This document shows positions 1 through 64,000 of a DNA stretch of 64,000 bases, one piece after another. A program made the position numbers and the translations under genes. Numbering within the stretch: position 1 is the stretch's first letter; the number at the start of each line of letters is the position of its first letter. The DNA is from Kofleriaceae bacterium (GTDB lineage: Bacteria; Myxococcota_A; Polyangia; Haliangiales; Haliangiaceae): contig JABTUH010000016.1 of the NCBI GenBank assembly GCA_015075455.1, positions 1 to 64,000 on the forward strand, in the 5' to 3' direction. Below the pieces are notes generated by a model. That model had not been told where the DNA came from and did not search any database. It worked only from the letters and a program-made list of their open reading frames with translations.

Positions 1-368
1 GCGTCGGCGGGCTCGGCGCGCCAGAACTCCCGGCGCGCGGCCGCGCGCGGGGCCGGCACGAGCGGCACGCCCGACAGGCCGGAGAGGGTGGCGTCGTCGA
101 TCGCCGGCAGCCCGAGCTGGATCTCCGCCAGCGTGTGGCCCTCCGCCTGCAGCCGCTTGATCGCGACGAGCTGCGCGAGGTGACGCCGCCCGTACAGCGC
201 GGTGCGCCCACGCAGTACCGGACGGTCCAGCACGCCGAGCGTCGTGTAGTACCGGATGCTGCGCTCGTCCGGAACCGCCCTCACCTGCCCGTTGGCAGGC
301 GCCTCCTCCCCCTCGAGCCAGCGCTCGACCTCCTCCCTCAGCTCGCGGATGGTCCACTCGTCGCTCAC
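1..368 (-). CDS. MerR-family HTH transcriptional regulator (N-terminal part; gene runs off the left edge of the window)
   Basis: Minus-strand translation from GTG at 368 reads VSDEWTIRELREEVERWLEG...RSIRYYTTLGVLDRPVLRGRTALYGRRHLAQLVAIKRLQAEGHTLAEIQ. This is a MerR-type HTH followed by the start of the dimerisation helix, with GC3-rich codon use. It is absent from the ORF track because it is truncated by the window edge. Confidence 0.55.
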   Translation of the reverse strand, partial: MSDEWTIRELREEVERWLEGEEAPANGQVRAVPDERSIRYYTTLGVLDRPVLRGRTALYGRRHLAQLVAIKRLQAEGHTLAEIQLGLPAIDDATLSGLSGVPLVPAPRAAARREFWRAEPAD

Positions 369-378
369 CCATCCACCA

Positions 379-402
379 TGACACTGTCATATGACACTGT
401 CA
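379..402. promoter_or_regulatory. Tandem palindromic operator TGACAcTGTCA-TA-TGACAcTGTCA in the divergent promoter region between the MerR-like gene and the 512 membrane protein
   Basis: Two identical 11-bp palindromes (TGACA-C-TGTCA) sit in direct tandem 2 bp apart. They lie 11 bp upstream of the MerR-like start, inside the only AT-rich stretch (about 380-450) in the first 2 kb. A TAAAAT -10-like hexamer is at 436-441. Confidence 0.5.
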
Positions 403-511
403 ATAACAATTCTCACAACATCAAGAACTGAAAGGTAAAATGCGGTGGGTGGCACCCTCCACGTCCCCCTGCCCGGGCGGTGCCACCCACCGGTTGGTGT
501 AGGATCTCGGG

Positions 512-1702
512 ATGCGCTCGCCGCTCGCCGCCCTCGCCGCCCTGCTCGTGGTCACCTCGCCGGTCATGGCGCAGCCGGGAGGCGCGCCACCGCCGGAGCC
601 AGCGCCGGTTCCGGCGCCACCGCCGGTGGACGCGCAGGCGATCTATCAGCGGGCGTTCGCGGCGATGATCGCGGGCGACCTGGCGTCCGCGCGCGCCGGC
701 TTCGCCGAGGTGACGGCGACCTCGCCCGACCCGGAGCTGCGGGCGGCAGCGCGCGAGCTCGGCCGCCTCGCCGACGAGCTCGCCGCGCGCCAGGCCCGGA
801 TCGTGTTCGGCGCCGCCACCGAGCCGACGCCGACGCCCACGCCCGCCCCCGGCCACCACGACCACAAGGACGACCACGACGAGGGGCGCGCCGGCGTGAT
901 CGTCACGTCGACGCTGGCCTCCATCTACGCCGGCGCCGTCCTGTCCGACCTCGCGGACACCGGCGACGCCCGCGCCATCACCGGCATCGTCGTCGCCACC
1001 ACCGCCGCCGGCCTCGCGCTCAGCCTCTACGGCACCAAGGGCCGCACGATCACCGGCGGCACCGCCGAGGCCTACAGCCTCGGCATGATGATCGGCGCCG
1101 GCAACGGCCTGCTCCTCGCCGGACCGCTCGGCGCCGACACCTCGGAGCAGTGGAACGTCACCGTGCTCGGCAGCATGGCGGTCGCCGCCGGCGCCGGCTT
1201 CTACTACGGCCACCGCCGCAACCCCACCCGCGGCCAGGTCTCGTTCTCCGGCACCATGGCGACCATGGGCCTCGCCACCGTCGGCCTCGGCCTCATCATC
1301 ATCCAGCCCGACATCGACGACTCGGACACGATCCTCCTCGCCATGGCCGGCGGCCTCGACGCCGGCGCCATCGGCGGCATGTACCTGGGGCGCGACCTGA
1401 CCTGGTCGGCGGGCCGCGCCCGCCTGGTGTGGCTGGGCGCCCTCCTCGGCGGCATCCTCGGCGGCGCCACCGGCATCATGCTCTTCGCCGACGACGACGC
1501 CGGCGAGGACACCAACACCAAGGGCCGCATCACGGCCGCCCTCGCCCTCGGCGGCGCCTGGGGCGGCCTCTTCCTCGGCTCGCGCTTCACGCGCAACATG
1601 CGCCCCGACCCGCGCTTCCGCGTCGCCCCCGCCGCCACCACCCAGGTCGTGCCCATGGCCGTGCCGCACGGCGGCGGCCTCGCCGTCACCGGCATCTTCT
1701 GA
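512..1702 (+). CDS. Signal-peptide polytopic membrane protein; N-terminal Ala-rich helical region, then Gly-rich transmembrane helices
   Basis: ATG at 512. The N-terminus MRSPLAALAALLVVTSPVMAQ is a signal peptide. This is followed by an Ala-rich helical segment, then repeated hydrophobic GxxxG-rich segments. Composition is coherent (Y, F, W, M, I present) and there is no competing gene. Confidence 0.7.
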   Translation: MRSPLAALAALLVVTSPVMAQPGGAPPPEPAPVPAPPPVDAQAIYQRAFAAMIAGDLASARAGFAEVTATSPDPELRAAARELGRLADELAARQARIVFGAATEPTPTPTPAPGHHDHKDDHDEGRAGVIVTSTLASIYAGAVLSDLADTGDARAITGIVVATTAAGLALSLYGTKGRTITGGTAEAYSLGMMIGAGNGLLLAGPLGADTSEQWNVTVLGSMAVAAGAGFYYGHRRNPTRGQVSFSGTMATMGLATVGLGLIIIQPDIDDSDTILLAMAGGLDAGAIGGMYLGRDLTWSAGRARLVWLGALLGGILGGATGIMLFADDDAGEDTNTKGRITAALALGGAWGGLFLGSRFTRNMRPDPRFRVAPAATTQVVPMAVPHGGGLAVTGIF

Positions 1703-1728
1703 ACTGACCCGGCGTCGCGCCCCGCCCG

Positions 1729-2649
1729 TCAGCGCTTGCGCAGCGCCGTGAGGTGGCGCGCGGCCTCGGCGCGGATCACCTCCGCCAGCAACCCCAGCTC
1801 GCGCCCGCGCGCCGACGACATCCGCCACACCAGCCCGACGTCGCGGCCCGGCGCCGGCGCCAGCTTCGCGCTGGCCACGCCGGTGCCCCGGCCGGCCAGG
1901 ACCGCGGCCGACATCTCGGGCAGGAGCGTCACCCCCTGCCCGCTCGCCACCATCTGCACCAGCGTCGGCAGGCTGGTCGCGCGCAGCTCCGCCACCTCGT
2001 GCGAGCCGGCGTGGCTGCACACCGCCAGCGCCTGATCGCGCAGGCAGTGCCCGTCCTCCAGCAGGAGCACGTCCTCGCCCGCCAGGTCGTCCTCGCGCAC
2101 CCGCGCCCGCCGCGCCAGCTCGTGGGCCAGCGGCGCCGCCAGGAGGAAGTGCTCGCGGTAGAGCTGGATCGCCGCCAGATCGCCCGGCACCGGCAGCGCC
2201 AGCACCCCGGCGTCGAGCCGGCCGTCGTCGAGCTGGGCGAGGACACGGGCGGTCTGCTCCTCGCGCAGGATCAGGCGCAGCTCCGGGTACGCCGCCCGTA
2301 CCGCCGGCAGCACCACCGGCAGGAGGTAGGGCGCGATCGTGGGGATCACGCCGAGGCGCAGCGTGCCCGACAGCGGCTGGGCCGCCGTCCGCGCCACCTC
2401 GGCGATGGCAGCCGCGCTGGCCAGCGTCGCCCGCGCCCGCGCCACGATCTCGGTGCCGGCCGCGGTCACCAGCACCTTGCGACGGTCGCGCTCGAAGAGC
2501 TGGACGCCGAGCGTCTCCTCGAGCTGGGCGATCTGCGCCGACAGCGCCGGCTGGGTCACCATGCACGCCTCGGCCGCGCGGCGGAAGCTGCGATGGTCGG
2601 CGACCGCGACCATGTACTCGAGCTGGCGGAGCGTGAAGCCGACCTTCAT
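1729..2649 (-). CDS. oxyR: LysR-family redox-sensing regulator OxyR
   Basis: MKVGFTLRQLEYMVAVADHRSFRRAAEACMVTQPALSAQIAQLEETLGV is a LysR N-terminal HTH. The motif LLLEDGHCLRDQALAVC matches the OxyR redox-active GHCLRDQ cysteine region. ATG at 2649 is the preferred start (the track begins the ORF at GTG 2661). Confidence 0.8.
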   Translation of the reverse strand: MKVGFTLRQLEYMVAVADHRSFRRAAEACMVTQPALSAQIAQLEETLGVQLFERDRRKVLVTAAGTEIVARARATLASAAAIAEVARTAAQPLSGTLRLGVIPTIAPYLLPVVLPAVRAAYPELRLILREEQTARVLAQLDDGRLDAGVLALPVPGDLAAIQLYREHFLLAAPLAHELARRARVREDDLAGEDVLLLEDGHCLRDQALAVCSHAGSHEVAELRATSLPTLVQMVASGQGVTLLPEMSAAVLAGRGTGVASAKLAPAPGRDVGLVWRMSSARGRELGLLAEVIRAEAARHLTALRKR

Positions 2650-2653
2650 GAGG

Positions 2654-2668
2654 ATAGACACATCCTAT
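2654..2668. promoter_or_regulatory. OxyR-type binding half-site ATAG-N7-CTAT overlapping the oxyR promoter
   Basis: ATAGacacatcCTAT (2654-2668) matches the OxyR / LysR T-N11-A palindrome, with a further ATAG at 2670-2673. It lies 5 bp upstream of the oxyR ATG, in the 120-bp divergent intergenic region shared with the M23 peptidase gene. Confidence 0.5.
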
Positions 2669-2910
2669 CATAGGAGACCCGTTCTTCACTCCACGTTATC
2701 AGCGCCTCCGCCGCGGCCGCGCGCCGAGCCCCCCCGGCGCCGGCCGACCGCCGCTGCGTGCTATGACCGGCGCATGTCGCCCGCCTCGCGCTCGCCGCTG
2801 CCCTGCCTCCTCCTCGCCGGCTGCCGCGGGGCGCGGCGCCGACCGCCGGCGGCGGCACCGCGGCGCCGGCGAGCGGTCGGCGCGCACCCGCCGCGCGCAC
2901 CCCGGCGGCG

Positions 2911-3843
2911 GTGCCTGCGGACTACGCCGCGGCCGGGCCCGCACCGAGCGCGCGGCCGCGCGGCGCGACCCTCCTCCTCGACGGGCGACCTGGCGAGCTC
3001 CACGCCTGGTTCCAGCCCGCGCTCGCCGAGCTGGCCTCGATCGAGCTCCTCACCCAGGTCCGCGCCCAGCTCACCGCCGCCGGGCCGGTCACCCGCGGGC
3101 CCGAGGCGGTCTTCCTCACGCCCGCCGCGCGCGGCTACCTCGGCGACCTCGTGACCGCGAGCGGCACCGTCACCGCCAGCATGGCGCTCGACGACGCCGG
3201 CAAGCTCGCGGGCCTGACCTTCGTGCCCCGGCCGCCGCTGCCGCCCGACCCCCACGCCGACCGCCCGCTGCGCGCGCGCCTGCGCCTACCCTTCGACGGC
3301 CAGTGGTTCGTGTTCTGGGGCGGACCCAGCGCCACGGTCAACTACCACGTGGTCGCCCCCGACCAGCGTCACGCCTACGACCTCGTGATCTGGAAGGACG
3401 GCGGCACCCACACCGGCGACGGCACCCGCAACGAGCAGTACCACTGCTGGGGTCAGCCGGTGCTGGCGCCGGCCGCCGGCACGGTCGTCGCCGTCGAGAA
3501 CGGCCTGCCCGACAACCCGCCGGGCAAGATGGACGCGAGCGCCAAGGCCGGCAACCACGTCGTGCTCGATCTCGGCGACGGGGCCCACGCGCTCCTCGCC
3601 CACCTGCAACAGGGCTCGGTCGCGGTGCGGCTCGGCGATCGGGTCACCGCCGGCCAGCGGCTCGGCCTCACCGGCAACAGCGGCAACACCAGCGAGCCCC
3701 ACCTGCACCTCCACCTCCAGGACGGCCCCACCCTGTTCCGCGGCGCCGGCCTGCCGGTGTGGTTCGACGACGCCTGCGTCGACGGTCAGCCGCCGGCGCG
3801 GGTCGCCCCGGTGCACGGCCAGTTCGTCGAGCACTGTCGCTGA
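2911..3843 (+). CDS. M23-family (LytM-type) metallo-endopeptidase; its lipoprotein signal appears to sit in another frame upstream (2774-2826)
   Basis: NHVVLDLGDGAHALLAHLQQGSVAVRLGDRVTAGQRLGLTGNSGNTSEPHLHLHLQ carries the M23 HxxxD ... HLH signature. The frame is only open from GTG 2911. Frame 2 at 2774 encodes MSPASRSPLPCLLLAGC, a lipoprotein signal plus lipobox, and then degenerates. Frame 1 directly after it reads like a mature-lipoprotein linker (GAAPTAGGGTAAPASG...). Confidence 0.75.
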   Translation: MPADYAAAGPAPSARPRGATLLLDGRPGELHAWFQPALAELASIELLTQVRAQLTAAGPVTRGPEAVFLTPAARGYLGDLVTASGTVTASMALDDAGKLAGLTFVPRPPLPPDPHADRPLRARLRLPFDGQWFVFWGGPSATVNYHVVAPDQRHAYDLVIWKDGGTHTGDGTRNEQYHCWGQPVLAPAAGTVVAVENGLPDNPPGKMDASAKAGNHVVLDLGDGAHALLAHLQQGSVAVRLGDRVTAGQRLGLTGNSGNTSEPHLHLHLQDGPTLFRGAGLPVWFDDACVDGQPPARVAPVHGQFVEHCR

Positions 3844-3877
3844 CGCCCGCCGCGCGTGGGCGCCGGCGCGGGCCCGC

Positions 3878-4896
3878 GCGTCAGCCGGCGCGCTCGTCCA
3901 GGTGCCGCCGCACCAGCCGCGCGCACCACGCGATCGCGCCGGTCGCCAGCAGCAAGAACACGACGAACAGCGGCAGGCCCTGGGCGCCGTCGAGCGTCGC
4001 CCGCCACTCGATGGCGTGGGCGCGATCGACCTCGCGCAGCGCCGCCACCGCGAGGAACAGCGCGACCGCGCCGACGGTGACCAGCCGTCGCCCTGCTCGC
4101 CCGCGCCCGCCGGCGAGCGCGACCATCCCGGCGCGGCGGTCACGCGGCCGCGCCGCTCCCCGCCAGCACCAGCCACGGCGTGGGCATCGCCGGCAGCCTC
4201 GCCGGCGCGCCCGCCGACCGTCCCCACCGCCGCCGCCGCCGCCACCGCCAGGCCGGTCAGCCCGAGCCCGCCCAGGCGGCGCAGCTCGCCGCGTCCCGCC
4301 CGCGCCGCGGCCAGCCACGCCGCGCCGGTCGCGAACGCCACCGCCGCCAACCCCAGCCACAGCGCCAGACGGACGGCGATCACCGGGTCGCGGTGGACGA
4401 CGCGACCGTCGCGGTAGTGCGCGACCCAGGTCTCGGCGCCGGCGGCGGCCAGGGTGTGCTCCTCGATCCACGACCACGCGACGAAGAGGAACGCGAGCAG
4501 GGCGGCGCCGCTCACCAGCCCCCGCCGCGCCCGCGACCACGCCTGCGCCCGCACGCTCTTGCCCAGGTACAGCAGGTAGAAGCCGGCGATGAGCGCCGGC
4601 ACGATCGCCATGAAGCGGTGCGACATGAGGAGCGTCGCCGTGTACACGCGGTGCTGGTAGAGGACCTGGATCAGCAGCAGCGGCGCCACCCCGGCGGTGA
4701 TCGCCGCGCCGAGCGCGAACGGCAGCCAGTCGCGGGCCGCCGCCGCCACCGGATCGTCGCCGCCGACGAGCGCCCGCGCCGTCGCCCACGCCGCCGCGCC
4801 CAGCACGAAGCCGACGAGCAGCGCGTGGGCGGCGAAGGTGAGCACGAGCAGGAGCACGTAGCCCCCCGGGCCGCCGAGGTCGGCGAACAGGCTCAT
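3878..4896 (-). CDS. Polytopic membrane protein with an apparent internal frameshift near 4100-4150; translationally coupled to the upstream haem-c membrane protein
   Basis: ATG at 4896 overlaps the TGA of the upstream gene in an ATGA overlap. Frame A reads MSLFADLGGPGGYVLLLVLTFAAHALLVGF...YLLYLGKSVRAQAW with proper transmembrane helices. It loses sense near 4130, while frame B carries a convincing C-terminus ...LVTVGAVALFLAVAALREVDRAHAIEWRATLDGAQGLPLFVVFLLLATGAIAWCARLVRRHLDERAG ending 3878. Confidence 0.55.
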
Positions 4897-6368
4897 CGCG
4901 CACCCCCGCGCCCACCACCCGCGGCCTCGCCCGGCGGCCGCGGCCGCTCCGGCGCCGGCGCGGTGCCAGCCTCGTCGAGCCAGCGCGCGATCTGCGCCAG
5001 CGCCGTCGGGTCGTCGGACACCGGCCAGGCGGCCGGCGCGCCCGCCGCCTCCCAGCGGATGAGCTGGGCCACCGCCTCGACCTCGGTCGCCGGGCCGGCG
5101 AACGGCGGCATGAAGCCCTTGGTCTCCTGCAGGCGCGCGATCGCGATGCGGAGCTGCTCGAGCGACCAGGCGCCGCCGAGGTGGACCAGGCCGTTGGCGC
5201 CCTTCATCGTGTGGCAGGCCGCGCACTGCAGCCGCACCACGCGCGCGCCGAGGGCGAGCTGCGCCGTCGGGTAGCGCGCGGCGTCGCGCAGCGGGTACGG
5301 ATCGCGCGCCACCGAGCCCTCGGCGCGCAGCCGCGCGACCTCGGCCGGCGCGATGGCGTTGGAGTACAGGACCTGCCGGATCGTGAACGGCTTGCGCGCG
5401 CCCTCGCGCACGAACTCGCCGGCGGCGGTGGCGCCGAACGCCAGCGCCAGCAGGAGCGCCGCGGTCGCGCCGCTCACGTACAGGCGCCGCCACCAGATCC
5501 CGACGAGCGCGTAGGCGCCGATCAGCAGCGACGCCCCGGCGGCCAGCGCCAGGAACATCGACATCGCCACGCTGCCCCCGGTCAGCCACGCCCGGCTGTC
5601 GGCGGGGATGACCGCCACGTACCACAGCCCCAGCGCCGGCATCGCCGCCATCGGCACCAGCAGGCGCGCGGCGCGGGCGAGGAGGGCGTGGCGCGCGGCG
5701 CGGTCCAGCTCCATCGTGTTGATGACGGCGATCGCGGCCAGCGCCCCCAGCGTGCTCGACACCGCGACCCGGTAGAGCAGCGACGGCCAGAAGCTGGGGT
5801 TGAAGAAGCCGGCCCACACGTCGCCCGAGGCCAGCCACGCCCCCGGGGTGAGCTGCCACGACAGGATGCCGTTGATCCAGAACAGGCTGCCGAACGACGC
5901 CAGCGCGTAGGTGGCGAGCAGGCGCAGGCGCACGCCGTCGGGCAGGCGCTCGCCGTAGCGCAGGAACATGTAGCCGGCGACGATCTCGACCGCGAAGCAG
6001 CACCACTCGATCGCCCAGATCCAGTGGAACTCGTCGACCATGAGCCCGATCGTGCGCGGCCCGACCTGGATCGTCGTCAACCACATCGCCACGCCGGTCA
6101 GGGCGCCGGTGACGAAGCTGACCAGCACCAGGTACTTGAAGAAGCTGTCGAGGAAGCGGCGAGCGTCGGGCACGCCGCGCCCGGCCAGCCACTGGAAGTA
6201 CGTCATCAGGAACCCGCCGCCGATCGCGAACTGGGCGAGGAAGACGTGGAGGATGCCGACCGCGCCGATGACCATGCCGCGCATCGCCGGACCGAAGTCG
6301 TTGACCGGGTAAGCGGTCGGCTCCATCCCCGCTGGGATGATGCCACCGCCGGCGCCGGCATGCGTCAT
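4893..6368 (-). CDS. Polytopic membrane protein (possibly CydA-like b-haem fold, conserved His in first helix) fused to a C-terminal mono-haem c-type cytochrome domain (CAACH)
   Basis: The real start is MTHAGAGGGIIPAGMEPTAYP at 6368; the upstream 550 codons of the 1043-aa ORF are Arg/Gly-rich and spurious. There are about 9 hydrophobic helices (ILHVFLAQFAIGGGFLMTYFQW..., WIWAIEWCCFAVEIVAGYMF...). A periplasmic tail follows with CAACHTMKG (CxxCH) plus ...KGFMPPF. Stop TGA is at 4893-4895. Confidence 0.7.
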   Translation of the reverse strand: MTHAGAGGGIIPAGMEPTAYPVNDFGPAMRGMVIGAVGILHVFLAQFAIGGGFLMTYFQWLAGRGVPDARRFLDSFFKYLVLVSFVTGALTGVAMWLTTIQVGPRTIGLMVDEFHWIWAIEWCCFAVEIVAGYMFLRYGERLPDGVRLRLLATYALASFGSLFWINGILSWQLTPGAWLASGDVWAGFFNPSFWPSLLYRVAVSSTLGALAAIAVINTMELDRAARHALLARAARLLVPMAAMPALGLWYVAVIPADSRAWLTGGSVAMSMFLALAAGASLLIGAYALVGIWWRRLYVSGATAALLLALAFGATAAGEFVREGARKPFTIRQVLYSNAIAPAEVARLRAEGSVARDPYPLRDAARYPTAQLALGARVVRLQCAACHTMKGANGLVHLGGAWSLEQLRIAIARLQETKGFMPPFAGPATEVEAVAQLIRWEAAGAPAAWPVSDDPTALAQIARWLDEAGTAPAPERPRPPGEAAGGGRGGAR

Positions 6369-6412
6369 CGCGTCGCGGCGATCGGCCGGCCGCGGGCTCG
6401 CCCCGCCTTCGC

Positions 6413-7957
6413 TCAGGGCGCGAGGCGGGCGACGAAGGCGTCGGGCTTGGCCAGCTTCGCGCCCTCGGCCTGGACCGCGGTCGGCCCGCCGGGGACGAGG
6501 TCGAGCGTGAAGCGGTAGGCGCCCGAGACGTAGGGCGTGCCGTCGCGGCCGATGGCCACCGCCAGCCCGACGTCCTGATCCTTGGCCCCCCAGCGCCGGC
6601 TCCACACGTGGGTGCCGGCGGCGTCGAGCTTGAGGAAGAAGCCGTCCATGTAGCCGGCGGTCTTGAACGGGCCACCGCCGAGGTCGATCGTGGTCTCGAA
6701 GCCGCCCACGACCACCAGGTTGCCGGCGGCGTCGGCGGCGACGCCGAGCCCGACGTCGGCGCGCTCGCCGCCGTAGGTCTTGACCCACAGGAGCTTGCCC
6801 TCGGGCGACAGCCGGGCCACGAACACGTCGGACTCGCCCTTCGACAGCACCGGCGTCCCCAGCACGTCGAGGTCCTTGTCGAACGAGCCGGTGATCACGA
6901 CGTGGCCGGCGGGGTCGACGGCGAGCCCGCCCGCCCGCTCCTGGAACGGGTTGCCGAGGCGCACGCTCCACACGTGGTTGCCCACCGGATCGAAGCGGGC
7001 CACGAACAGGTCGTCGTCGCCGGCGCTCTTGTGGGTGGTGCCGCCGAGCGTGATCGTGCCCTTGAAGCGGCCGAGGGCGTAGATGTTGCCGGCGGGGTCG
7101 ACGGCGACGTGGCTCACCTCGTCGGGGTACTCGCCGCCGAGCTGGGTCACCCACTCGACCTCGCCGCCGGCCCCGAGCTTGACCAGCGCCGCGTCGTCGC
7201 CGCCGCGCGAGGTCACGGTGGTCGCGCCCAGCGCCACCTCCTGGCCGAACGACACCGCGACGATCCAGCCGCCGTCGCCGGCGGCGGCGATGGCGGTGGC
7301 GGCGTCGGAGGCCGGGCCGCCGGCGGTCCACAGCCACTGCACCTCGCCGGCGGGGTCGAGCCCGACCACGAACAGGTCGTCGGAGCCGGTCGCCTTGCCG
7401 CTCAACCCGCCGGCGGTGACCGTGCTCGAGAACAGCCCGGTGGCGGCGACGTTGCCCTTGTCGTCGACCGCGACCGCGTCGCCCCGCTCCTCGTGCTTGC
7501 CGCCGATCGTCGTCACCCAGCTCACCGCGCCGCTGGCGTCGAGCCGGGCGACGAAGGCGTCGCTCTTGCCGGCCGCGGTGCGCGCGCCGGCGCCGGCGAA
7601 GGTCGCGGCCTCCTCGAAGTCGCCCACCGCGTACACCGCGCCGTCGCCTCCGACCGCGAGCCGCCGCACGATGTCGACCCGGGTGCCGCCGAGGCTCGTG
7701 ACCCAGGCCACCGCGCCGGTGGCGCCCGGCGGCGACTCGGCCAGCGGTGGCAGCGGCCGCGGCGGCGGCGCCACCCGCGGCTCGGCCGGCGCCGCGCTGC
7801 CGGAGGCGCTGCCGGACCCGCTGCCGGCGCCGTCGCGCTCGACCTTGCCGGCCCCGGCCTTGCCGGCCGGCTCCTTCTTGCCGCAGGCGACGAGGGGAAC
7901 GGCCAGGGTCAGCGCGACCGGGCCGACGAGGGCGAGCGAGACGAGGCGTGTGCGCAT
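6413..7957 (-). CDS. Lipoprotein with SBBP-type beta-propeller repeats
   Basis: MRTRLVSLALVGPVALTLAVPLVACG is a lipoprotein signal. About 8 repeats follow of G(N/D)xYVxGxFxGxxxxGG ... DAFVA(R/K)LD, matching the myxobacterial SBBP beta-propeller repeat family. Confidence 0.8.
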   Translation of the reverse strand: MRTRLVSLALVGPVALTLAVPLVACGKKEPAGKAGAGKVERDGAGSGSGSASGSAAPAEPRVAPPPRPLPPLAESPPGATGAVAWVTSLGGTRVDIVRRLAVGGDGAVYAVGDFEEAATFAGAGARTAAGKSDAFVARLDASGAVSWVTTIGGKHEERGDAVAVDDKGNVAATGLFSSTVTAGGLSGKATGSDDLFVVGLDPAGEVQWLWTAGGPASDAATAIAAAGDGGWIVAVSFGQEVALGATTVTSRGGDDAALVKLGAGGEVEWVTQLGGEYPDEVSHVAVDPAGNIYALGRFKGTITLGGTTHKSAGDDDLFVARFDPVGNHVWSVRLGNPFQERAGGLAVDPAGHVVITGSFDKDLDVLGTPVLSKGESDVFVARLSPEGKLLWVKTYGGERADVGLGVAADAAGNLVVVGGFETTIDLGGGPFKTAGYMDGFFLKLDAAGTHVWSRRWGAKDQDVGLAVAIGRDGTPYVSGAYRFTLDLVPGGPTAVQAEGAKLAKPDAFVARLAP

Positions 7958-8085
7958 GGTTCCTCGGGAGACACCGCGAGAGCCCTGACGTTGTCATGGC
8001 ATCGCCTCCCAGGGCAACGCGCACTTCGAGGGAACCGCCGCGGCGCCGCGTTGTCCAACTCGCCGCGGCAGGCTATCTCTCCCTC

Positions 8086-8292
8086 ATGCGCGTGGTCGGA
8101 GATGACGACGGCGTCGCGGCGCTCAAGGCGCTGGCCGCCGACAACCGTGACTACCTGAAGTTCCTGATCACCGAGGCGCAGTCCAACAGCGACCACACCG
8201 CCTCCTTCCGCGCCGCCGACGACACCCGCTGGGTGGTCCGCTTCCACCCGGAGTCCGGCGAGCTCGAGGTGCGACGCGTCCCCGCGCCGTGA
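8086..8292 (+). CDS. Small hypothetical protein (68 aa)
   Basis: MRVVGDDDGVAALKALAADNRDYLKFLITEAQSNSDHTASFRAADDTRWVVRFHPESGELEVRRVPAP has balanced composition. It sits divergent from the 7957 lipoprotein. Only the C-terminal part of track ORF 7747-8292 is plausible. Confidence 0.45.
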   Translation: MRVVGDDDGVAALKALAADNRDYLKFLITEAQSNSDHTASFRAADDTRWVVRFHPESGELEVRRVPAP

Positions 8293-18094: not shown

Positions 18095-18877
18095 TCAGCG
18101 GGGACCCGCGCCGGCGCGCCGGACCGGCGCCGGCGCCGCCGGGCGCGCCGGCGTCGCCACCCGGGTCCCGCGCCAGAACACCAGCGCGCCCACGGCCAGC
18201 ATCGCGATCGAGAAGGCGCCGCACATCGCGCCCCAGAACCAGTAGGCCCCGCCCATGGCCTCGGCCATCTGCTGGGTGTCCGACGGCATGCGGCCCTGCG
18301 TGGTCTCGGCCCACTGCATGAACAGGTAGTCGCCGCGCGAGTACACCGACAGCGCGAGCTGCACCGCCAGGAACAGGAGGGCGGCCTGGGCCAGGTGCGC
18401 GCCGCCGCGGATCGCGATCACGAGCGCGCCGGCGGCGAGCACGCCGGTGAACGCGGCGCCGAAGCCGTTGCGCACCACCAGCACCAGCGCCAGGGCCAGG
18501 ACCGCGCCGAAGGCGCCCAGCGCGTAGCGGGCCCAGCGCCCGTCCTGCGCCGCCGCCATCATGCCGGCGGCCGCCACCGCCGGTCCGCACAGGCCGCCCG
18601 CCGAGATGAAGGCCTTGGCCGCCGCCGAGCCCGGCACGGTGTGGACCGCGACCCCCGAGCCGTCCTGCCACATCTTGAACTCGATGAACTCGCTGCCGAC
18701 CAGCATGGCGGCGACGCCGTGGCCGAGCTCGTGCACCAGGGTCGAGATCAGGATGAGCGGGTAGGCCAGGTAGTGACCGTGGGGCACCAGGTAGAGCCCG
18801 AGCGTGACCGCGGCGCTGGCCACCAGCACCCAGCGGGCCCGGGTCGACAGCGGCATCGGCGTGCGGTGGACGGCCAT
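18095..18877 (-). CDS. M50-family (site-2-protease-like) membrane metalloprotease
   Basis: Transmembrane helices surround HExxH in STLVHELGHGVAAMLVG. The gene is convergent with the VIT-vWA gene, 6 bp apart. Confidence 0.75.
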   Translation of the reverse strand: MAVHRTPMPLSTRARWVLVASAAVTLGLYLVPHGHYLAYPLILISTLVHELGHGVAAMLVGSEFIEFKMWQDGSGVAVHTVPGSAAAKAFISAGGLCGPAVAAAGMMAAAQDGRWARYALGAFGAVLALALVLVVRNGFGAAFTGVLAAGALVIAIRGGAHLAQAALLFLAVQLALSVYSRGDYLFMQWAETTQGRMPSDTQQMAEAMGGAYWFWGAMCGAFSIAMLAVGALVFWRGTRVATPARPAAPAPVRRAGAGPR

Positions 18878-18966
18878 GCCCCAAGCCTACGCCATGACGA
18901 CCGGTCGCGCCGGTGTCGCCGGCGCCGGTCGCGGCGGCGCGCCGCACCCGCGCGCGTGGCCGCGGG

Positions 18967-19542
18967 TCACAGGCAGGTCACGCTGTTGACCGCGGTGTGG
19001 CTGCAGTGGGTGTCGGGATCGGTCGAGGCCGCGGTCAGGTGGTAGATGCGACAGGCCAGCGTGTTGCCGGCGATGTCGCTGGCGTCGTAGGTCTCGGTGG
19101 CGTCGAGGCCGGGGCAGGCCGCCAGGCAGGCGGCGACCGAGGCGTAGGGCGGCACCGACTGGTCGCTGCACAGGGCGTCGGTGATGGCGCAGAAGCTCTC
19201 GCAGTTGGTGCCGCAGGTGCCGTCGCCGCCGGGGCCGGCGCGGGTGCAGGCGGTGGGGTCGCCCTCGGCGATCGCCGCCCAGTACGTCCGGCAGGCGATG
19301 GTCTGGCCGCCGCGATCGTCGGGCGCGCCCAGCTCCAGGGTCTCGCACGTCGCCCGGCAGGTCGAGACGTCGGAGAACTGCGCGACCGCGCCCTGGCAGT
19401 TGCGCATCACCAGCACGCAGTAGTCCTCGCAGGCGTTGGCGACCCGGTCGACCTCCGTCCCGCCACAGGCGAGCCCCGCGAGCGCGGCCCCGATCATGAC
19501 CATGGTGCCGCCGACGAGTCCCCGGGTTCGCATCGCCTGCAT
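18967..19542 (-). CDS. Cys-rich lipoprotein (about 190 aa)
   Basis: The real start is MQAMRTRGLVGGTMVMIGAALAGLACGG at 19542 (lipobox LAGLAC). 20 Cys residues sit in a CxxxC-type arrangement. The upstream 730 codons of the 926-aa ORF are Arg/Gly/Pro noise overlapping the photolyase gene. Confidence 0.7.
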   Translation of the reverse strand: MQAMRTRGLVGGTMVMIGAALAGLACGGTEVDRVANACEDYCVLVMRNCQGAVAQFSDVSTCRATCETLELGAPDDRGGQTIACRTYWAAIAEGDPTACTRAGPGGDGTCGTNCESFCAITDALCSDQSVPPYASVAACLAACPGLDATETYDASDIAGNTLACRIYHLTAASTDPDTHCSHTAVNSVTCL

Positions 19543-19604
19543 CGTAGGTGAGGCCGTGGCCGCCGGCAACCGACTGGCCGCCGCGGCGCCCGGGCGGCCC
19601 GGGA

Positions 19605-21149
<1,545 letters not shown>

Positions 21150-21179
21150 CCGGCTTCGACGGCGCCGGCGACGGGGCGG

Positions 21180-21860
21180 TTACGCCGCCCCGGCCGGGTG
21201 CAGGCCGTCGGCGGCGCGCCGCAGGGCGGCCGGCGCGTCGGCGATGACCACCGCGCCGTGGCCCGGCACGACCCGGGCCAGGCCGGGCCAGGCCGCGAGC
21301 CGGCGCAGGTGCGCGGCGTAGGCGGCGCGATCCTTCACGAGGAACCAGCGGGCGGTGCGCGTGACCTTGGGCCCGCCGGTCGAGCCGATGAGCGCGACCA
21401 CCCTGCCCTTCCAGCCCGGGAGTCGATCGGGGAGGTTCATGAACGCGTCGTTGAAGACCGCGGTCACGGCGCCGTCGCCGTCGCGGTGGAGGAGGACCGC
21501 CTCCTCGGGGACGCCGTCGAGCACCTGCCAGGTCACGGCCTCGCCGCCGGGCAGGAGCGCGAGGTCGCCGTCGACCGCGACCCGGCGCGCCACCGCCGCC
21601 TGCGACGCCGCCGTCGTCACCACCCGCGCCGCGGGGTAGCGCGCCTTCCAGCGCGGGGCGTCCATCGTGTGGTTGCGGCTGGGCACGACGATCCAGCCTA
21701 CCGGCCCCAGCGCCTCGATCGCGGCCTGGGTCGCGTCGTCGCAGCACACGACGCTGTGCACCGCCAGGCTGCCGTCACCCAGGCGCAGCACCGTCATGCG
21801 GCGGCCGATGGGCAGGAGGTCGAGGCTGGCGTCGACGATCCACAGGCCGTCGGCCAGCAT
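21180..21860 (-). CDS. DUF4336-family protein
   Basis: MLADGLWIVDASLDLLPIGRRMTVLRLGDGSLAVHSVVCCDDATQAAIEALGPVGWIVVPSRNHTMD... Start placed at ATG 21860 (alternative ATG 21908) to avoid the divergent TonB-receptor start. The upstream Arg-rich 64 codons of the track ORF are noise. Confidence 0.6.
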   Translation of the reverse strand: MLADGLWIVDASLDLLPIGRRMTVLRLGDGSLAVHSVVCCDDATQAAIEALGPVGWIVVPSRNHTMDAPRWKARYPAARVVTTAASQAAVARRVAVDGDLALLPGGEAVTWQVLDGVPEEAVLLHRDGDGAVTAVFNDAFMNLPDRLPGWKGRVVALIGSTGGPKVTRTARWFLVKDRAAYAAHLRRLAAWPGLARVVPGHGAVVIADAPAALRRAADGLHPAGAA

Positions 21861-21889
21861 CGTGAGCGGTCCGTGCGATGCTTGCCGCC

Positions 21890-24589
21890 ATGAGTCCCGG
21901 GTGGCCATCCGGCTGCGATGCTCGCCGGATCGCGTTCGTCGCGCCAGCCGCGGCGGTCGCCTTGTGCGCGGCCGCCGCCCACCACCCGGCCGCCGCCGAC
22001 GACGCCCGCGACCTGTTCGGCCTCGACGCGCCGGCCGACGCGCCGGCGACCTGCGCCGACGCCCGCGACCTGCCGGGCCCGGTCGACGACGCGCGGCCAC
22101 CGGCGGCGTGGCGCACCCGGCTCCGCGCCACGTACCTCCTGCGCCTGCCCCTGGCCGCGGCCGACCTCGACGCCGCCGCCGGCCTGGTGGTGGGCGCCGG
22201 CCGCGACGACGGCGGCCTCTACTACGCCGGCGCGACCTCGGCCGACAACCGCTGGCTGGTGGACGGCGCCGCCGTCGATTCGCCGCGGCTGGGCAACCTC
22301 GGCCTGCGGGTGCCGCTGGCGTTCGTCGACGAGGTGACGGTGACCACCGGCGGCTTCTCGGCCCGCGACCGGGCCGCGGTCGGCGCCGTGATCGAGGCCC
22401 GCCTGCGCGAGGGCGGCGACGACCATCGCGCCACCGCCAGCGCCTGGCTCGCGCCGGCGCGCCGCGCGGCTCACCGCGCCGGCGCCCGTTCGTGCGCGGC
22501 GAGCACCGCTCGTTCCAGGGCCGCCTCGCCGATCAGCGCGCGCTCGACCTGGCGCTCGTCCGCGACGGGCGACGCGCCGCGCCGGCGGCGCGCGCCTGTG
22601 GTACTGGCCGGCGTCGCGCCGCCGCGGGCAGCGGACGCCTCGCTGGTCCGCCGCCACGCCTGGCGTCGCGCCGACGCCGACGGCGACCTGCGCCCCGACC
22701 GGCGGCCCGACGGCCTCCTGGTCCACGACCCGCTCGGCACCGCCCACCGCGACGCGCTGGCGTGGTCGGTGCCGGCGATGCTGCGGCTGGGCGCGCGCGC
22801 CGCCCACCACGATCTGGCCGCCACCGCGCTGGTCACCGCCGCCGGCGACACCCGGTGGCGGGTCACCGCCGAGGAGGACGCCGCCGGCGTCGATCGTCGC
22901 GACCTCGACGCCTCGCTGTCGGCGACCTGGCGCGGCACCTGGCCGCGCACCCGCGCCCGCGTCGTCGCGAGCTGGCTGCGCGCCGGCCGCGTCGAGTCGC
23001 CGCGCACCGCCGGCGGCCTCGCCCCCGATCTCGGCCTCGCCTACATCCCGCCGGCCGAGGCCACGACGACCGGCGCCGATCGCGCCGTCCGCGCCGGCTG
23101 CACCGATCAGGTCGCCGACGATCCGTACCCCGGCTTCGTCAACTGCCCGTTCCCCACCGGCTACTACCACGTCGGCGGCGTCGGCCAGCTCGGCGACGTG
23201 ATCCAGGACCGGCCGGGCGTGGTGGCCGAGCTCGAGCGCGCCATCGGCGACCACACCATCACCGCCGGGGTGAGCGGCGAGGACGCCCGGGTCGTCCTCC
23301 GCACCCGCTACAGCGGCGGCTACCTCCGCCGCCAGCTCGGCCCCGAGGCCTACGTCGACTACCGCCTGGTGCGGGTCGGCTCCGGACCCGGCCTCGACGA
23401 CGCCTGCGGCGACGTGGCGTGCGACTGGCTCGACGAGCACGAGCGCACGATCCGCACCCGCCACGTCGCGGCCTGGCTCGCCGACACCTGGCGACCGGGC
23501 GCCGCGATCGCCGTCGAGTACGGGGCGCGCGCCGAGGCCAGCCAGATCGGCGAGTCGGTGCGGGTCCGCGATCTGCTGCCGCGGCTGGGCGCGGCCTGGG
23601 ACTTCCTCGGCGGCGGCCGCTCGCGCGCCTTCGTCGGCTGGGGCCGCTACGCCGCGGTGCTGCCCGCCGGCGCCGGCGAGCGCGTGTTCGCGGGGCCCAC
23701 CGTCTACCAGCAGGCGACCTTCGGCCCGACCATGACCCACGCCCTCGCCGCCAGCGGCGACGTGCCGATCGCGCCCGACCTGCGCGGCGTGCGCGTCGAC
23801 GAGGCGCTGGCCGGCGTCGAGGTCGGCGCCGCCGACGTGGCGCGGCTGGGCGTGGTGGCGCGCCACCGCCACCTCGGCCGCGGGCTCGAGACCGTCGGCG
23901 GCGTGCTGACCGTGGTCGGCGCCGAGCCCGGCCAGGCCGCCGCCACCCGCGAGCTGATCGAGGTCGGCGTGACCGGCGAGACCTCGCCCGCCGCCGCCGT
24001 CACCGTGCGCGCCGGCTACGCCTGGTCGCGGCTGCGCGGCAACTGGGCCGGCCCCCACGATCCGGTCGACGGCTTCGGCCTCTACCTGTCGTCGGCGCTC
24101 GACGACGGCGCGATCAACGCCACCGGGCCCCTGCCCAACGACCAGCCCCACCGCTTCTTCGCCGAGGTCACCGGCCGCGGCCGCAAGGCCGGGTTCGACC
24201 TCGAGCTCGGGCTGCGCGCCGCCGCCACCTCGGGCCGGCCGCGCAGCGTGCGCACGATCGCCGGCCAGAGCTTCCTCCTGCCTCGCGGCGCCGCCGGGCG
24301 CCTGCCGACGGTGGCCCAGACCAGCGCCCGCCTGGCGGCGCGCCGCGGTCGCCTCACGGTCGGCCTCGACGTGCTCAACGTGTTCGACCGCCGCGGCACC
24401 GTCGCCGTCGACGAGGTCCACGTCATCGACGCGCTCCTGCCCATCGACGGCGGCGACGCCGGCGATCTGATCTTCGCCAAGGACAACGTCTTCGAGTCGG
24501 AGCCGGCCCGGGTCAACCGTCGCCGCGGCGCGCCCAGCCGCTTCCAGGCGCCGCTGACCGCCGTGCTCGGCGTGCGCGTCGAGCTGTGA
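21890..24589 (+). CDS. TonB-dependent receptor-like outer-membrane beta-barrel protein
   Basis: Signal peptide MSPGWPSGCDARRIAFVAPAAAVALCAAAAHHPAAA. A plug-like region has DNRWLVDGAAVDSP. A long beta-rich body follows, ending with a C-terminal ...LTVGLDVLNVFDRR...LGVRVEL barrel end. Confidence 0.7.
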   Translation: MSPGWPSGCDARRIAFVAPAAAVALCAAAAHHPAAADDARDLFGLDAPADAPATCADARDLPGPVDDARPPAAWRTRLRATYLLRLPLAAADLDAAAGLVVGAGRDDGGLYYAGATSADNRWLVDGAAVDSPRLGNLGLRVPLAFVDEVTVTTGGFSARDRAAVGAVIEARLREGGDDHRATASAWLAPARRAAHRAGARSCAASTARSRAASPISARSTWRSSATGDAPRRRRAPVVLAGVAPPRAADASLVRRHAWRRADADGDLRPDRRPDGLLVHDPLGTAHRDALAWSVPAMLRLGARAAHHDLAATALVTAAGDTRWRVTAEEDAAGVDRRDLDASLSATWRGTWPRTRARVVASWLRAGRVESPRTAGGLAPDLGLAYIPPAEATTTGADRAVRAGCTDQVADDPYPGFVNCPFPTGYYHVGGVGQLGDVIQDRPGVVAELERAIGDHTITAGVSGEDARVVLRTRYSGGYLRRQLGPEAYVDYRLVRVGSGPGLDDACGDVACDWLDEHERTIRTRHVAAWLADTWRPGAAIAVEYGARAEASQIGESVRVRDLLPRLGAAWDFLGGGRSRAFVGWGRYAAVLPAGAGERVFAGPTVYQQATFGPTMTHALAASGDVPIAPDLRGVRVDEALAGVEVGAADVARLGVVARHRHLGRGLETVGGVLTVVGAEPGQAAATRELIEVGVTGETSPAAAVTVRAGYAWSRLRGNWAGPHDPVDGFGLYLSSALDDGAINATGPLPNDQPHRFFAEVTGRGRKAGFDLELGLRAAATSGRPRSVRTIAGQSFLLPRGAAGRLPTVAQTSARLAARRGRLTVGLDVLNVFDRRGTVAVDEVHVIDALLPIDGGDAGDLIFAKDNVFESEPARVNRRRGAPSRFQAPLTAVLGVRVEL

Positions 24590-24607
24590 GCCGCCGCCGG
24601 CGCGCGG

Positions 24608-26011
<1,404 letters not shown>

Positions 26012-26095
26012 GATGGGGGCGCGCACCTTGCCACGGGTGGGGCCGGCATACCAGCCGGACCCTCCGGAGGCGACCGGTGGCCTATCATCAGGGGC

Positions 26096-27415
26096 ATGCG
26101 GCGGCTCGCGCCCCTCCTCGCGCCCCTGGCGCTCGTCGCCGCGTGCGGCGACAACCTGCCCCAGGTCCACCGCCTCGACATCGTCGGCCACACCGACCTG
26201 GGGGCGCGCGGCATGTACGCGGCGCTGGCGGTCGCCGGCGACACCGCCTACGTCGGCTCACGCAACGACAAGAAGGGCGTGCTCATCGTCGACCTCGCCG
26301 ATCCGGCGCGGCCGACGGTGGTCGGCGAGCTCGGCCCGCCCGACGAGGGGCTGCCGGCGATGTCGTCGCGCGAGCTGCGCGCGGTGCCCGACCTCGACCT
26401 CCTGATCGTGCTCAACATGGTCTGCGGCGAGGAGCAGCACGGCTGCGCGCCGACCGGCGGCGAGGTCGAGAACTTCAAGCTCTACGACATCGCCGACCGG
26501 CGGGCGCCGCGCCTGGTCGCGACCATCCCGGTGACCGGCGACTTCCGCCGGCCGCGCAGCCCGCACGAGTTCTACCTGTGGCGCGACGGCGCGCGGGTGC
26601 TGCTGTTCGTGTCGGCGCCGCCGGGGCCGCCGGCGTTCGAGGTCATCGACCTCACCGATCCACGGGCGCCGGTGCGCACGACGTGGGATCCGACCCAGGA
26701 GGGCGTGCGCCGGCTGTCCGGCGACTACATCCTGCACTCGGTGGGGGTGTCGGCCGACGGCAAGATCGCATACCTCTCGCACCTCCGCGCCGGCCTCCTG
26801 CTCGCCGACGTCTCGGCGCTGCCGGCGGTCCGGCTGCTCACGCCGCCCGACGCGGCGGTGACCTGGCCGCCCGCCGAGTTCGCCGGCCCGCACTCGGCGG
26901 TGCAGCTCCGCGGCCGCAACGTGCTGGTGCTGAGCGAGGAGGTCTACCCCAACCCGCTCGGCACCGGCTGCCCGTGGGGGCACGTCCGCACCGTCGACGC
27001 CTCCGATCCCGCGGCGCCGGTGCTGCTCGGCGAGTTCCGGCTGCCCGAGAACGATCCGGCCTTCTGCGCCGGCGGCGACCACGACCGCGTCGCCTTCACC
27101 GCCCACAACATCACCACCACCCGCGACCTGGCCTTCGTCACCTGGTACTCGGGCGGCCTCCAGGTGATCGACGTCGAGGATCCGCGAGCGCCGGTGGGGC
27201 TGGCCGAGCTGCGGCCCGAGCCGGTGCCGGTGGTCGAGCACGAGGACCCGACCCTGGGCGGCCACCCGGTGCTGATGTGGAGCTACCCGGTGATCCAGGG
27301 CGGCCTCATCCACGTCGTCGACTCGCGCAACGGCCTCTACGTCCTGCGCTACCGCGGCCGCCACGAGGACCAGCTCTTCGAGGACCTGTTCGTCGAGGGC
27401 AACAGCAACCTGTGA
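26096..27415 (+). CDS. Lipoprotein with LVIVD-type beta-propeller repeats
   Basis: [18 protein letters not shown] is a lipoprotein signal. Repeated motifs [38 protein letters not shown] and [17 protein letters not shown] match the LVIVD repeat family. Confidence 0.8.
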
Positions 27416-27493
27416 CGGGCGCCGGCGCGGTCGGGCCCGACGGGCCGGTCACGCCGGTCACGCCGGTCAGGGCGGTCAGGGCGGTCAGGCCGG

Positions 27494-28312
27494 TCAGGGC
27501 GCGAGCGTCGCCGCGGCGGGCTGGGCCTCGACGTCGGCGAGGTGGTCGACGTAGCCCGGCAGCGCATGCGGCAGCGGGTGGGCGTCGCAGGGCGTGGGCG
27601 TACCGAGGATGAAGGTGGAGGCCGGCGGGATGCCGGCCTCGGCGTAGGCGCAGACGTCGGTGGCGGCGTTGCCGTAGGCGCGGACGACGCGCAGCCCGGC
27701 GGCCTGGAGCGCGGTCAGGGCCTCGCGCTTGAACGCGCCGACGCCGTCGCGGCTCGGTCGGCCGTCGCGCAGGCGATCGGGGGTGAACAGCGGCCCGAAC
27801 GGGAAGCCGCCGGTCACCAGCCAGCGCCGGGTGCGCTCGCGCAGCGGGTACGGGCGGCCGGTGACGTAGACGACGAGGTAGCCCTTGTCGGCCCAGGCCC
27901 GGGCCACCGCGGCGGCGCCGGCGAAGGCCTCGGCGCCGCGCCCGAGCAGGTCGTCGAGCAGCTCGCCGTCGTCGATCGTGAGCGTGCCGTCGACGTCGAA
28001 CACCACCGCCGGCGTGGCGCCGGGTAGCACCCAGACGCCACCCTCGGCGGCGCTGCCGTCGCCAGCGACCCGCATCCAGTAGCGGTGGTGCCCGGGTGGC
28101 AGCGCCGGCGCCTGGTAGCCGGCGCGGCCGTCGTCGTCGGTGCCGGTGCGGCCGAGGCGGCGGACCGCGCAGTCGGCGCCCGCCAGGTAGACGTCGACGT
28201 CCTCGCCCTCGAGGTCCTTCGAGACCTTGCCGTAGGCGAACTTGGCGACGAGCTCGGGCCGGGTCCGCGCTGGCACGACGACGTCGCTGGCGACGTGGCG
28301 CGGCTCGCCCAT
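27494..28312 (-). CDS. HAD-superfamily phosphatase of the LNS2 / App1 (lipin-like) type
   Basis: VVFDVDGTLTIDD (DxDGT motif I) is present, with ...VVYVTGRPYPL.. downstream. Start taken at ATG 28312 (MGEPRHVASD). The upstream 30 codons are uncertain. Confidence 0.65.
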   Translation of the reverse strand: MGEPRHVASDVVVPARTRPELVAKFAYGKVSKDLEGEDVDVYLAGADCAVRRLGRTGTDDDGRAGYQAPALPPGHHRYWMRVAGDGSAAEGGVWVLPGATPAVVFDVDGTLTIDDGELLDDLLGRGAEAFAGAAAVARAWADKGYLVVYVTGRPYPLRERTRRWLVTGGFPFGPLFTPDRLRDGRPSRDGVGAFKREALTALQAAGLRVVRAYGNAATDVCAYAEAGIPPASTFILGTPTPCDAHPLPHALPGYVDHLADVEAQPAAATLAP

Positions 28313-28619
28313 GCGAGCGACGACGGCGCTGCGATCGTGGCGCCACGCCGCGCCGCTGGCGGTCGGGGGCGCGCAGGCCGGCGCCTCGCCCGGCCACGGC
28401 ACGCGCGGCGCGCGCGCTCGCGCTGGCAGCCGCCGGCGAGGGACGAGCGCGGCGGCGAGGCGGCGGCCGCGGCGCGGGTGGCGAGCGCGCGGTGGTGAGG
28501 GTCGAGGCGGGGCGGGTCACGGCGCGTCGGCGAGCGGCGGTTCCAGCCCGGATCGCGCGCTCGGGTTCGGATCGGGTCGGGCTCGGATCGATCCGCTCAC
28601 CCGCGCCGCCTTCACCGAC

Positions 28620-29700
28620 CGCGGTCGAGCCGCGCGGAAACCGAACGGCCAGCGCAGTGGGCGCGGGCGCCCCGGTCGACGCCGCGCGGCCCCGCGCCGA
28701 CATCGGCGCGGCCCCGCGCGACCGGCGACGGCGAGCGCGCATCTCCGCTCGGCCCGAACCAGCCGCGCGAGCGCCAGCGAGGGCGTGTCGAAGGCCGACA
28801 CGCCGCGGGCCCCGCGCCGACACGCCGCGGCGGCGCTTCGCCGACTGCGCCGCGGCGCCGCCGTCGCGCGCTCGACGCGAGCTCATCTCCGCTCGGCCTG
28901 AGCGCGCGAGCGCCAGCGAGGGCGTGTCGGCGCGGCCGACACGCCGCGGCCCCGCGCCGACACGCCGCGGCGCCGCGCGCCGACACGCCGCGGCGGCTCA
29001 TCATCTCCGCTCGGCGCTGGAGCCGCCCGACCGCCAGCGAGGGCGTGCACGGTCGGCCGCCGACACGCTGCAGCCCGCGCCGGCGACACCGCCGCGGCCC
29101 GCGCGCGACCGAACGGCGAGCTCCATCTCCGCTCGGCCTGAGCCGCCTGAGCGCCAGCGAGGGCGCGGTCGAAGCCGACACGCGCGCGTCGCCGCGCCGA
29201 CGCGCCGCGGCCCCCGCGCGACCGAACGGCGAGTCCATCCCTCCGCTCGGCAGCTGAGCGCATCGCCGCGGCGCCAGCGCGGCGCGTGTCGAAGGCCGCC
29301 ACGCCGCGGCCGCCGCGCCGACACGCCGCGGCCCGCGCGACCGAACGGCGAGCCGATCTCCGCTCGCTCGGCGCTGCTGCCGCCCGAGCGCCAGCGCGGG
29401 CGTGTCGAAGGCCGACACGCGCGCGGCCCGCGCGCCGACACGCCGCGGCCCCGCGCGACCGAACGGCGAGCGCGATCTCCGCTCGGCCGGAGCCGCCCGA
29501 GCGCCAGCGAGGGCGTGATCGCGCCGACGCGCGCGCTGACGCGCGCGCCGCGCTGCCGCCGCGGCCCCGCGCGACCGAACGCCGAGCCCATCTCTCCGCT
29601 CGCCCTGCTACGCCGCCCGAGCGCGGCCAGGGCGCGGCGCGAGCGCCGACGCCGCGCGGCCGCGCGCGCGCTGCGGGAGCGCGGTACGGCTCCGAGACCG
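28620..29700. repeat. Array of about 9 degenerate tandem repeats of about 112-132 bp, each containing a conserved hairpin
   Basis: Unit consensus is ATCTCCGCTCGGCC-(10-20 variable)-GAGCGCCAGCGAGGGCGTGTCGAAGGCCGACACGCCGCGGCCCCGCGCCGACACGCCGCGGCCCCGCGCGACCGAACGGCGAG. Clear copies start at 28741, 28885, 29003, 29125, 29237, 29355, 29475 and 29589, with a partial copy at 28620. The core CGTGTCG-aaggc-CGACACG is a 7-bp-stem inverted repeat. All six frames translate to Arg/Ala noise. Confidence 0.8.
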
Positions 29701-29859
29701 ACGGCGGGGGCCGGCCTCGGACAGTGCTACGCGCAGCCGGGGCGTCGTCGACGGTCACGACGTGGCGCCGTCGTCGCCGCGCAGGCGGCGCGCTCGCAGC
29801 ACCGCGGCCCACCGCCGGCGCCAGGGTGCGCTCGCCGTCGTCGACGCTCGGCGATCACG

Positions 29860-34398
<4,539 letters not shown>

Positions 34399-34402
<4 letters not shown>

Positions 34403-35108
34403 CGCACCGCGCCCGCGCCGCCGCGGCTACTCGCCGCCATCGCTGCCGGGGCGGTGCGGCGCCGAGCTTGCCGATGCGCGGATCGCTCGCGGCCCTTGTC
34501 GTCGTCACCGAACAGGCGGATGCGCTGGCCAGCGCGGTTGTGGCCGATGGCGTAGACCACGCCGGCGACGCCGGAGATGGGCAGCACCACCATCAGCACC
34601 GGCATGAGCAGGAACATGGGGACGATCTTGGCCACGATGCTGGCGACGATCAGGTACATCGCCGCCGCGGGATGGTCTCGCGCGCGCAGGCGCCGGCGTA
34701 GAGCCAGCCCAGGGGCCCGAAGAAGAACGACAGCCCGCCCGACACCAGCCACGACTTGCCGCGCCCGACCTCTCGCGCGGCTTCGTCAGCTCGAGGTGCG
34801 CGGCGTCGCTGGCCAGCGCAGCGCGCGGCAGCGCGGTCTCGAGGTCGCCGCCGCGATCGCGCCCGCGCCCGCCCTCGGTCTCGCGCCCGGCCCTTGCGCG
34901 CCTTGCCGGTGACGATCGCCGCCTGCCGCTCGCGCAGCTCGTCGCGCTCGGCCTGCTGGCGCGCCGCTCGCGCCGCGCCGGCCCGGGCTCGGCCTCGGCG
35001 CGCACCCGACGCGCGGGCGACGTCCGCGGCGCTTGCCTCGGCCGCCAGCGCGTCCAGGCGGGCGCGCAGCTCGTCATCGTCGTCGGGCACGGCCCGAACT
35101 ATGCGCAT
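34399..35108 (-). CDS. Membrane protein with TM2 / PspC-like segment (apparent frameshift near 34650)
   Basis: ...GKSWLVSGGLSFFFGPLGWLYAGA in one frame, then AAAMYLIVASIVAKIVPMFLLMPVLMVVLPISGVAGVVYAIGHNRAGQRIRLFGDDDKGRE in a frame offset by one base. The N-terminal Ala/Arg-rich 100 codons are doubtful. Confidence 0.4.
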
Positions 35109-35470
35109 GATCTCTCCGTGCGCGTCGCCCGCGCTCGCTCGCCTCGCCCTGGGCCTGTCGCTCGGCCTCGCCGGCGGCCTCGCCGGCTGCGGCGCGGACC
35201 TCCGGCCCGGCCGGGGCCCCAGCGCGCGCCGCACGCGCCGGCGAGCGCGCGCGCGCCGAGAAGGCGGCCTCGAGCGAGGAGCCGGTCGACGCCGCGCTGG
35301 CAAGCAAGTGGGGTGGCTGGCGCTACCAGGGCAGCCGCGACGAGTGCTTCTTCGTGGTCAAGCGCCGCTGCTTCACGCGAGCGCGAGGCCGCCTGCCGCG
35401 CCGCCAGCCGTGCGGCGCCAAGCGCTGCGTGGTCGAGGGCGGCGGCCCGCCACGGTGCGCTGCCAGTAGG
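35101..35470 (+). CDS. Possible small lipoprotein (frame-broken)
   Basis: MRMISPCASPALARLALGLSLGLAGGLAGCGADL is a signal peptide with lipobox. A second frame gives AEKAASSEEPVDAALASKWGGWRYQGSRDECFFVVKRRCF. Extent is uncertain. Confidence 0.3.
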
Positions 35471-35559
35471 AGCGCGGCGCGAAGCCGTGGATCGAGCTCG
35501 CGCGAGCCCCGGCGCCAGGCGGCGGCGAGCTGTCGCTCCACCGGCGCGCGCCGCGAGCT

Positions 35560-36155
35560 GGTGATCCGCGCGTCGACCGCCAGGAGCTCGCGTCGAGCCG
35601 GCGCCACGCGCTCGGAGGACGGCCGGCCGCGGTCGGCTGCGCCGGCGTCGGCGCCGGCGAATCGGTGCTGATCGGCGGCCTCGGCATGGGCTTCACCCTG
35701 CGCGCGGCGCTGGCGGCGCTGGCGGCTGCCGGCGCCCGGCTCGTCGTCGCCGAGCTGAGCGCGGCGGTGGTGGCGTGGAACCGCGAGCCGGCTCGGGCCC
35801 GAGGCGGCGGCGACGTTGCGCGATCCGCGGGTGCGGCTCGCGATCGCCGACGTCGCGGCGCTCCGGACCGAGCCCGGCGGCTCGACCGACGCGATCCTGC
35901 TCGACGTCGACAACAGCCCCCACGCCCTGACCCAGCCCAGCACCGCAGCCTGTCGACGCCGCCGCCGCCGGCCTCGCCGCCGCCCACCGCGCCCCTGCGC
36001 CCGGGCGGCCGGCTGGCGGTGTGGTCGGCGGAGCGCGCCCCGCCCTTCCGCGCCGCCTCACCGCCGCCGGCTTCGCGGTCGAGCTCCACGACGCGCGCGC
36101 CCGCCGCGGGCGCGGGGCCGGCCACACGATCTACGTCGGCCGCCGGCCGCGCTAG
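35560..36155 (+). pseudogene. Spermidine-synthase-like (PABS / class I SAM-dependent) methyltransferase, fragments in three frames
   Basis: VLIGGLGMGFTLRAALAALAAAGARLVVAELSAAVVAWNREP (35665) / RDPRVRLAIADVAALRTEPGGSTDAILLDVDNSPHALTQPSTAA / LRPGGRLAVWSAERAP / RLTAAGFAVELHDARARRGRGAGHTIYVGRRPR* (stop about 36153). Confidence 0.5.
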
Positions 36156-36189
36156 CGCGGGCTGGCCGCGAGTCGCGGCGCCGCCGCCG

Positions 36190-37100
36190 GGCCTACGCCG
36201 GCGGCGCGCTTGCCGACGACCGCGGGGATGCGGACGCGCGGGCCGACGTGGACCGACAGCCGCTTGACGTTCTTGTAGAACTCGCCGTCGATGACCGGCT
36301 CGAGCGCGCGTCGGTGGTGGCCTCGAGCACCATCGCCCGGCACGGCCGGTCGAGGACGGCGCGGCGCGGGTCGCTGCGCGTCGCCGCGCGCCATGCGCGG
36401 CAGGTTGCGGGCCACCGCCAGCGGCGACGGCGTGCCGACGATGGCGTTGAGCAGGCCGGCCTGGTCGGCCTTGCCGAGGCGAACTTGAGCACGTTGCCCA
36501 GGTTGATCGACATCGAGGCGACGTGGATGCCGGTGTAGTCCTCCGCCCGGCAGGATCGGCGCCGTCGAGGTGATGCGGCGCCCCTGGTCCGGTTGAAGAT
36601 GTGGTCGGCGTAGCGGGCGAAGCGCTGCCCATGCGCGGACGTGGCGCAGGGGCGTCATCGCCACCGGCATCGACATCAGGTCCGGCCCACGACCTTCGCG
36701 ATCGTGCGCGGGTTGGGATCGTGGTCCTCGGTACTTGGAGAAGCGCGCGCCGGCCGACGCCACCGGCGGCCATCGCGCCCAAGCCGTAGGTGCGGCACGC
36801 TCGCCGCGTCGTCGGGGCCGACCTCGACGCCGTCGATCACCATCGAGTCGACCTCGGTCTCCAGCGCGACGCGGTGCCCCGACTCGATCTTGCGTGCGCA
36901 GCGTGGCGAGCAGCCCCTCGGCGCCGTCGCCCATGAGATGCCGCGATCGATGTTGGCGATGACGGATCTCGATCGTGCCGCCGTTGGTCGGCATGGTCGA
37001 GCGGCATCGTCACCGCATCGCTGGCCGGCGAACTCCTCCTCCGCCCAGCACCTCCAGCGCCCATGCGCAGCATCGCAGTGCGCAGGGCGCCGCGTCGCCG
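36190..37100 (-). CDS. Beta-hydroxyacid dehydrogenase family (HIBADH / 6PGDH-like NAD-binding), frame-broken
   Basis: MSINLGNVLKFAS... and ...ADQAGLLNAIVGTPSPLAVARNLPRMARGD (different frames) resemble the C-terminal helical domain of the 3-hydroxyisobutyrate dehydrogenase family. Upstream fragments VIANIDRGIS and SMVIDGVEVGPDDAA also fit. Extent is approximate. Confidence 0.35.
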
Positions 37101-37749
37101 CCGTCCGCCACGCCAGTAGCGCGCGCGCGCGCAGGCTCTCGCGCAGCACCGGCTTGATCGGCTCGACGCCGTGTGCGTCTCGTGGACCTCGCCCATCGTG
37201 CCGACGATGGATCGCAGGCGGCGCGCGCGGTCCGGCCGCCCTTGTTCTTGCGGCTGTTGCGTTGGTGATGACGCGCGATGCGCGCGATTTGCACTCCGTC
37301 TCGGACGCCGCGCCCCGGGTTGCACGTGCGTCCGGGCGCATCGACGCGGTGCGTACGCTACCGGAATCAAATGGCCGCGCCACGCCCTCCCTGCGAAGCC
37401 GGCGCGCGCCGGCGGCGGGCCAGCAGCCCTGGTGCGCGTCACGGCGCGTCCCGATGAAGCCTGGTCAGCGCGGCACGAGCACCGTCACCGGCGACGCGCG
37501 GCAGCGGCACGCGGAACGCGTTGGTGGCCACCGGCGCGAGCGCGGCGTCGGATCGATCGTCGCGGCGTCGCCGTCCAGCACCCAGCGCGTCGGCGGCGAC
37601 GAAGGTGCGCAGCGGCGCGGCGACGCGCACGCCGGCGGCGAGCGGCACCGTCGCCTTGCTGACGAGCACGATCACCTGGCGGGCGCCGTCGCGTCCGGCG
37701 TAGGCCGTCACCCGCTCGACGTCGCTGGTCGTCGCCGCGGCGCTGGTGG

Positions 37750-39400
37750 CGCCCGCCCGGCGCCCGCACCGTCGAAGCTGGTGCGAGATCCGCAGCCCGG
37801 CGCAGCCGGTGAAGCGCTCGCGCGCCGCCGCGGCGTCGAGCCAGATCGTCGCCGCCGCCACACCCGGCGCGGCCGAAGACGCGGAGCACGTCGGGGCTCA
37901 TCTGCGGTCGCGCGCGCGCCGCTGACGTGGTCGCGCCCGCCGAAGTTCCACTCGGTGAAGGCCAGGCGCGTGTCCGGGTAGTGGGCGGCGAGGTCCTCGC
38001 GCAGGGACGGCAGGAGGCGGATGGGCGCGTCGAGGACGTCGTTGCGATCCAGGAGTCCTCGCGGCAGCGCGGCGTCTGCACAGCGAGCCGCGCGGCGCCT
38101 GGCGCGCGGGCGGCCGCGCCCCGACCGTACGCCGCGTCGTCGCGCGATCGGACACCGTCGCCGCGGGCGCTCCGGGTACCAGGCGCCGCAGATCGAGGGT
38201 GGTCGACCAGGCCAGCGCGCCGGCGGCGGCGGTCTCGGCGGCGCCGCGGAGCTCGTCCAGGAAGTGCGGGATGAAGCGGCGACCGCCGGCGTCGGGCGCG
38301 CCCTGCAGGGTGGTGTAGCCGGCGTAGCCGTAGCCGCGACGACGCCGGACGGCGACCGCCGCGCCACGCGTCGCGACGCTGGCGCGGCGAAGCGGACGGT
38401 GCGCTCGACGACGCCAGCTCGCCGTAGGTCACCGGCGCCGGGTGGACGGCGGGGGTGCGTGCTCGACCGCTCGTCGCGCTCGAGCTCGTTGACACCAGCG
38501 ACACCAGCGCGCGGACGTCGCCCACCAGGCCGGCGCGCGAAGTCGACGCCTCGGTCCTCCGTAGACGCGTGTCGTCGCCGAGGTCGCGGGTGGCGCGCGC
38601 GGGCGCGCGCGCTTGCGCGCGACGTTGGCGAAGTTCGCGGGTGCTCAGGTAGTTGCTGCTCGAGTTGCGCACGTCGCCGACGCGCTGCCGCGTCGGCGGG
38701 CGATCGCGTCGCCGTCGCAGCGCGCGGCGTCGGTCGGCGGCGACGTGATCGATGATCGGGCACGGTGATGATGGCGGCGGTGCCGCGGGCGCGGGCGTCG
38801 CCGAGGGCGCGCGGAAGGCTCGGCGCGTCCGGCGGCGGCGACCCGGGCGCGCCGAGCAGGCCGTCGTTCTGGTGGCATGTTCGGCTCCTCGCCGGCGTTC
38901 GACGCGTTGTTCTCCCCGTTGTAGGCGCGGTCAGGCGGTTGCCGCCGCCGGCGCGCACCAGCCGCGGACGGTCGCGGGCCACGTCGGCGCCGCCGTTGAG
39001 CTGCCGCGCGCGAGCGGCGAGATCGGCAGCCGCGCGGTGTCGGTGCGGACGTCGATCGCGACGTCGCGGCGAGCGCGATCGCCGGGCTCGACGAGCCGGC
39101 CGAGCCCGCCGTCGCCCCCGCCCGCGTCGCCGCCGTCCCCGCCGCCACAGCCGCCGAGCCCGACGCCGAGGCCGACGCGCCGAGCTCCGAGCGCGAGGGG
39201 ACGATCGTCGCGCGGCGGACGAAGGCGGGCGGAGGGGCGGGCGGCGCGCCGGCCGAGGATACGCTGGATCGGCTGCTGCGGCCGCGCGCCCGCGCCGCCG
39301 CGCGGACGGACGCGTCGCCGCCCGCTCGTGCGGCCCGCCGCACCTCGCACCCGCGCCGCTGGCGCGCGCGCGAATCGCCGCGCGCGGGCACGTGACGTTC
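37750..39400 (-). CDS. Probable clan GH-A TIM-barrel glycoside hydrolase, frame-broken
   Basis: GLLDRNDVLDAPIRLLPSLREDLAAHYPDTRLAFTEWNFGGRDHVSGA (around 37930-38080) has a GH-A-type nucleophile motif (FTEWN). The rest is split across frames. Boundaries are rough. Confidence 0.3.
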
Positions 39401-39499
39401 GCTCGCGGATCCCGCGCACGGCTTGCGTCGGCGCGCGACCGTCGCTGTTTGCCCTGCATGCCTTGCGCGCCGCGCGCCCCGAGGAGGTCAGATGCGCAC

Positions 39500-40500
39500 C
39501 CGCACCTACGAGCCGATCGCGACCCGTTGCCCGACGGCCGGACCACCGCGTACCCGCCGGAGGACGAGCGGCTGCGGGCGCTCCGCACGGCAAGCGCCAA
39601 GCACGGCGCAGTGGGATGCCGCACGCCTCGCCTGGGGCAGGATGACGTCGATCCCGCGCGCGCGCGAACTTCCCCGACCAGCAGATCCCGATCTACGCGC
39701 ACCGACCTGTGGGGCCGGCCTCGACGGTCGGCAGCGCGCGACCTGCGGCGGCGCACTCGACCTCGTGGATGCTCTCGCAGTTCCTCCACGGCGAGCACGG
39801 GCGCGCTGCTGGCGTCGTCGCAGGTGGTCGTGGCGTGCCCTGGCTCGACGCCAAGCTCTACGGCGCGACCCAGGTGATGGACGAGGCCCGCCACGTCGGA
39901 GCGTCTACGAGCGCTCACCACTGCGGCGCGAAGATCGGTGCGCCTCACCTACCGCATGCAACCCCGAGCTCAAGTCGCGCGCTCCGGCACCGGCCTCGCC
40001 GACGAGCGCTGGGACGTCGAAGTACCGGGCATGCGAGATCCTGGTCGAGGGCAGCTGGCGCTCGCCGCGTTCCAGTTCGTCCACGCCTTCAGGCAGCGAG
40101 CCGCTGCTCACGGACGGCCACCCACCACGTCATGCGCGACGAGGCCGCGCCACGTCGCCTTCGGCGTGGCGCGTCGTCGCTCGGCGACTACTACCGCACC
40201 GAGCTGTCCGAGGCGCGAGCGCGACGAGCGGGTCCGGCGCACCTACGAGGCCTGCCGCCTGATGCGCGACCGCTTCCGCCGCAGCGCGAGGTGGGCAGGA
40301 GCTGGGGCTGCCGGTCGAGCGCTGCGTCGAGCTGACCCTGTCGTCGCCGGCGATGACCGCCGTGGTTCCGCCGCCGCGGCTGTTCTCGCGCACATCGTGC
40401 CCGACGTGAAGAAGCTGGGGCTGCGCACGCCCTGGCTGCGGTCGGCGCGCTTCGGCGAGCTGGCGATCCTCGCGTTCGCACGGCGCCGCCGAGCGCCTGA
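39500..40500 (+). pseudogene. AurF-like ferritin-fold di-iron oxygenase (p-aminobenzoate N-oxygenase family), frame-broken
   Basis: WMLSQFLHGEHGRAAGVVAGG...PWLDAKLYGATQVMDEARHV carries the first ExxH ligand motif. A later HHVMRDEAAPRRL..GDYYRTELSE..DERVRRTYEACRLMRDRF carries the second E..H region, in another frame. Confidence 0.4.
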
Positions 40501-41408
40501 CCCTCACGCCGCCAGCGCCGCCATCAGGCGGCGAGCGGCGGCTGCCGCGGCGCGCGCCGGCGCGGTGGTAGAGGCGGGGGTGAAGACGTGCTCGTGGCCG
40601 CGGGCGTAGGGCAGGACGCAGGCAGCGCGCGCTGCGCGGCGGAGCTCGGCATGCGGCACAGGTGCTCGGGCGCGCCATGCCGCGGCCGATGCCGGCGAGG
40701 ATGGCGGCGCGCGCGGCGGGAAGTCGCTGAGCGCGTCGAAGCGGACCCGGCGCTCGGCGTGATCGGTGGGCAGCGCCTGCCGCGGATCGCCGCCGCGCAC
40801 CGTCACCAGCGCGTGCCGCCTCGAGCGCGCGATCGTCGAGCGGGCCCTTGCGGCGGGCCAGCGGGTGACCCCGGTGCGCCACCAGCCGGGCGCGCAGCGG
40901 CGCCTTCGCGGGCGCCGACCACGCCGGGGGCGACCGCCGGCAGGACCGCCAGCATGAGATCGGCGTCGCGCGCGCGCGAACGCGGCCTCGACCCCGCCCA
41001 GGAACTCGGAGCTGACGTCGCGCCGGCGCCGGGTGGGCGCGCCGGCGGCGCGAGCTCGCCCACCGCGCGCGGGATGGGCGCGTCGGCGCAGACCCCGTCG
41101 TAGACCACGCGCGCGCGCCGGCTCGCGCAGCCGGTGCGCATCTCGACGCAGGCGGCGGCGAGGTCGGCCTCGGCGGCGAGCAGCCGCCGGCAGTGCTCGA
41201 GCACGCGCCGGCCGCCGGCCCTGCGGCGCCGCGCGAGGTCGAGGCGCGCGCGCGCTCGCGTCAGGTCGAGCTCGACCTGGCGCTCGAGCGCGGCGCGCGA
41301 TCAGCCCGTAGCGCGCCGCCGGCCGCTTGCGCCAGGGCGCGGCCGCGCGCACCAGCGTGCCGTGGCGCTCCAGCGCGTCCAGGGGCCCGTCGCGCCTGGT
41401 CGAGGGTG
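40500..41408 (-). CDS. Hypothetical gene divergent from hmgA (frame-broken; possibly the pathway regulator)
   Basis: ATG at 41408 (MNITLDQ...) sits directly opposite the hmgA promoter. Downstream fragments include ARVVYDGVCADAPIPRAVGELA and VLPYARGHEHVF. No family could be assigned. Confidence 0.25.
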
Positions 41409-41410
41409 AT

Positions 41411-41458
41411 GTTCATTCTCCTGACAGTATATGCGCGAGATTTTGTCCTATCTCCCGA
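41411..41458. promoter_or_regulatory. AT-rich divergent promoter with direct repeats TCTCCTGACAG / TCTCCCGACAG upstream of hmgA
   Basis: TTCTCCTGACAGTATATGCGCGAGATTTTGTCCTATCTCCCGACAGG is the only AT-rich stretch within kilobases. The two 11-bp direct repeats lie 24 bp apart, between the 41408 minus-strand start and the hmgA start. Confidence 0.3.
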
Positions 41459-42535
41459 CAGGGGCGCCGCGCCACCGTCCGGCCATGGACATCCCCGCGT
41501 CCGCGGCAAGGTCGCGGCCAGGCAGCGGCCGTCGCCCTGCGTTCGAGGGCACGGTCGAGGGCGTCGAGTACGCGCGCGACGGCTTCGCCGGCCGCTACGC
41601 CCACCTCTGCCGCGCCCGGGCGCCGGTGGCGTGGTCGCGCATCGAGGGTCCGCGGTCGGCCCCGCGCCGCGACACCGCGCGAGCTCCCGCGCCCGGCCGA
41701 CTACCTCGGCCGCGCCCGCTGCTCGAGAACGCCGACCTCCGGCTCGGTCGTCGCCACCGTCGACGCGCCGATGCCGTACCTGTTCGGCGCGCCGACGGCG
41801 ACGATCGCTCCTGTTCGTCCACGCCGGCGCCGGCCGGCTCGAGACCGACTTCGGGCGCTCGCCTACCGCGCCGAGGGCGACTACCGCGCTGGTGCCGCGC
41901 GGCACCGCCCACCGCCTGGTGCCGACCGCGGCCACCCGGCGGCTGATCGTCGACCGCGCCGGCGAGCGCGGGTGCCTGAGCGCGGCTCGCTCGGCCAGCA
42001 GCGCGCTGTTCGACCCGGCGGTGATCGAGGTCCCGACCCGCAGCGGCCGCAGCACCCTGGCCGCCGACGCCGCCGGCGAGTGGCAGGTGGCGGTGCAGCG
42101 CGACGGGCGAGCTGACCCGCGCGTCTTCGACCGCCACGACCCGCTCGACACCGTGGGCTGCGAAGGGGCGCGGCGCTGGCGCCGCTGCGCCTCAACGTCG
42201 CCGACATCCGCCCGGTGCTCAGCGAGCGTTACCACCCGCCGCCGACCGCCCACGCCGCGTTCGCGGCGCTCCGCCGCCGTGGTCTGCACCCTTCCTCGCC
42301 CCGCCCGCTCGAGACCGGCGATCCGCAGGCCGCTGCGCGTGCCCTTCTACCACGCCAACATCGACCGACGACGAGGTGCTGTTCTACCAGCGCGGCCAGT
42401 TCTTCAGCCGCGGCGCGCGGCATCGCGCCGGGATGGTCACCTTCCACCCCCAGGGCATCCACCACGGCGCGCGCGGCCGACGCGCCGCCGAGCGCGCCGC
42501 GACCGCCACCCGCACCGACGAGATCGCGCCGTGAT
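41431..42535 (+). pseudogene. hmgA: Homogentisate 1,2-dioxygenase, split over three frames
   Basis: GFAGRYAHLCRARAPVAWSRIEGP / LLFVHAGAGRLETDFG...ALVPRGTAHRLVPTAATRRLIVDRAGE / AAGEWQVAVQRDGR...FDRHDPLDTVGCEG / VPFYHANIDR...FFSRGA.HRAGMVTFHPQGIHHG. All match HmgA landmarks (compare SLLFVRSGRGRLETVFG and PFYHRNIDSDEV). Confidence 0.6.
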
Positions 42536-42639
42536 GATCGACACCCGCCGCCCGCTGCGCCCGTCGCGGCGGCGGCGACGCGCCATCGAGCGCCCCGACT
42601 ACTGGAAGGCTGGCGGGAGGAGACGCCGCCCGTGACGCA

Positions 42640-43748
42640 GCGCGACCGCGCCCCACGATCCGAGCGACACGCGCTCAGCCCCTGCGGCCTCGAGGGCGCG
42701 GCTTCGTCGACGCGCTCGCCGGCCCCGACCCCGATCGCCCGCACCGCCTGCTGGTGGCGTTCGGCTTCTCGCGCACGATGACCCACCGCGCGGCGGGCCG
42801 TCGCCTCTACCAGCAGGGCGACATCACCTTCCTGCTCCATCGCGACGATCGCGGCGCCGCCCGCTTCGCCGCCGCGCACGCGCCGTGCAGGCCGCCATGG
42901 GCTGGCGGGTCGCCGACGCCGACGCCGCGGCCCAGCTCGCGGCCGCCCGCGGCGCCCGGCTGGTCGAGGGCGAGCTCGCCCGCGGCAGCGAGGTCGTGCC
43001 CGCCGGGTCAGGGCATCGGCGACAGCCTCCTCTACCTCGTCGACGGCTGGCGCAGCCCGCAGCGCTGGGCGCGCCTCGGCTTCGTGGCCCACCCGCGGCC
43101 GGTGCCGGTCTAATCCAAGGGCTTCCGCGCCATCGATCACCTCACCAACAACGTTCCGCGCGCGGCACCCGCGACCGCTGGGCCGACTTCTACCGCGGCG
43201 TCGGGCGCTTCACCGACGTCCGCTACTTCGACATCCGCGGCGCGCGCGCACCCGGCTGACCTCGTTCGCGCTGCGCTCGCCCGACGGCTCCCGCTGCATC
43301 CCGATCAGCGAAGGCGCCGGCGGCGGCGGGGAGCGGCGCGCGGGGAGGGCGCCGGCGCGCTGTCGCAGATCGACGAGTACCTCGTGCAGTACGGCGGGCC
43401 CGGCATCCAGCACCTGGCCTTCCTCACCGACGGCATCCTGGGCTCGCTGCGCGCCGGCTCGGCACGCCGATGCGATCGGACCCTCGACATCGACGACGAG
43501 TACTACCGCACGGTCTTCGACCGCGTGCCCGGCGTGCGCGAGGACCGGGACGAGCTGCGCCGCCGCAACGTCCTGGTCGACGGCGACGCGCAGGGCTACC
43601 TGCTCCAGATCGCGCGCCGCAACCTGATCGGCCCCATCTTCATCGAGATCATCCAGCGCCGCGATGCCACTCGTTCGGCGAGGGCGACTTCGGCGCGCCC
43701 TTCCGGTCGATCGAGCGCGACCAGCAGCCGCGCGCCGTCTTCACCTGA
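42640..43748 (+). pseudogene. hppD: 4-hydroxyphenylpyruvate dioxygenase, split over frames
   Basis: GFVDALAGPDPDRPHRLLVAFGFSRTMTHRAAGRRLYQQGDITFLL / AMGWRVADADAAAQLAAARGARLV...GIGDSLLYLVD / WADFYRGVGRFTDVRYFDIRG / VQYGGPGIQHLAFLTDGI / DDEYYRTVFDRVPGVREDRDELRRRNVLVDGDAQGYLLQI..IGPIFIEIIQRRD...FGEGNFGALFRSIERDQ. Stop 43746-43748. Confidence 0.6.
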
Positions 43749-43794
43749 CGCGGCGCGAGCGCCGTACGGGGCCCGCGCCGGGTCAAGATCGCGG

Positions 43795-44560
43795 CGTGCG
43801 AGTCGCGATCTGGGTGCTCGTCGCCGGCGCGTTCCTGGCCAGCGTCGGCGTGTTCGTGCCGGCGGTGCGCGTCGAGGCTCATGGGCCGCGCCGGCCAGCA
43901 CGACGACTCGTTCTGCGCTGGCACCGCGGTCGCCGACGCGCTGGCGACAGCGTGCGCGCGCTGCTCGCCCGCTACCAGGGCTCCACGGTCAAGCAGGTCG
44001 GCACCCGGGTCCTGGGCAAGGTCGCGCCTCGCCGCGCGGGGGGCAAGACCCGATCGGGCGTCGACGCGTGCAGGCGGTGGCCGGAGGTCGACCCTCGAGG
44101 ACATCTCGGACGACGACCTGCGCACGATCGGCACGGTCACCACGGTCACGCTGTGGACCCTGCTCGGGCTGTCCGCGGTCGTGATCGTGCTGGCCTTCCC
44201 GGTCAACGCCGGCACCCGCCGCCTCCGGATCGCCGGCGTCGTGGTCGCCGCGCACCCTGGCCGCCGCCATCGGCGTCGCCATCCACCTGCGTGCTGGCGC
44301 GGGTGGTGGCCGAGGTCAGGTCGAGCTCGAGCCGGCGCTCGTCACCCTGCGCACCGCCGCCTACCTGATCGCGGGCGCGATCGTGCTCAGCCTGCTCGGC
44401 GCGATCGCGCTGGTCGCGACCTACGCCCGCGCCCGCCGCGAGCTGCGCCGCGTCGCCCGGGTCGGCCTGGGTGGCGCCTCGCGCGCGTGCGCCGCCGCCG
44501 GGCGAGCCACCGCCGGCCGCGCGCCACCGCCCGGGCGCGCCACCGCCGCGGCCCGTCAGC
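43795..44560 (+). CDS. Hypothetical membrane protein (frame-broken)
   Basis: VRVAIWVLVAGAFLASVGVFVPAVRVEAHG ... LEDISDDDLRTIGTVTTVTLWTLLGLSAVVIVLAFPVNAGTRRLRIAGVVV ... LITARAIVLSLLGAIALVATYARARRELRRVA. Transmembrane segments lie in different frames. Confidence 0.35.
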
Positions 44561-45354
44561 GGCCGTGAAGCGCGGCTCGCGCTTCTCGAGCAGGGCGGCG
44601 ATGCTGGCCGCGGCGGCGTCGGCCGTGGCGACCGACTGCGCCTGGGCGAAGGACTCGAGGTAGGCGGCGCCGCGCGGGTCCCAGCCCAGGCCGCGGTAGA
44701 GCGCGCGCTTGGTCTCGCGCACCGCCGCCGGCGCGCTGGCCGCGATCGCGACCGCCAGCTCCATCGCCCGCGGCAGGACCTCGTCGGCCGGCACCGCCGC
44801 CGACAGGAGCCCGAGCTGCTCGGCCTCCCTCTCGCCGTCGACCAGGCGGCCGGTGAACAGGAGCTCGGCGGCGCGCGACACGCCGACCAGCGCGGCAGCA
44901 GGTAGCTGATGGCCATGCCGCCGCTTGGGCCAGCCCCAGGCGCGTGAAGCGCTGGCGCCGTCTTCGCGCCGCGCGCGCCGATCGCGGAGGTCGCAGCACA
45001 TGGCCAGGCCGAACCCGCCGCCGACGGCGTGGCTGGCGTTGAGCGCGCCGATCACCGGCGCGCGCCACGTCCAGGACCGTGCAGGAACGGCTGGTACATG
45101 GCGAAGCTCTTCTCGCGGGGCCTGCCGCCCCCTCCTCGCGCTGCAGGACCGACCTGAAGTCGGCGCCGGCCGGAACGTCGCGCCGCTGCCGGTGATGACC
45201 AGGCAGCGCGCAGCTCGGCGACCGCGCGCGCGCGCGCCACCGCCTCGCCGAACGCGTCGAGCAGCTCCGGGCCATGCTGTTGCGGTTGGCGGGGCGATCG
45301 AGGGTGATGACCCCGATCGTCGTCGTGGAGCTCGAAGCGGACGGCGGCGCTCAT
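44550..45354 (-). pseudogene. Enoyl-CoA hydratase / isomerase (crotonase) family, two frames
   Basis: MSAAVRFELHDDDRG...GPELLDAFGEAVARARAVAELRA / CLVITGSGATF / PVIGALNASHAVGGGFGLAMCCDLR...ELLFTGRLVDGEREAEQLGLLSAAVPADEVLPRAMELAVAIAASAPAAVRETKRALYRG. Confidence 0.55.
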
Positions 45355-45799
45355 CGGCGCCGAGGCCGCGGCGAGCGTCGCGCGCCGGCGATGCGGCATC
45401 ACCGCCCGGGCGTCGGTCGGCGGCGTCAGTCCGCCGCCGGCACGCGCAGCCCTCGACCTCCAGCCACGCGAGCTCCGGCGCGCGCTCGCCGTCGCTGGTC
45501 AGCTCGACCCGGTACTGCAGGTAGCCGGTGGCTCGACGGCCCGGCGGCGTCGCGCCGCTGCCGTCGGTGAGCGGCGCCGACCACGGCTCGGCCAGGCACT
45601 CGGCCGCCGCCGCATCGTCCGCACCCGCACCGCCACCCCGCCGTCGGGCGGCGATCAGGCGGGCGCCGAACCGCACGGCGTCGAGCGCGGTCACGCCGTC
45701 GCCCAGGTCGCGGACCAGCGAGGTGTACGCGGCCGTCCGCGCCACCTGCTCCGCCGCCCGCCGGCCAGGTGCACCGCGAGCTGGACGTCCTGCAGCGTG

Positions 45800-47305
45800 C
45801 CGGTGTTGCCGGTGACGTTGTCGGTCACCCGCACGGTCCAGGTGCCGGCCGCCGGCAGGTCCGCGGACTCGGTCGGGTCGCGAGCGGGCGCGCGCGTGCG
45901 CGTCGCCACCGTGCCTGTCCGAGTTGTCGCGCAGGAGCGCGCGTTGCCGCCGGGGTGGATCAGCCGGGAGCTCGAGATCGGCGATGCGGTCCGGTTGACG
46001 GTGACGATCACATCACCTCGCGCACGGTCGCCCCCGGCAGCCCGCCCGCCGCTCGACCTTGGCCTCGGCCTCGCCGTTGTCGGGCACCGGGTAGTCGATC
46101 GGGTCGAACGCGGTCTCGAGCCGCCGCCGCCGCGGCTCGAGCGGGCGCAGCCGGGACGCCGGCAGCTCGCCGGTCAGCCCGGGGGCGGGGCCGCCGGCGC
46201 ACCCGCGCGCCTCATGCGGGCGTTGCCGTTGTTCTCGTTGTGGTCGAGGACGAGATCGTTCCAGCGCGCGACCAGCTCGACGTCGACCGTGCGATCCGCG
46301 CGGCCCCGAGAAGAACCGTCGTCGCTCACCCGCTCGCCGTTGACGCCAGAGGCGGTGGCCGTCGTCGGACTCGAGCGCGGACGCGATAGGTCCCGGCCGC
46401 GATCGCGCAGAACTGCCCCGACCAGCGCAGCGACCAGCTCGGATCGCCGGGGCCGCGTGCGGCCGAGCGTGTGGCGCGCCGGCGCCGGCCGCTCGAAGCT
46501 GGCGTCGACCAGCGGCGCCGTCGCGAGATCGTCCGCTCCGGCAGGCGCTGGAAGACGGTGGGTCCCACGCCCGGCCAGCACCGTCCCTCGCAGGTGATCG
46601 ACGCGGGCGGCGCGGCGCGCGGCCCGGCGAGCGGGACCGGCGTGGGGCTCGTCCTGCCGGATAGAGCTGGACGTCGAAGCGCGCGCGGCGCGCCGATGCC
46701 CTCGACCACCGCCAGCCGGATCGGTGCCAGCGCCTCGGTGGCGGCGGTGAACGTCCCGGTGCCGCGCCGCGATCGCGCGCGTTGACCACCCGGGTGAAGG
46801 CGCCGCCGGCGGGGCGACGCTCGACGAACCCGGTGTCGTCGGCGTCGACGACGAACGTGGTCGCGCCGGCGTCGAGTCGGCCACCTCGCCCTCGGCCCAG
46901 TAGGTCGGATCAGGTGTCGCCGGAGTCGAGGCCGACGCCGACCGGATCGCCGACGAGCGGCCAGGCCACGCCCGTTGTCCCGCCGGCGGCCGCCCGCTGC
47001 GGACGTCGGTCCAGGTCGCGGCGTCGGCCTCGGTGAAGCGCTGGGTGTTGGCGGCGTCGCGCGATCAGGCCGCCGGCGTGGTAGGCGGCCGGCGCCAGCG
47101 CGCCCCACGGCTCGATCACGAGCCCGTCGCGGACGGCGCCGACCACCGCGAAGTGCTCGAGCGAGTCGTCGCGGACGACGACGATCCGGTTGCCGGCGTC
47201 GTCGCGTCCGGCGTCGACCTCGACCCCCCCGCGCGCGCCGACGGCGAACGAGCAAGCCGCGGTCAGGGCCGCCAGCGTCCACGCGCCCGCCCCGCGCTGC
47301 GCCAC
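45800..47305 (-). CDS. Secreted hypothetical protein (frame-broken)
   Basis: ATG 47305 opens [82 protein letters not shown] (signal peptide plus sensible sequence). Downstream fragments include [49 protein letters not shown] and [24 protein letters not shown]. Confidence 0.3.
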
Positions 47306-47498
47306 CGCGACGCGACAGGCGACATGTCCGCCATTCTCGCGCGCGAGCCCCGCCCGGTGACAGCTGGCGAATGCGCGTCACGATCTGGCCGGCGACCGGC
47401 GGTGAGCGCGCTCACAGCCCGCGGACCGCGGCGATCGACCCGCCGACGTCGGGCAGGCCATCGGGCCGGCCATCGGGCCGGCCGTCGGGCAGCGCCGA

Positions 47499-50400
47499 TC
47501 AGGCCAGCTCGTCGAGGAACTGCTGGGCCTCGGCGAAGGCGGGATCCTCGCGCAGCGCCGATCTTGCGGCAGCGCGGCCGGCCGTCGGTTGCCGCGGGCG
47601 TGCTCGATCTGGCCTCCGCAGTCGCGCCATCGGCCGCGTGATCGGCGGTTGCGGGTTGTCCATGAGCGTGATCGCGCGCAGGGGCTTGAGCGCCAGCTCG
47701 TAGTCGCCGATCTCGGTCGCGAGCTGGGCCAGCTCGGCGGCGATGATCGCGCCGTTCTTGCGATCGACGTCGCGCGACGCCTTCGGCGGCCAGCCGATCT
47801 GGCCGTCGCGGTCGCCCAGCATGCGGCGGCGACCCGGCTCATCGCGCTACTGCATCGCGCGCCAGCTCGGGGTCCGCACGCTTCTGGGCGGCGATCGACG
47901 CCTCGAGCGCCGCCGCCGCCTTCCTCGGTGCGGCCGGAGCCGATGAGGACGTCGACGTGCAGCATCGCGGTCAGGTGGTCGTCGGCGCCGCTCGGCGGCC
48001 TTGCCGGCCGGCACCGCCGCCGCCGCCGCGTCGCCGGCGGCGAGGAGCGCTCGGCGGCGCGCTTGTAGGCGCCGCGAACCGCTCGTCGACGGCGGTGCCG
48101 TGATCGGCATCGGCCATCAGGATCGCGGCCAGCGCCTGCTCGCGGTGCGCGCCCGCGGCCGCCGGTACTGCTCGCGCAGCTGTCCGCCGGATGGCCTCGG
48201 CCGCCGGTTGCACCTGCGGTCGGCATCTCCAGCACGCCGATGGCGTCGGCGGCGGGCTTGCCGGCGCCCGCCGCCGCGTCGGCGGCCGTCGCGCGCGCGG
48301 CCTGGGCCTGGGCCTCGCCCTCGACGATGTAGGCCGGCCCGCGCCGGGTGCAGGCCGCGATGACGGCGTCCAGTGCTCGATGCTGGCGTCCATGTCGCGC
48401 AGGAGGTAGAGCGGATCGGGATCGCTCGGCGACCGCTCGATCCAGCCGACCAGGAGGTCGCGGGCGCGCTCGAGCTCGCCGTGCTCGAACAGGAGCTGGG
48501 CCAGGCGCAGGGTGGCGGACGGCGCTCGCTGGCGAGGTCGCCGGCGGCCTCGGCCCGCGCCCGCCGGCGCTCGCTCGGCCGTCGCCGAGCGCGCTCGCCA
48601 CCCGCGGCCGATCGAGCTGGTACGCCTCGTCGAGGTCGATGACGGCGGTGTCCTCCTGGCCGAGCGGCGGCTGGCGTCGGCTGGCGCGCAGGAGCAGGCG
48701 TCGACCCGGGGCGCGCCCTGGATACGCCGCGCTGTCGGGACCGTCGGCGCCGTCGAGGGCCTCGCCCAGCGAGGCCCGCCGCGCCGGCGTGATCGCCGCC
48801 GGCGGCCAGCGCCGCCGCCAGCTCCGACGACCGGGCCGGGACCTCGAGGCTGGCGGGCGCGCGCGGCGCGCAGGGCGTCGGCCGCGGCCAGGGGCTGGCC
48901 GAGGAAGCCGGTGAGATCGCCGCCGCCTCGCGCAGCCGATCGACCGCGACCGCGGCCTCGGTGGCGCGCGCGGCGTCGCCCTTCACGAGCTCGGCCAGCT
49001 CCAGCCACTGCTGGCTGTCGCGGTAGAACTTCTCGAGGCGGTCGCGATCGCCGTGTCGTCCACGCGGCCCGGTGCGCGGCGGCCAGCCGCGCTGGACGCC
49101 GGCCCAGTCCTCGGCCGCCTCGTAGGCGCCTGGCCAGGTGCCAGCGCAGGGCGGGCGCGGCCTCGGGGGTGCGCGACGCCGCGAGCAGGCGCCATGAGCT
49201 GGGCGGCCTCGCGCGGGTCGCGTCGTCGGCGGTGAGCGACGCCACCACCTGCGCGCAGCAGCTCGCGGTCGTCGGGCGCGATCCCGAGCGCGGTGCGGTA
49301 GACGCGGGCGGCGTTGCCACCGGTCGACTCGACCAGCGGGCCGAGGCGCGCCGCCACGTCGAGCGTGGACTCGCGATGACCGCGGCGCACGGCGTCGTCG
49401 GGCGCGCGCCCACAGCGGAACTCGGCCAGCCCGTCGTCGTCGCCGAGCGCGCGCAGGGTGCGCGGCGAGCAGCGCCGCGGCCTCGAGGTCGTCGACGTCG
49501 TCCGCGAGGGCGTCGCGCAGGACGTCGGCCGCGTCGTGAGGCCGCGCGGCCTCGATCAGGTACGTGCGCGCGGGCGCGGCGCAGCGCGTTGCGCTCGCCC
49601 GGATCGACCAGGGCGGGCAGGGTCGACGGATCACGCTGGCCAGCCGGTCGCCGTCGCCCATCTCGCTCGGTAGAGCGCCACCAGCGGCGCCCACACCGCG
49701 CGGTCGCCGGCGGCGGCGCTCGCGCAGGAGCTCGTACATCTCGGCGGCCAGGCCGTGGGTGGCCGGGTCCTGGGCCGCGCGCGCCGCGACCTGGCCGATC
49801 ATCTCGGATCGCTCCTCGGCCGGCTCGGCCACGCCGATGACCTCGCAGACCAGCTCGCGAGCGGCGCCGCCAGGTCGCCGCTGGCGGCGCGGCGGCCGAT
49901 GAGGGCCAGCAGCGCCCACACCGCGCCGCCCAGGCCGTCGGCGAGCGACTCGCGGGCCGCCGTCACCGCCCGCTCGAGCAGGGCCTCGCCCGCGCCTCGT
50001 GACCGAGCTCGAGCGCGCGATCGCCGCCTCCCGCACCTGCGCCGGCGTGGCGCCGCGGGAGCCGCGCGCGCTTGTCGAGGAAGTCGAGCAGGAGCTCGCT
50101 GTCGCCGATCGTTGCGCGCGACGCGCTCGCGCGCAGCGCCATCACCCGGGCGTCGCCGGGATCGGTGGTCGAGGCGCCGCGCAGGACGCGCCTCGGCCTG
50201 GGCCCACCGCGGCTCGGCGGCGCCCGGCGCTCGATCGGCTCGACGCCCTGGAGCGCGGGCGCGCCGCGCGCGGGGTGGCGATGAAGATCTCCGCCAGACG
50301 GTAGAGCGCGTCGATCTGGGCCGGCGATGCCTCGCCGCCGTCGCTGCCGTCGAGCTGCGAGCCGCGCTGTCGAGCGCCCGCGCCTGCTGCTCGTCGTCGC

Positions 50401-53400
50401 CGACGCGCGCGGCGGCGATCGGGCCTGGGCGTAGTGCGGCCTCGGCCAGGCGGCGCCCAGCATCTCGACCCGGCGGTACAGCGCCAGCGCGCGCCCGGCA
50501 GATCGCCGGCGTCGTTCTCCAGCGCCTCGCCGGCGGCTGAGCAGGATCGCCGCCACCAGCGCCGCGGATCGTCACCGCGCCGCAGCCGCTCGACCACGGT
50601 CCGACCGCGTCGACGCCGAGGCGCGTGGCGCCGGCGCGCGCCGACATCGCGCGCCCGCCCGCCGGTCGCGGGATCGAGGCGGGCCGGGGCCTGGTTGATG
50701 GGCGCGATGATCGCGGCCAGCGCGTCGCCGGAGCGACCGAGCGGGCGTCGAGGACCTCGGCCATGTCGGCGTAGAGGCGAGCCTGGCTGGCGGCCTCGGG
50801 CGCGGCCGCCAGGCGCAGCTCGAGGACGCGCAGGAGCGTCTCGGCCTGGCCGTGGGCGATCAGGCTCCGCCGCATGCGGCGGACCTCGACGTCGGACTGG
50901 ACCGCGGCGTCGATCGCGCTCTCCAGCAGCTCCCGGGCCTGGGTGTCGTCGCCGTGGCCGGCGGCGAGCCGCGACAGCTCGAACAGCACCTCGCTCCTCG
51001 CCCGCGCGCGGCCTCGTCGTCGCCCGGCGGCTGGCGGCGGACCACCAGCAGGTCGCGCGCGCAGGCAGGCGCGCTCGGCGCTTGTCGTCCTGGCCGGCGG
51101 CGCGGCACAGCTCGGCCAGCTCGCGCTGGATGCGGGCGTTCGTTGACGTCCATCTTGGACGCCGCCTCCATCTCCGGCCAGCGCCTCGTCGTTCTTGCCC
51201 TCGGCGTGCGCGCGCCTTGGCCAGCTCGACGTGGAGCTGGGCGCGCTCGGGCGAGCGGCGGCGGCCGAAGGCTCGATGAGCTCGCCGAGGATGGTGCGGG
51301 CCTCGTCGAGGCGACCGGCGATGCGCAGGCCGACCGCGAGCTGGTCGCGCGCAGCTCCTTGTCGCCCGGGTCGAGGGCGAGCGCCTTCGCCAGGGCCGCG
51401 GATGGCCACGGCCGGCGCGTCGAGCTTGCCGGTGTAGATGGCGGCGGCCTCGCGGGCCGGGGCCGGGCCGCGGTCGTCGCGGCGAAGAAGCCGAGCGAGC
51501 GGGTGCGAGGTGGCGCGCCAGGGCTCCCACTGCTCGCCGTCGCGGTAGAGCTGGGCGAGGAGCGTGCGCAGCTCCAGCGCCGGCTCGCGATCGTCGAGCA
51601 CGCTCTCGATCGCGGCGATCGCGCGGTCGGGCTGGTGGGCGGCGAGGTGCGCGCGGGCGCGCTGGTCGACCACGGCCAGGCGCTCGGCGCCGCTCACCGT
51701 CGACAGCAGGCTCTCGAACCACGGCACGGCCTGGGCCGGCTGGCCGCGGTCGAGCTGGAGCCGGGCCAGCCCGCGGAACGGCTCCTGGGTCGGGGCCGGT
51801 CACGGTCCGGCGGTGGCGCGGCGATCGCGATCGCGCGCTCGAGCTCCCGATCGTCGCGCTCGGCGACGACGGCGAAGCGGGCCTGCGCCGGGCGGCGCGG
51901 GCGGCGTCGCCGGCGGCCTCGAGCGCTTGCCGGCCTGCTCCTCGAGCAGATCGGCGAGCGCCCGTGCTGGCCCTTGCCGGCATCTCGCGCGTGGTGGGCG
52001 GCGTCGATCGCCTCGCGTCGTGGCCGGGCTGATCGGCGGGGTCGCGGCGATCAGCGCCTCGTAGCGGCCGCCGGTCTCCTCGACCACGCCGACCAGGCGG
52101 GCGATGTCGAGGCGGAGCTCGAGCCGGCGCGCCGGATCGGGCTCGAGCCCGAGCTGGACGTGGCGCAGGCCGAGCAGCTCGGCGTGGCGGCGCTCGGCCT
52201 CGAGGAGGCGCGCCGAGGCTGGCGATGACCTCGGATCGCCGGCGGCGCTCGGACAGGTCGTGGCGCCGCGGTACATGTCGATGGCGGCGGCGTTGTCGCG
52301 GAGCTCGCTGGACGCGATCGCCGCCGCCCGCATGCGCAGGTCGCGCCGGGTGTCGGCGTCGAACGGCAGCGGCGCGCCGACTCGGCGAGCGAGATCGACC
52401 GCGATCTGGGGGCGGCCGGCGCGCGGCGCAGATCGACCAGGCCGTCGATCGCCCACCGCACCACCGCCTCGGCCGGCCGCGACGACTGGACCACGGCCGA
52501 GCCGCGCCACGCGCCGAGCGGCCCGCCCCAGCACCTGGCCGAGCGACCACCGACGCCTCGCGATCGCCGAGCCGGCTGGCGGTGTCGGCGGCCTCGACCA
52601 GGACGTCTGATCGCGCGGATCGGCGTCGGACAGGCGGCGCAGGACGTCGAGGAGCTGCGCGCTCGGCCCGCCGCCGCGCAGGAGCTCGGCGAGCGCGCGC
52701 AGGGTGTCGGCGCGATCGCCGCCGGCGGCCAGCGACTTCTTGAAGGCGGCGACCGCGGCGTCGCGATCGCCGCGCCGGTCGCGGTGCCAGACCGCGAGCC
52801 GCGCCCAGAGCTGGGCCGCCACCGCCGATCGCGGCATGCCGGCCAGCCCCGCCGCCTGCTCGAGGGCGGCGGCGGCGCGGCGTCGAGCGCGCGCTCGCCG
52901 GCCTGGTCGTAGATCGCGATCAGCCCGTCGTCGAGGCGCTCGCTTGGCCGCGCGGCGTAGCCGGCGAGCGCGGTCGCCGCGTCGTCCCAGCGAGCGGCCT
53001 CGGTCGCCAGGCGCACCACATGCGGCGGCCGCCGCCTGGCGGGCGCGGTCGAGCCGGCGGAACACGGTCAGGTACTCGTCGAGCGCGCGCCGCTGGCGTC
53101 GCGGAGCGGGTCAGCGAGCAGCTCCGCGCGGACCAGGCGCAGGCGCGCGGCGTGACCGCCGGGGTCGTCGGCCAGGGCGGCGATGGCGGCGGCCAGCGCC
53201 CGATCGCGCCACCGCCAGGCGCTCGGTGCGGGCGGCGAGGTCGCGGAGCTGGCCCTCCATGCACGCCGCAACCGCGGGGCGCCAGCGGCGGAAGGCCGCG
53301 TCGCCAGGTTGTCGTCGGCGCCGGCCAGGTCGCCGGTGTGCTGCTGCTGGATCGAAGGCGGCCTCGCGCAGGAGCGCCAGCCGGGTGCGATCGTCGGCGG

Positions 53401-55470
53401 CGTCGAGCCAGACGCGCGCCGGCAGGAGCCAGGGCCCCGGCCCAGTCCTGGTTCTCGCGGTAGCTGGTGGCCAGGGCGTCGGCGGCGTGCCTTGCAGTGC
53501 TCAGGCGCGTCGAGGAGGGTGAGCAGCCCGGCCGCTGGCCTGCTCGTTGACCGGATCGATCGCGAGCGCGGCGCGGAAGGCCGCCAGCGCGCGCGCGCCG
53601 GCTCGCCGAGGTGGGTGGCCAGCGCCTCGCCCAGGCGGTTGAGGCGGCGGGTGGTGCGCTCGACGTCCGTGCCGCTGGTGCGCTCGGCAGGTCGGCGAGC
53701 TCGCGCCAGCGCCCGCCCCCCGGCCAGCAGGTCGGTCAGCGCGCCGACGGTCTCGGGGTCGTCCCCGAACTCGCGCTGCACCCGCTGCCAGGCGGCGATC
53801 GCCTGCTCGGCGTCGTCGATGCGATCGCGATAGACGACGGCGATGCGGGTGGCGAGGTCGGCGCGCTTGCGCGCCGCCGAGACGTCGCGGCTCGCCCGCT
53901 GGTCGAGGGCGACCACCAGCTCGCGCCAGCGCGCCGCGGTCTCGAGCAGGAGGATCGCCGAGTCGAGGGCGCCGAGATCCGACGGATCGCGGTCGATGCG
54001 CTGGCGCCACAGCGCCAGCGCCTTGTCGGTCATCTCGCCCAGGCTCTCGGCCAGGCGGGCGGCCTCGCCGATCACGCCGCGGCGCGTGGTCGCCGACGGC
54101 TCGAGGGTGGTCAGGCGCTCGAGGATGGCGAAGCGCTCGCGCCGTCCGCCGGTCGACCCGCAGTACAGCTCCGACAGCCGCCGGCACACCGGGAGCTGCT
54201 CCTTGTCGCCGGCGCCCGGCAGCTCGAGCGCGCGCTGGTAGAGCTCGATCCGCGCCCTCGTCCGGATCGTCGAGCAGATCGAGGCGGGTGCGGGCGGCCT
54301 CGGACAGGAGCTCGACCTTGCGCGCCGGCATGACGGCGTGCTCGGCGGCGGCGGCGACGCCTGCGGCGATAGCGGCCGGTAGCCGCCGGACCGCTGCGCG
54401 AGCTGGCGCAGCTTCTCCTGGGTGACCGACGAGTCCGGGGTCAGGGCCAGGAGCGCGGCGTAGTGATCCATGGCCGCGGCGTCGTCGTCGAGCTCGGCCA
54501 GGCGGGCGCCGGCCTCCTCGCGCAGGGCCTGGCTGCCGGCCGGATCGAGCTCGATCACGCGCTCGAGGACGCGGATGACCTCGCGGCGCCGGTTCGAGGC
54601 GTCGTAGTGAGCGCGCAGGAACTCGAGGGCGGCCTCGCGCTCGCGCGGCTGGAGTGTGGCTGCGCCTCGATGATGCGCTCCAGCAGGCGGCAGGCCTCGC
54701 GGTCATCCTCGGCGGTGGCGAGCAGCGGGCGGGCCGCGGCCAGCGCTCGCGCCGAGTCCTGAGGTTGTCGCCGAGGTAGCAGGCGGCGATGCGGGCCCGG
54801 CTCCGCGCGCGCTCGCTGGCGTTCTGGGCGTCGAGCCGGCTCTCCCACAGCGCGATCAGGTCGGCCCAGCGCTCGTAGCGCTCGAGCAGGCGCTCGAGCG
54901 ACGCGCCCGAGCTGGGCGTCGTCGGGCGTGAGCGGCAGCAGGCGCTGCAGGTAGACGATCGCCTTCTCGGGCTGGTTGGCGACGTCCTTGGTGAGCTGGG
55001 CGGCCTCGCGCAGGGAGCTTGATGCGGCGGCCCGGGTCGCTTGCCCGCGGTGAGCGCGCGGTCGTAGAGGCGAGCAGGTCGCTCCACCGCTCGTCCTGGG
55101 TGTAGAGGACGCTGAGCCGGCCCAGGGCCGACTCCGAGTGCGGCGCCAGGTCGGGGACCGTGGTGAGCAGGCCCTCGGCGACCTTGGGCTCGTCGCCGAG
55201 ACCACTCGTCGCAGAACGCGCGCGGCGCGATCGCCGATCATCTCGACCACCTGCGGGTCGAGCCCTTCTGCCTGAGGACCTCGCGGAACAGCGCGACGAC
55301 CTCGTCGGGTGCGTCGTGCTCGCGGGCCAGCTCCTCGACCGCCTCCCAGGCGGTGACCGAGTGGGGCGCGCTCTTGACGTCGGCGGCGGCGGACTCGAAG
55401 ACGCTCTTGGCCGCGATCCCTCGTGGGGGCTCGACCCCGCCGCCGGCACCTCCCCGTCGAGGTGCGGGCG
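47499..55470 (-). pseudogene. Giant TPR-repeat protein(s), about 8 kb of TPR-like helical repeats scattered over all three minus-strand frames
   Basis: Successive overlapping minus-strand ORFs (47499-47822, 47971-49413, 48117-50036, 49799-51727, 50142-52550, 51800-53065, 53068-54558, 53501-55087, 54555-55817, 55238-55912) all contain TPR-like segments. Examples are LAQLYRDGEQWEPW, IDMYRGATT, ELYQRALELPG and [27 protein letters not shown]. The N-terminal sensible stretch is GIAAKSVFESAAADVKSAPHSVTAWEAVEELAREHDAPDEVVALFREVLRQKG. Stop at 47499-47501. Confidence 0.5.
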
Positions 55471-55674
55471 CGGGTGAACCTCGCCGGCCGATGCGCTCGC
55501 ATCGTAACACCCGCCGCGCGCGGCCCGCGACGCGCCGCGGCCCAAAAGCGCGCGACGACCGCGTCCGCCGGTTGCGGGCGCGGTGACGCCTGGGGTAACG
55601 AGGGTCGATCGTCCCGCCGGTCCGCCGGACGCTCTTCGTCGCGCGCCCCGCACGCGGCGCCGGCGCAGCCGGTG

Positions 55675-56432
55675 ATGACGGTGCTGTTCGAGGGCGACGA
55701 GCTGGTGGCGGTGGCCTGCCACCGGGGCTCGCCGTCGTCCCCGAGCGCGGCCGACCCGGCCGGCTCGCTCCGCCACCGGCTCGAGGCCGCGCGCGGGAGC
55801 CGCTGTGGGTGGCGCACCGCATCGACAAGGACACCTCGGGGTCGTGGTGCTGGCGCGGACGGCGGCCGCCCACCGCTGGCTCAACGACGCGTTCGCCGCC
55901 CGCCGGGTGCACAAGCGCTACGTCGCGTTCGCGGCCGGCGACCTGCCGGGGACGCGCACGGTCGACGTCCCGCTGGTCGAGGCCCGCCGCGGAAAGGCCC
56001 GACCGGCGGCGCCCGGGGCGCGCGGCAAGCCGTCCGTGACCCGGTTCGTCGCCACCGCGCGCTGGCGGCGCCCGCCCGGCGCATCTCCGCCGACCCGGCG
56101 ACCGCGGCGGTCACCTGCCTCGACGCCTTCCCCGAGACCGGGGCCGCCATCATCAGATTCGCGTCCACCTGCGCAGCCTGGAGGCCCTGATCGTGCTCGA
56201 CGGCCGCTCGACGGCAAGCGGACCTTGCGCGGCATCGCTGACCGGCGCGCGCGTGCACCCGCCTCGCCCTGCACGCGGCGCGCGTCTCGAGCTCACCCGC
56301 CCCGACGGCCGCGCCGCTCGCGATCGAGATCGCCGCTGCCGCCCGATCTGGTCGCGCTCGCCGCCTGGCTCGACGCGACGCGGCGACGGCAACCCGAGGG
56401 CGCCTGACGATGCGAGCTGGCTGCTCGGCTGA
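55675..56432 (+). pseudogene. RluA-family pseudouridine synthase, frame-broken with an in-frame 3-nt duplication
   Basis: MTVLFEGDELVAVA / HRIDKDTSGVVVLARTAAAHRWLNDAFAARRVHKRYVAFAAGDLPG..TVDVPLVEA / ETGAAIIRFAS... should read ETGRxHQIRVHL; the observed catcatcag versus catcag suggests a duplication. HQIRVHLRSLEALIVLDG follows in the next frame. Confidence 0.55.
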
Positions 56433-56439
56433 TCGTGTG

Positions 56440-57400
56440 CGGAGGCTGCGCCGGGCGCCTGGCCGTGGTCCCGGGCCGCGCGCCGCTGGTGGCGTGCGGC
56501 GCTGCGCGCGCGCGCGACCCGCGTGCTCGGCGGCCTCGCGGTGGTGGTGCCCGGCGCACGGCGCACCTCGCCGGCCGCCAACCGCGCCGCGCAGGCGTGG
56601 CGTCCTGGCCGTGAGACGCGCGGCGGCCGGCGACGCGCCGCCGGTCGTGGCCGTCGTCGACGCCTTGGCGCGCGCTGGCGCGCGCGCGCCGCGCAGCAGG
56701 CGAGCGCCTTGCGCCTGGTCGGCGACGACTGGCGTGGCGGCCGCGTCGCGCGCCCGCGTCCGACTGCCGCCTCGGCGCCGCGACGCCGACGCCGGCGCCC
56801 GCGGACTGCGCCGCGCGCGCGCCGCTCGTCCGCCTACGCTGACGCCGCCGGCGATCGCGCGCGGTCGATCGGGGCCGTGCTCGCGCGCGCGCTGCAGACC
56901 GGCGCCACGCGCACGCTCCAGGTGGAGGCGGCGCCGGCGCCGCGCGTCGAGCGCCCGCCGCCTGGCCGCGGCCCCGGCGTCGGCGCGCGCCCGTGGTCGC
57001 CGATCTGTCGCGTTGCGCGCCGCGCTGCGCGCGCCGGCGCGTCGCCCGGCCGCCGGCCGGCGCCGGCGCGCCGCGATCGCCGCCGCGTGCTCGACGCCGA
57101 GGCCCTGGCCCTGGCCCGCGCTCGGTCGACGCCGTGGTCGCCGTCGAGATCGTCGATCTGCTGGCCGCGCCCGAGCGCCTCCTGCGCGCCGCCGCCCGCG
57201 CCCTGCGCCCGCGCGGTCGCCTGATCCTGGCCACGCCCGACCCGTCGCTGGGCACCGGCGACGACGCCCGCCTGCGGGCGCTGCTCGCCGCGGAGGGCTG
57301 GCGCGTGGTCGCCGACCGCGCCGGCTTGCCCTGGATCCGCGTCCACGGCCCCCGCCACGTCCAGGTCTACTTCGTCGACGTGCTCGCGGTCGTCCGCTGA
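56440..57400 (+). pseudogene. RlmA-like class I SAM-dependent methyltransferase (Cys-rich zinc-ribbon-like N-terminus, methyltransferase core), frame-broken
   Basis: N-terminal CGGC...C..A. The C-terminal VDAVVAVEIVDLLAAPERLLRAAARALRPRGRLILATPDPSLGTG resembles the RlmA tail (DAIIRIYAP..ELARVVKPGGWVITATPGP). The end overlaps the convergent ATP-grasp gene by about 30 bp. Confidence 0.4.
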
Positions 57401-58524
57401 CGGCGGCGGGGCCGGGGCTTGACCGGCCGCGCCGGGCCGCGGGCCAGGGCCATGCGCGCGAGCTGCTCGATCGTCTCCTCGAACGTCCGGCCGCTCTTCT
57501 CGGCGCACAGCATGAAGCCGGTGCCCTCGGCCAGGTTGGGGTTGGGGTTGACCTCGAGCACGTAGGGCTCGCCGTCCTCCTCGATGCGGAGATCGACGCG
57601 GGCGTAGTCGCGGCACTCGGTGATCTTGTAGGCGGCGAGCGCCACCTCGCGGATGCGGTTGCCCAGCCGCCGCGGCAGCCCCTTGGCCGGGACCTGGACG
57701 TCGAGGGCGTAGAAGTCGGGCGACAGCGGATCCCACTTGGCCTCGTAGGTGAGGATCTTGGGGTTGAACTCGTCGCCCTCGCGCTCGTCGAACTCGAGCT
57801 CGAGCAGCGGCAGGACCTCGGGCGGATCGTTGCCGAGGATCGCGACGTGGATCTCGCGGCCCTCGATGAAGCGCTCGACCAGCGCCGACTGCTGGTACTC
57901 GCGGAGCACGCGCTCGACCTGGACCTCGAGCTCGGCGTGCTCGTGGCAGACCGCGTCCCTGTGGATGCCGCCCGAGGCGTCCTCGCGGGCCGGCTTGACG
58001 ATCACCGGGTACTGGACCTCGAGGTTCTTCGGCACCGGCAGCTCGCGCACCAGCGTGTACTCGGGCGTCGGCACGCCCTGCGACTCGAGCAGGACCTTGG
58101 TCCGGAACTTGCGCTGGCAGGTGAGCAGGCAGCCCGGGGTGGCGCCGGTGTACGGGACCTGGAGGAGCTCGTAGAGCCCGGCGACGTAGGCCTCCTGCAC
58201 CGGCTTGTCGTTGAAGAACTCGACCAGGTTGAAGACGGCGTTGGGCTTGAACGTGCGCAGCGCGCCGAGCAGCTCGTCGAAGCTCTCGCTGATGTTGACG
58301 CCCTTGACCTTGTAGCCGCGCCCGCGCAGCGCGTCCATGATCGCGTCGAGCTCGTCGGCGTCGGTGCCGATGTCGGCCGCGGTCTCCGTCGGGTTCCACG
58401 GCAGGGGCTGCGGGTCCTTGAACTTCTCGTACGGATCCTCGCCCACCGAGTTCCAGAGCACGAGGATCCGCTCGCCGGAGCCGGACCTAGTTCTTCTTGC
58501 GGGTCGATTTCTTGCGGGCGGCAC
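57367..58524 (-). CDS. Ddl-type ATP-grasp ligase (D-alanine--D-alanine ligase family fold)
   Basis: Intact 385-aa ORF: GERILVLWNSVGEDPYEK... VFNLVEFFNDKPVQEAYVAGLYELLQVPYTGATPGCLLTCQRKFRTKVLLESQGVPTPEYTLV... YPVIVKPAREDASGGI..EIHVAILGNDPPEVLPLLELEFD..FNPKILTYEAKWDP..ARVDLRIEEDGEPYVLEVNPNPNL. The start may lie within the first 20 codons, which overlap the peptidase gene end. Confidence 0.8.
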   Translation of the reverse strand: MPPARNRPARRTRSGSGERILVLWNSVGEDPYEKFKDPQPLPWNPTETAADIGTDADELDAIMDALRGRGYKVKGVNISESFDELLGALRTFKPNAVFNLVEFFNDKPVQEAYVAGLYELLQVPYTGATPGCLLTCQRKFRTKVLLESQGVPTPEYTLVRELPVPKNLEVQYPVIVKPAREDASGGIHRDAVCHEHAELEVQVERVLREYQQSALVERFIEGREIHVAILGNDPPEVLPLLELEFDEREGDEFNPKILTYEAKWDPLSPDFYALDVQVPAKGLPRRLGNRIREVALAAYKITECRDYARVDLRIEEDGEPYVLEVNPNPNLAEGTGFMLCAEKSGRTFEETIEQLARMALARGPARPVKPRPRRRQRTTASTSTK

Positions 58525-59443
58525 GGGGTTTCCTCCGTCGGCGCTTCTGATCGGACGCGTACAGGGGCTGGACGCCCTCGCGCGCGGCCGACCACAGGCT
58601 GAGCAGGATCGCCAGATCGGTCAAGGCGCGGCGCGTGGACGCCGCCGGGACCACCAGGCCGTAGGTGTCGGCCACGAACTCGAGGTTGCGCGCGACCCGC
58701 TTGACCTCGTCGCGCTCGACGGCCCCGTGCCAGTAGACGACGCGGTCGAGCAGGAGCTCGCCGTGCCGGCGCAGGAGCTCGCCCATCGACAGCGCGCCGA
58801 CGTGGAGCGGCGAGCGCGGCCGGCAGATCTCCATGAGGTCGGCCAGGTAGTCGTCCCAGCACGAGCCGAGGTCGCGGTGCTCGGGCCGGCGCAGGAAGCG
58901 GGCCCGCTGCACGGAGAACCGGGCGCGCAGGTCGCGGCGGAAGCGCGGTCGGACCGGGTGCAGGTCGTAGTAGACCGGCAGCTCGAGGGTGTGGGCGAGG
59001 CGCTTGCCGACCATGGCCCGGAGCTCGGCGAGCTGCTCGTGGTCCTCGTAGCGCCAGCGGGCCTCGAGCTCCTTCCAGGTGACGACCGCCACCACCGGCT
59101 CCTCGCGCGAGTCGAGGATCACGAACTTGCCGCTGGCGTGGTGGACCACGGTGATCCAGTGCTCCCACGCGTCGACGCACAGGAGCGTCGGGTAGCCCTC
59201 GGTGAGCTGCTTGACCAGCGCCTTGCGGGCCAGCCGCTCCTCGGTGGCCTCGATGAGCGGCATGTCGCAGGCGTGGGCGCGGGCGGCCCGCGCCAGCCGG
59301 ACCTCGTCGGTCCCCGACCACCAGTGGGTGCGGGCCAGCTTCGTGAGCTGCGCGGGATCGGCGAGCACCCCCAGCACCGTCAGCGCGTGCTTGAGCGCGT
59401 ACGGGCCGCAGGTGAAGTCGTTGGGCTGGCGATAGAGCCCCAC
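58487..59443 (-). CDS. Peptidase_C39-like (papain-fold) cysteine peptidase domain protein with polybasic C-terminal tail
   Basis: MGLYRQPNDFTCGPYALKHALTVLGV is a Q...C nucleophile motif as in the C39-like / BtrH-like families. A candidate His is in DAWEHWITVVHH. An additional roughly 150-aa domain follows, ending KRRRRKPRAARKKSTRKKN. No signal peptide. The gene lies 18 bp downstream of the beta-helix gene and overlaps the ATP-grasp gene. Confidence 0.7.
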   Translation of the reverse strand: MGLYRQPNDFTCGPYALKHALTVLGVLADPAQLTKLARTHWWSGTDEVRLARAARAHACDMPLIEATEERLARKALVKQLTEGYPTLLCVDAWEHWITVVHHASGKFVILDSREEPVVAVVTWKELEARWRYEDHEQLAELRAMVGKRLAHTLELPVYYDLHPVRPRFRRDLRARFSVQRARFLRRPEHRDLGSCWDDYLADLMEICRPRSPLHVGALSMGELLRRHGELLLDRVVYWHGAVERDEVKRVARNLEFVADTYGLVVPAASTRRALTDLAILLSLWSAAREGVQPLYASDQKRRRRKPRAARKKSTRKKN

Positions 59444-59461
59444 GTCCGCACCATAGCGGAA

Positions 59462-64000: not shown

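Follow-up and report, generated by a model that had tools for sequence, protein, structure and literature searches.

REP elements are G+C-rich imperfect palindromes of 21-65 bp that form stem-loops, are extragenic, often lie 3' of genes, and occur in tens to hundreds of copies per genome; BIMEs combine REPs and other conserved motifs into mosaics in which successive REPs alternate in orientation, and they bind IHF, gyrase and Pol I (PMC3184786). MIRUs have units of 40-100 bp, which are arranged in tandem in the intergenic regions of operons (PMC3184786). Here we describe a repeat array in a 64-kb stretch of DNA from a Kofleriaceae bacterium (the whole stretch that was analysed, hereafter the window). 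The array is a genuine non-coding tandem array (bacterial minisatellite), a reading that was already among those offered by the initial annotation of the window; its 112-bp unit is built from short modules (M1-M5), which carry palindromes and are dispersed across loci and genomes. The array probably represents a cluster, amplified at this locus, of a mosaic extragenic repeat of Kofleriaceae that is REP/BIME-like and lineage-specific; its position is MIRU-like.

The array is located at window positions ~28,587-29,689 and comprises eight unit starts and a diverged leader (Table 1). The presence of a 1.1-kb head-to-tail array, as initially annotated, was confirmed by TRF, by the eight unit anchors (28743, 28887, 29005, 29127, 29241, 29358, 29477 and 29594), by an alignment of nine rows and by contig JAHDXB010000078.1 of GCA_023382815.1 (L011), which belongs to a short-read MAG assembled independently from the same strain. 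TRF reported 28,816-29,669 with a period of 113 (7.2 copies; score, 692), and a second row (28,679-29,624) with a period of 119. No match of the 34-mer core of the unit was expected in shuffled sequences, so that the array is far above chance, and every copy of the unit in the window falls inside the array. Note that the copy number of about eight was read from the noisy window sequence alone (see below), and that the interior units and the right junction were likewise read only in noisy sequence, in which some real inter-unit variation is possible. The leader has, in order, an M1-like head (ATCGATCCGCTCACCCTGAGCC), the M2 palindrome module (CTTCACCGACCGCGGTCGGAG), an M3-like module, two copies of the 21-bp CGACACGCCGCGGCCCCGCGC and a tail (GACCGAACGGCGAGCCC); the terminal unit ends with an M3-like CTGCGGGA...ACGG.

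Table 1. Features of the array, its neighbours and the surrounding sequence (window positions).
Feature	Position	Strand	Basis or remark
LNS2/HAD-type phosphatase gene (PITM1-3/LNS2 domains)	27494..28519	-	Pfam match, orthologues, alignment with L004 and L011
Low-fidelity block, ~28.7 kb, with the array inside	28410..57114		3-25% differences from true sequence, insertion-rich
Native spacer with GGGYTCGG-type hexamer repeats	28520..28586		Also in relatives
Leader (diverged first unit)	28587..28740	+	Clean version in L011 (12,494-12,639); noisy in the window
Seven full units (u1-u7)	28741..29590	+	TRF, anchors, alignment, clean sequence of L011
Intact hairpin copy	28782..28804	+	One of two window copies read intact; the other is 29,399-29,421
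Terminal unit (u8), truncated or diverged	29591..29689	+	Sequence from the noisy window alone
Native right spacer (CTCCGAGACCGAC...)	29690..29726		Collinear with L004
Lhr-type helicase gene	29727..34380	-	Homology; stop codon at 29,727-29,729, 5' limit approximate

The units had been described as degenerate, with variable segments of 10-20 bp between conserved blocks. This description was not borne out by L011, which runs into the array and terminates inside the repeat after 227 bp with a perfect period of 112, where the first two units are perfectly identical to each other. The clean unit is 112 bp in length with 80% GC (ATCTCTCCGCTCGGCCTGAGCCGCCCGAGCGCCAGCGAGGGCGTGTCGAAGGCCGACACGCCGCGGCCCCGCGCCGACACGCCGCGGCCCCGCGCGACCGAACGGCGAGCCC). 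Compared with it, units u2-u7 of the window have 82-92% identity, and 30 extra bp in u1 are directly contradicted by L011. The (CG)n-like garbling of the variable stretches is of the same type as that found throughout the surrounding block. Thus, the 'degeneracy' and 'variable segments' of the units are largely sequencing noise, which arises because the array sits inside a stretch of poor-quality sequence. The unit start proposed earlier (ATCTCCGCTCGGCC) was found exactly in four of the eight units, the true start being ATCTCTCCGCTCGGCC; the 7-bp hairpin assigned to each unit was intact in two window units and present with one mismatch in another, and in the clean unit the hairpin has a perfect 9-bp stem with a 5-nt loop (GGCGTGTCG-AAGGC-CGACACGCC). 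A second copy of the 3' arm of the hairpin is available in the duplicated 21-bp sub-repeat. The modules were defined as M1 (ATCTCTCCGSTCGGCCTGAGCC), M2 (the palindrome module, which includes the 14-bp palindrome CCGACCGCGGTCGG), M3 (GCGGGAAACGAACGGCGAGCCC), M4 (the hairpin module, GCCCGAGCGCCAGCGAGGGCGTGTCGAAGGCCGACACGCCGCGG) and M5 (a tail of ~45 bp); M1 and M2 are imperfect inverted copies of one another around a spacer.

The array occupies the intercistronic spacer of two co-oriented genes, with the start of the phosphatase gene on one side and the 3' end of Lhr on the other, as originally placed. The gap, given as 1.5 kb in the initial annotation, is actually ~1.2 kb (from the phosphatase start at 28,519 to the Lhr stop at 29,727-29,729). 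The true phosphatase start is a GTG at 28,519, which was placed by homology with a relative (L004) that has 96.5% identity on the clean side; the first ~110 bp of the coding sequence (28,410-28,519) are garbled in the window, and consequently the longest ORF there begins at 28,402. The orthologues are 339-342 amino acids in length, and the exact look-up of the 302-aa ORF of the window found no database record because its 5' end is corrupted. L004 has an intact Lhr gene (1,486 aa), a 106-bp spacer and the phosphatase gene, and L006 has an intact Lhr gene (1,554 aa) that overlaps the phosphatase gene; the array is absent from both, and the Lhr gene is frame-broken only in the window. Since the relative with 96.5% identity has only the 106-bp spacer, the array is a strain-specific insertion and expansion. 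The comparison of strains is one of presence (the window strain) versus absence (L004), and the short-read contigs all break at the array. Comparison of the filled site (L011 and the window) with the empty one (L004) gave ATCGATCCGCTC... as the left end and ...GCGGTACGG as the right end; no terminal inverted repeats were seen, and a target-site duplication could not be recognised at the noisy right junction, next to a flank that itself consists of hexamer repeats.

The array had been placed at the edge of a frame-broken block where gene integrity collapses. It is in fact within the block, whose left edge is at ~28,410 (~110 bp into the phosphatase coding sequence and 180 bp left of the array); the link between the array and the collapse is real, but its cause is technical, not biological. 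The frame-broken 29 kb is a sequence-quality artefact and not the product of pseudogenisation. The region at 41.0-47.2 kb, which had no comparator, was counted into the block on the blurred GC3 signal only. The insertion-rich garbling breaks every reading frame in the block. A real 29-kb pseudogene region under GC-biased mutation, with unit divergence of the same origin, would be in keeping with the bias of the substitutions from A/T to G/C (187 versus 101) and with the GC-rich insertions that lift the GC content to 82-86%; we nevertheless consider it extremely improbable, because window positions 57,115-63,523 (6.4 kb) have 100.000% identity to the same-strain MAG with zero differences and the differences jump abruptly, in the middle of a gene, to 3-25% per 300 bp leftwards of 57,115, the left edge also being within a gene. 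In addition, four short-read assemblies agree with one another against the window, and the comparison of the block side with L004 gave 105 insertions versus 25 deletions (107 of the 130 indels were not multiples of 3). Bacterial pseudogenes show a deletion bias, and this 4:1 insertion bias is the opposite of it. The same poor sequence raises the question of whether the array is itself an assembly artefact (collapse, expansion or a chimeric long read), as it lies wholly inside the corrupted block and the closest independent relative, L004, lacks it. This is very hard to reconcile with the independent short-read assembly of the same strain, which has the leader and two perfect units and ends in the repeat, or with the same modules in other assemblies at other loci, and it is accordingly a most improbable explanation.

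Three further explanations give the array a function in coding, in RNA or in protein binding. A repetitive coding segment, for example an extension of the C-terminal tail of Lhr, is suggested by the minus strand, which is stop-free across the array in all three frames, by L006, in which the region of the hexamer spacer codes for an acidic repeat that extends the Lhr tail through the spacer, and by the fact that gene callers do annotate ORFs over such arrays. However, the period of 112 is not a multiple of 3, so that the frame rotates with every unit, and the GC content is flat at 0.80 at all three codon positions (GC3 of ~0.97 and GC2 of ~0.5 in the genuine genes here); no codon-position signal was found on either strand, as initially annotated, the R/G/A-rich translations had no Pfam match, and the TAG stop codon of Lhr in L004 is upstream of the insertion point, with the homologous TAG present in the window. 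We therefore regard coding as having almost no likelihood. Tandem small-RNA genes or riboswitch-like units, another earlier suggestion, would fold around the conserved hairpin, and this would fit the perfect 9-bp stem that is kept in all intact M4 copies across loci, the location within or after operons, and the ~60-nt M4-M1 core that is strongly conserved across assemblies. Against this, no Rfam match was obtained for the window at the gathering threshold, and the clean copies gave chance-level matches only (E = 0.07-0.5, far below gathering). Folding of the unit was no better than that of shuffled sequences (z = -0.6 and -1.3), which is unremarkable at 80% GC; none of the 15 predicted pairs had compensatory changes, the covariation term was unfavourable, and one copy in another locus (L019) has no 3' arm of the hairpin. 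A scan of the clean array found no promoter-like or terminator-like sites, and the orientation of the element relative to the flanking genes in the window is opposite to that in L016, L017, L018 and L020. The array carries neither a coding nor a structured-RNA signal, and structured RNA units are very unlikely. The array could also be a multi-site DNA-binding array with a structural or regulatory role, in which a regulator, gyrase, IHF or a nucleoid protein would bind the 21-bp sub-repeats or the palindromes, as in the BIMEs of E. coli or in plasmid iterons. Its ~16-20 regularly spaced copies of CGACACGCCGCGGCCCCGCGC and its palindromes might suggest this, and BIMEs bind IHF, gyrase and Pol I (PMC3184786); there are no adjacent replication or partition genes, and the absence of the array from close relatives implies that it is not required for the locus. 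Such binding seems unlikely, though it would be compatible with a locally amplified REP/BIME-like cluster.

That the array is a cluster of a dispersed mosaic family is supported by the other loci in which its modules were found. Four contigs of one JGI metagenome carry the modules with 94-99% identity in unrelated flanks, and GCA_900696455.1 also carries them. The family is represented by ~9 clusters of spurious ORFs among 1.84 billion representatives; other arrays are covered by two spurious ORFs, P0241 (corresponding to the L019 locus) and P0242, and exact look-ups of P0241, P0242, P0247 and P0249 gave no record. At these other loci the modules form tandem clusters (68-bp, 86-bp and at least 960-bp forms) just past gene ends, and also occur singly just downstream of stop codons. 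In L020, the cluster is composed of [M2-M3-M1]x3 followed by [M4-M5]x2 and begins 5 nt past the stop codon; in L016, the stop codon is inside the first module; the clusters of L017 and L018 are downstream of co-oriented genes. The module combinations seen were [M2-M3-M1]n, [M4-M5]n and [M1-M4-sub21-M3tail]n. The length and complexity of the array had been judged to be beyond those of a REP element, a judgement that does not hold for a REP/BIME-type mosaic, since the modules are found both alone and in different tandem arrangements. It had also been proposed that a consensus unit occurring hundreds of times would make the array a plain dispersed repeat; the modules are indeed dispersed, but only about ten loci, from several assemblies, document the family, well short of the hundreds that REPs typically reach (the 64-kb window has one, and ~70 kb of related loci have none). 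A scan of the genome collection with the pattern TCTCCGCTCGN{12,24}CGCCAGCGMGGGCG gave three single chance matches in unrelated MAGs; this pattern used the strain-specific CCGCTCG variant and would miss the common CCGGTCG form of the wider family. A scan of viral contigs for the hairpin core gave no match, and nothing relevant was found in the literature on myxobacterial REP elements.

The family shares with the REP/BIME elements of Enterobacteriaceae, Pseudomonas and Stenotrophomonas the G+C-rich palindrome or hairpin modules (the 14-bp palindrome of M2 and the 9-bp stem of M4), the extragenic position past gene 3' ends, and the occurrence as non-coding single elements or mosaic clusters, often in tandem. 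It differs in that the modules are all direct, with a single orientation throughout each cluster, instead of alternating; in that there is no sequence relationship, the phylum being different (Myxococcota, Kofleriaceae); in the number of documented loci; and in length, as BIMEs are typically shorter and the family reaches ~1 kb with periods of 68-112 bp. With MIRU-VNTR loci it shares tandem repeats of tens to ~100 bp between co-oriented operon genes in a high-GC genome, dispersal at multiple loci, filled and empty sites among close relatives, and GC-rich inverted repeats. The 112-bp unit is slightly outside the range of 40-100 bp for MIRUs, and the other clusters have 68 and 86 bp; unlike MIRUs, which have small ORFs overlapping the flanking stop and start codons, the array has no such in-frame ORFs, its period not being a multiple of 3, and leaves native spacer on both sides, and no sequence similarity is claimed. 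Between isolates, the difference documented for the array is one of presence versus absence. The M2/M1 inverted doublet resembles the REPINs of Pseudomonas and others, and the near identity of the core across loci suggests that it spread recently, but no RAYT (IS200/IS605-like) transposase gene was found in any of the loci examined and the pairing has no compensatory support. As with MITEs (Correia, ERIC, Nezha), the element is small, intergenic, hairpin-forming and non-autonomous, and is present as an insertion in one strain but not in another; it is modular and tandem, not a discrete unit, and terminal inverted repeats were not seen. As in bacterial minisatellites or VNTRs, the repeats are head-to-tail (TRF period of 113-119; period of 112 in L011). 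Two other candidates were rejected: a CRISPR array, as in the initial annotation, because what lies between the repeats does not change from one unit to the next, and no cas-type domains were found among the neighbours examined; and an iteron or origin, because no replication or partition genes are adjacent to the array.

The locally amplified cluster could have arisen when one copy of the repeat family landed in the Lhr-phosphatase spacer, followed by the recent amplification of one 112-bp segment, through slippage during replication or unequal recombination of adjacent copies; if so, the locus is likely a copy-number-variable VNTR. The effect of the array would be mainly passive: it would separate two genes that overlap or are 106 bp apart in relatives and would lengthen any read-through transcript by ~1.1 kb of GC-rich sequence that forms hairpins, and any effect on mRNA stability or processing may be REP-like at most. 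Most likely, the collapse of gene integrity was triggered by the array breaking accurate assembly. The accurate assembly would have broken at the array, and the gap would have been bridged with an unpolished segment or a noisy long read, which would explain why reading frames are broken over the adjacent 28.7 kb and why the units look degenerate; in this respect, the start of the MAG contig JAHDXB010000077.1 near the right end of the array is an arithmetic estimate. A stronger version of this interpretation, which is possible but rather doubtful, is that M1-M5 represent an undescribed, recently or currently mobile REPIN/BIME-like family of Kofleriaceae (Haliangiales), with a hairpin core of ~60 nt that is kept near-identical between genomes, and that the family repeatedly seeds kilobase-long, copy-number-variable arrays at operon junctions and thereby tunes the downstream gene; expansion or contraction of the array would then tune or uncouple the LNS2 phosphatase gene behind Lhr.

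The practical import of these results is greater than the biological one. The oddities at 28.4-57.1 kb (broken genes, odd GC content and 'degenerate' repeats) need to be read as low-fidelity sequence, and the 29-kb block should be re-polished. The biological significance, which is modest, lies in an apparently unannotated interspersed mosaic repeat family from a poorly studied myxobacterial lineage of very high GC content. The strain-specific 1.1-kb expansion between two normally coupled genes is a potential strain-typing (VNTR) marker and could serve as a natural test of operon uncoupling. TRF also gave a period-350 row at 81%, which might hint at a higher-order structure in the array.

The head-to-tail array that the initial annotation had placed between the Lhr helicase and LNS2 phosphatase genes was recovered with TRF, an anchor search, and a nine-row alignment (A1). 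TRF reported 28,816-29,669 (period 113, 7.2 copies, 77% matches, 14% indels, score 692), with further overlapping rows at periods 119, 121, and 350, and the anchor CTCCGCTCG occurred eight times in the array at a spacing of 114-144 bp. Within the window (overall GC, 76.7%), the 14-mer and the 34-mer core were confined to the array, and shuffled sequences yielded essentially none; thus, the array is real in the window text and not due to chance. Note that the copy count of approximately eight, the right junction, and the units of the array interior were read from noisy sequence.

The array lies wholly within a block of approximately 28.7 kb (28,410-57,114), 180 bp from its left end, and this block is a sequence-quality artefact. 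Codon-position GC was very clean over 1-28,400 and 57,300-64,000 (GC3, 0.95-1.00) and was blurred nearly everywhere between 28,400 and 57,300; GC rose to 82-86% within 28.3-31.6 kb. Against the ENA contig NODE_218 of a relative (L004), identity was 96.5% on the clean side (27 gap openings over 11.2 kb) and 89.6% on the block side (197 gap openings over 6.6 kb). The excess on the block side was one of insertions (105 vs 25 deletions; inserted bases 86% G or C, in runs of up to 12 bases), 107 of the 130 indels were not multiples of three, and A/T to G/C changes numbered 187 (reverse, 101). The same-strain short-read MAG GCA_023382815.1 (L008) and the window were identical (0 differences) across 57,115-63,523; from 57,114 leftwards, partway through a methyltransferase gene, differences amounted to 3-25% per 300 bp, often as sequence garbled into (CG)n-like filler. 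At the left edge, the window matched L004 at 98-100% up to approximately 28,410, frameshifts began approximately 110 bp inside the phosphatase coding sequence, and past this edge three Logan assemblies, each built from a separate SRA run, agreed with each other and with the MAG against the window. Inside the block, frameshifts occurred every 50 bp or so, the garbling was insertion-rich and GC-enriching, and both edges fell within genes; the block's flanks showed 100% identity to the same-strain MAG. Since divergence of 0% beside 3-25%, with edges inside genes, is impossible for real evolution, the block is the same genome in corrupted form; 41.0-47.2 kb, which had no comparator, was counted in it on GC3 evidence only. 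This low-fidelity status of 28.4-57.1 kb is more consequential than the array itself, and findings of 'pseudogene', 'frame-broken', or extreme-GC sequence within 28,410-57,114 should all be taken as artefact until the block is re-polished. Also in the block, approximately 1.2 kb (about 39,302-40,498) had no counterpart in L004, whose positions 502-550 span only 48 bp; the recurring modules of the repeat family (M1-M5, see the table) were absent from it and its ORFs were uninterpretable, and this stretch may represent a gene or insertion specific to this strain.

The array is NEVERTHELESS real, and less degenerate than the window text suggests. In the same-strain MAG, the phosphatase gene (342 aa) lies on contig JAHDXB010000078.1 (L011), which extends a further 380 bp upstream of the gene through the native hexamer spacer, a leader of approximately 150 bp, and 227 bp perfectly periodic at 112 bp, where the contig ends; to end within the periodic part is the behaviour expected of a de Bruijn assembler entering identical tandem units. 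The clean unit (112 bp, 80% GC, ATCTCTCCGCTCGGCCTGAGCCGCCCGAGCGCCAGCGAGGGCGTGTCGAAGGCCGACACGCCGCGGCCCCGCGCCGACACGCCGCGGCCCCGCGCGACCGAACGGCGAGCCC) was 82-92% identical to window units u2-u7, and the 30 extra bases of u1 in the window are contradicted by L011, which spans that same copy. The hairpin quoted in the initial annotation, intact in just two of the eight window units, is a perfect 9-bp stem in the clean unit. By these comparisons, the unit degeneracy and the variable segments of 10-20 bp described earlier are mostly noise; the interior units may hold some true variation. A second MAG contig, JAHDXB010000077.1 (33,044 bp), ends at window 63,523 and by arithmetic would start at about 29.6-29.9 kb, the right end of the array. 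Its end falls within a (GGGTTC/GGGCTC)n hexamer array (63,438-63,576; super-periods of 18 and 36 bp, 85-86% matches), a repeat type shared with the native spacer between Lhr and the phosphatase. In L006, the corresponding hexamers next to Lhr code for an acidic C-terminal tail, (TETDAE)n.

Homologues placed the organism in Kofleriaceae, Myxococcota. Right of the array, Lhr pieces (DEAD_assoc, WH_Lhr) were found in different frames. In L004, Lhr is intact (1,486 aa) and its stop lies 106 bp ahead of the phosphatase start; in L006, a relative of 70% identity, the genes share a 4-bp overlap. The stretch at approximately 28,587-29,689 had no counterpart in either, and on this comparison the array is a strain-specific insertion, flanked by ...GGGCTCGG on one side and CTCCGAGACCGAC... 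on the other. With approximately 1.1 kb inserted between the genes, the phosphatase start (28,519) is approximately 1.2 kb from the Lhr stop (placed by homology at 29,727-29,729) in this strain, and the effect on the pair would be mostly passive. The units were probably amplified recently, by slippage or unequal recombination; that the first two units are identical supports recency. Accurate assembly would have failed at the array, and the gap may have been bridged by approximately 28.7 kb of unpolished sequence or of a noisy long read. Two short in-frame 9-bp tandem repeats lie where the window is clean and coding, CCGCCGCCA x5.8 (24,621-24,678) and CGGTCAGGC x7.9 (27,428-27,498); the latter matches a length difference of 36-44 bp from L004 near 27,420-27,480, and thus reflects coding-repeat length polymorphism between strains.

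As to the nature of the array, the neighbour-coding strand had no stop codons in any frame, which explains the spurious ORFs that gene callers assign to arrays of this kind; a coding repeat was rejected on the period of 112 and on a GC flat at 0.80 at all codon positions of both strands (GC3 in real genes, approximately 0.97). The suggestion of tandem RNA units found no support, and no structured RNA was recognisable: Rfam gave no matches to the noisy and clean array copies, fold energy was within the shuffle distribution (z = -0.6 on the minus strand, -1.3 on the plus strand), and when eight diverged units of the family were aligned, compensatory changes were seen at 0 of 15 pairs and the covariation term was unfavourable. 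The clean array contained no promoter-like or terminator-like sites. A CRISPR array was rejected because the inter-repeat segments are themselves identical from unit to unit. The minisatellite reading is borne out by the perfect period-112 units of L011. Overall, the observation in the initial annotation was confirmed in part, and its interpretation likewise received partial support.

Modules of the repeat family and the left neighbour of the array
Feature	Position	Strand	Sequence	Remark
M1			ATCTCTCCGGTCGGCCTGAGCC	read from L016-L019
M2			CTTCACCGACCGCGGTCGGAG	holds 14-bp palindrome
M3			GCGGGAAACGAACGGCGAGCCC	
M4			GCCCGAGCGCCAGCGAGGGCGTGTCGAAGGCCGACACGCCGCGG	hairpin module
M5	L017 1,250-1,293; L018 8-51; L019 1,459-1,502; L020 6,118-6,161		GCGCGAGTGATGACGGGCNCATGCCGACGCCGTTCGTCAGGAGC	~45-bp tail
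LNS2/PITM-type HAD phosphatase	window 27,494-28,402	-		domain match; left neighbour

A hairpin-core scan of JGI metagenomes found four contigs, all from the single assembly JAANMY01 (L016-L019), with 94-99% identity to the clean unit over 70-90 bp and flanks unrelated to the window. Their modules stand immediately downstream of genes, in varied orders and short tandem runs. The 112-bp unit consists of M1, M4, a duplicated 21-bp piece of M4, and the M3 tail, and the leader is an M1'-M2-M3' unit. M5, conserved after M4 at four loci (L017-L020) and missing from the window's array, may be a marker of one terminus of the ancestral element. When translated, the clean array matched two spurious ORFs on long NCBI contigs; one (P0241, 321 aa) was 98-100% identical to L019 over segments of 61-72 aa and thus stands for an array at least 960 bp long, at a different locus and in a different organism. 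When P0241 was searched exhaustively against 1.84 billion representative proteins, 11 matches were obtained, nine with the diagnostic reading SAFDTPSLALGRLRPTGE (M4+M1), several also with PTAVG (M2). One of these matches was traced to its locus: in GCA_900696455.1 (L020), a cluster starting 5 nt past a stop codon, between two co-oriented genes, reads [M2-M3-M1]x3 (68-bp period) and [M4-M5]x2 (86-bp period). The family has a propensity for slippage on several length scales. Within the L017 cluster (JAANMY010044392.1, 1,296-1,400), a 20-bp M3 tail/M1 head piece, CGAGCCCCATCGCTCCGGTC, occurs four times in tandem. Viral contigs, the remainder of the window, and approximately 70 kb of related loci yielded no further copy; the genome-collection scan used the strain-specific CCGCTCG variant as its pattern and is uninformative on the wider family among species representatives.

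REP/BIME elements are short, G+C-rich palindromic modules, extragenic just after stop codons, in mosaic tandem-prone clusters (PMC3184786). The family shares palindromic G+C-rich modules, post-stop extragenic sites, and mosaic clusters at several loci, and the earlier view that the array is not REP-like was not upheld; its modules, however, are in direct, not alternating, orientation. The array is intercistronic with filled and empty sites, as described for MIRUs (PMC3184786), but lacks their in-frame coupling ORFs. Neither TIR nor TSD was demonstrable at the insertion, whose right junction is from noisy sequence. Because of these likenesses, and because some defining features failed, we describe the array as working like interspersed mosaic extragenic repeats, apparently a new lineage-specific example locally expanded into a minisatellite, and assign it to no named family; it is a real but ordinary feature. 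Without sequence relation to M1-M5, an intergenic stretch at 11,722-11,852 (80% GC, no codon signal) holds 28-bp and 31-bp two-copy tandem repeats.

What the first reader, a model, noticed from the sequence alone, without database searches (positions are those of the whole stretch)
28400..57400. 29-kb block in which every recognisable gene is split across reading frames, flanked by clean sequence
Upstream of about 28.4 kb and downstream of about 57.4 kb, genes are single open frames with occasional isolated breaks. Between those points all 16 or more genes I could recognise need two to three frame switches, some within 60 bp. This includes housekeeping genes (Lhr, RluA, RlmA-like, HmgA, HppD, crotonase). 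Examples: ggcagcggcGCaagaccctgg in the Lhr Walker A motif; catcatcag for catcag in RluA. Indels often fall in G/C runs, and several are compensated locally so the frame recovers. Three explanations are possible: a stretch of much lower consensus accuracy (low coverage, or a different read type or contig joined in); a chimeric join; or a genuinely decaying region. Any function inferred in this block is provisional.
Basis: seen in the sequence. Interest (0 to 1): 0.5.

Follow-up and report, generated by a model that had tools for sequence, protein, structure and literature searches.

The report
Uncorrected long-read block, not pseudogenes
The 29-kb stretch of "broken" genes is an assembly artefact: raw-read-quality sequence with about one insertion or deletion every 40 bases, lying between accurately corrected flanks, while other assemblies of the same and sister strains carry all 17 genes intact, so it is a data-quality warning and not biology.

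Summary
Its cause is sequence error, not gene decay. From 28,410 to 57,117 the codon-phase signal collapses. The flanks hold a single phase for 0.8-3 kb.

Independent short-read assemblies of the same strain show 0 differences over 57,118-63,544 and over about 23-28.4 kb. Inside the block the window has about 700 private indel events (about 1 per 40 bp) plus 2-5% substitutions. Two same-strain assemblies agree with each other 100.000% against the window. Four sister-strain assemblies are collinear with it, and all 17 genes are intact in them. Reference-versus-reference controls give 0 frame-changing indels.

Window-private substitutions ignore codon position (39/78/26). Natural substitutions give 7/5/42 (p = 2e-14). 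A 112-nt tandem unit has identical copies in a same-strain short-read contig. In the window each copy has its own errors, at 7-20%.

Small patches of the same noise sit on GC peaks in the flanks. Another noisy stretch starts at 63,545, where short-read contigs end.

Best explanation: a Kofleriaceae metagenome contig with a long-read backbone, left uncorrected here. This is not a chimera and not pseudogenes. Interest is low.

The parts
28410..57117 (.). Error-rich block of 28.7 kb with raw-read-like noise. It has about 700 indel events, 2-5% substitutions and local bursts up to about 20%. The window is about 2.2% longer than the true sequence here.
   Evidence: First and last private differences against same-strain contigs L001, L003-5, L006, L007 and L008. 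Per-kb profile. Phase collapse.
28589..29683 (.). Tandem array of a 112-nt unit, about 9 copies, in the intergenic region between LNS2 and Lhr. The left border of the block lies just before it. All short-read contigs stop here.
   Evidence: TRF gives a period of 113-121, inflated by insertions. The clean unit has 2 copies at 100% identity at the end of L001. The window copies carry 7-20% copy-specific errors. The array is absent in the sister strains.
27494..28520 (-). LNS2/PITM-like gene (339-342 aa in references). Only its 5' end, from 28,410, is damaged, by 4 frame-changing indels.
29727..34402 (-). Lhr helicase (1,485-1,486 aa intact in L015/L016). The window has 128 frame-changing indels.
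34427..36154 (.). Three hypothetical genes: 212 aa (-) at 34,427-35,090, 113 aa (+) at 35,118-35,469 and 219 aa (+) at 35,479-36,154. They carry 13, 9 and 11 frame-changing indels.
36202..37285 (-). DAGK_cat-family kinase (350 aa in references). 30 frame-changing indels.
37465..39249 (-). Glycoside hydrolase family 44 (561-566 aa in references). 53-55 frame-changing indels. The noise is highest here, at about 11%.
39492..40500 (+). AurF-family diiron oxygenase gene (320 aa intact in L051). It is strain-variable: absent in L015-L019. 39 frame-changing indels.
40504..41416 (-). LysR-type regulator (290 aa). 20 frame-changing indels.
41485..43748 (+). HmgA (370 aa; 41,485-42,635) and HppD (364-371 aa; 42,632-43,748), the homogentisate pathway. 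32 and 14 frame-changing indels.
43796..44568 (+). Hypothetical gene (241-251 aa). 15 frame-changing indels.
44556..45354 (-). Enoyl-CoA hydratase / crotonase (261 aa). 14 frame-changing indels.
45426..47325 (-). PA14 / P_proprotein / PPC-domain protein (615 aa). 49 frame-changing indels.
47499..55414 (-). Giant TPR protein (2,584 aa). Its length is conserved in more than 100 relatives. About 180 frame-changing indels.
55675..56407 (+). Pseudouridine synthase, RluA-like (242-268 aa). 12 frame-changing indels.
56410..57400 (+). Class I methyltransferase (314 aa). 37 frame-changing indels, all at or below 57,117. It includes the noisiest burst, 56,520-57,000, at about 20% error.
57118..63544 (.). 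Clean right flank with 0 differences to L006, L007, L008 and L009. It nearly coincides with one short-read contig (L008: 57,036-63,478).
63545..64000 (.). Second noisy stretch, running to the window end. It is deletion-biased, with C-run contractions and a collapsed CCCGAR hexamer repeat. It starts where short-read contigs L007 and L008 end.
2781..22654 (.). Seven small patches of the same noise in the 'clean' left flank: 2,781-2,995; 4,094-4,198; 8,594-8,634; 11,687-11,990; 16,955-17,181; 20,427-20,502; 22,451-22,654. Each lies on a local GC peak of 80-90%.

Best explanation
The window comes from a metagenome-derived contig of a Kofleriaceae (Myxococcota) bacterium, about 77% G+C. Its backbone is single-molecule long-read sequence, and it was made accurate only where short-read data could correct it.

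From 28,410 to 57,117 that correction did not happen. What is recorded there is raw or nearly raw long-read sequence with 5-20% error, in which insertions outnumber substitutions and substitutions outnumber deletions. Every one of the 17 genes is therefore shredded by a frame-changing indel about every 40 bp. The real genome has intact genes at this locus.

Shown:
- The differences are private to this record.
- They are indel-dominated and stochastic.
- They show no filtering by selection.
- The locus is collinear with intact copies.
- Noise outside the block sits at GC peaks and at repeats where short-read contigs end.

Inferred:
- The pipeline. It could be a hybrid assembly that filled the space between short-read contigs with long-read sequence. 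It could also be a long-read contig supported here by one or very few reads, too erroneous for short reads to align and polish.
- The sequencing platform.
For: (1) Flanks are identical to independent assemblies from at least 5 samples. L002 and L009 are 100% identical. L006, L007 and L008 show 0 differences over 57,118-63,544. L001 shows 0 differences over 23,000-28,409.

(2) Inside the block the window differs from same-strain L006 and L007 by 1.9% substitutions, 2.3% inserted bases and 0.6% deleted bases. L006 and L007 are 100.000% identical to each other over 15,037 bp.

(3) Genuine strain divergence looks quite different. L010 versus L007 has 95 substitutions and 3 gap openings in 8.5 kb. 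L015 versus L016 has 96 substitutions and 3 gap openings in 20 kb. No gene in either comparison has a frame-changing indel. Window versus reference has 9-128 per gene.

(4) All genes are intact in L006/L007, L010-L019 and L051. The TPR protein keeps about 2,580-2,600 aa in more than 100 relatives.

(5) Codon-position test in the TPR gene: private substitutions fall 39/78/26 and natural ones 7/5/42, contingency p = 2e-14.

(6) Reference-free test: the 112-nt tandem unit has 100%-identical copies in same-strain L001. In the window 8 copies carry 7-20% errors, and 42 of 67 error positions occur in one copy only.

(7) The seven small noisy patches in the flanks all lie on GC peaks of 80-90%, against a 95th percentile of 0.83 for 200-bp windows of the flanks.

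(8) Noise borders lie near short-read contig ends and repeats. On the left, 28,410 compares with contig ends at 28,582-28,584 and the tandem array. On the right, 57,117 compares with the L008 end at 57,036. The second stretch starts at 63,545, against L008 and L007 ends at 63,478 and 63,523 in a hexamer repeat.

(9) Gene-fragmenting indels and the failure of short-read polishing in difficult regions are documented properties of long-read assemblies (PMC12007338, PMC8812927, PMC9262707).
Against: No reads, coverage or assembly metadata were available, and the source record was not found in the two collections scanned. The pipeline is therefore inferred.

The block as a whole is not GC-extreme (78.1% against 75.4%). 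GC dropout explains the small patches but not why 29 kb stayed uncorrected.

The right border at 57,117 does not coincide with a repeat.

The error spectrum fits neither textbook profile. Insertions exceed deletions, insertions avoid homopolymers (9 against 47 expected), and A/T bases are miscalled 4 times more often than G/C. The textbook profiles are homopolymer deletions for polished Nanopore and homopolymer-type insertions for PacBio CLR (from my own knowledge). The platform is therefore undetermined.

For 29.7-48.3 kb only sister-strain references (about 98.5-99.3% identical) and L051 were available. Substitution error rates there include about 1% real divergence.
Confidence: 0.95

Rival explanations
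1. Genuine decay: a 29-kb tract of real pseudogenes in the sampled population, from relaxed selection or a localized hypermutation process.
For: Every gene in the block is frame-broken, and the borders are sharp. Without reads, real lesions cannot be formally excluded.
Against: The flanks show zero substitutions against the same strain, while the block differs by 5-20%. About 700 indels at roughly 1 per 40 bp means 9-180 lesions per gene, far beyond what inactivation needs. Indels are about as frequent as substitutions. Substitutions peak at codon position 2. Identical tandem-repeat copies each carry different lesions. The block includes a TPR gene conserved in more than 100 relatives, along with Lhr, HmgA and HppD, which are all intact in same-strain and sister assemblies. 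The same noise appears in small GC-peak patches and at a repeat outside the block.
Confidence: 0.015
2. Chimeric join or recombination: the block comes from a different organism or a divergent strain, spliced between the flanks.
For: Sharp borders. Sister strains at 98.5-99.3% identity exist and differ structurally, in the tandem array and the AurF gene.
Against: Gene order is collinear from the left-flank genes (LVIVD, LNS2) through Lhr and on to TPR in L015/L016. It is also collinear from TPR through the right-flank genes in L006/L007. A divergent strain would differ by third-position substitutions with intact ORFs, as L010, L015 and L016 do, not by frame-breaking indels. The window shares the strain-specific tandem array with same-strain L001, and it shares the AurF insertion with L051.
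Confidence: 0.01
3. Non-sequencing corruption: the noise was introduced in silico, by simulated errors, a faulty consensus or scaffolding step, or file handling, and not by uncorrected read error.
For: The spectrum is atypical for either long-read platform. Insertions avoid homopolymers, and the noise is biased toward G/C. The source record could not be located.
Against: Small patches sit exactly on GC peaks, and noisy stretches begin at repeats where real short-read contigs end. Noise intensity varies along the block, from 5% to 11% to 20%, as it does along real reads. Repeat copies show recurrent context-specific hot spots in addition to random errors. These are properties of a real sequencing and assembly pipeline.
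Confidence: 0.025

Closest known systems
Gene-fragmenting indel errors in long-read (Nanopore or PacBio CLR) assemblies, and their incomplete removal by short-read polishing (PMC12007338 Kastor; PMC8812927 Polypolish; PMC9262707)
   Same: Indels create frameshifts and false pseudogenes. Errors persist where short reads cannot be placed, at repeats, GC extremes and low coverage. Comparison with related intact genes reveals them.
   Different: Residual error in a polished assembly is usually well under 1% and dominated by homopolymers. Here a contiguous 28.7-kb tract keeps raw-read-level error of 5-20%, with insertions that avoid homopolymers, next to flanks that are perfect.
Hybrid scaffolding or gap filling with long-read sequence between short-read contigs (a property of short-read-first hybrid assemblers, from general knowledge)
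   Same: A mosaic of perfect segments that match short-read contigs, for example 57,118-63,544 against L008 at 57,036-63,478. Noisy segments begin at repeats that break short-read assemblies.
   Different: Other samples assemble most of the block from short reads alone (L006 is a 67-kb contig). A 29-kb 'gap' therefore needs a sample-specific reason, such as low short-read depth or a strain-mixture tangle, which I could not test.
Genuine pseudogene-rich regions in decaying genomes (reductive evolution in, for example, Mycobacterium leprae or Sodalis; general knowledge)
   Same: Many adjacent genes have disrupted reading frames.
   Different: Real decay gives one to a few lesions per gene, shared by all isolates of the lineage, together with divergence in the flanks. 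Here there are tens to hundreds of private lesions per gene, identical flanks and intact copies in the same strain.

Membership tests
Uncorrected long-read sequencing error (assembly artefact) | Differences are private to this record; independent assemblies of the same strain agree with one another against it | tested here: met
   L006 versus L007 is 100.000% over 15,037 bp. Both differ from the window at the same positions within 48.3-57.1 kb. L001 and L003-5 agree at 28.41-28.58 kb.
Uncorrected long-read sequencing error (assembly artefact) | Indel-dominated differences with no signature of selection | tested here: met
   There are about as many indel events as substitutions. Each gene has 9-128 frame-changing indels, against 0 in reference-versus-reference controls. 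Codon positions are 39/78/26 against the natural 7/5/42, p = 2e-14.
Uncorrected long-read sequencing error (assembly artefact) | Errors are stochastic: truly identical repeat copies carry different errors | tested here: met
   The 112-nt unit is 100% identical between copies in L001. Eight window copies have 7-20% error, mostly at copy-specific positions.
Uncorrected long-read sequencing error (assembly artefact) | Noise is located where short-read support is expected to fail (repeats, GC extremes, contig ends) | tested here: inconclusive
   This is met for the 7 small patches (GC 80-90%), for the left border (tandem array) and for the 63,545 stretch (hexamer repeat). The right border at 57,117 and the block interior have no such feature. 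Only the L008 contig end at 57,036 lies nearby.
Uncorrected long-read sequencing error (assembly artefact) | Read-level evidence: low depth or a different read type across the block | not testable with these tools
   No reads or assembly metadata were available. The source record was not found.
Genuine pseudogene tract / genome decay | Lesions are present in independent assemblies of the same lineage | tested here: not met
   Same-strain and sister-strain assemblies have all 17 genes intact.
Genuine pseudogene tract / genome decay | Divergence of the block is commensurate with divergence of the flanks | tested here: not met
   There are 0 differences in 6.4 kb of right flank and in about 5.4 kb of left flank, against 5-20% in the block.
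Chimeric assembly join | Break of synteny at the borders relative to related genomes | tested here: not met
   L015 and L016 run collinearly across the left border. L006, L007 and L008 run collinearly across the right border.
Programmed frameshifting / recoding | Frameshift sites are conserved in relatives | tested here: not met
   Relatives encode single uninterrupted ORFs.

The most novel reading that the evidence does not exclude
The block is a faithful record of real molecules. One possibility is a subpopulation, or extracellular or damaged DNA, in which a 29-kb tract bounded by a tandem array underwent extreme localized error-prone synthesis that generated indels and A/T-to-G/C changes. 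A long read captured it, and short reads from the dominant intact allele could not 'correct' it.
Probability: 0.01. Interest if true: 0.75.

Novelty: not a real feature. Interest (0 to 1): 0.05.

Why it matters
The finding matters only as quality control.

Any gene call, pseudogene count, completeness or contamination estimate, or functional inference made from 28,410-57,117 of this record would be wrong. The same applies to the small patches and to 63,545-64,000. An annotator would report about 17 false pseudogenes, including Lhr, HmgA/HppD and a conserved 2,584-aa TPR protein.

The true sequence is available from other assemblies and can replace the block: ERZ27309507 k141_185399, GCA_023382815.1 JAHDXB010000077.1, and GCA_900696455.1 CAADGB010000302.1.

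The one thing only this noisy long-read tract reveals is that the 112-nt tandem array has about 9 copies. It also links two contigs of MAG GCA_023382815.1 (contigs 78 and 77) across that array.

Tried and rejected
(1) ORF listing was useless at 77% GC because long ORFs appear in all six frames. I replaced it with GC3 phase tracking.

(2) A protein search with the fragment 39,000-39,392(+) gave no hits. It was not a true frame, and it cost one of the three searches.

(3) Pfam on six-frame translations of 37.0-42.0 kb gave no hits. The genes there (GH44, AurF, LysR, HmgA) are too fragmented by indels to score, which shows how severe the noise is.

(4) Exact-match scans for a window-private 50-mer in the GTDB-representative genomes and in the JGI metagenomes found nothing. 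The source record and its assembly method remain unknown.

(5) P0241, which is probably the same-strain GH44, was not retrievable. No same-strain reference was obtained for 29.7-48.3 kb, so sister strains and L051 were used instead.

(6) I considered and rejected the following:
- A duplication origin for the 1.2-kb window-only segment. It has no self-match and is a real AurF gene.
- GC dropout as the sole cause of the big block.
- A homopolymer-driven error model.
- DGR-like adenine mutagenesis. Indels and the 29-kb scale are incompatible with it.

(7) I could not assign the sequencing platform from the error spectrum.
Full report
**Observation.** The window is about 77% G+C, so ORF lists are uninformative: long ORFs occur in all six frames. 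I tracked the coding phase with a GC3 frame plot and with a 7-state Viterbi model trained on the flanks. Outside about 28.3-57.1 kb, single-phase segments run 0.8-3 kb. Inside, the phase signal breaks into pieces under 400 nt or is lost.

**Where the sequence comes from.** Exact-protein look-ups with flank genes found the same proteins in several places:
- MAG GCA_023382815.1, contigs JAHDXB010000078.1 and JAHDXB010000077.1;
- ENA assemblies ERZ27309505, ERZ27309507 and ERZ27309508;
- Logan assemblies of several SRA runs.

Names attached to homologues place the organism in the Kofleriaceae, Myxococcota. The window's own record was not found in the GTDB-representative genomes or in the JGI metagenomes.

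**Same-strain comparison.**
- In the flanks the window is identical to these independent short-read assemblies. L002 and L009 are 100% identical. L006, L007 and L008 show 0 differences over 57,118-63,544. L001 shows 0 differences over 23,000-28,409.
- Inside the block the window differs from L006 and L007 by 20-40 positions per 500 bp.
- L006 and L007 are 100.000% identical to each other over 15,037 bp, so the differences are private to the window.
- The first private difference is at 28,410 and the last at 57,117.
- Over 48.3-56.5 kb the rates are 1.9% substitutions, 2.3% inserted bases and 0.6% deleted bases.
- There is a burst of about 20% error at 56,520-57,000.
- Error is about 11% around 37-41 kb against L051.

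**References for the rest of the block.** I used the intact TPR and GH44 proteins to fetch sister-strain loci: L010-L019 and L046-L051. They come from GCA_014584455.1, GCA_900696455.1, ERZ3604704, GCA_013328875.1 and Logan runs.
- These are 98.5-99.8% identical to one another and to L007, and they differ almost only by substitutions. L010 versus L007 has 95 mismatches and 3 gap openings in 8.5 kb. L015 versus L016 has 96 mismatches and 3 gap openings in 20 kb.
- They are collinear with the window from the left-flank genes (LVIVD, LNS2) through Lhr to TPR. L006 and L007 continue from TPR into the right flank. There is therefore no chimeric join.
- All genes are intact in them.

**Per-gene damage.** Frame-changing indel events in the window:

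| Gene | Frame-changing indels |
|---|---|
| Lhr | 128 |
| hyp212 | 13 |
| hyp113 | 9 |
| hyp219 | 11 |
| DAGK | 30 |
| GH44 | 53-55 |
| AurF | 39 |
| LysR | 20 |
| HmgA | 32 |
| HppD | 14 |
| hyp251 | 15 |
| crotonase | 14 |
| PA14/P_proprotein | 49 |
| TPR | about 180 |
| pseudouridine synthase | 12 |
| methyltransferase | 37 |
| LNS2 (5' end only) | 4 |

The reference-versus-reference control gives 0 in every gene. Right-flank genes show 0 differences of any kind. Summed per kb, the block has about 700 indel events, or about 1 per 40 bp, continuous from border to border. Most switches are invisible by eye because they come too close together.

**Are the differences errors or mutations?** Three tests address this.
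1. *Codon position.* In the TPR gene, natural substitutions (L007 versus L010) fall 7/5/42 on codon positions 1/2/3. Window-private substitutions fall 39/78/26, p = 2e-14. They peak at position 2, where A/T bases concentrate in a GC-rich genome, and A/T bases are miscalled about 4 times more often than G/C. No selection has filtered them.
2. *Reference-free repeat test.* The tandem array at 28,589-29,683 has a 112-nt unit whose copies are 100% identical in same-strain contig L001. In the window eight copies carry 7-20% errors. Of 67 error positions, 42 occur in a single copy, alongside a few context-specific hot spots. That is stochastic read noise.
3. *Identical flanks.* The flanks have had no time to diverge (0 substitutions), while the block differs by 5-20%.

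**Error spectrum.**
- There are 136 insertion events of 1-7 nt and 51 deletion events.
- Insertions avoid homopolymer extension: 9 observed against 47+-4 expected.
- Deletions are mildly enriched in homopolymers, 51% against 42%.
- G/C-run context is only weakly enriched, 25.7% against 17.5%.
- The window is 2.2% longer and 1% richer in GC than the truth.

This does not match the textbook residual-error profile of either long-read platform, so I leave the platform open.

**Pattern outside the block.**
- The 'clean' left flank holds seven patches of 40-300 bp with the same kind of noise. Every one lies on a local GC peak of 80-90%, where short-read coverage typically fails.
- A second noisy stretch begins at 63,545 and runs to the window end. 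It starts in a CCCGAR hexamer repeat where short-read contigs L007 and L008 stop.
- The clean segment 57,118-63,544 nearly coincides with one short-read contig (L008, 57,036-63,478).
- The left border lies about 170 bp before the point where L003-L005 end, at the start of the tandem array.

The record is thus a mosaic. It is accurate where short-read sequence exists or aligns, and raw-read-like elsewhere.

**Explanation.** The backbone is long-read sequence, and short-read correction failed over the block. Two mechanisms fit: hybrid gap filling between short-read contigs, or a stretch supported by one or a few long reads that was too erroneous for short reads to align. This is a known class of artefact (PMC12007338, PMC8812927, PMC9262707). 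Why 29 kb rather than a few hundred bases stayed uncorrected is not established. GC alone does not explain it. Low long-read depth, a strain-mixture tangle, or a duplicated haplotig that causes multi-mapping are all candidates, and reads would be needed to test them.

The GC insertion in the Lhr Walker A codons (34,251-34,271) is confirmed against L016. The 'catcatcag' in RluA (56,148) is not an error, because the intact reference has the same 9-mer. The true lesion is a CC insertion about 10 nt away.

**Verdict.** The cause is an assembly or consensus artefact (confidence 0.95). Genuine decay and chimeric join are each at 0.01-0.02. The feature is not biological, and interest is low. The practical outcome is that gene calls in 28,410-57,117 should be ignored and the intact sequences from the listed assemblies used instead.

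Noticed in passing
window 28,589-29,683 (L001:12,581-12,804 for the clean unit): A strain-specific intergenic tandem array of a perfectly repeated 112-nt unit lies between the LNS2-like gene and Lhr. The noisy long-read tract suggests about 9 copies. The array is absent from the sister strains (L015/L016). Every short-read assembly breaks here, and it separates contigs 78 and 77 of MAG GCA_023382815.1. The unit contains two 22-nt sub-repeats (CCGACACGCCGCGGCCCCGCG) and a 16-nt inverted repeat. Its function is unknown.
   Followed up: partly
window 39,301-40,499: A strain-variable 1.2-kb insertion between GH44 and LysR encodes an AurF-family diiron oxygenase. The gene is intact at 320 aa in L051 (GCA_013328875.1) and absent in L015-L019 and L046-L050. 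The DNA is real, but the window's copy is as error-ridden as the rest of the block.
   Followed up: yes
window 63,545-64,000: A second noisy stretch runs to the window end. Unlike the main block it is deletion-biased (72 deleted bases, 0 inserted, against L006), with C-run contractions and a collapsed CCCGAR hexamer repeat. It starts where short-read contigs L007 and L008 end.
   Followed up: partly
window 2,781-2,995; 4,094-4,198; 8,594-8,634; 11,687-11,990; 16,955-17,181; 20,427-20,502; 22,451-22,654: Small patches of the same indel-rich noise lie in the otherwise perfect left flank. Each sits on a local GC peak of 80-90%. They will cause isolated false frameshifts in the genes there, for example the 895-aa gene at about 21.9-24.6 kb and the VIT/VWA gene around 17 kb.
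   Followed up: yes
window 47,499-55,414 (-): A giant TPR protein of 2,584 aa is conserved at nearly constant length (about 2,577-2,650 aa) and 60-83% identity in more than 100 Kofleriaceae and other Myxococcota assemblies. It always sits next to the pseudouridine synthase in the loci I saw. It is unnamed in most sources.
   Followed up: no
window ~11,992-14,529 (+) (L041:3,437-5,974): The left flank encodes an 845-aa protein with major-vault-protein domains (PF11978 MVP_shoulder, faint PF17795 Vault_3). It is a bacterial vault-protein-like gene.
   Followed up: no
window 48,299-57,117: The error spectrum is odd for a long-read platform. Insertions strongly avoid homopolymer extension (9 against 47 expected). 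A/T bases are miscalled or deleted about 4 times more often than G/C. The noise raises GC by 1%. I could not assign a platform or a basecaller from this.
   Followed up: partly
window 41,485-43,748 with 40,504-41,416: A homogentisate-pathway pair (HmgA and HppD) lies next to a divergently oriented LysR regulator, with a crotonase nearby. This is ordinary tyrosine/phenylalanine catabolism. The genes are intact in all the references that cover them.
   Followed up: no
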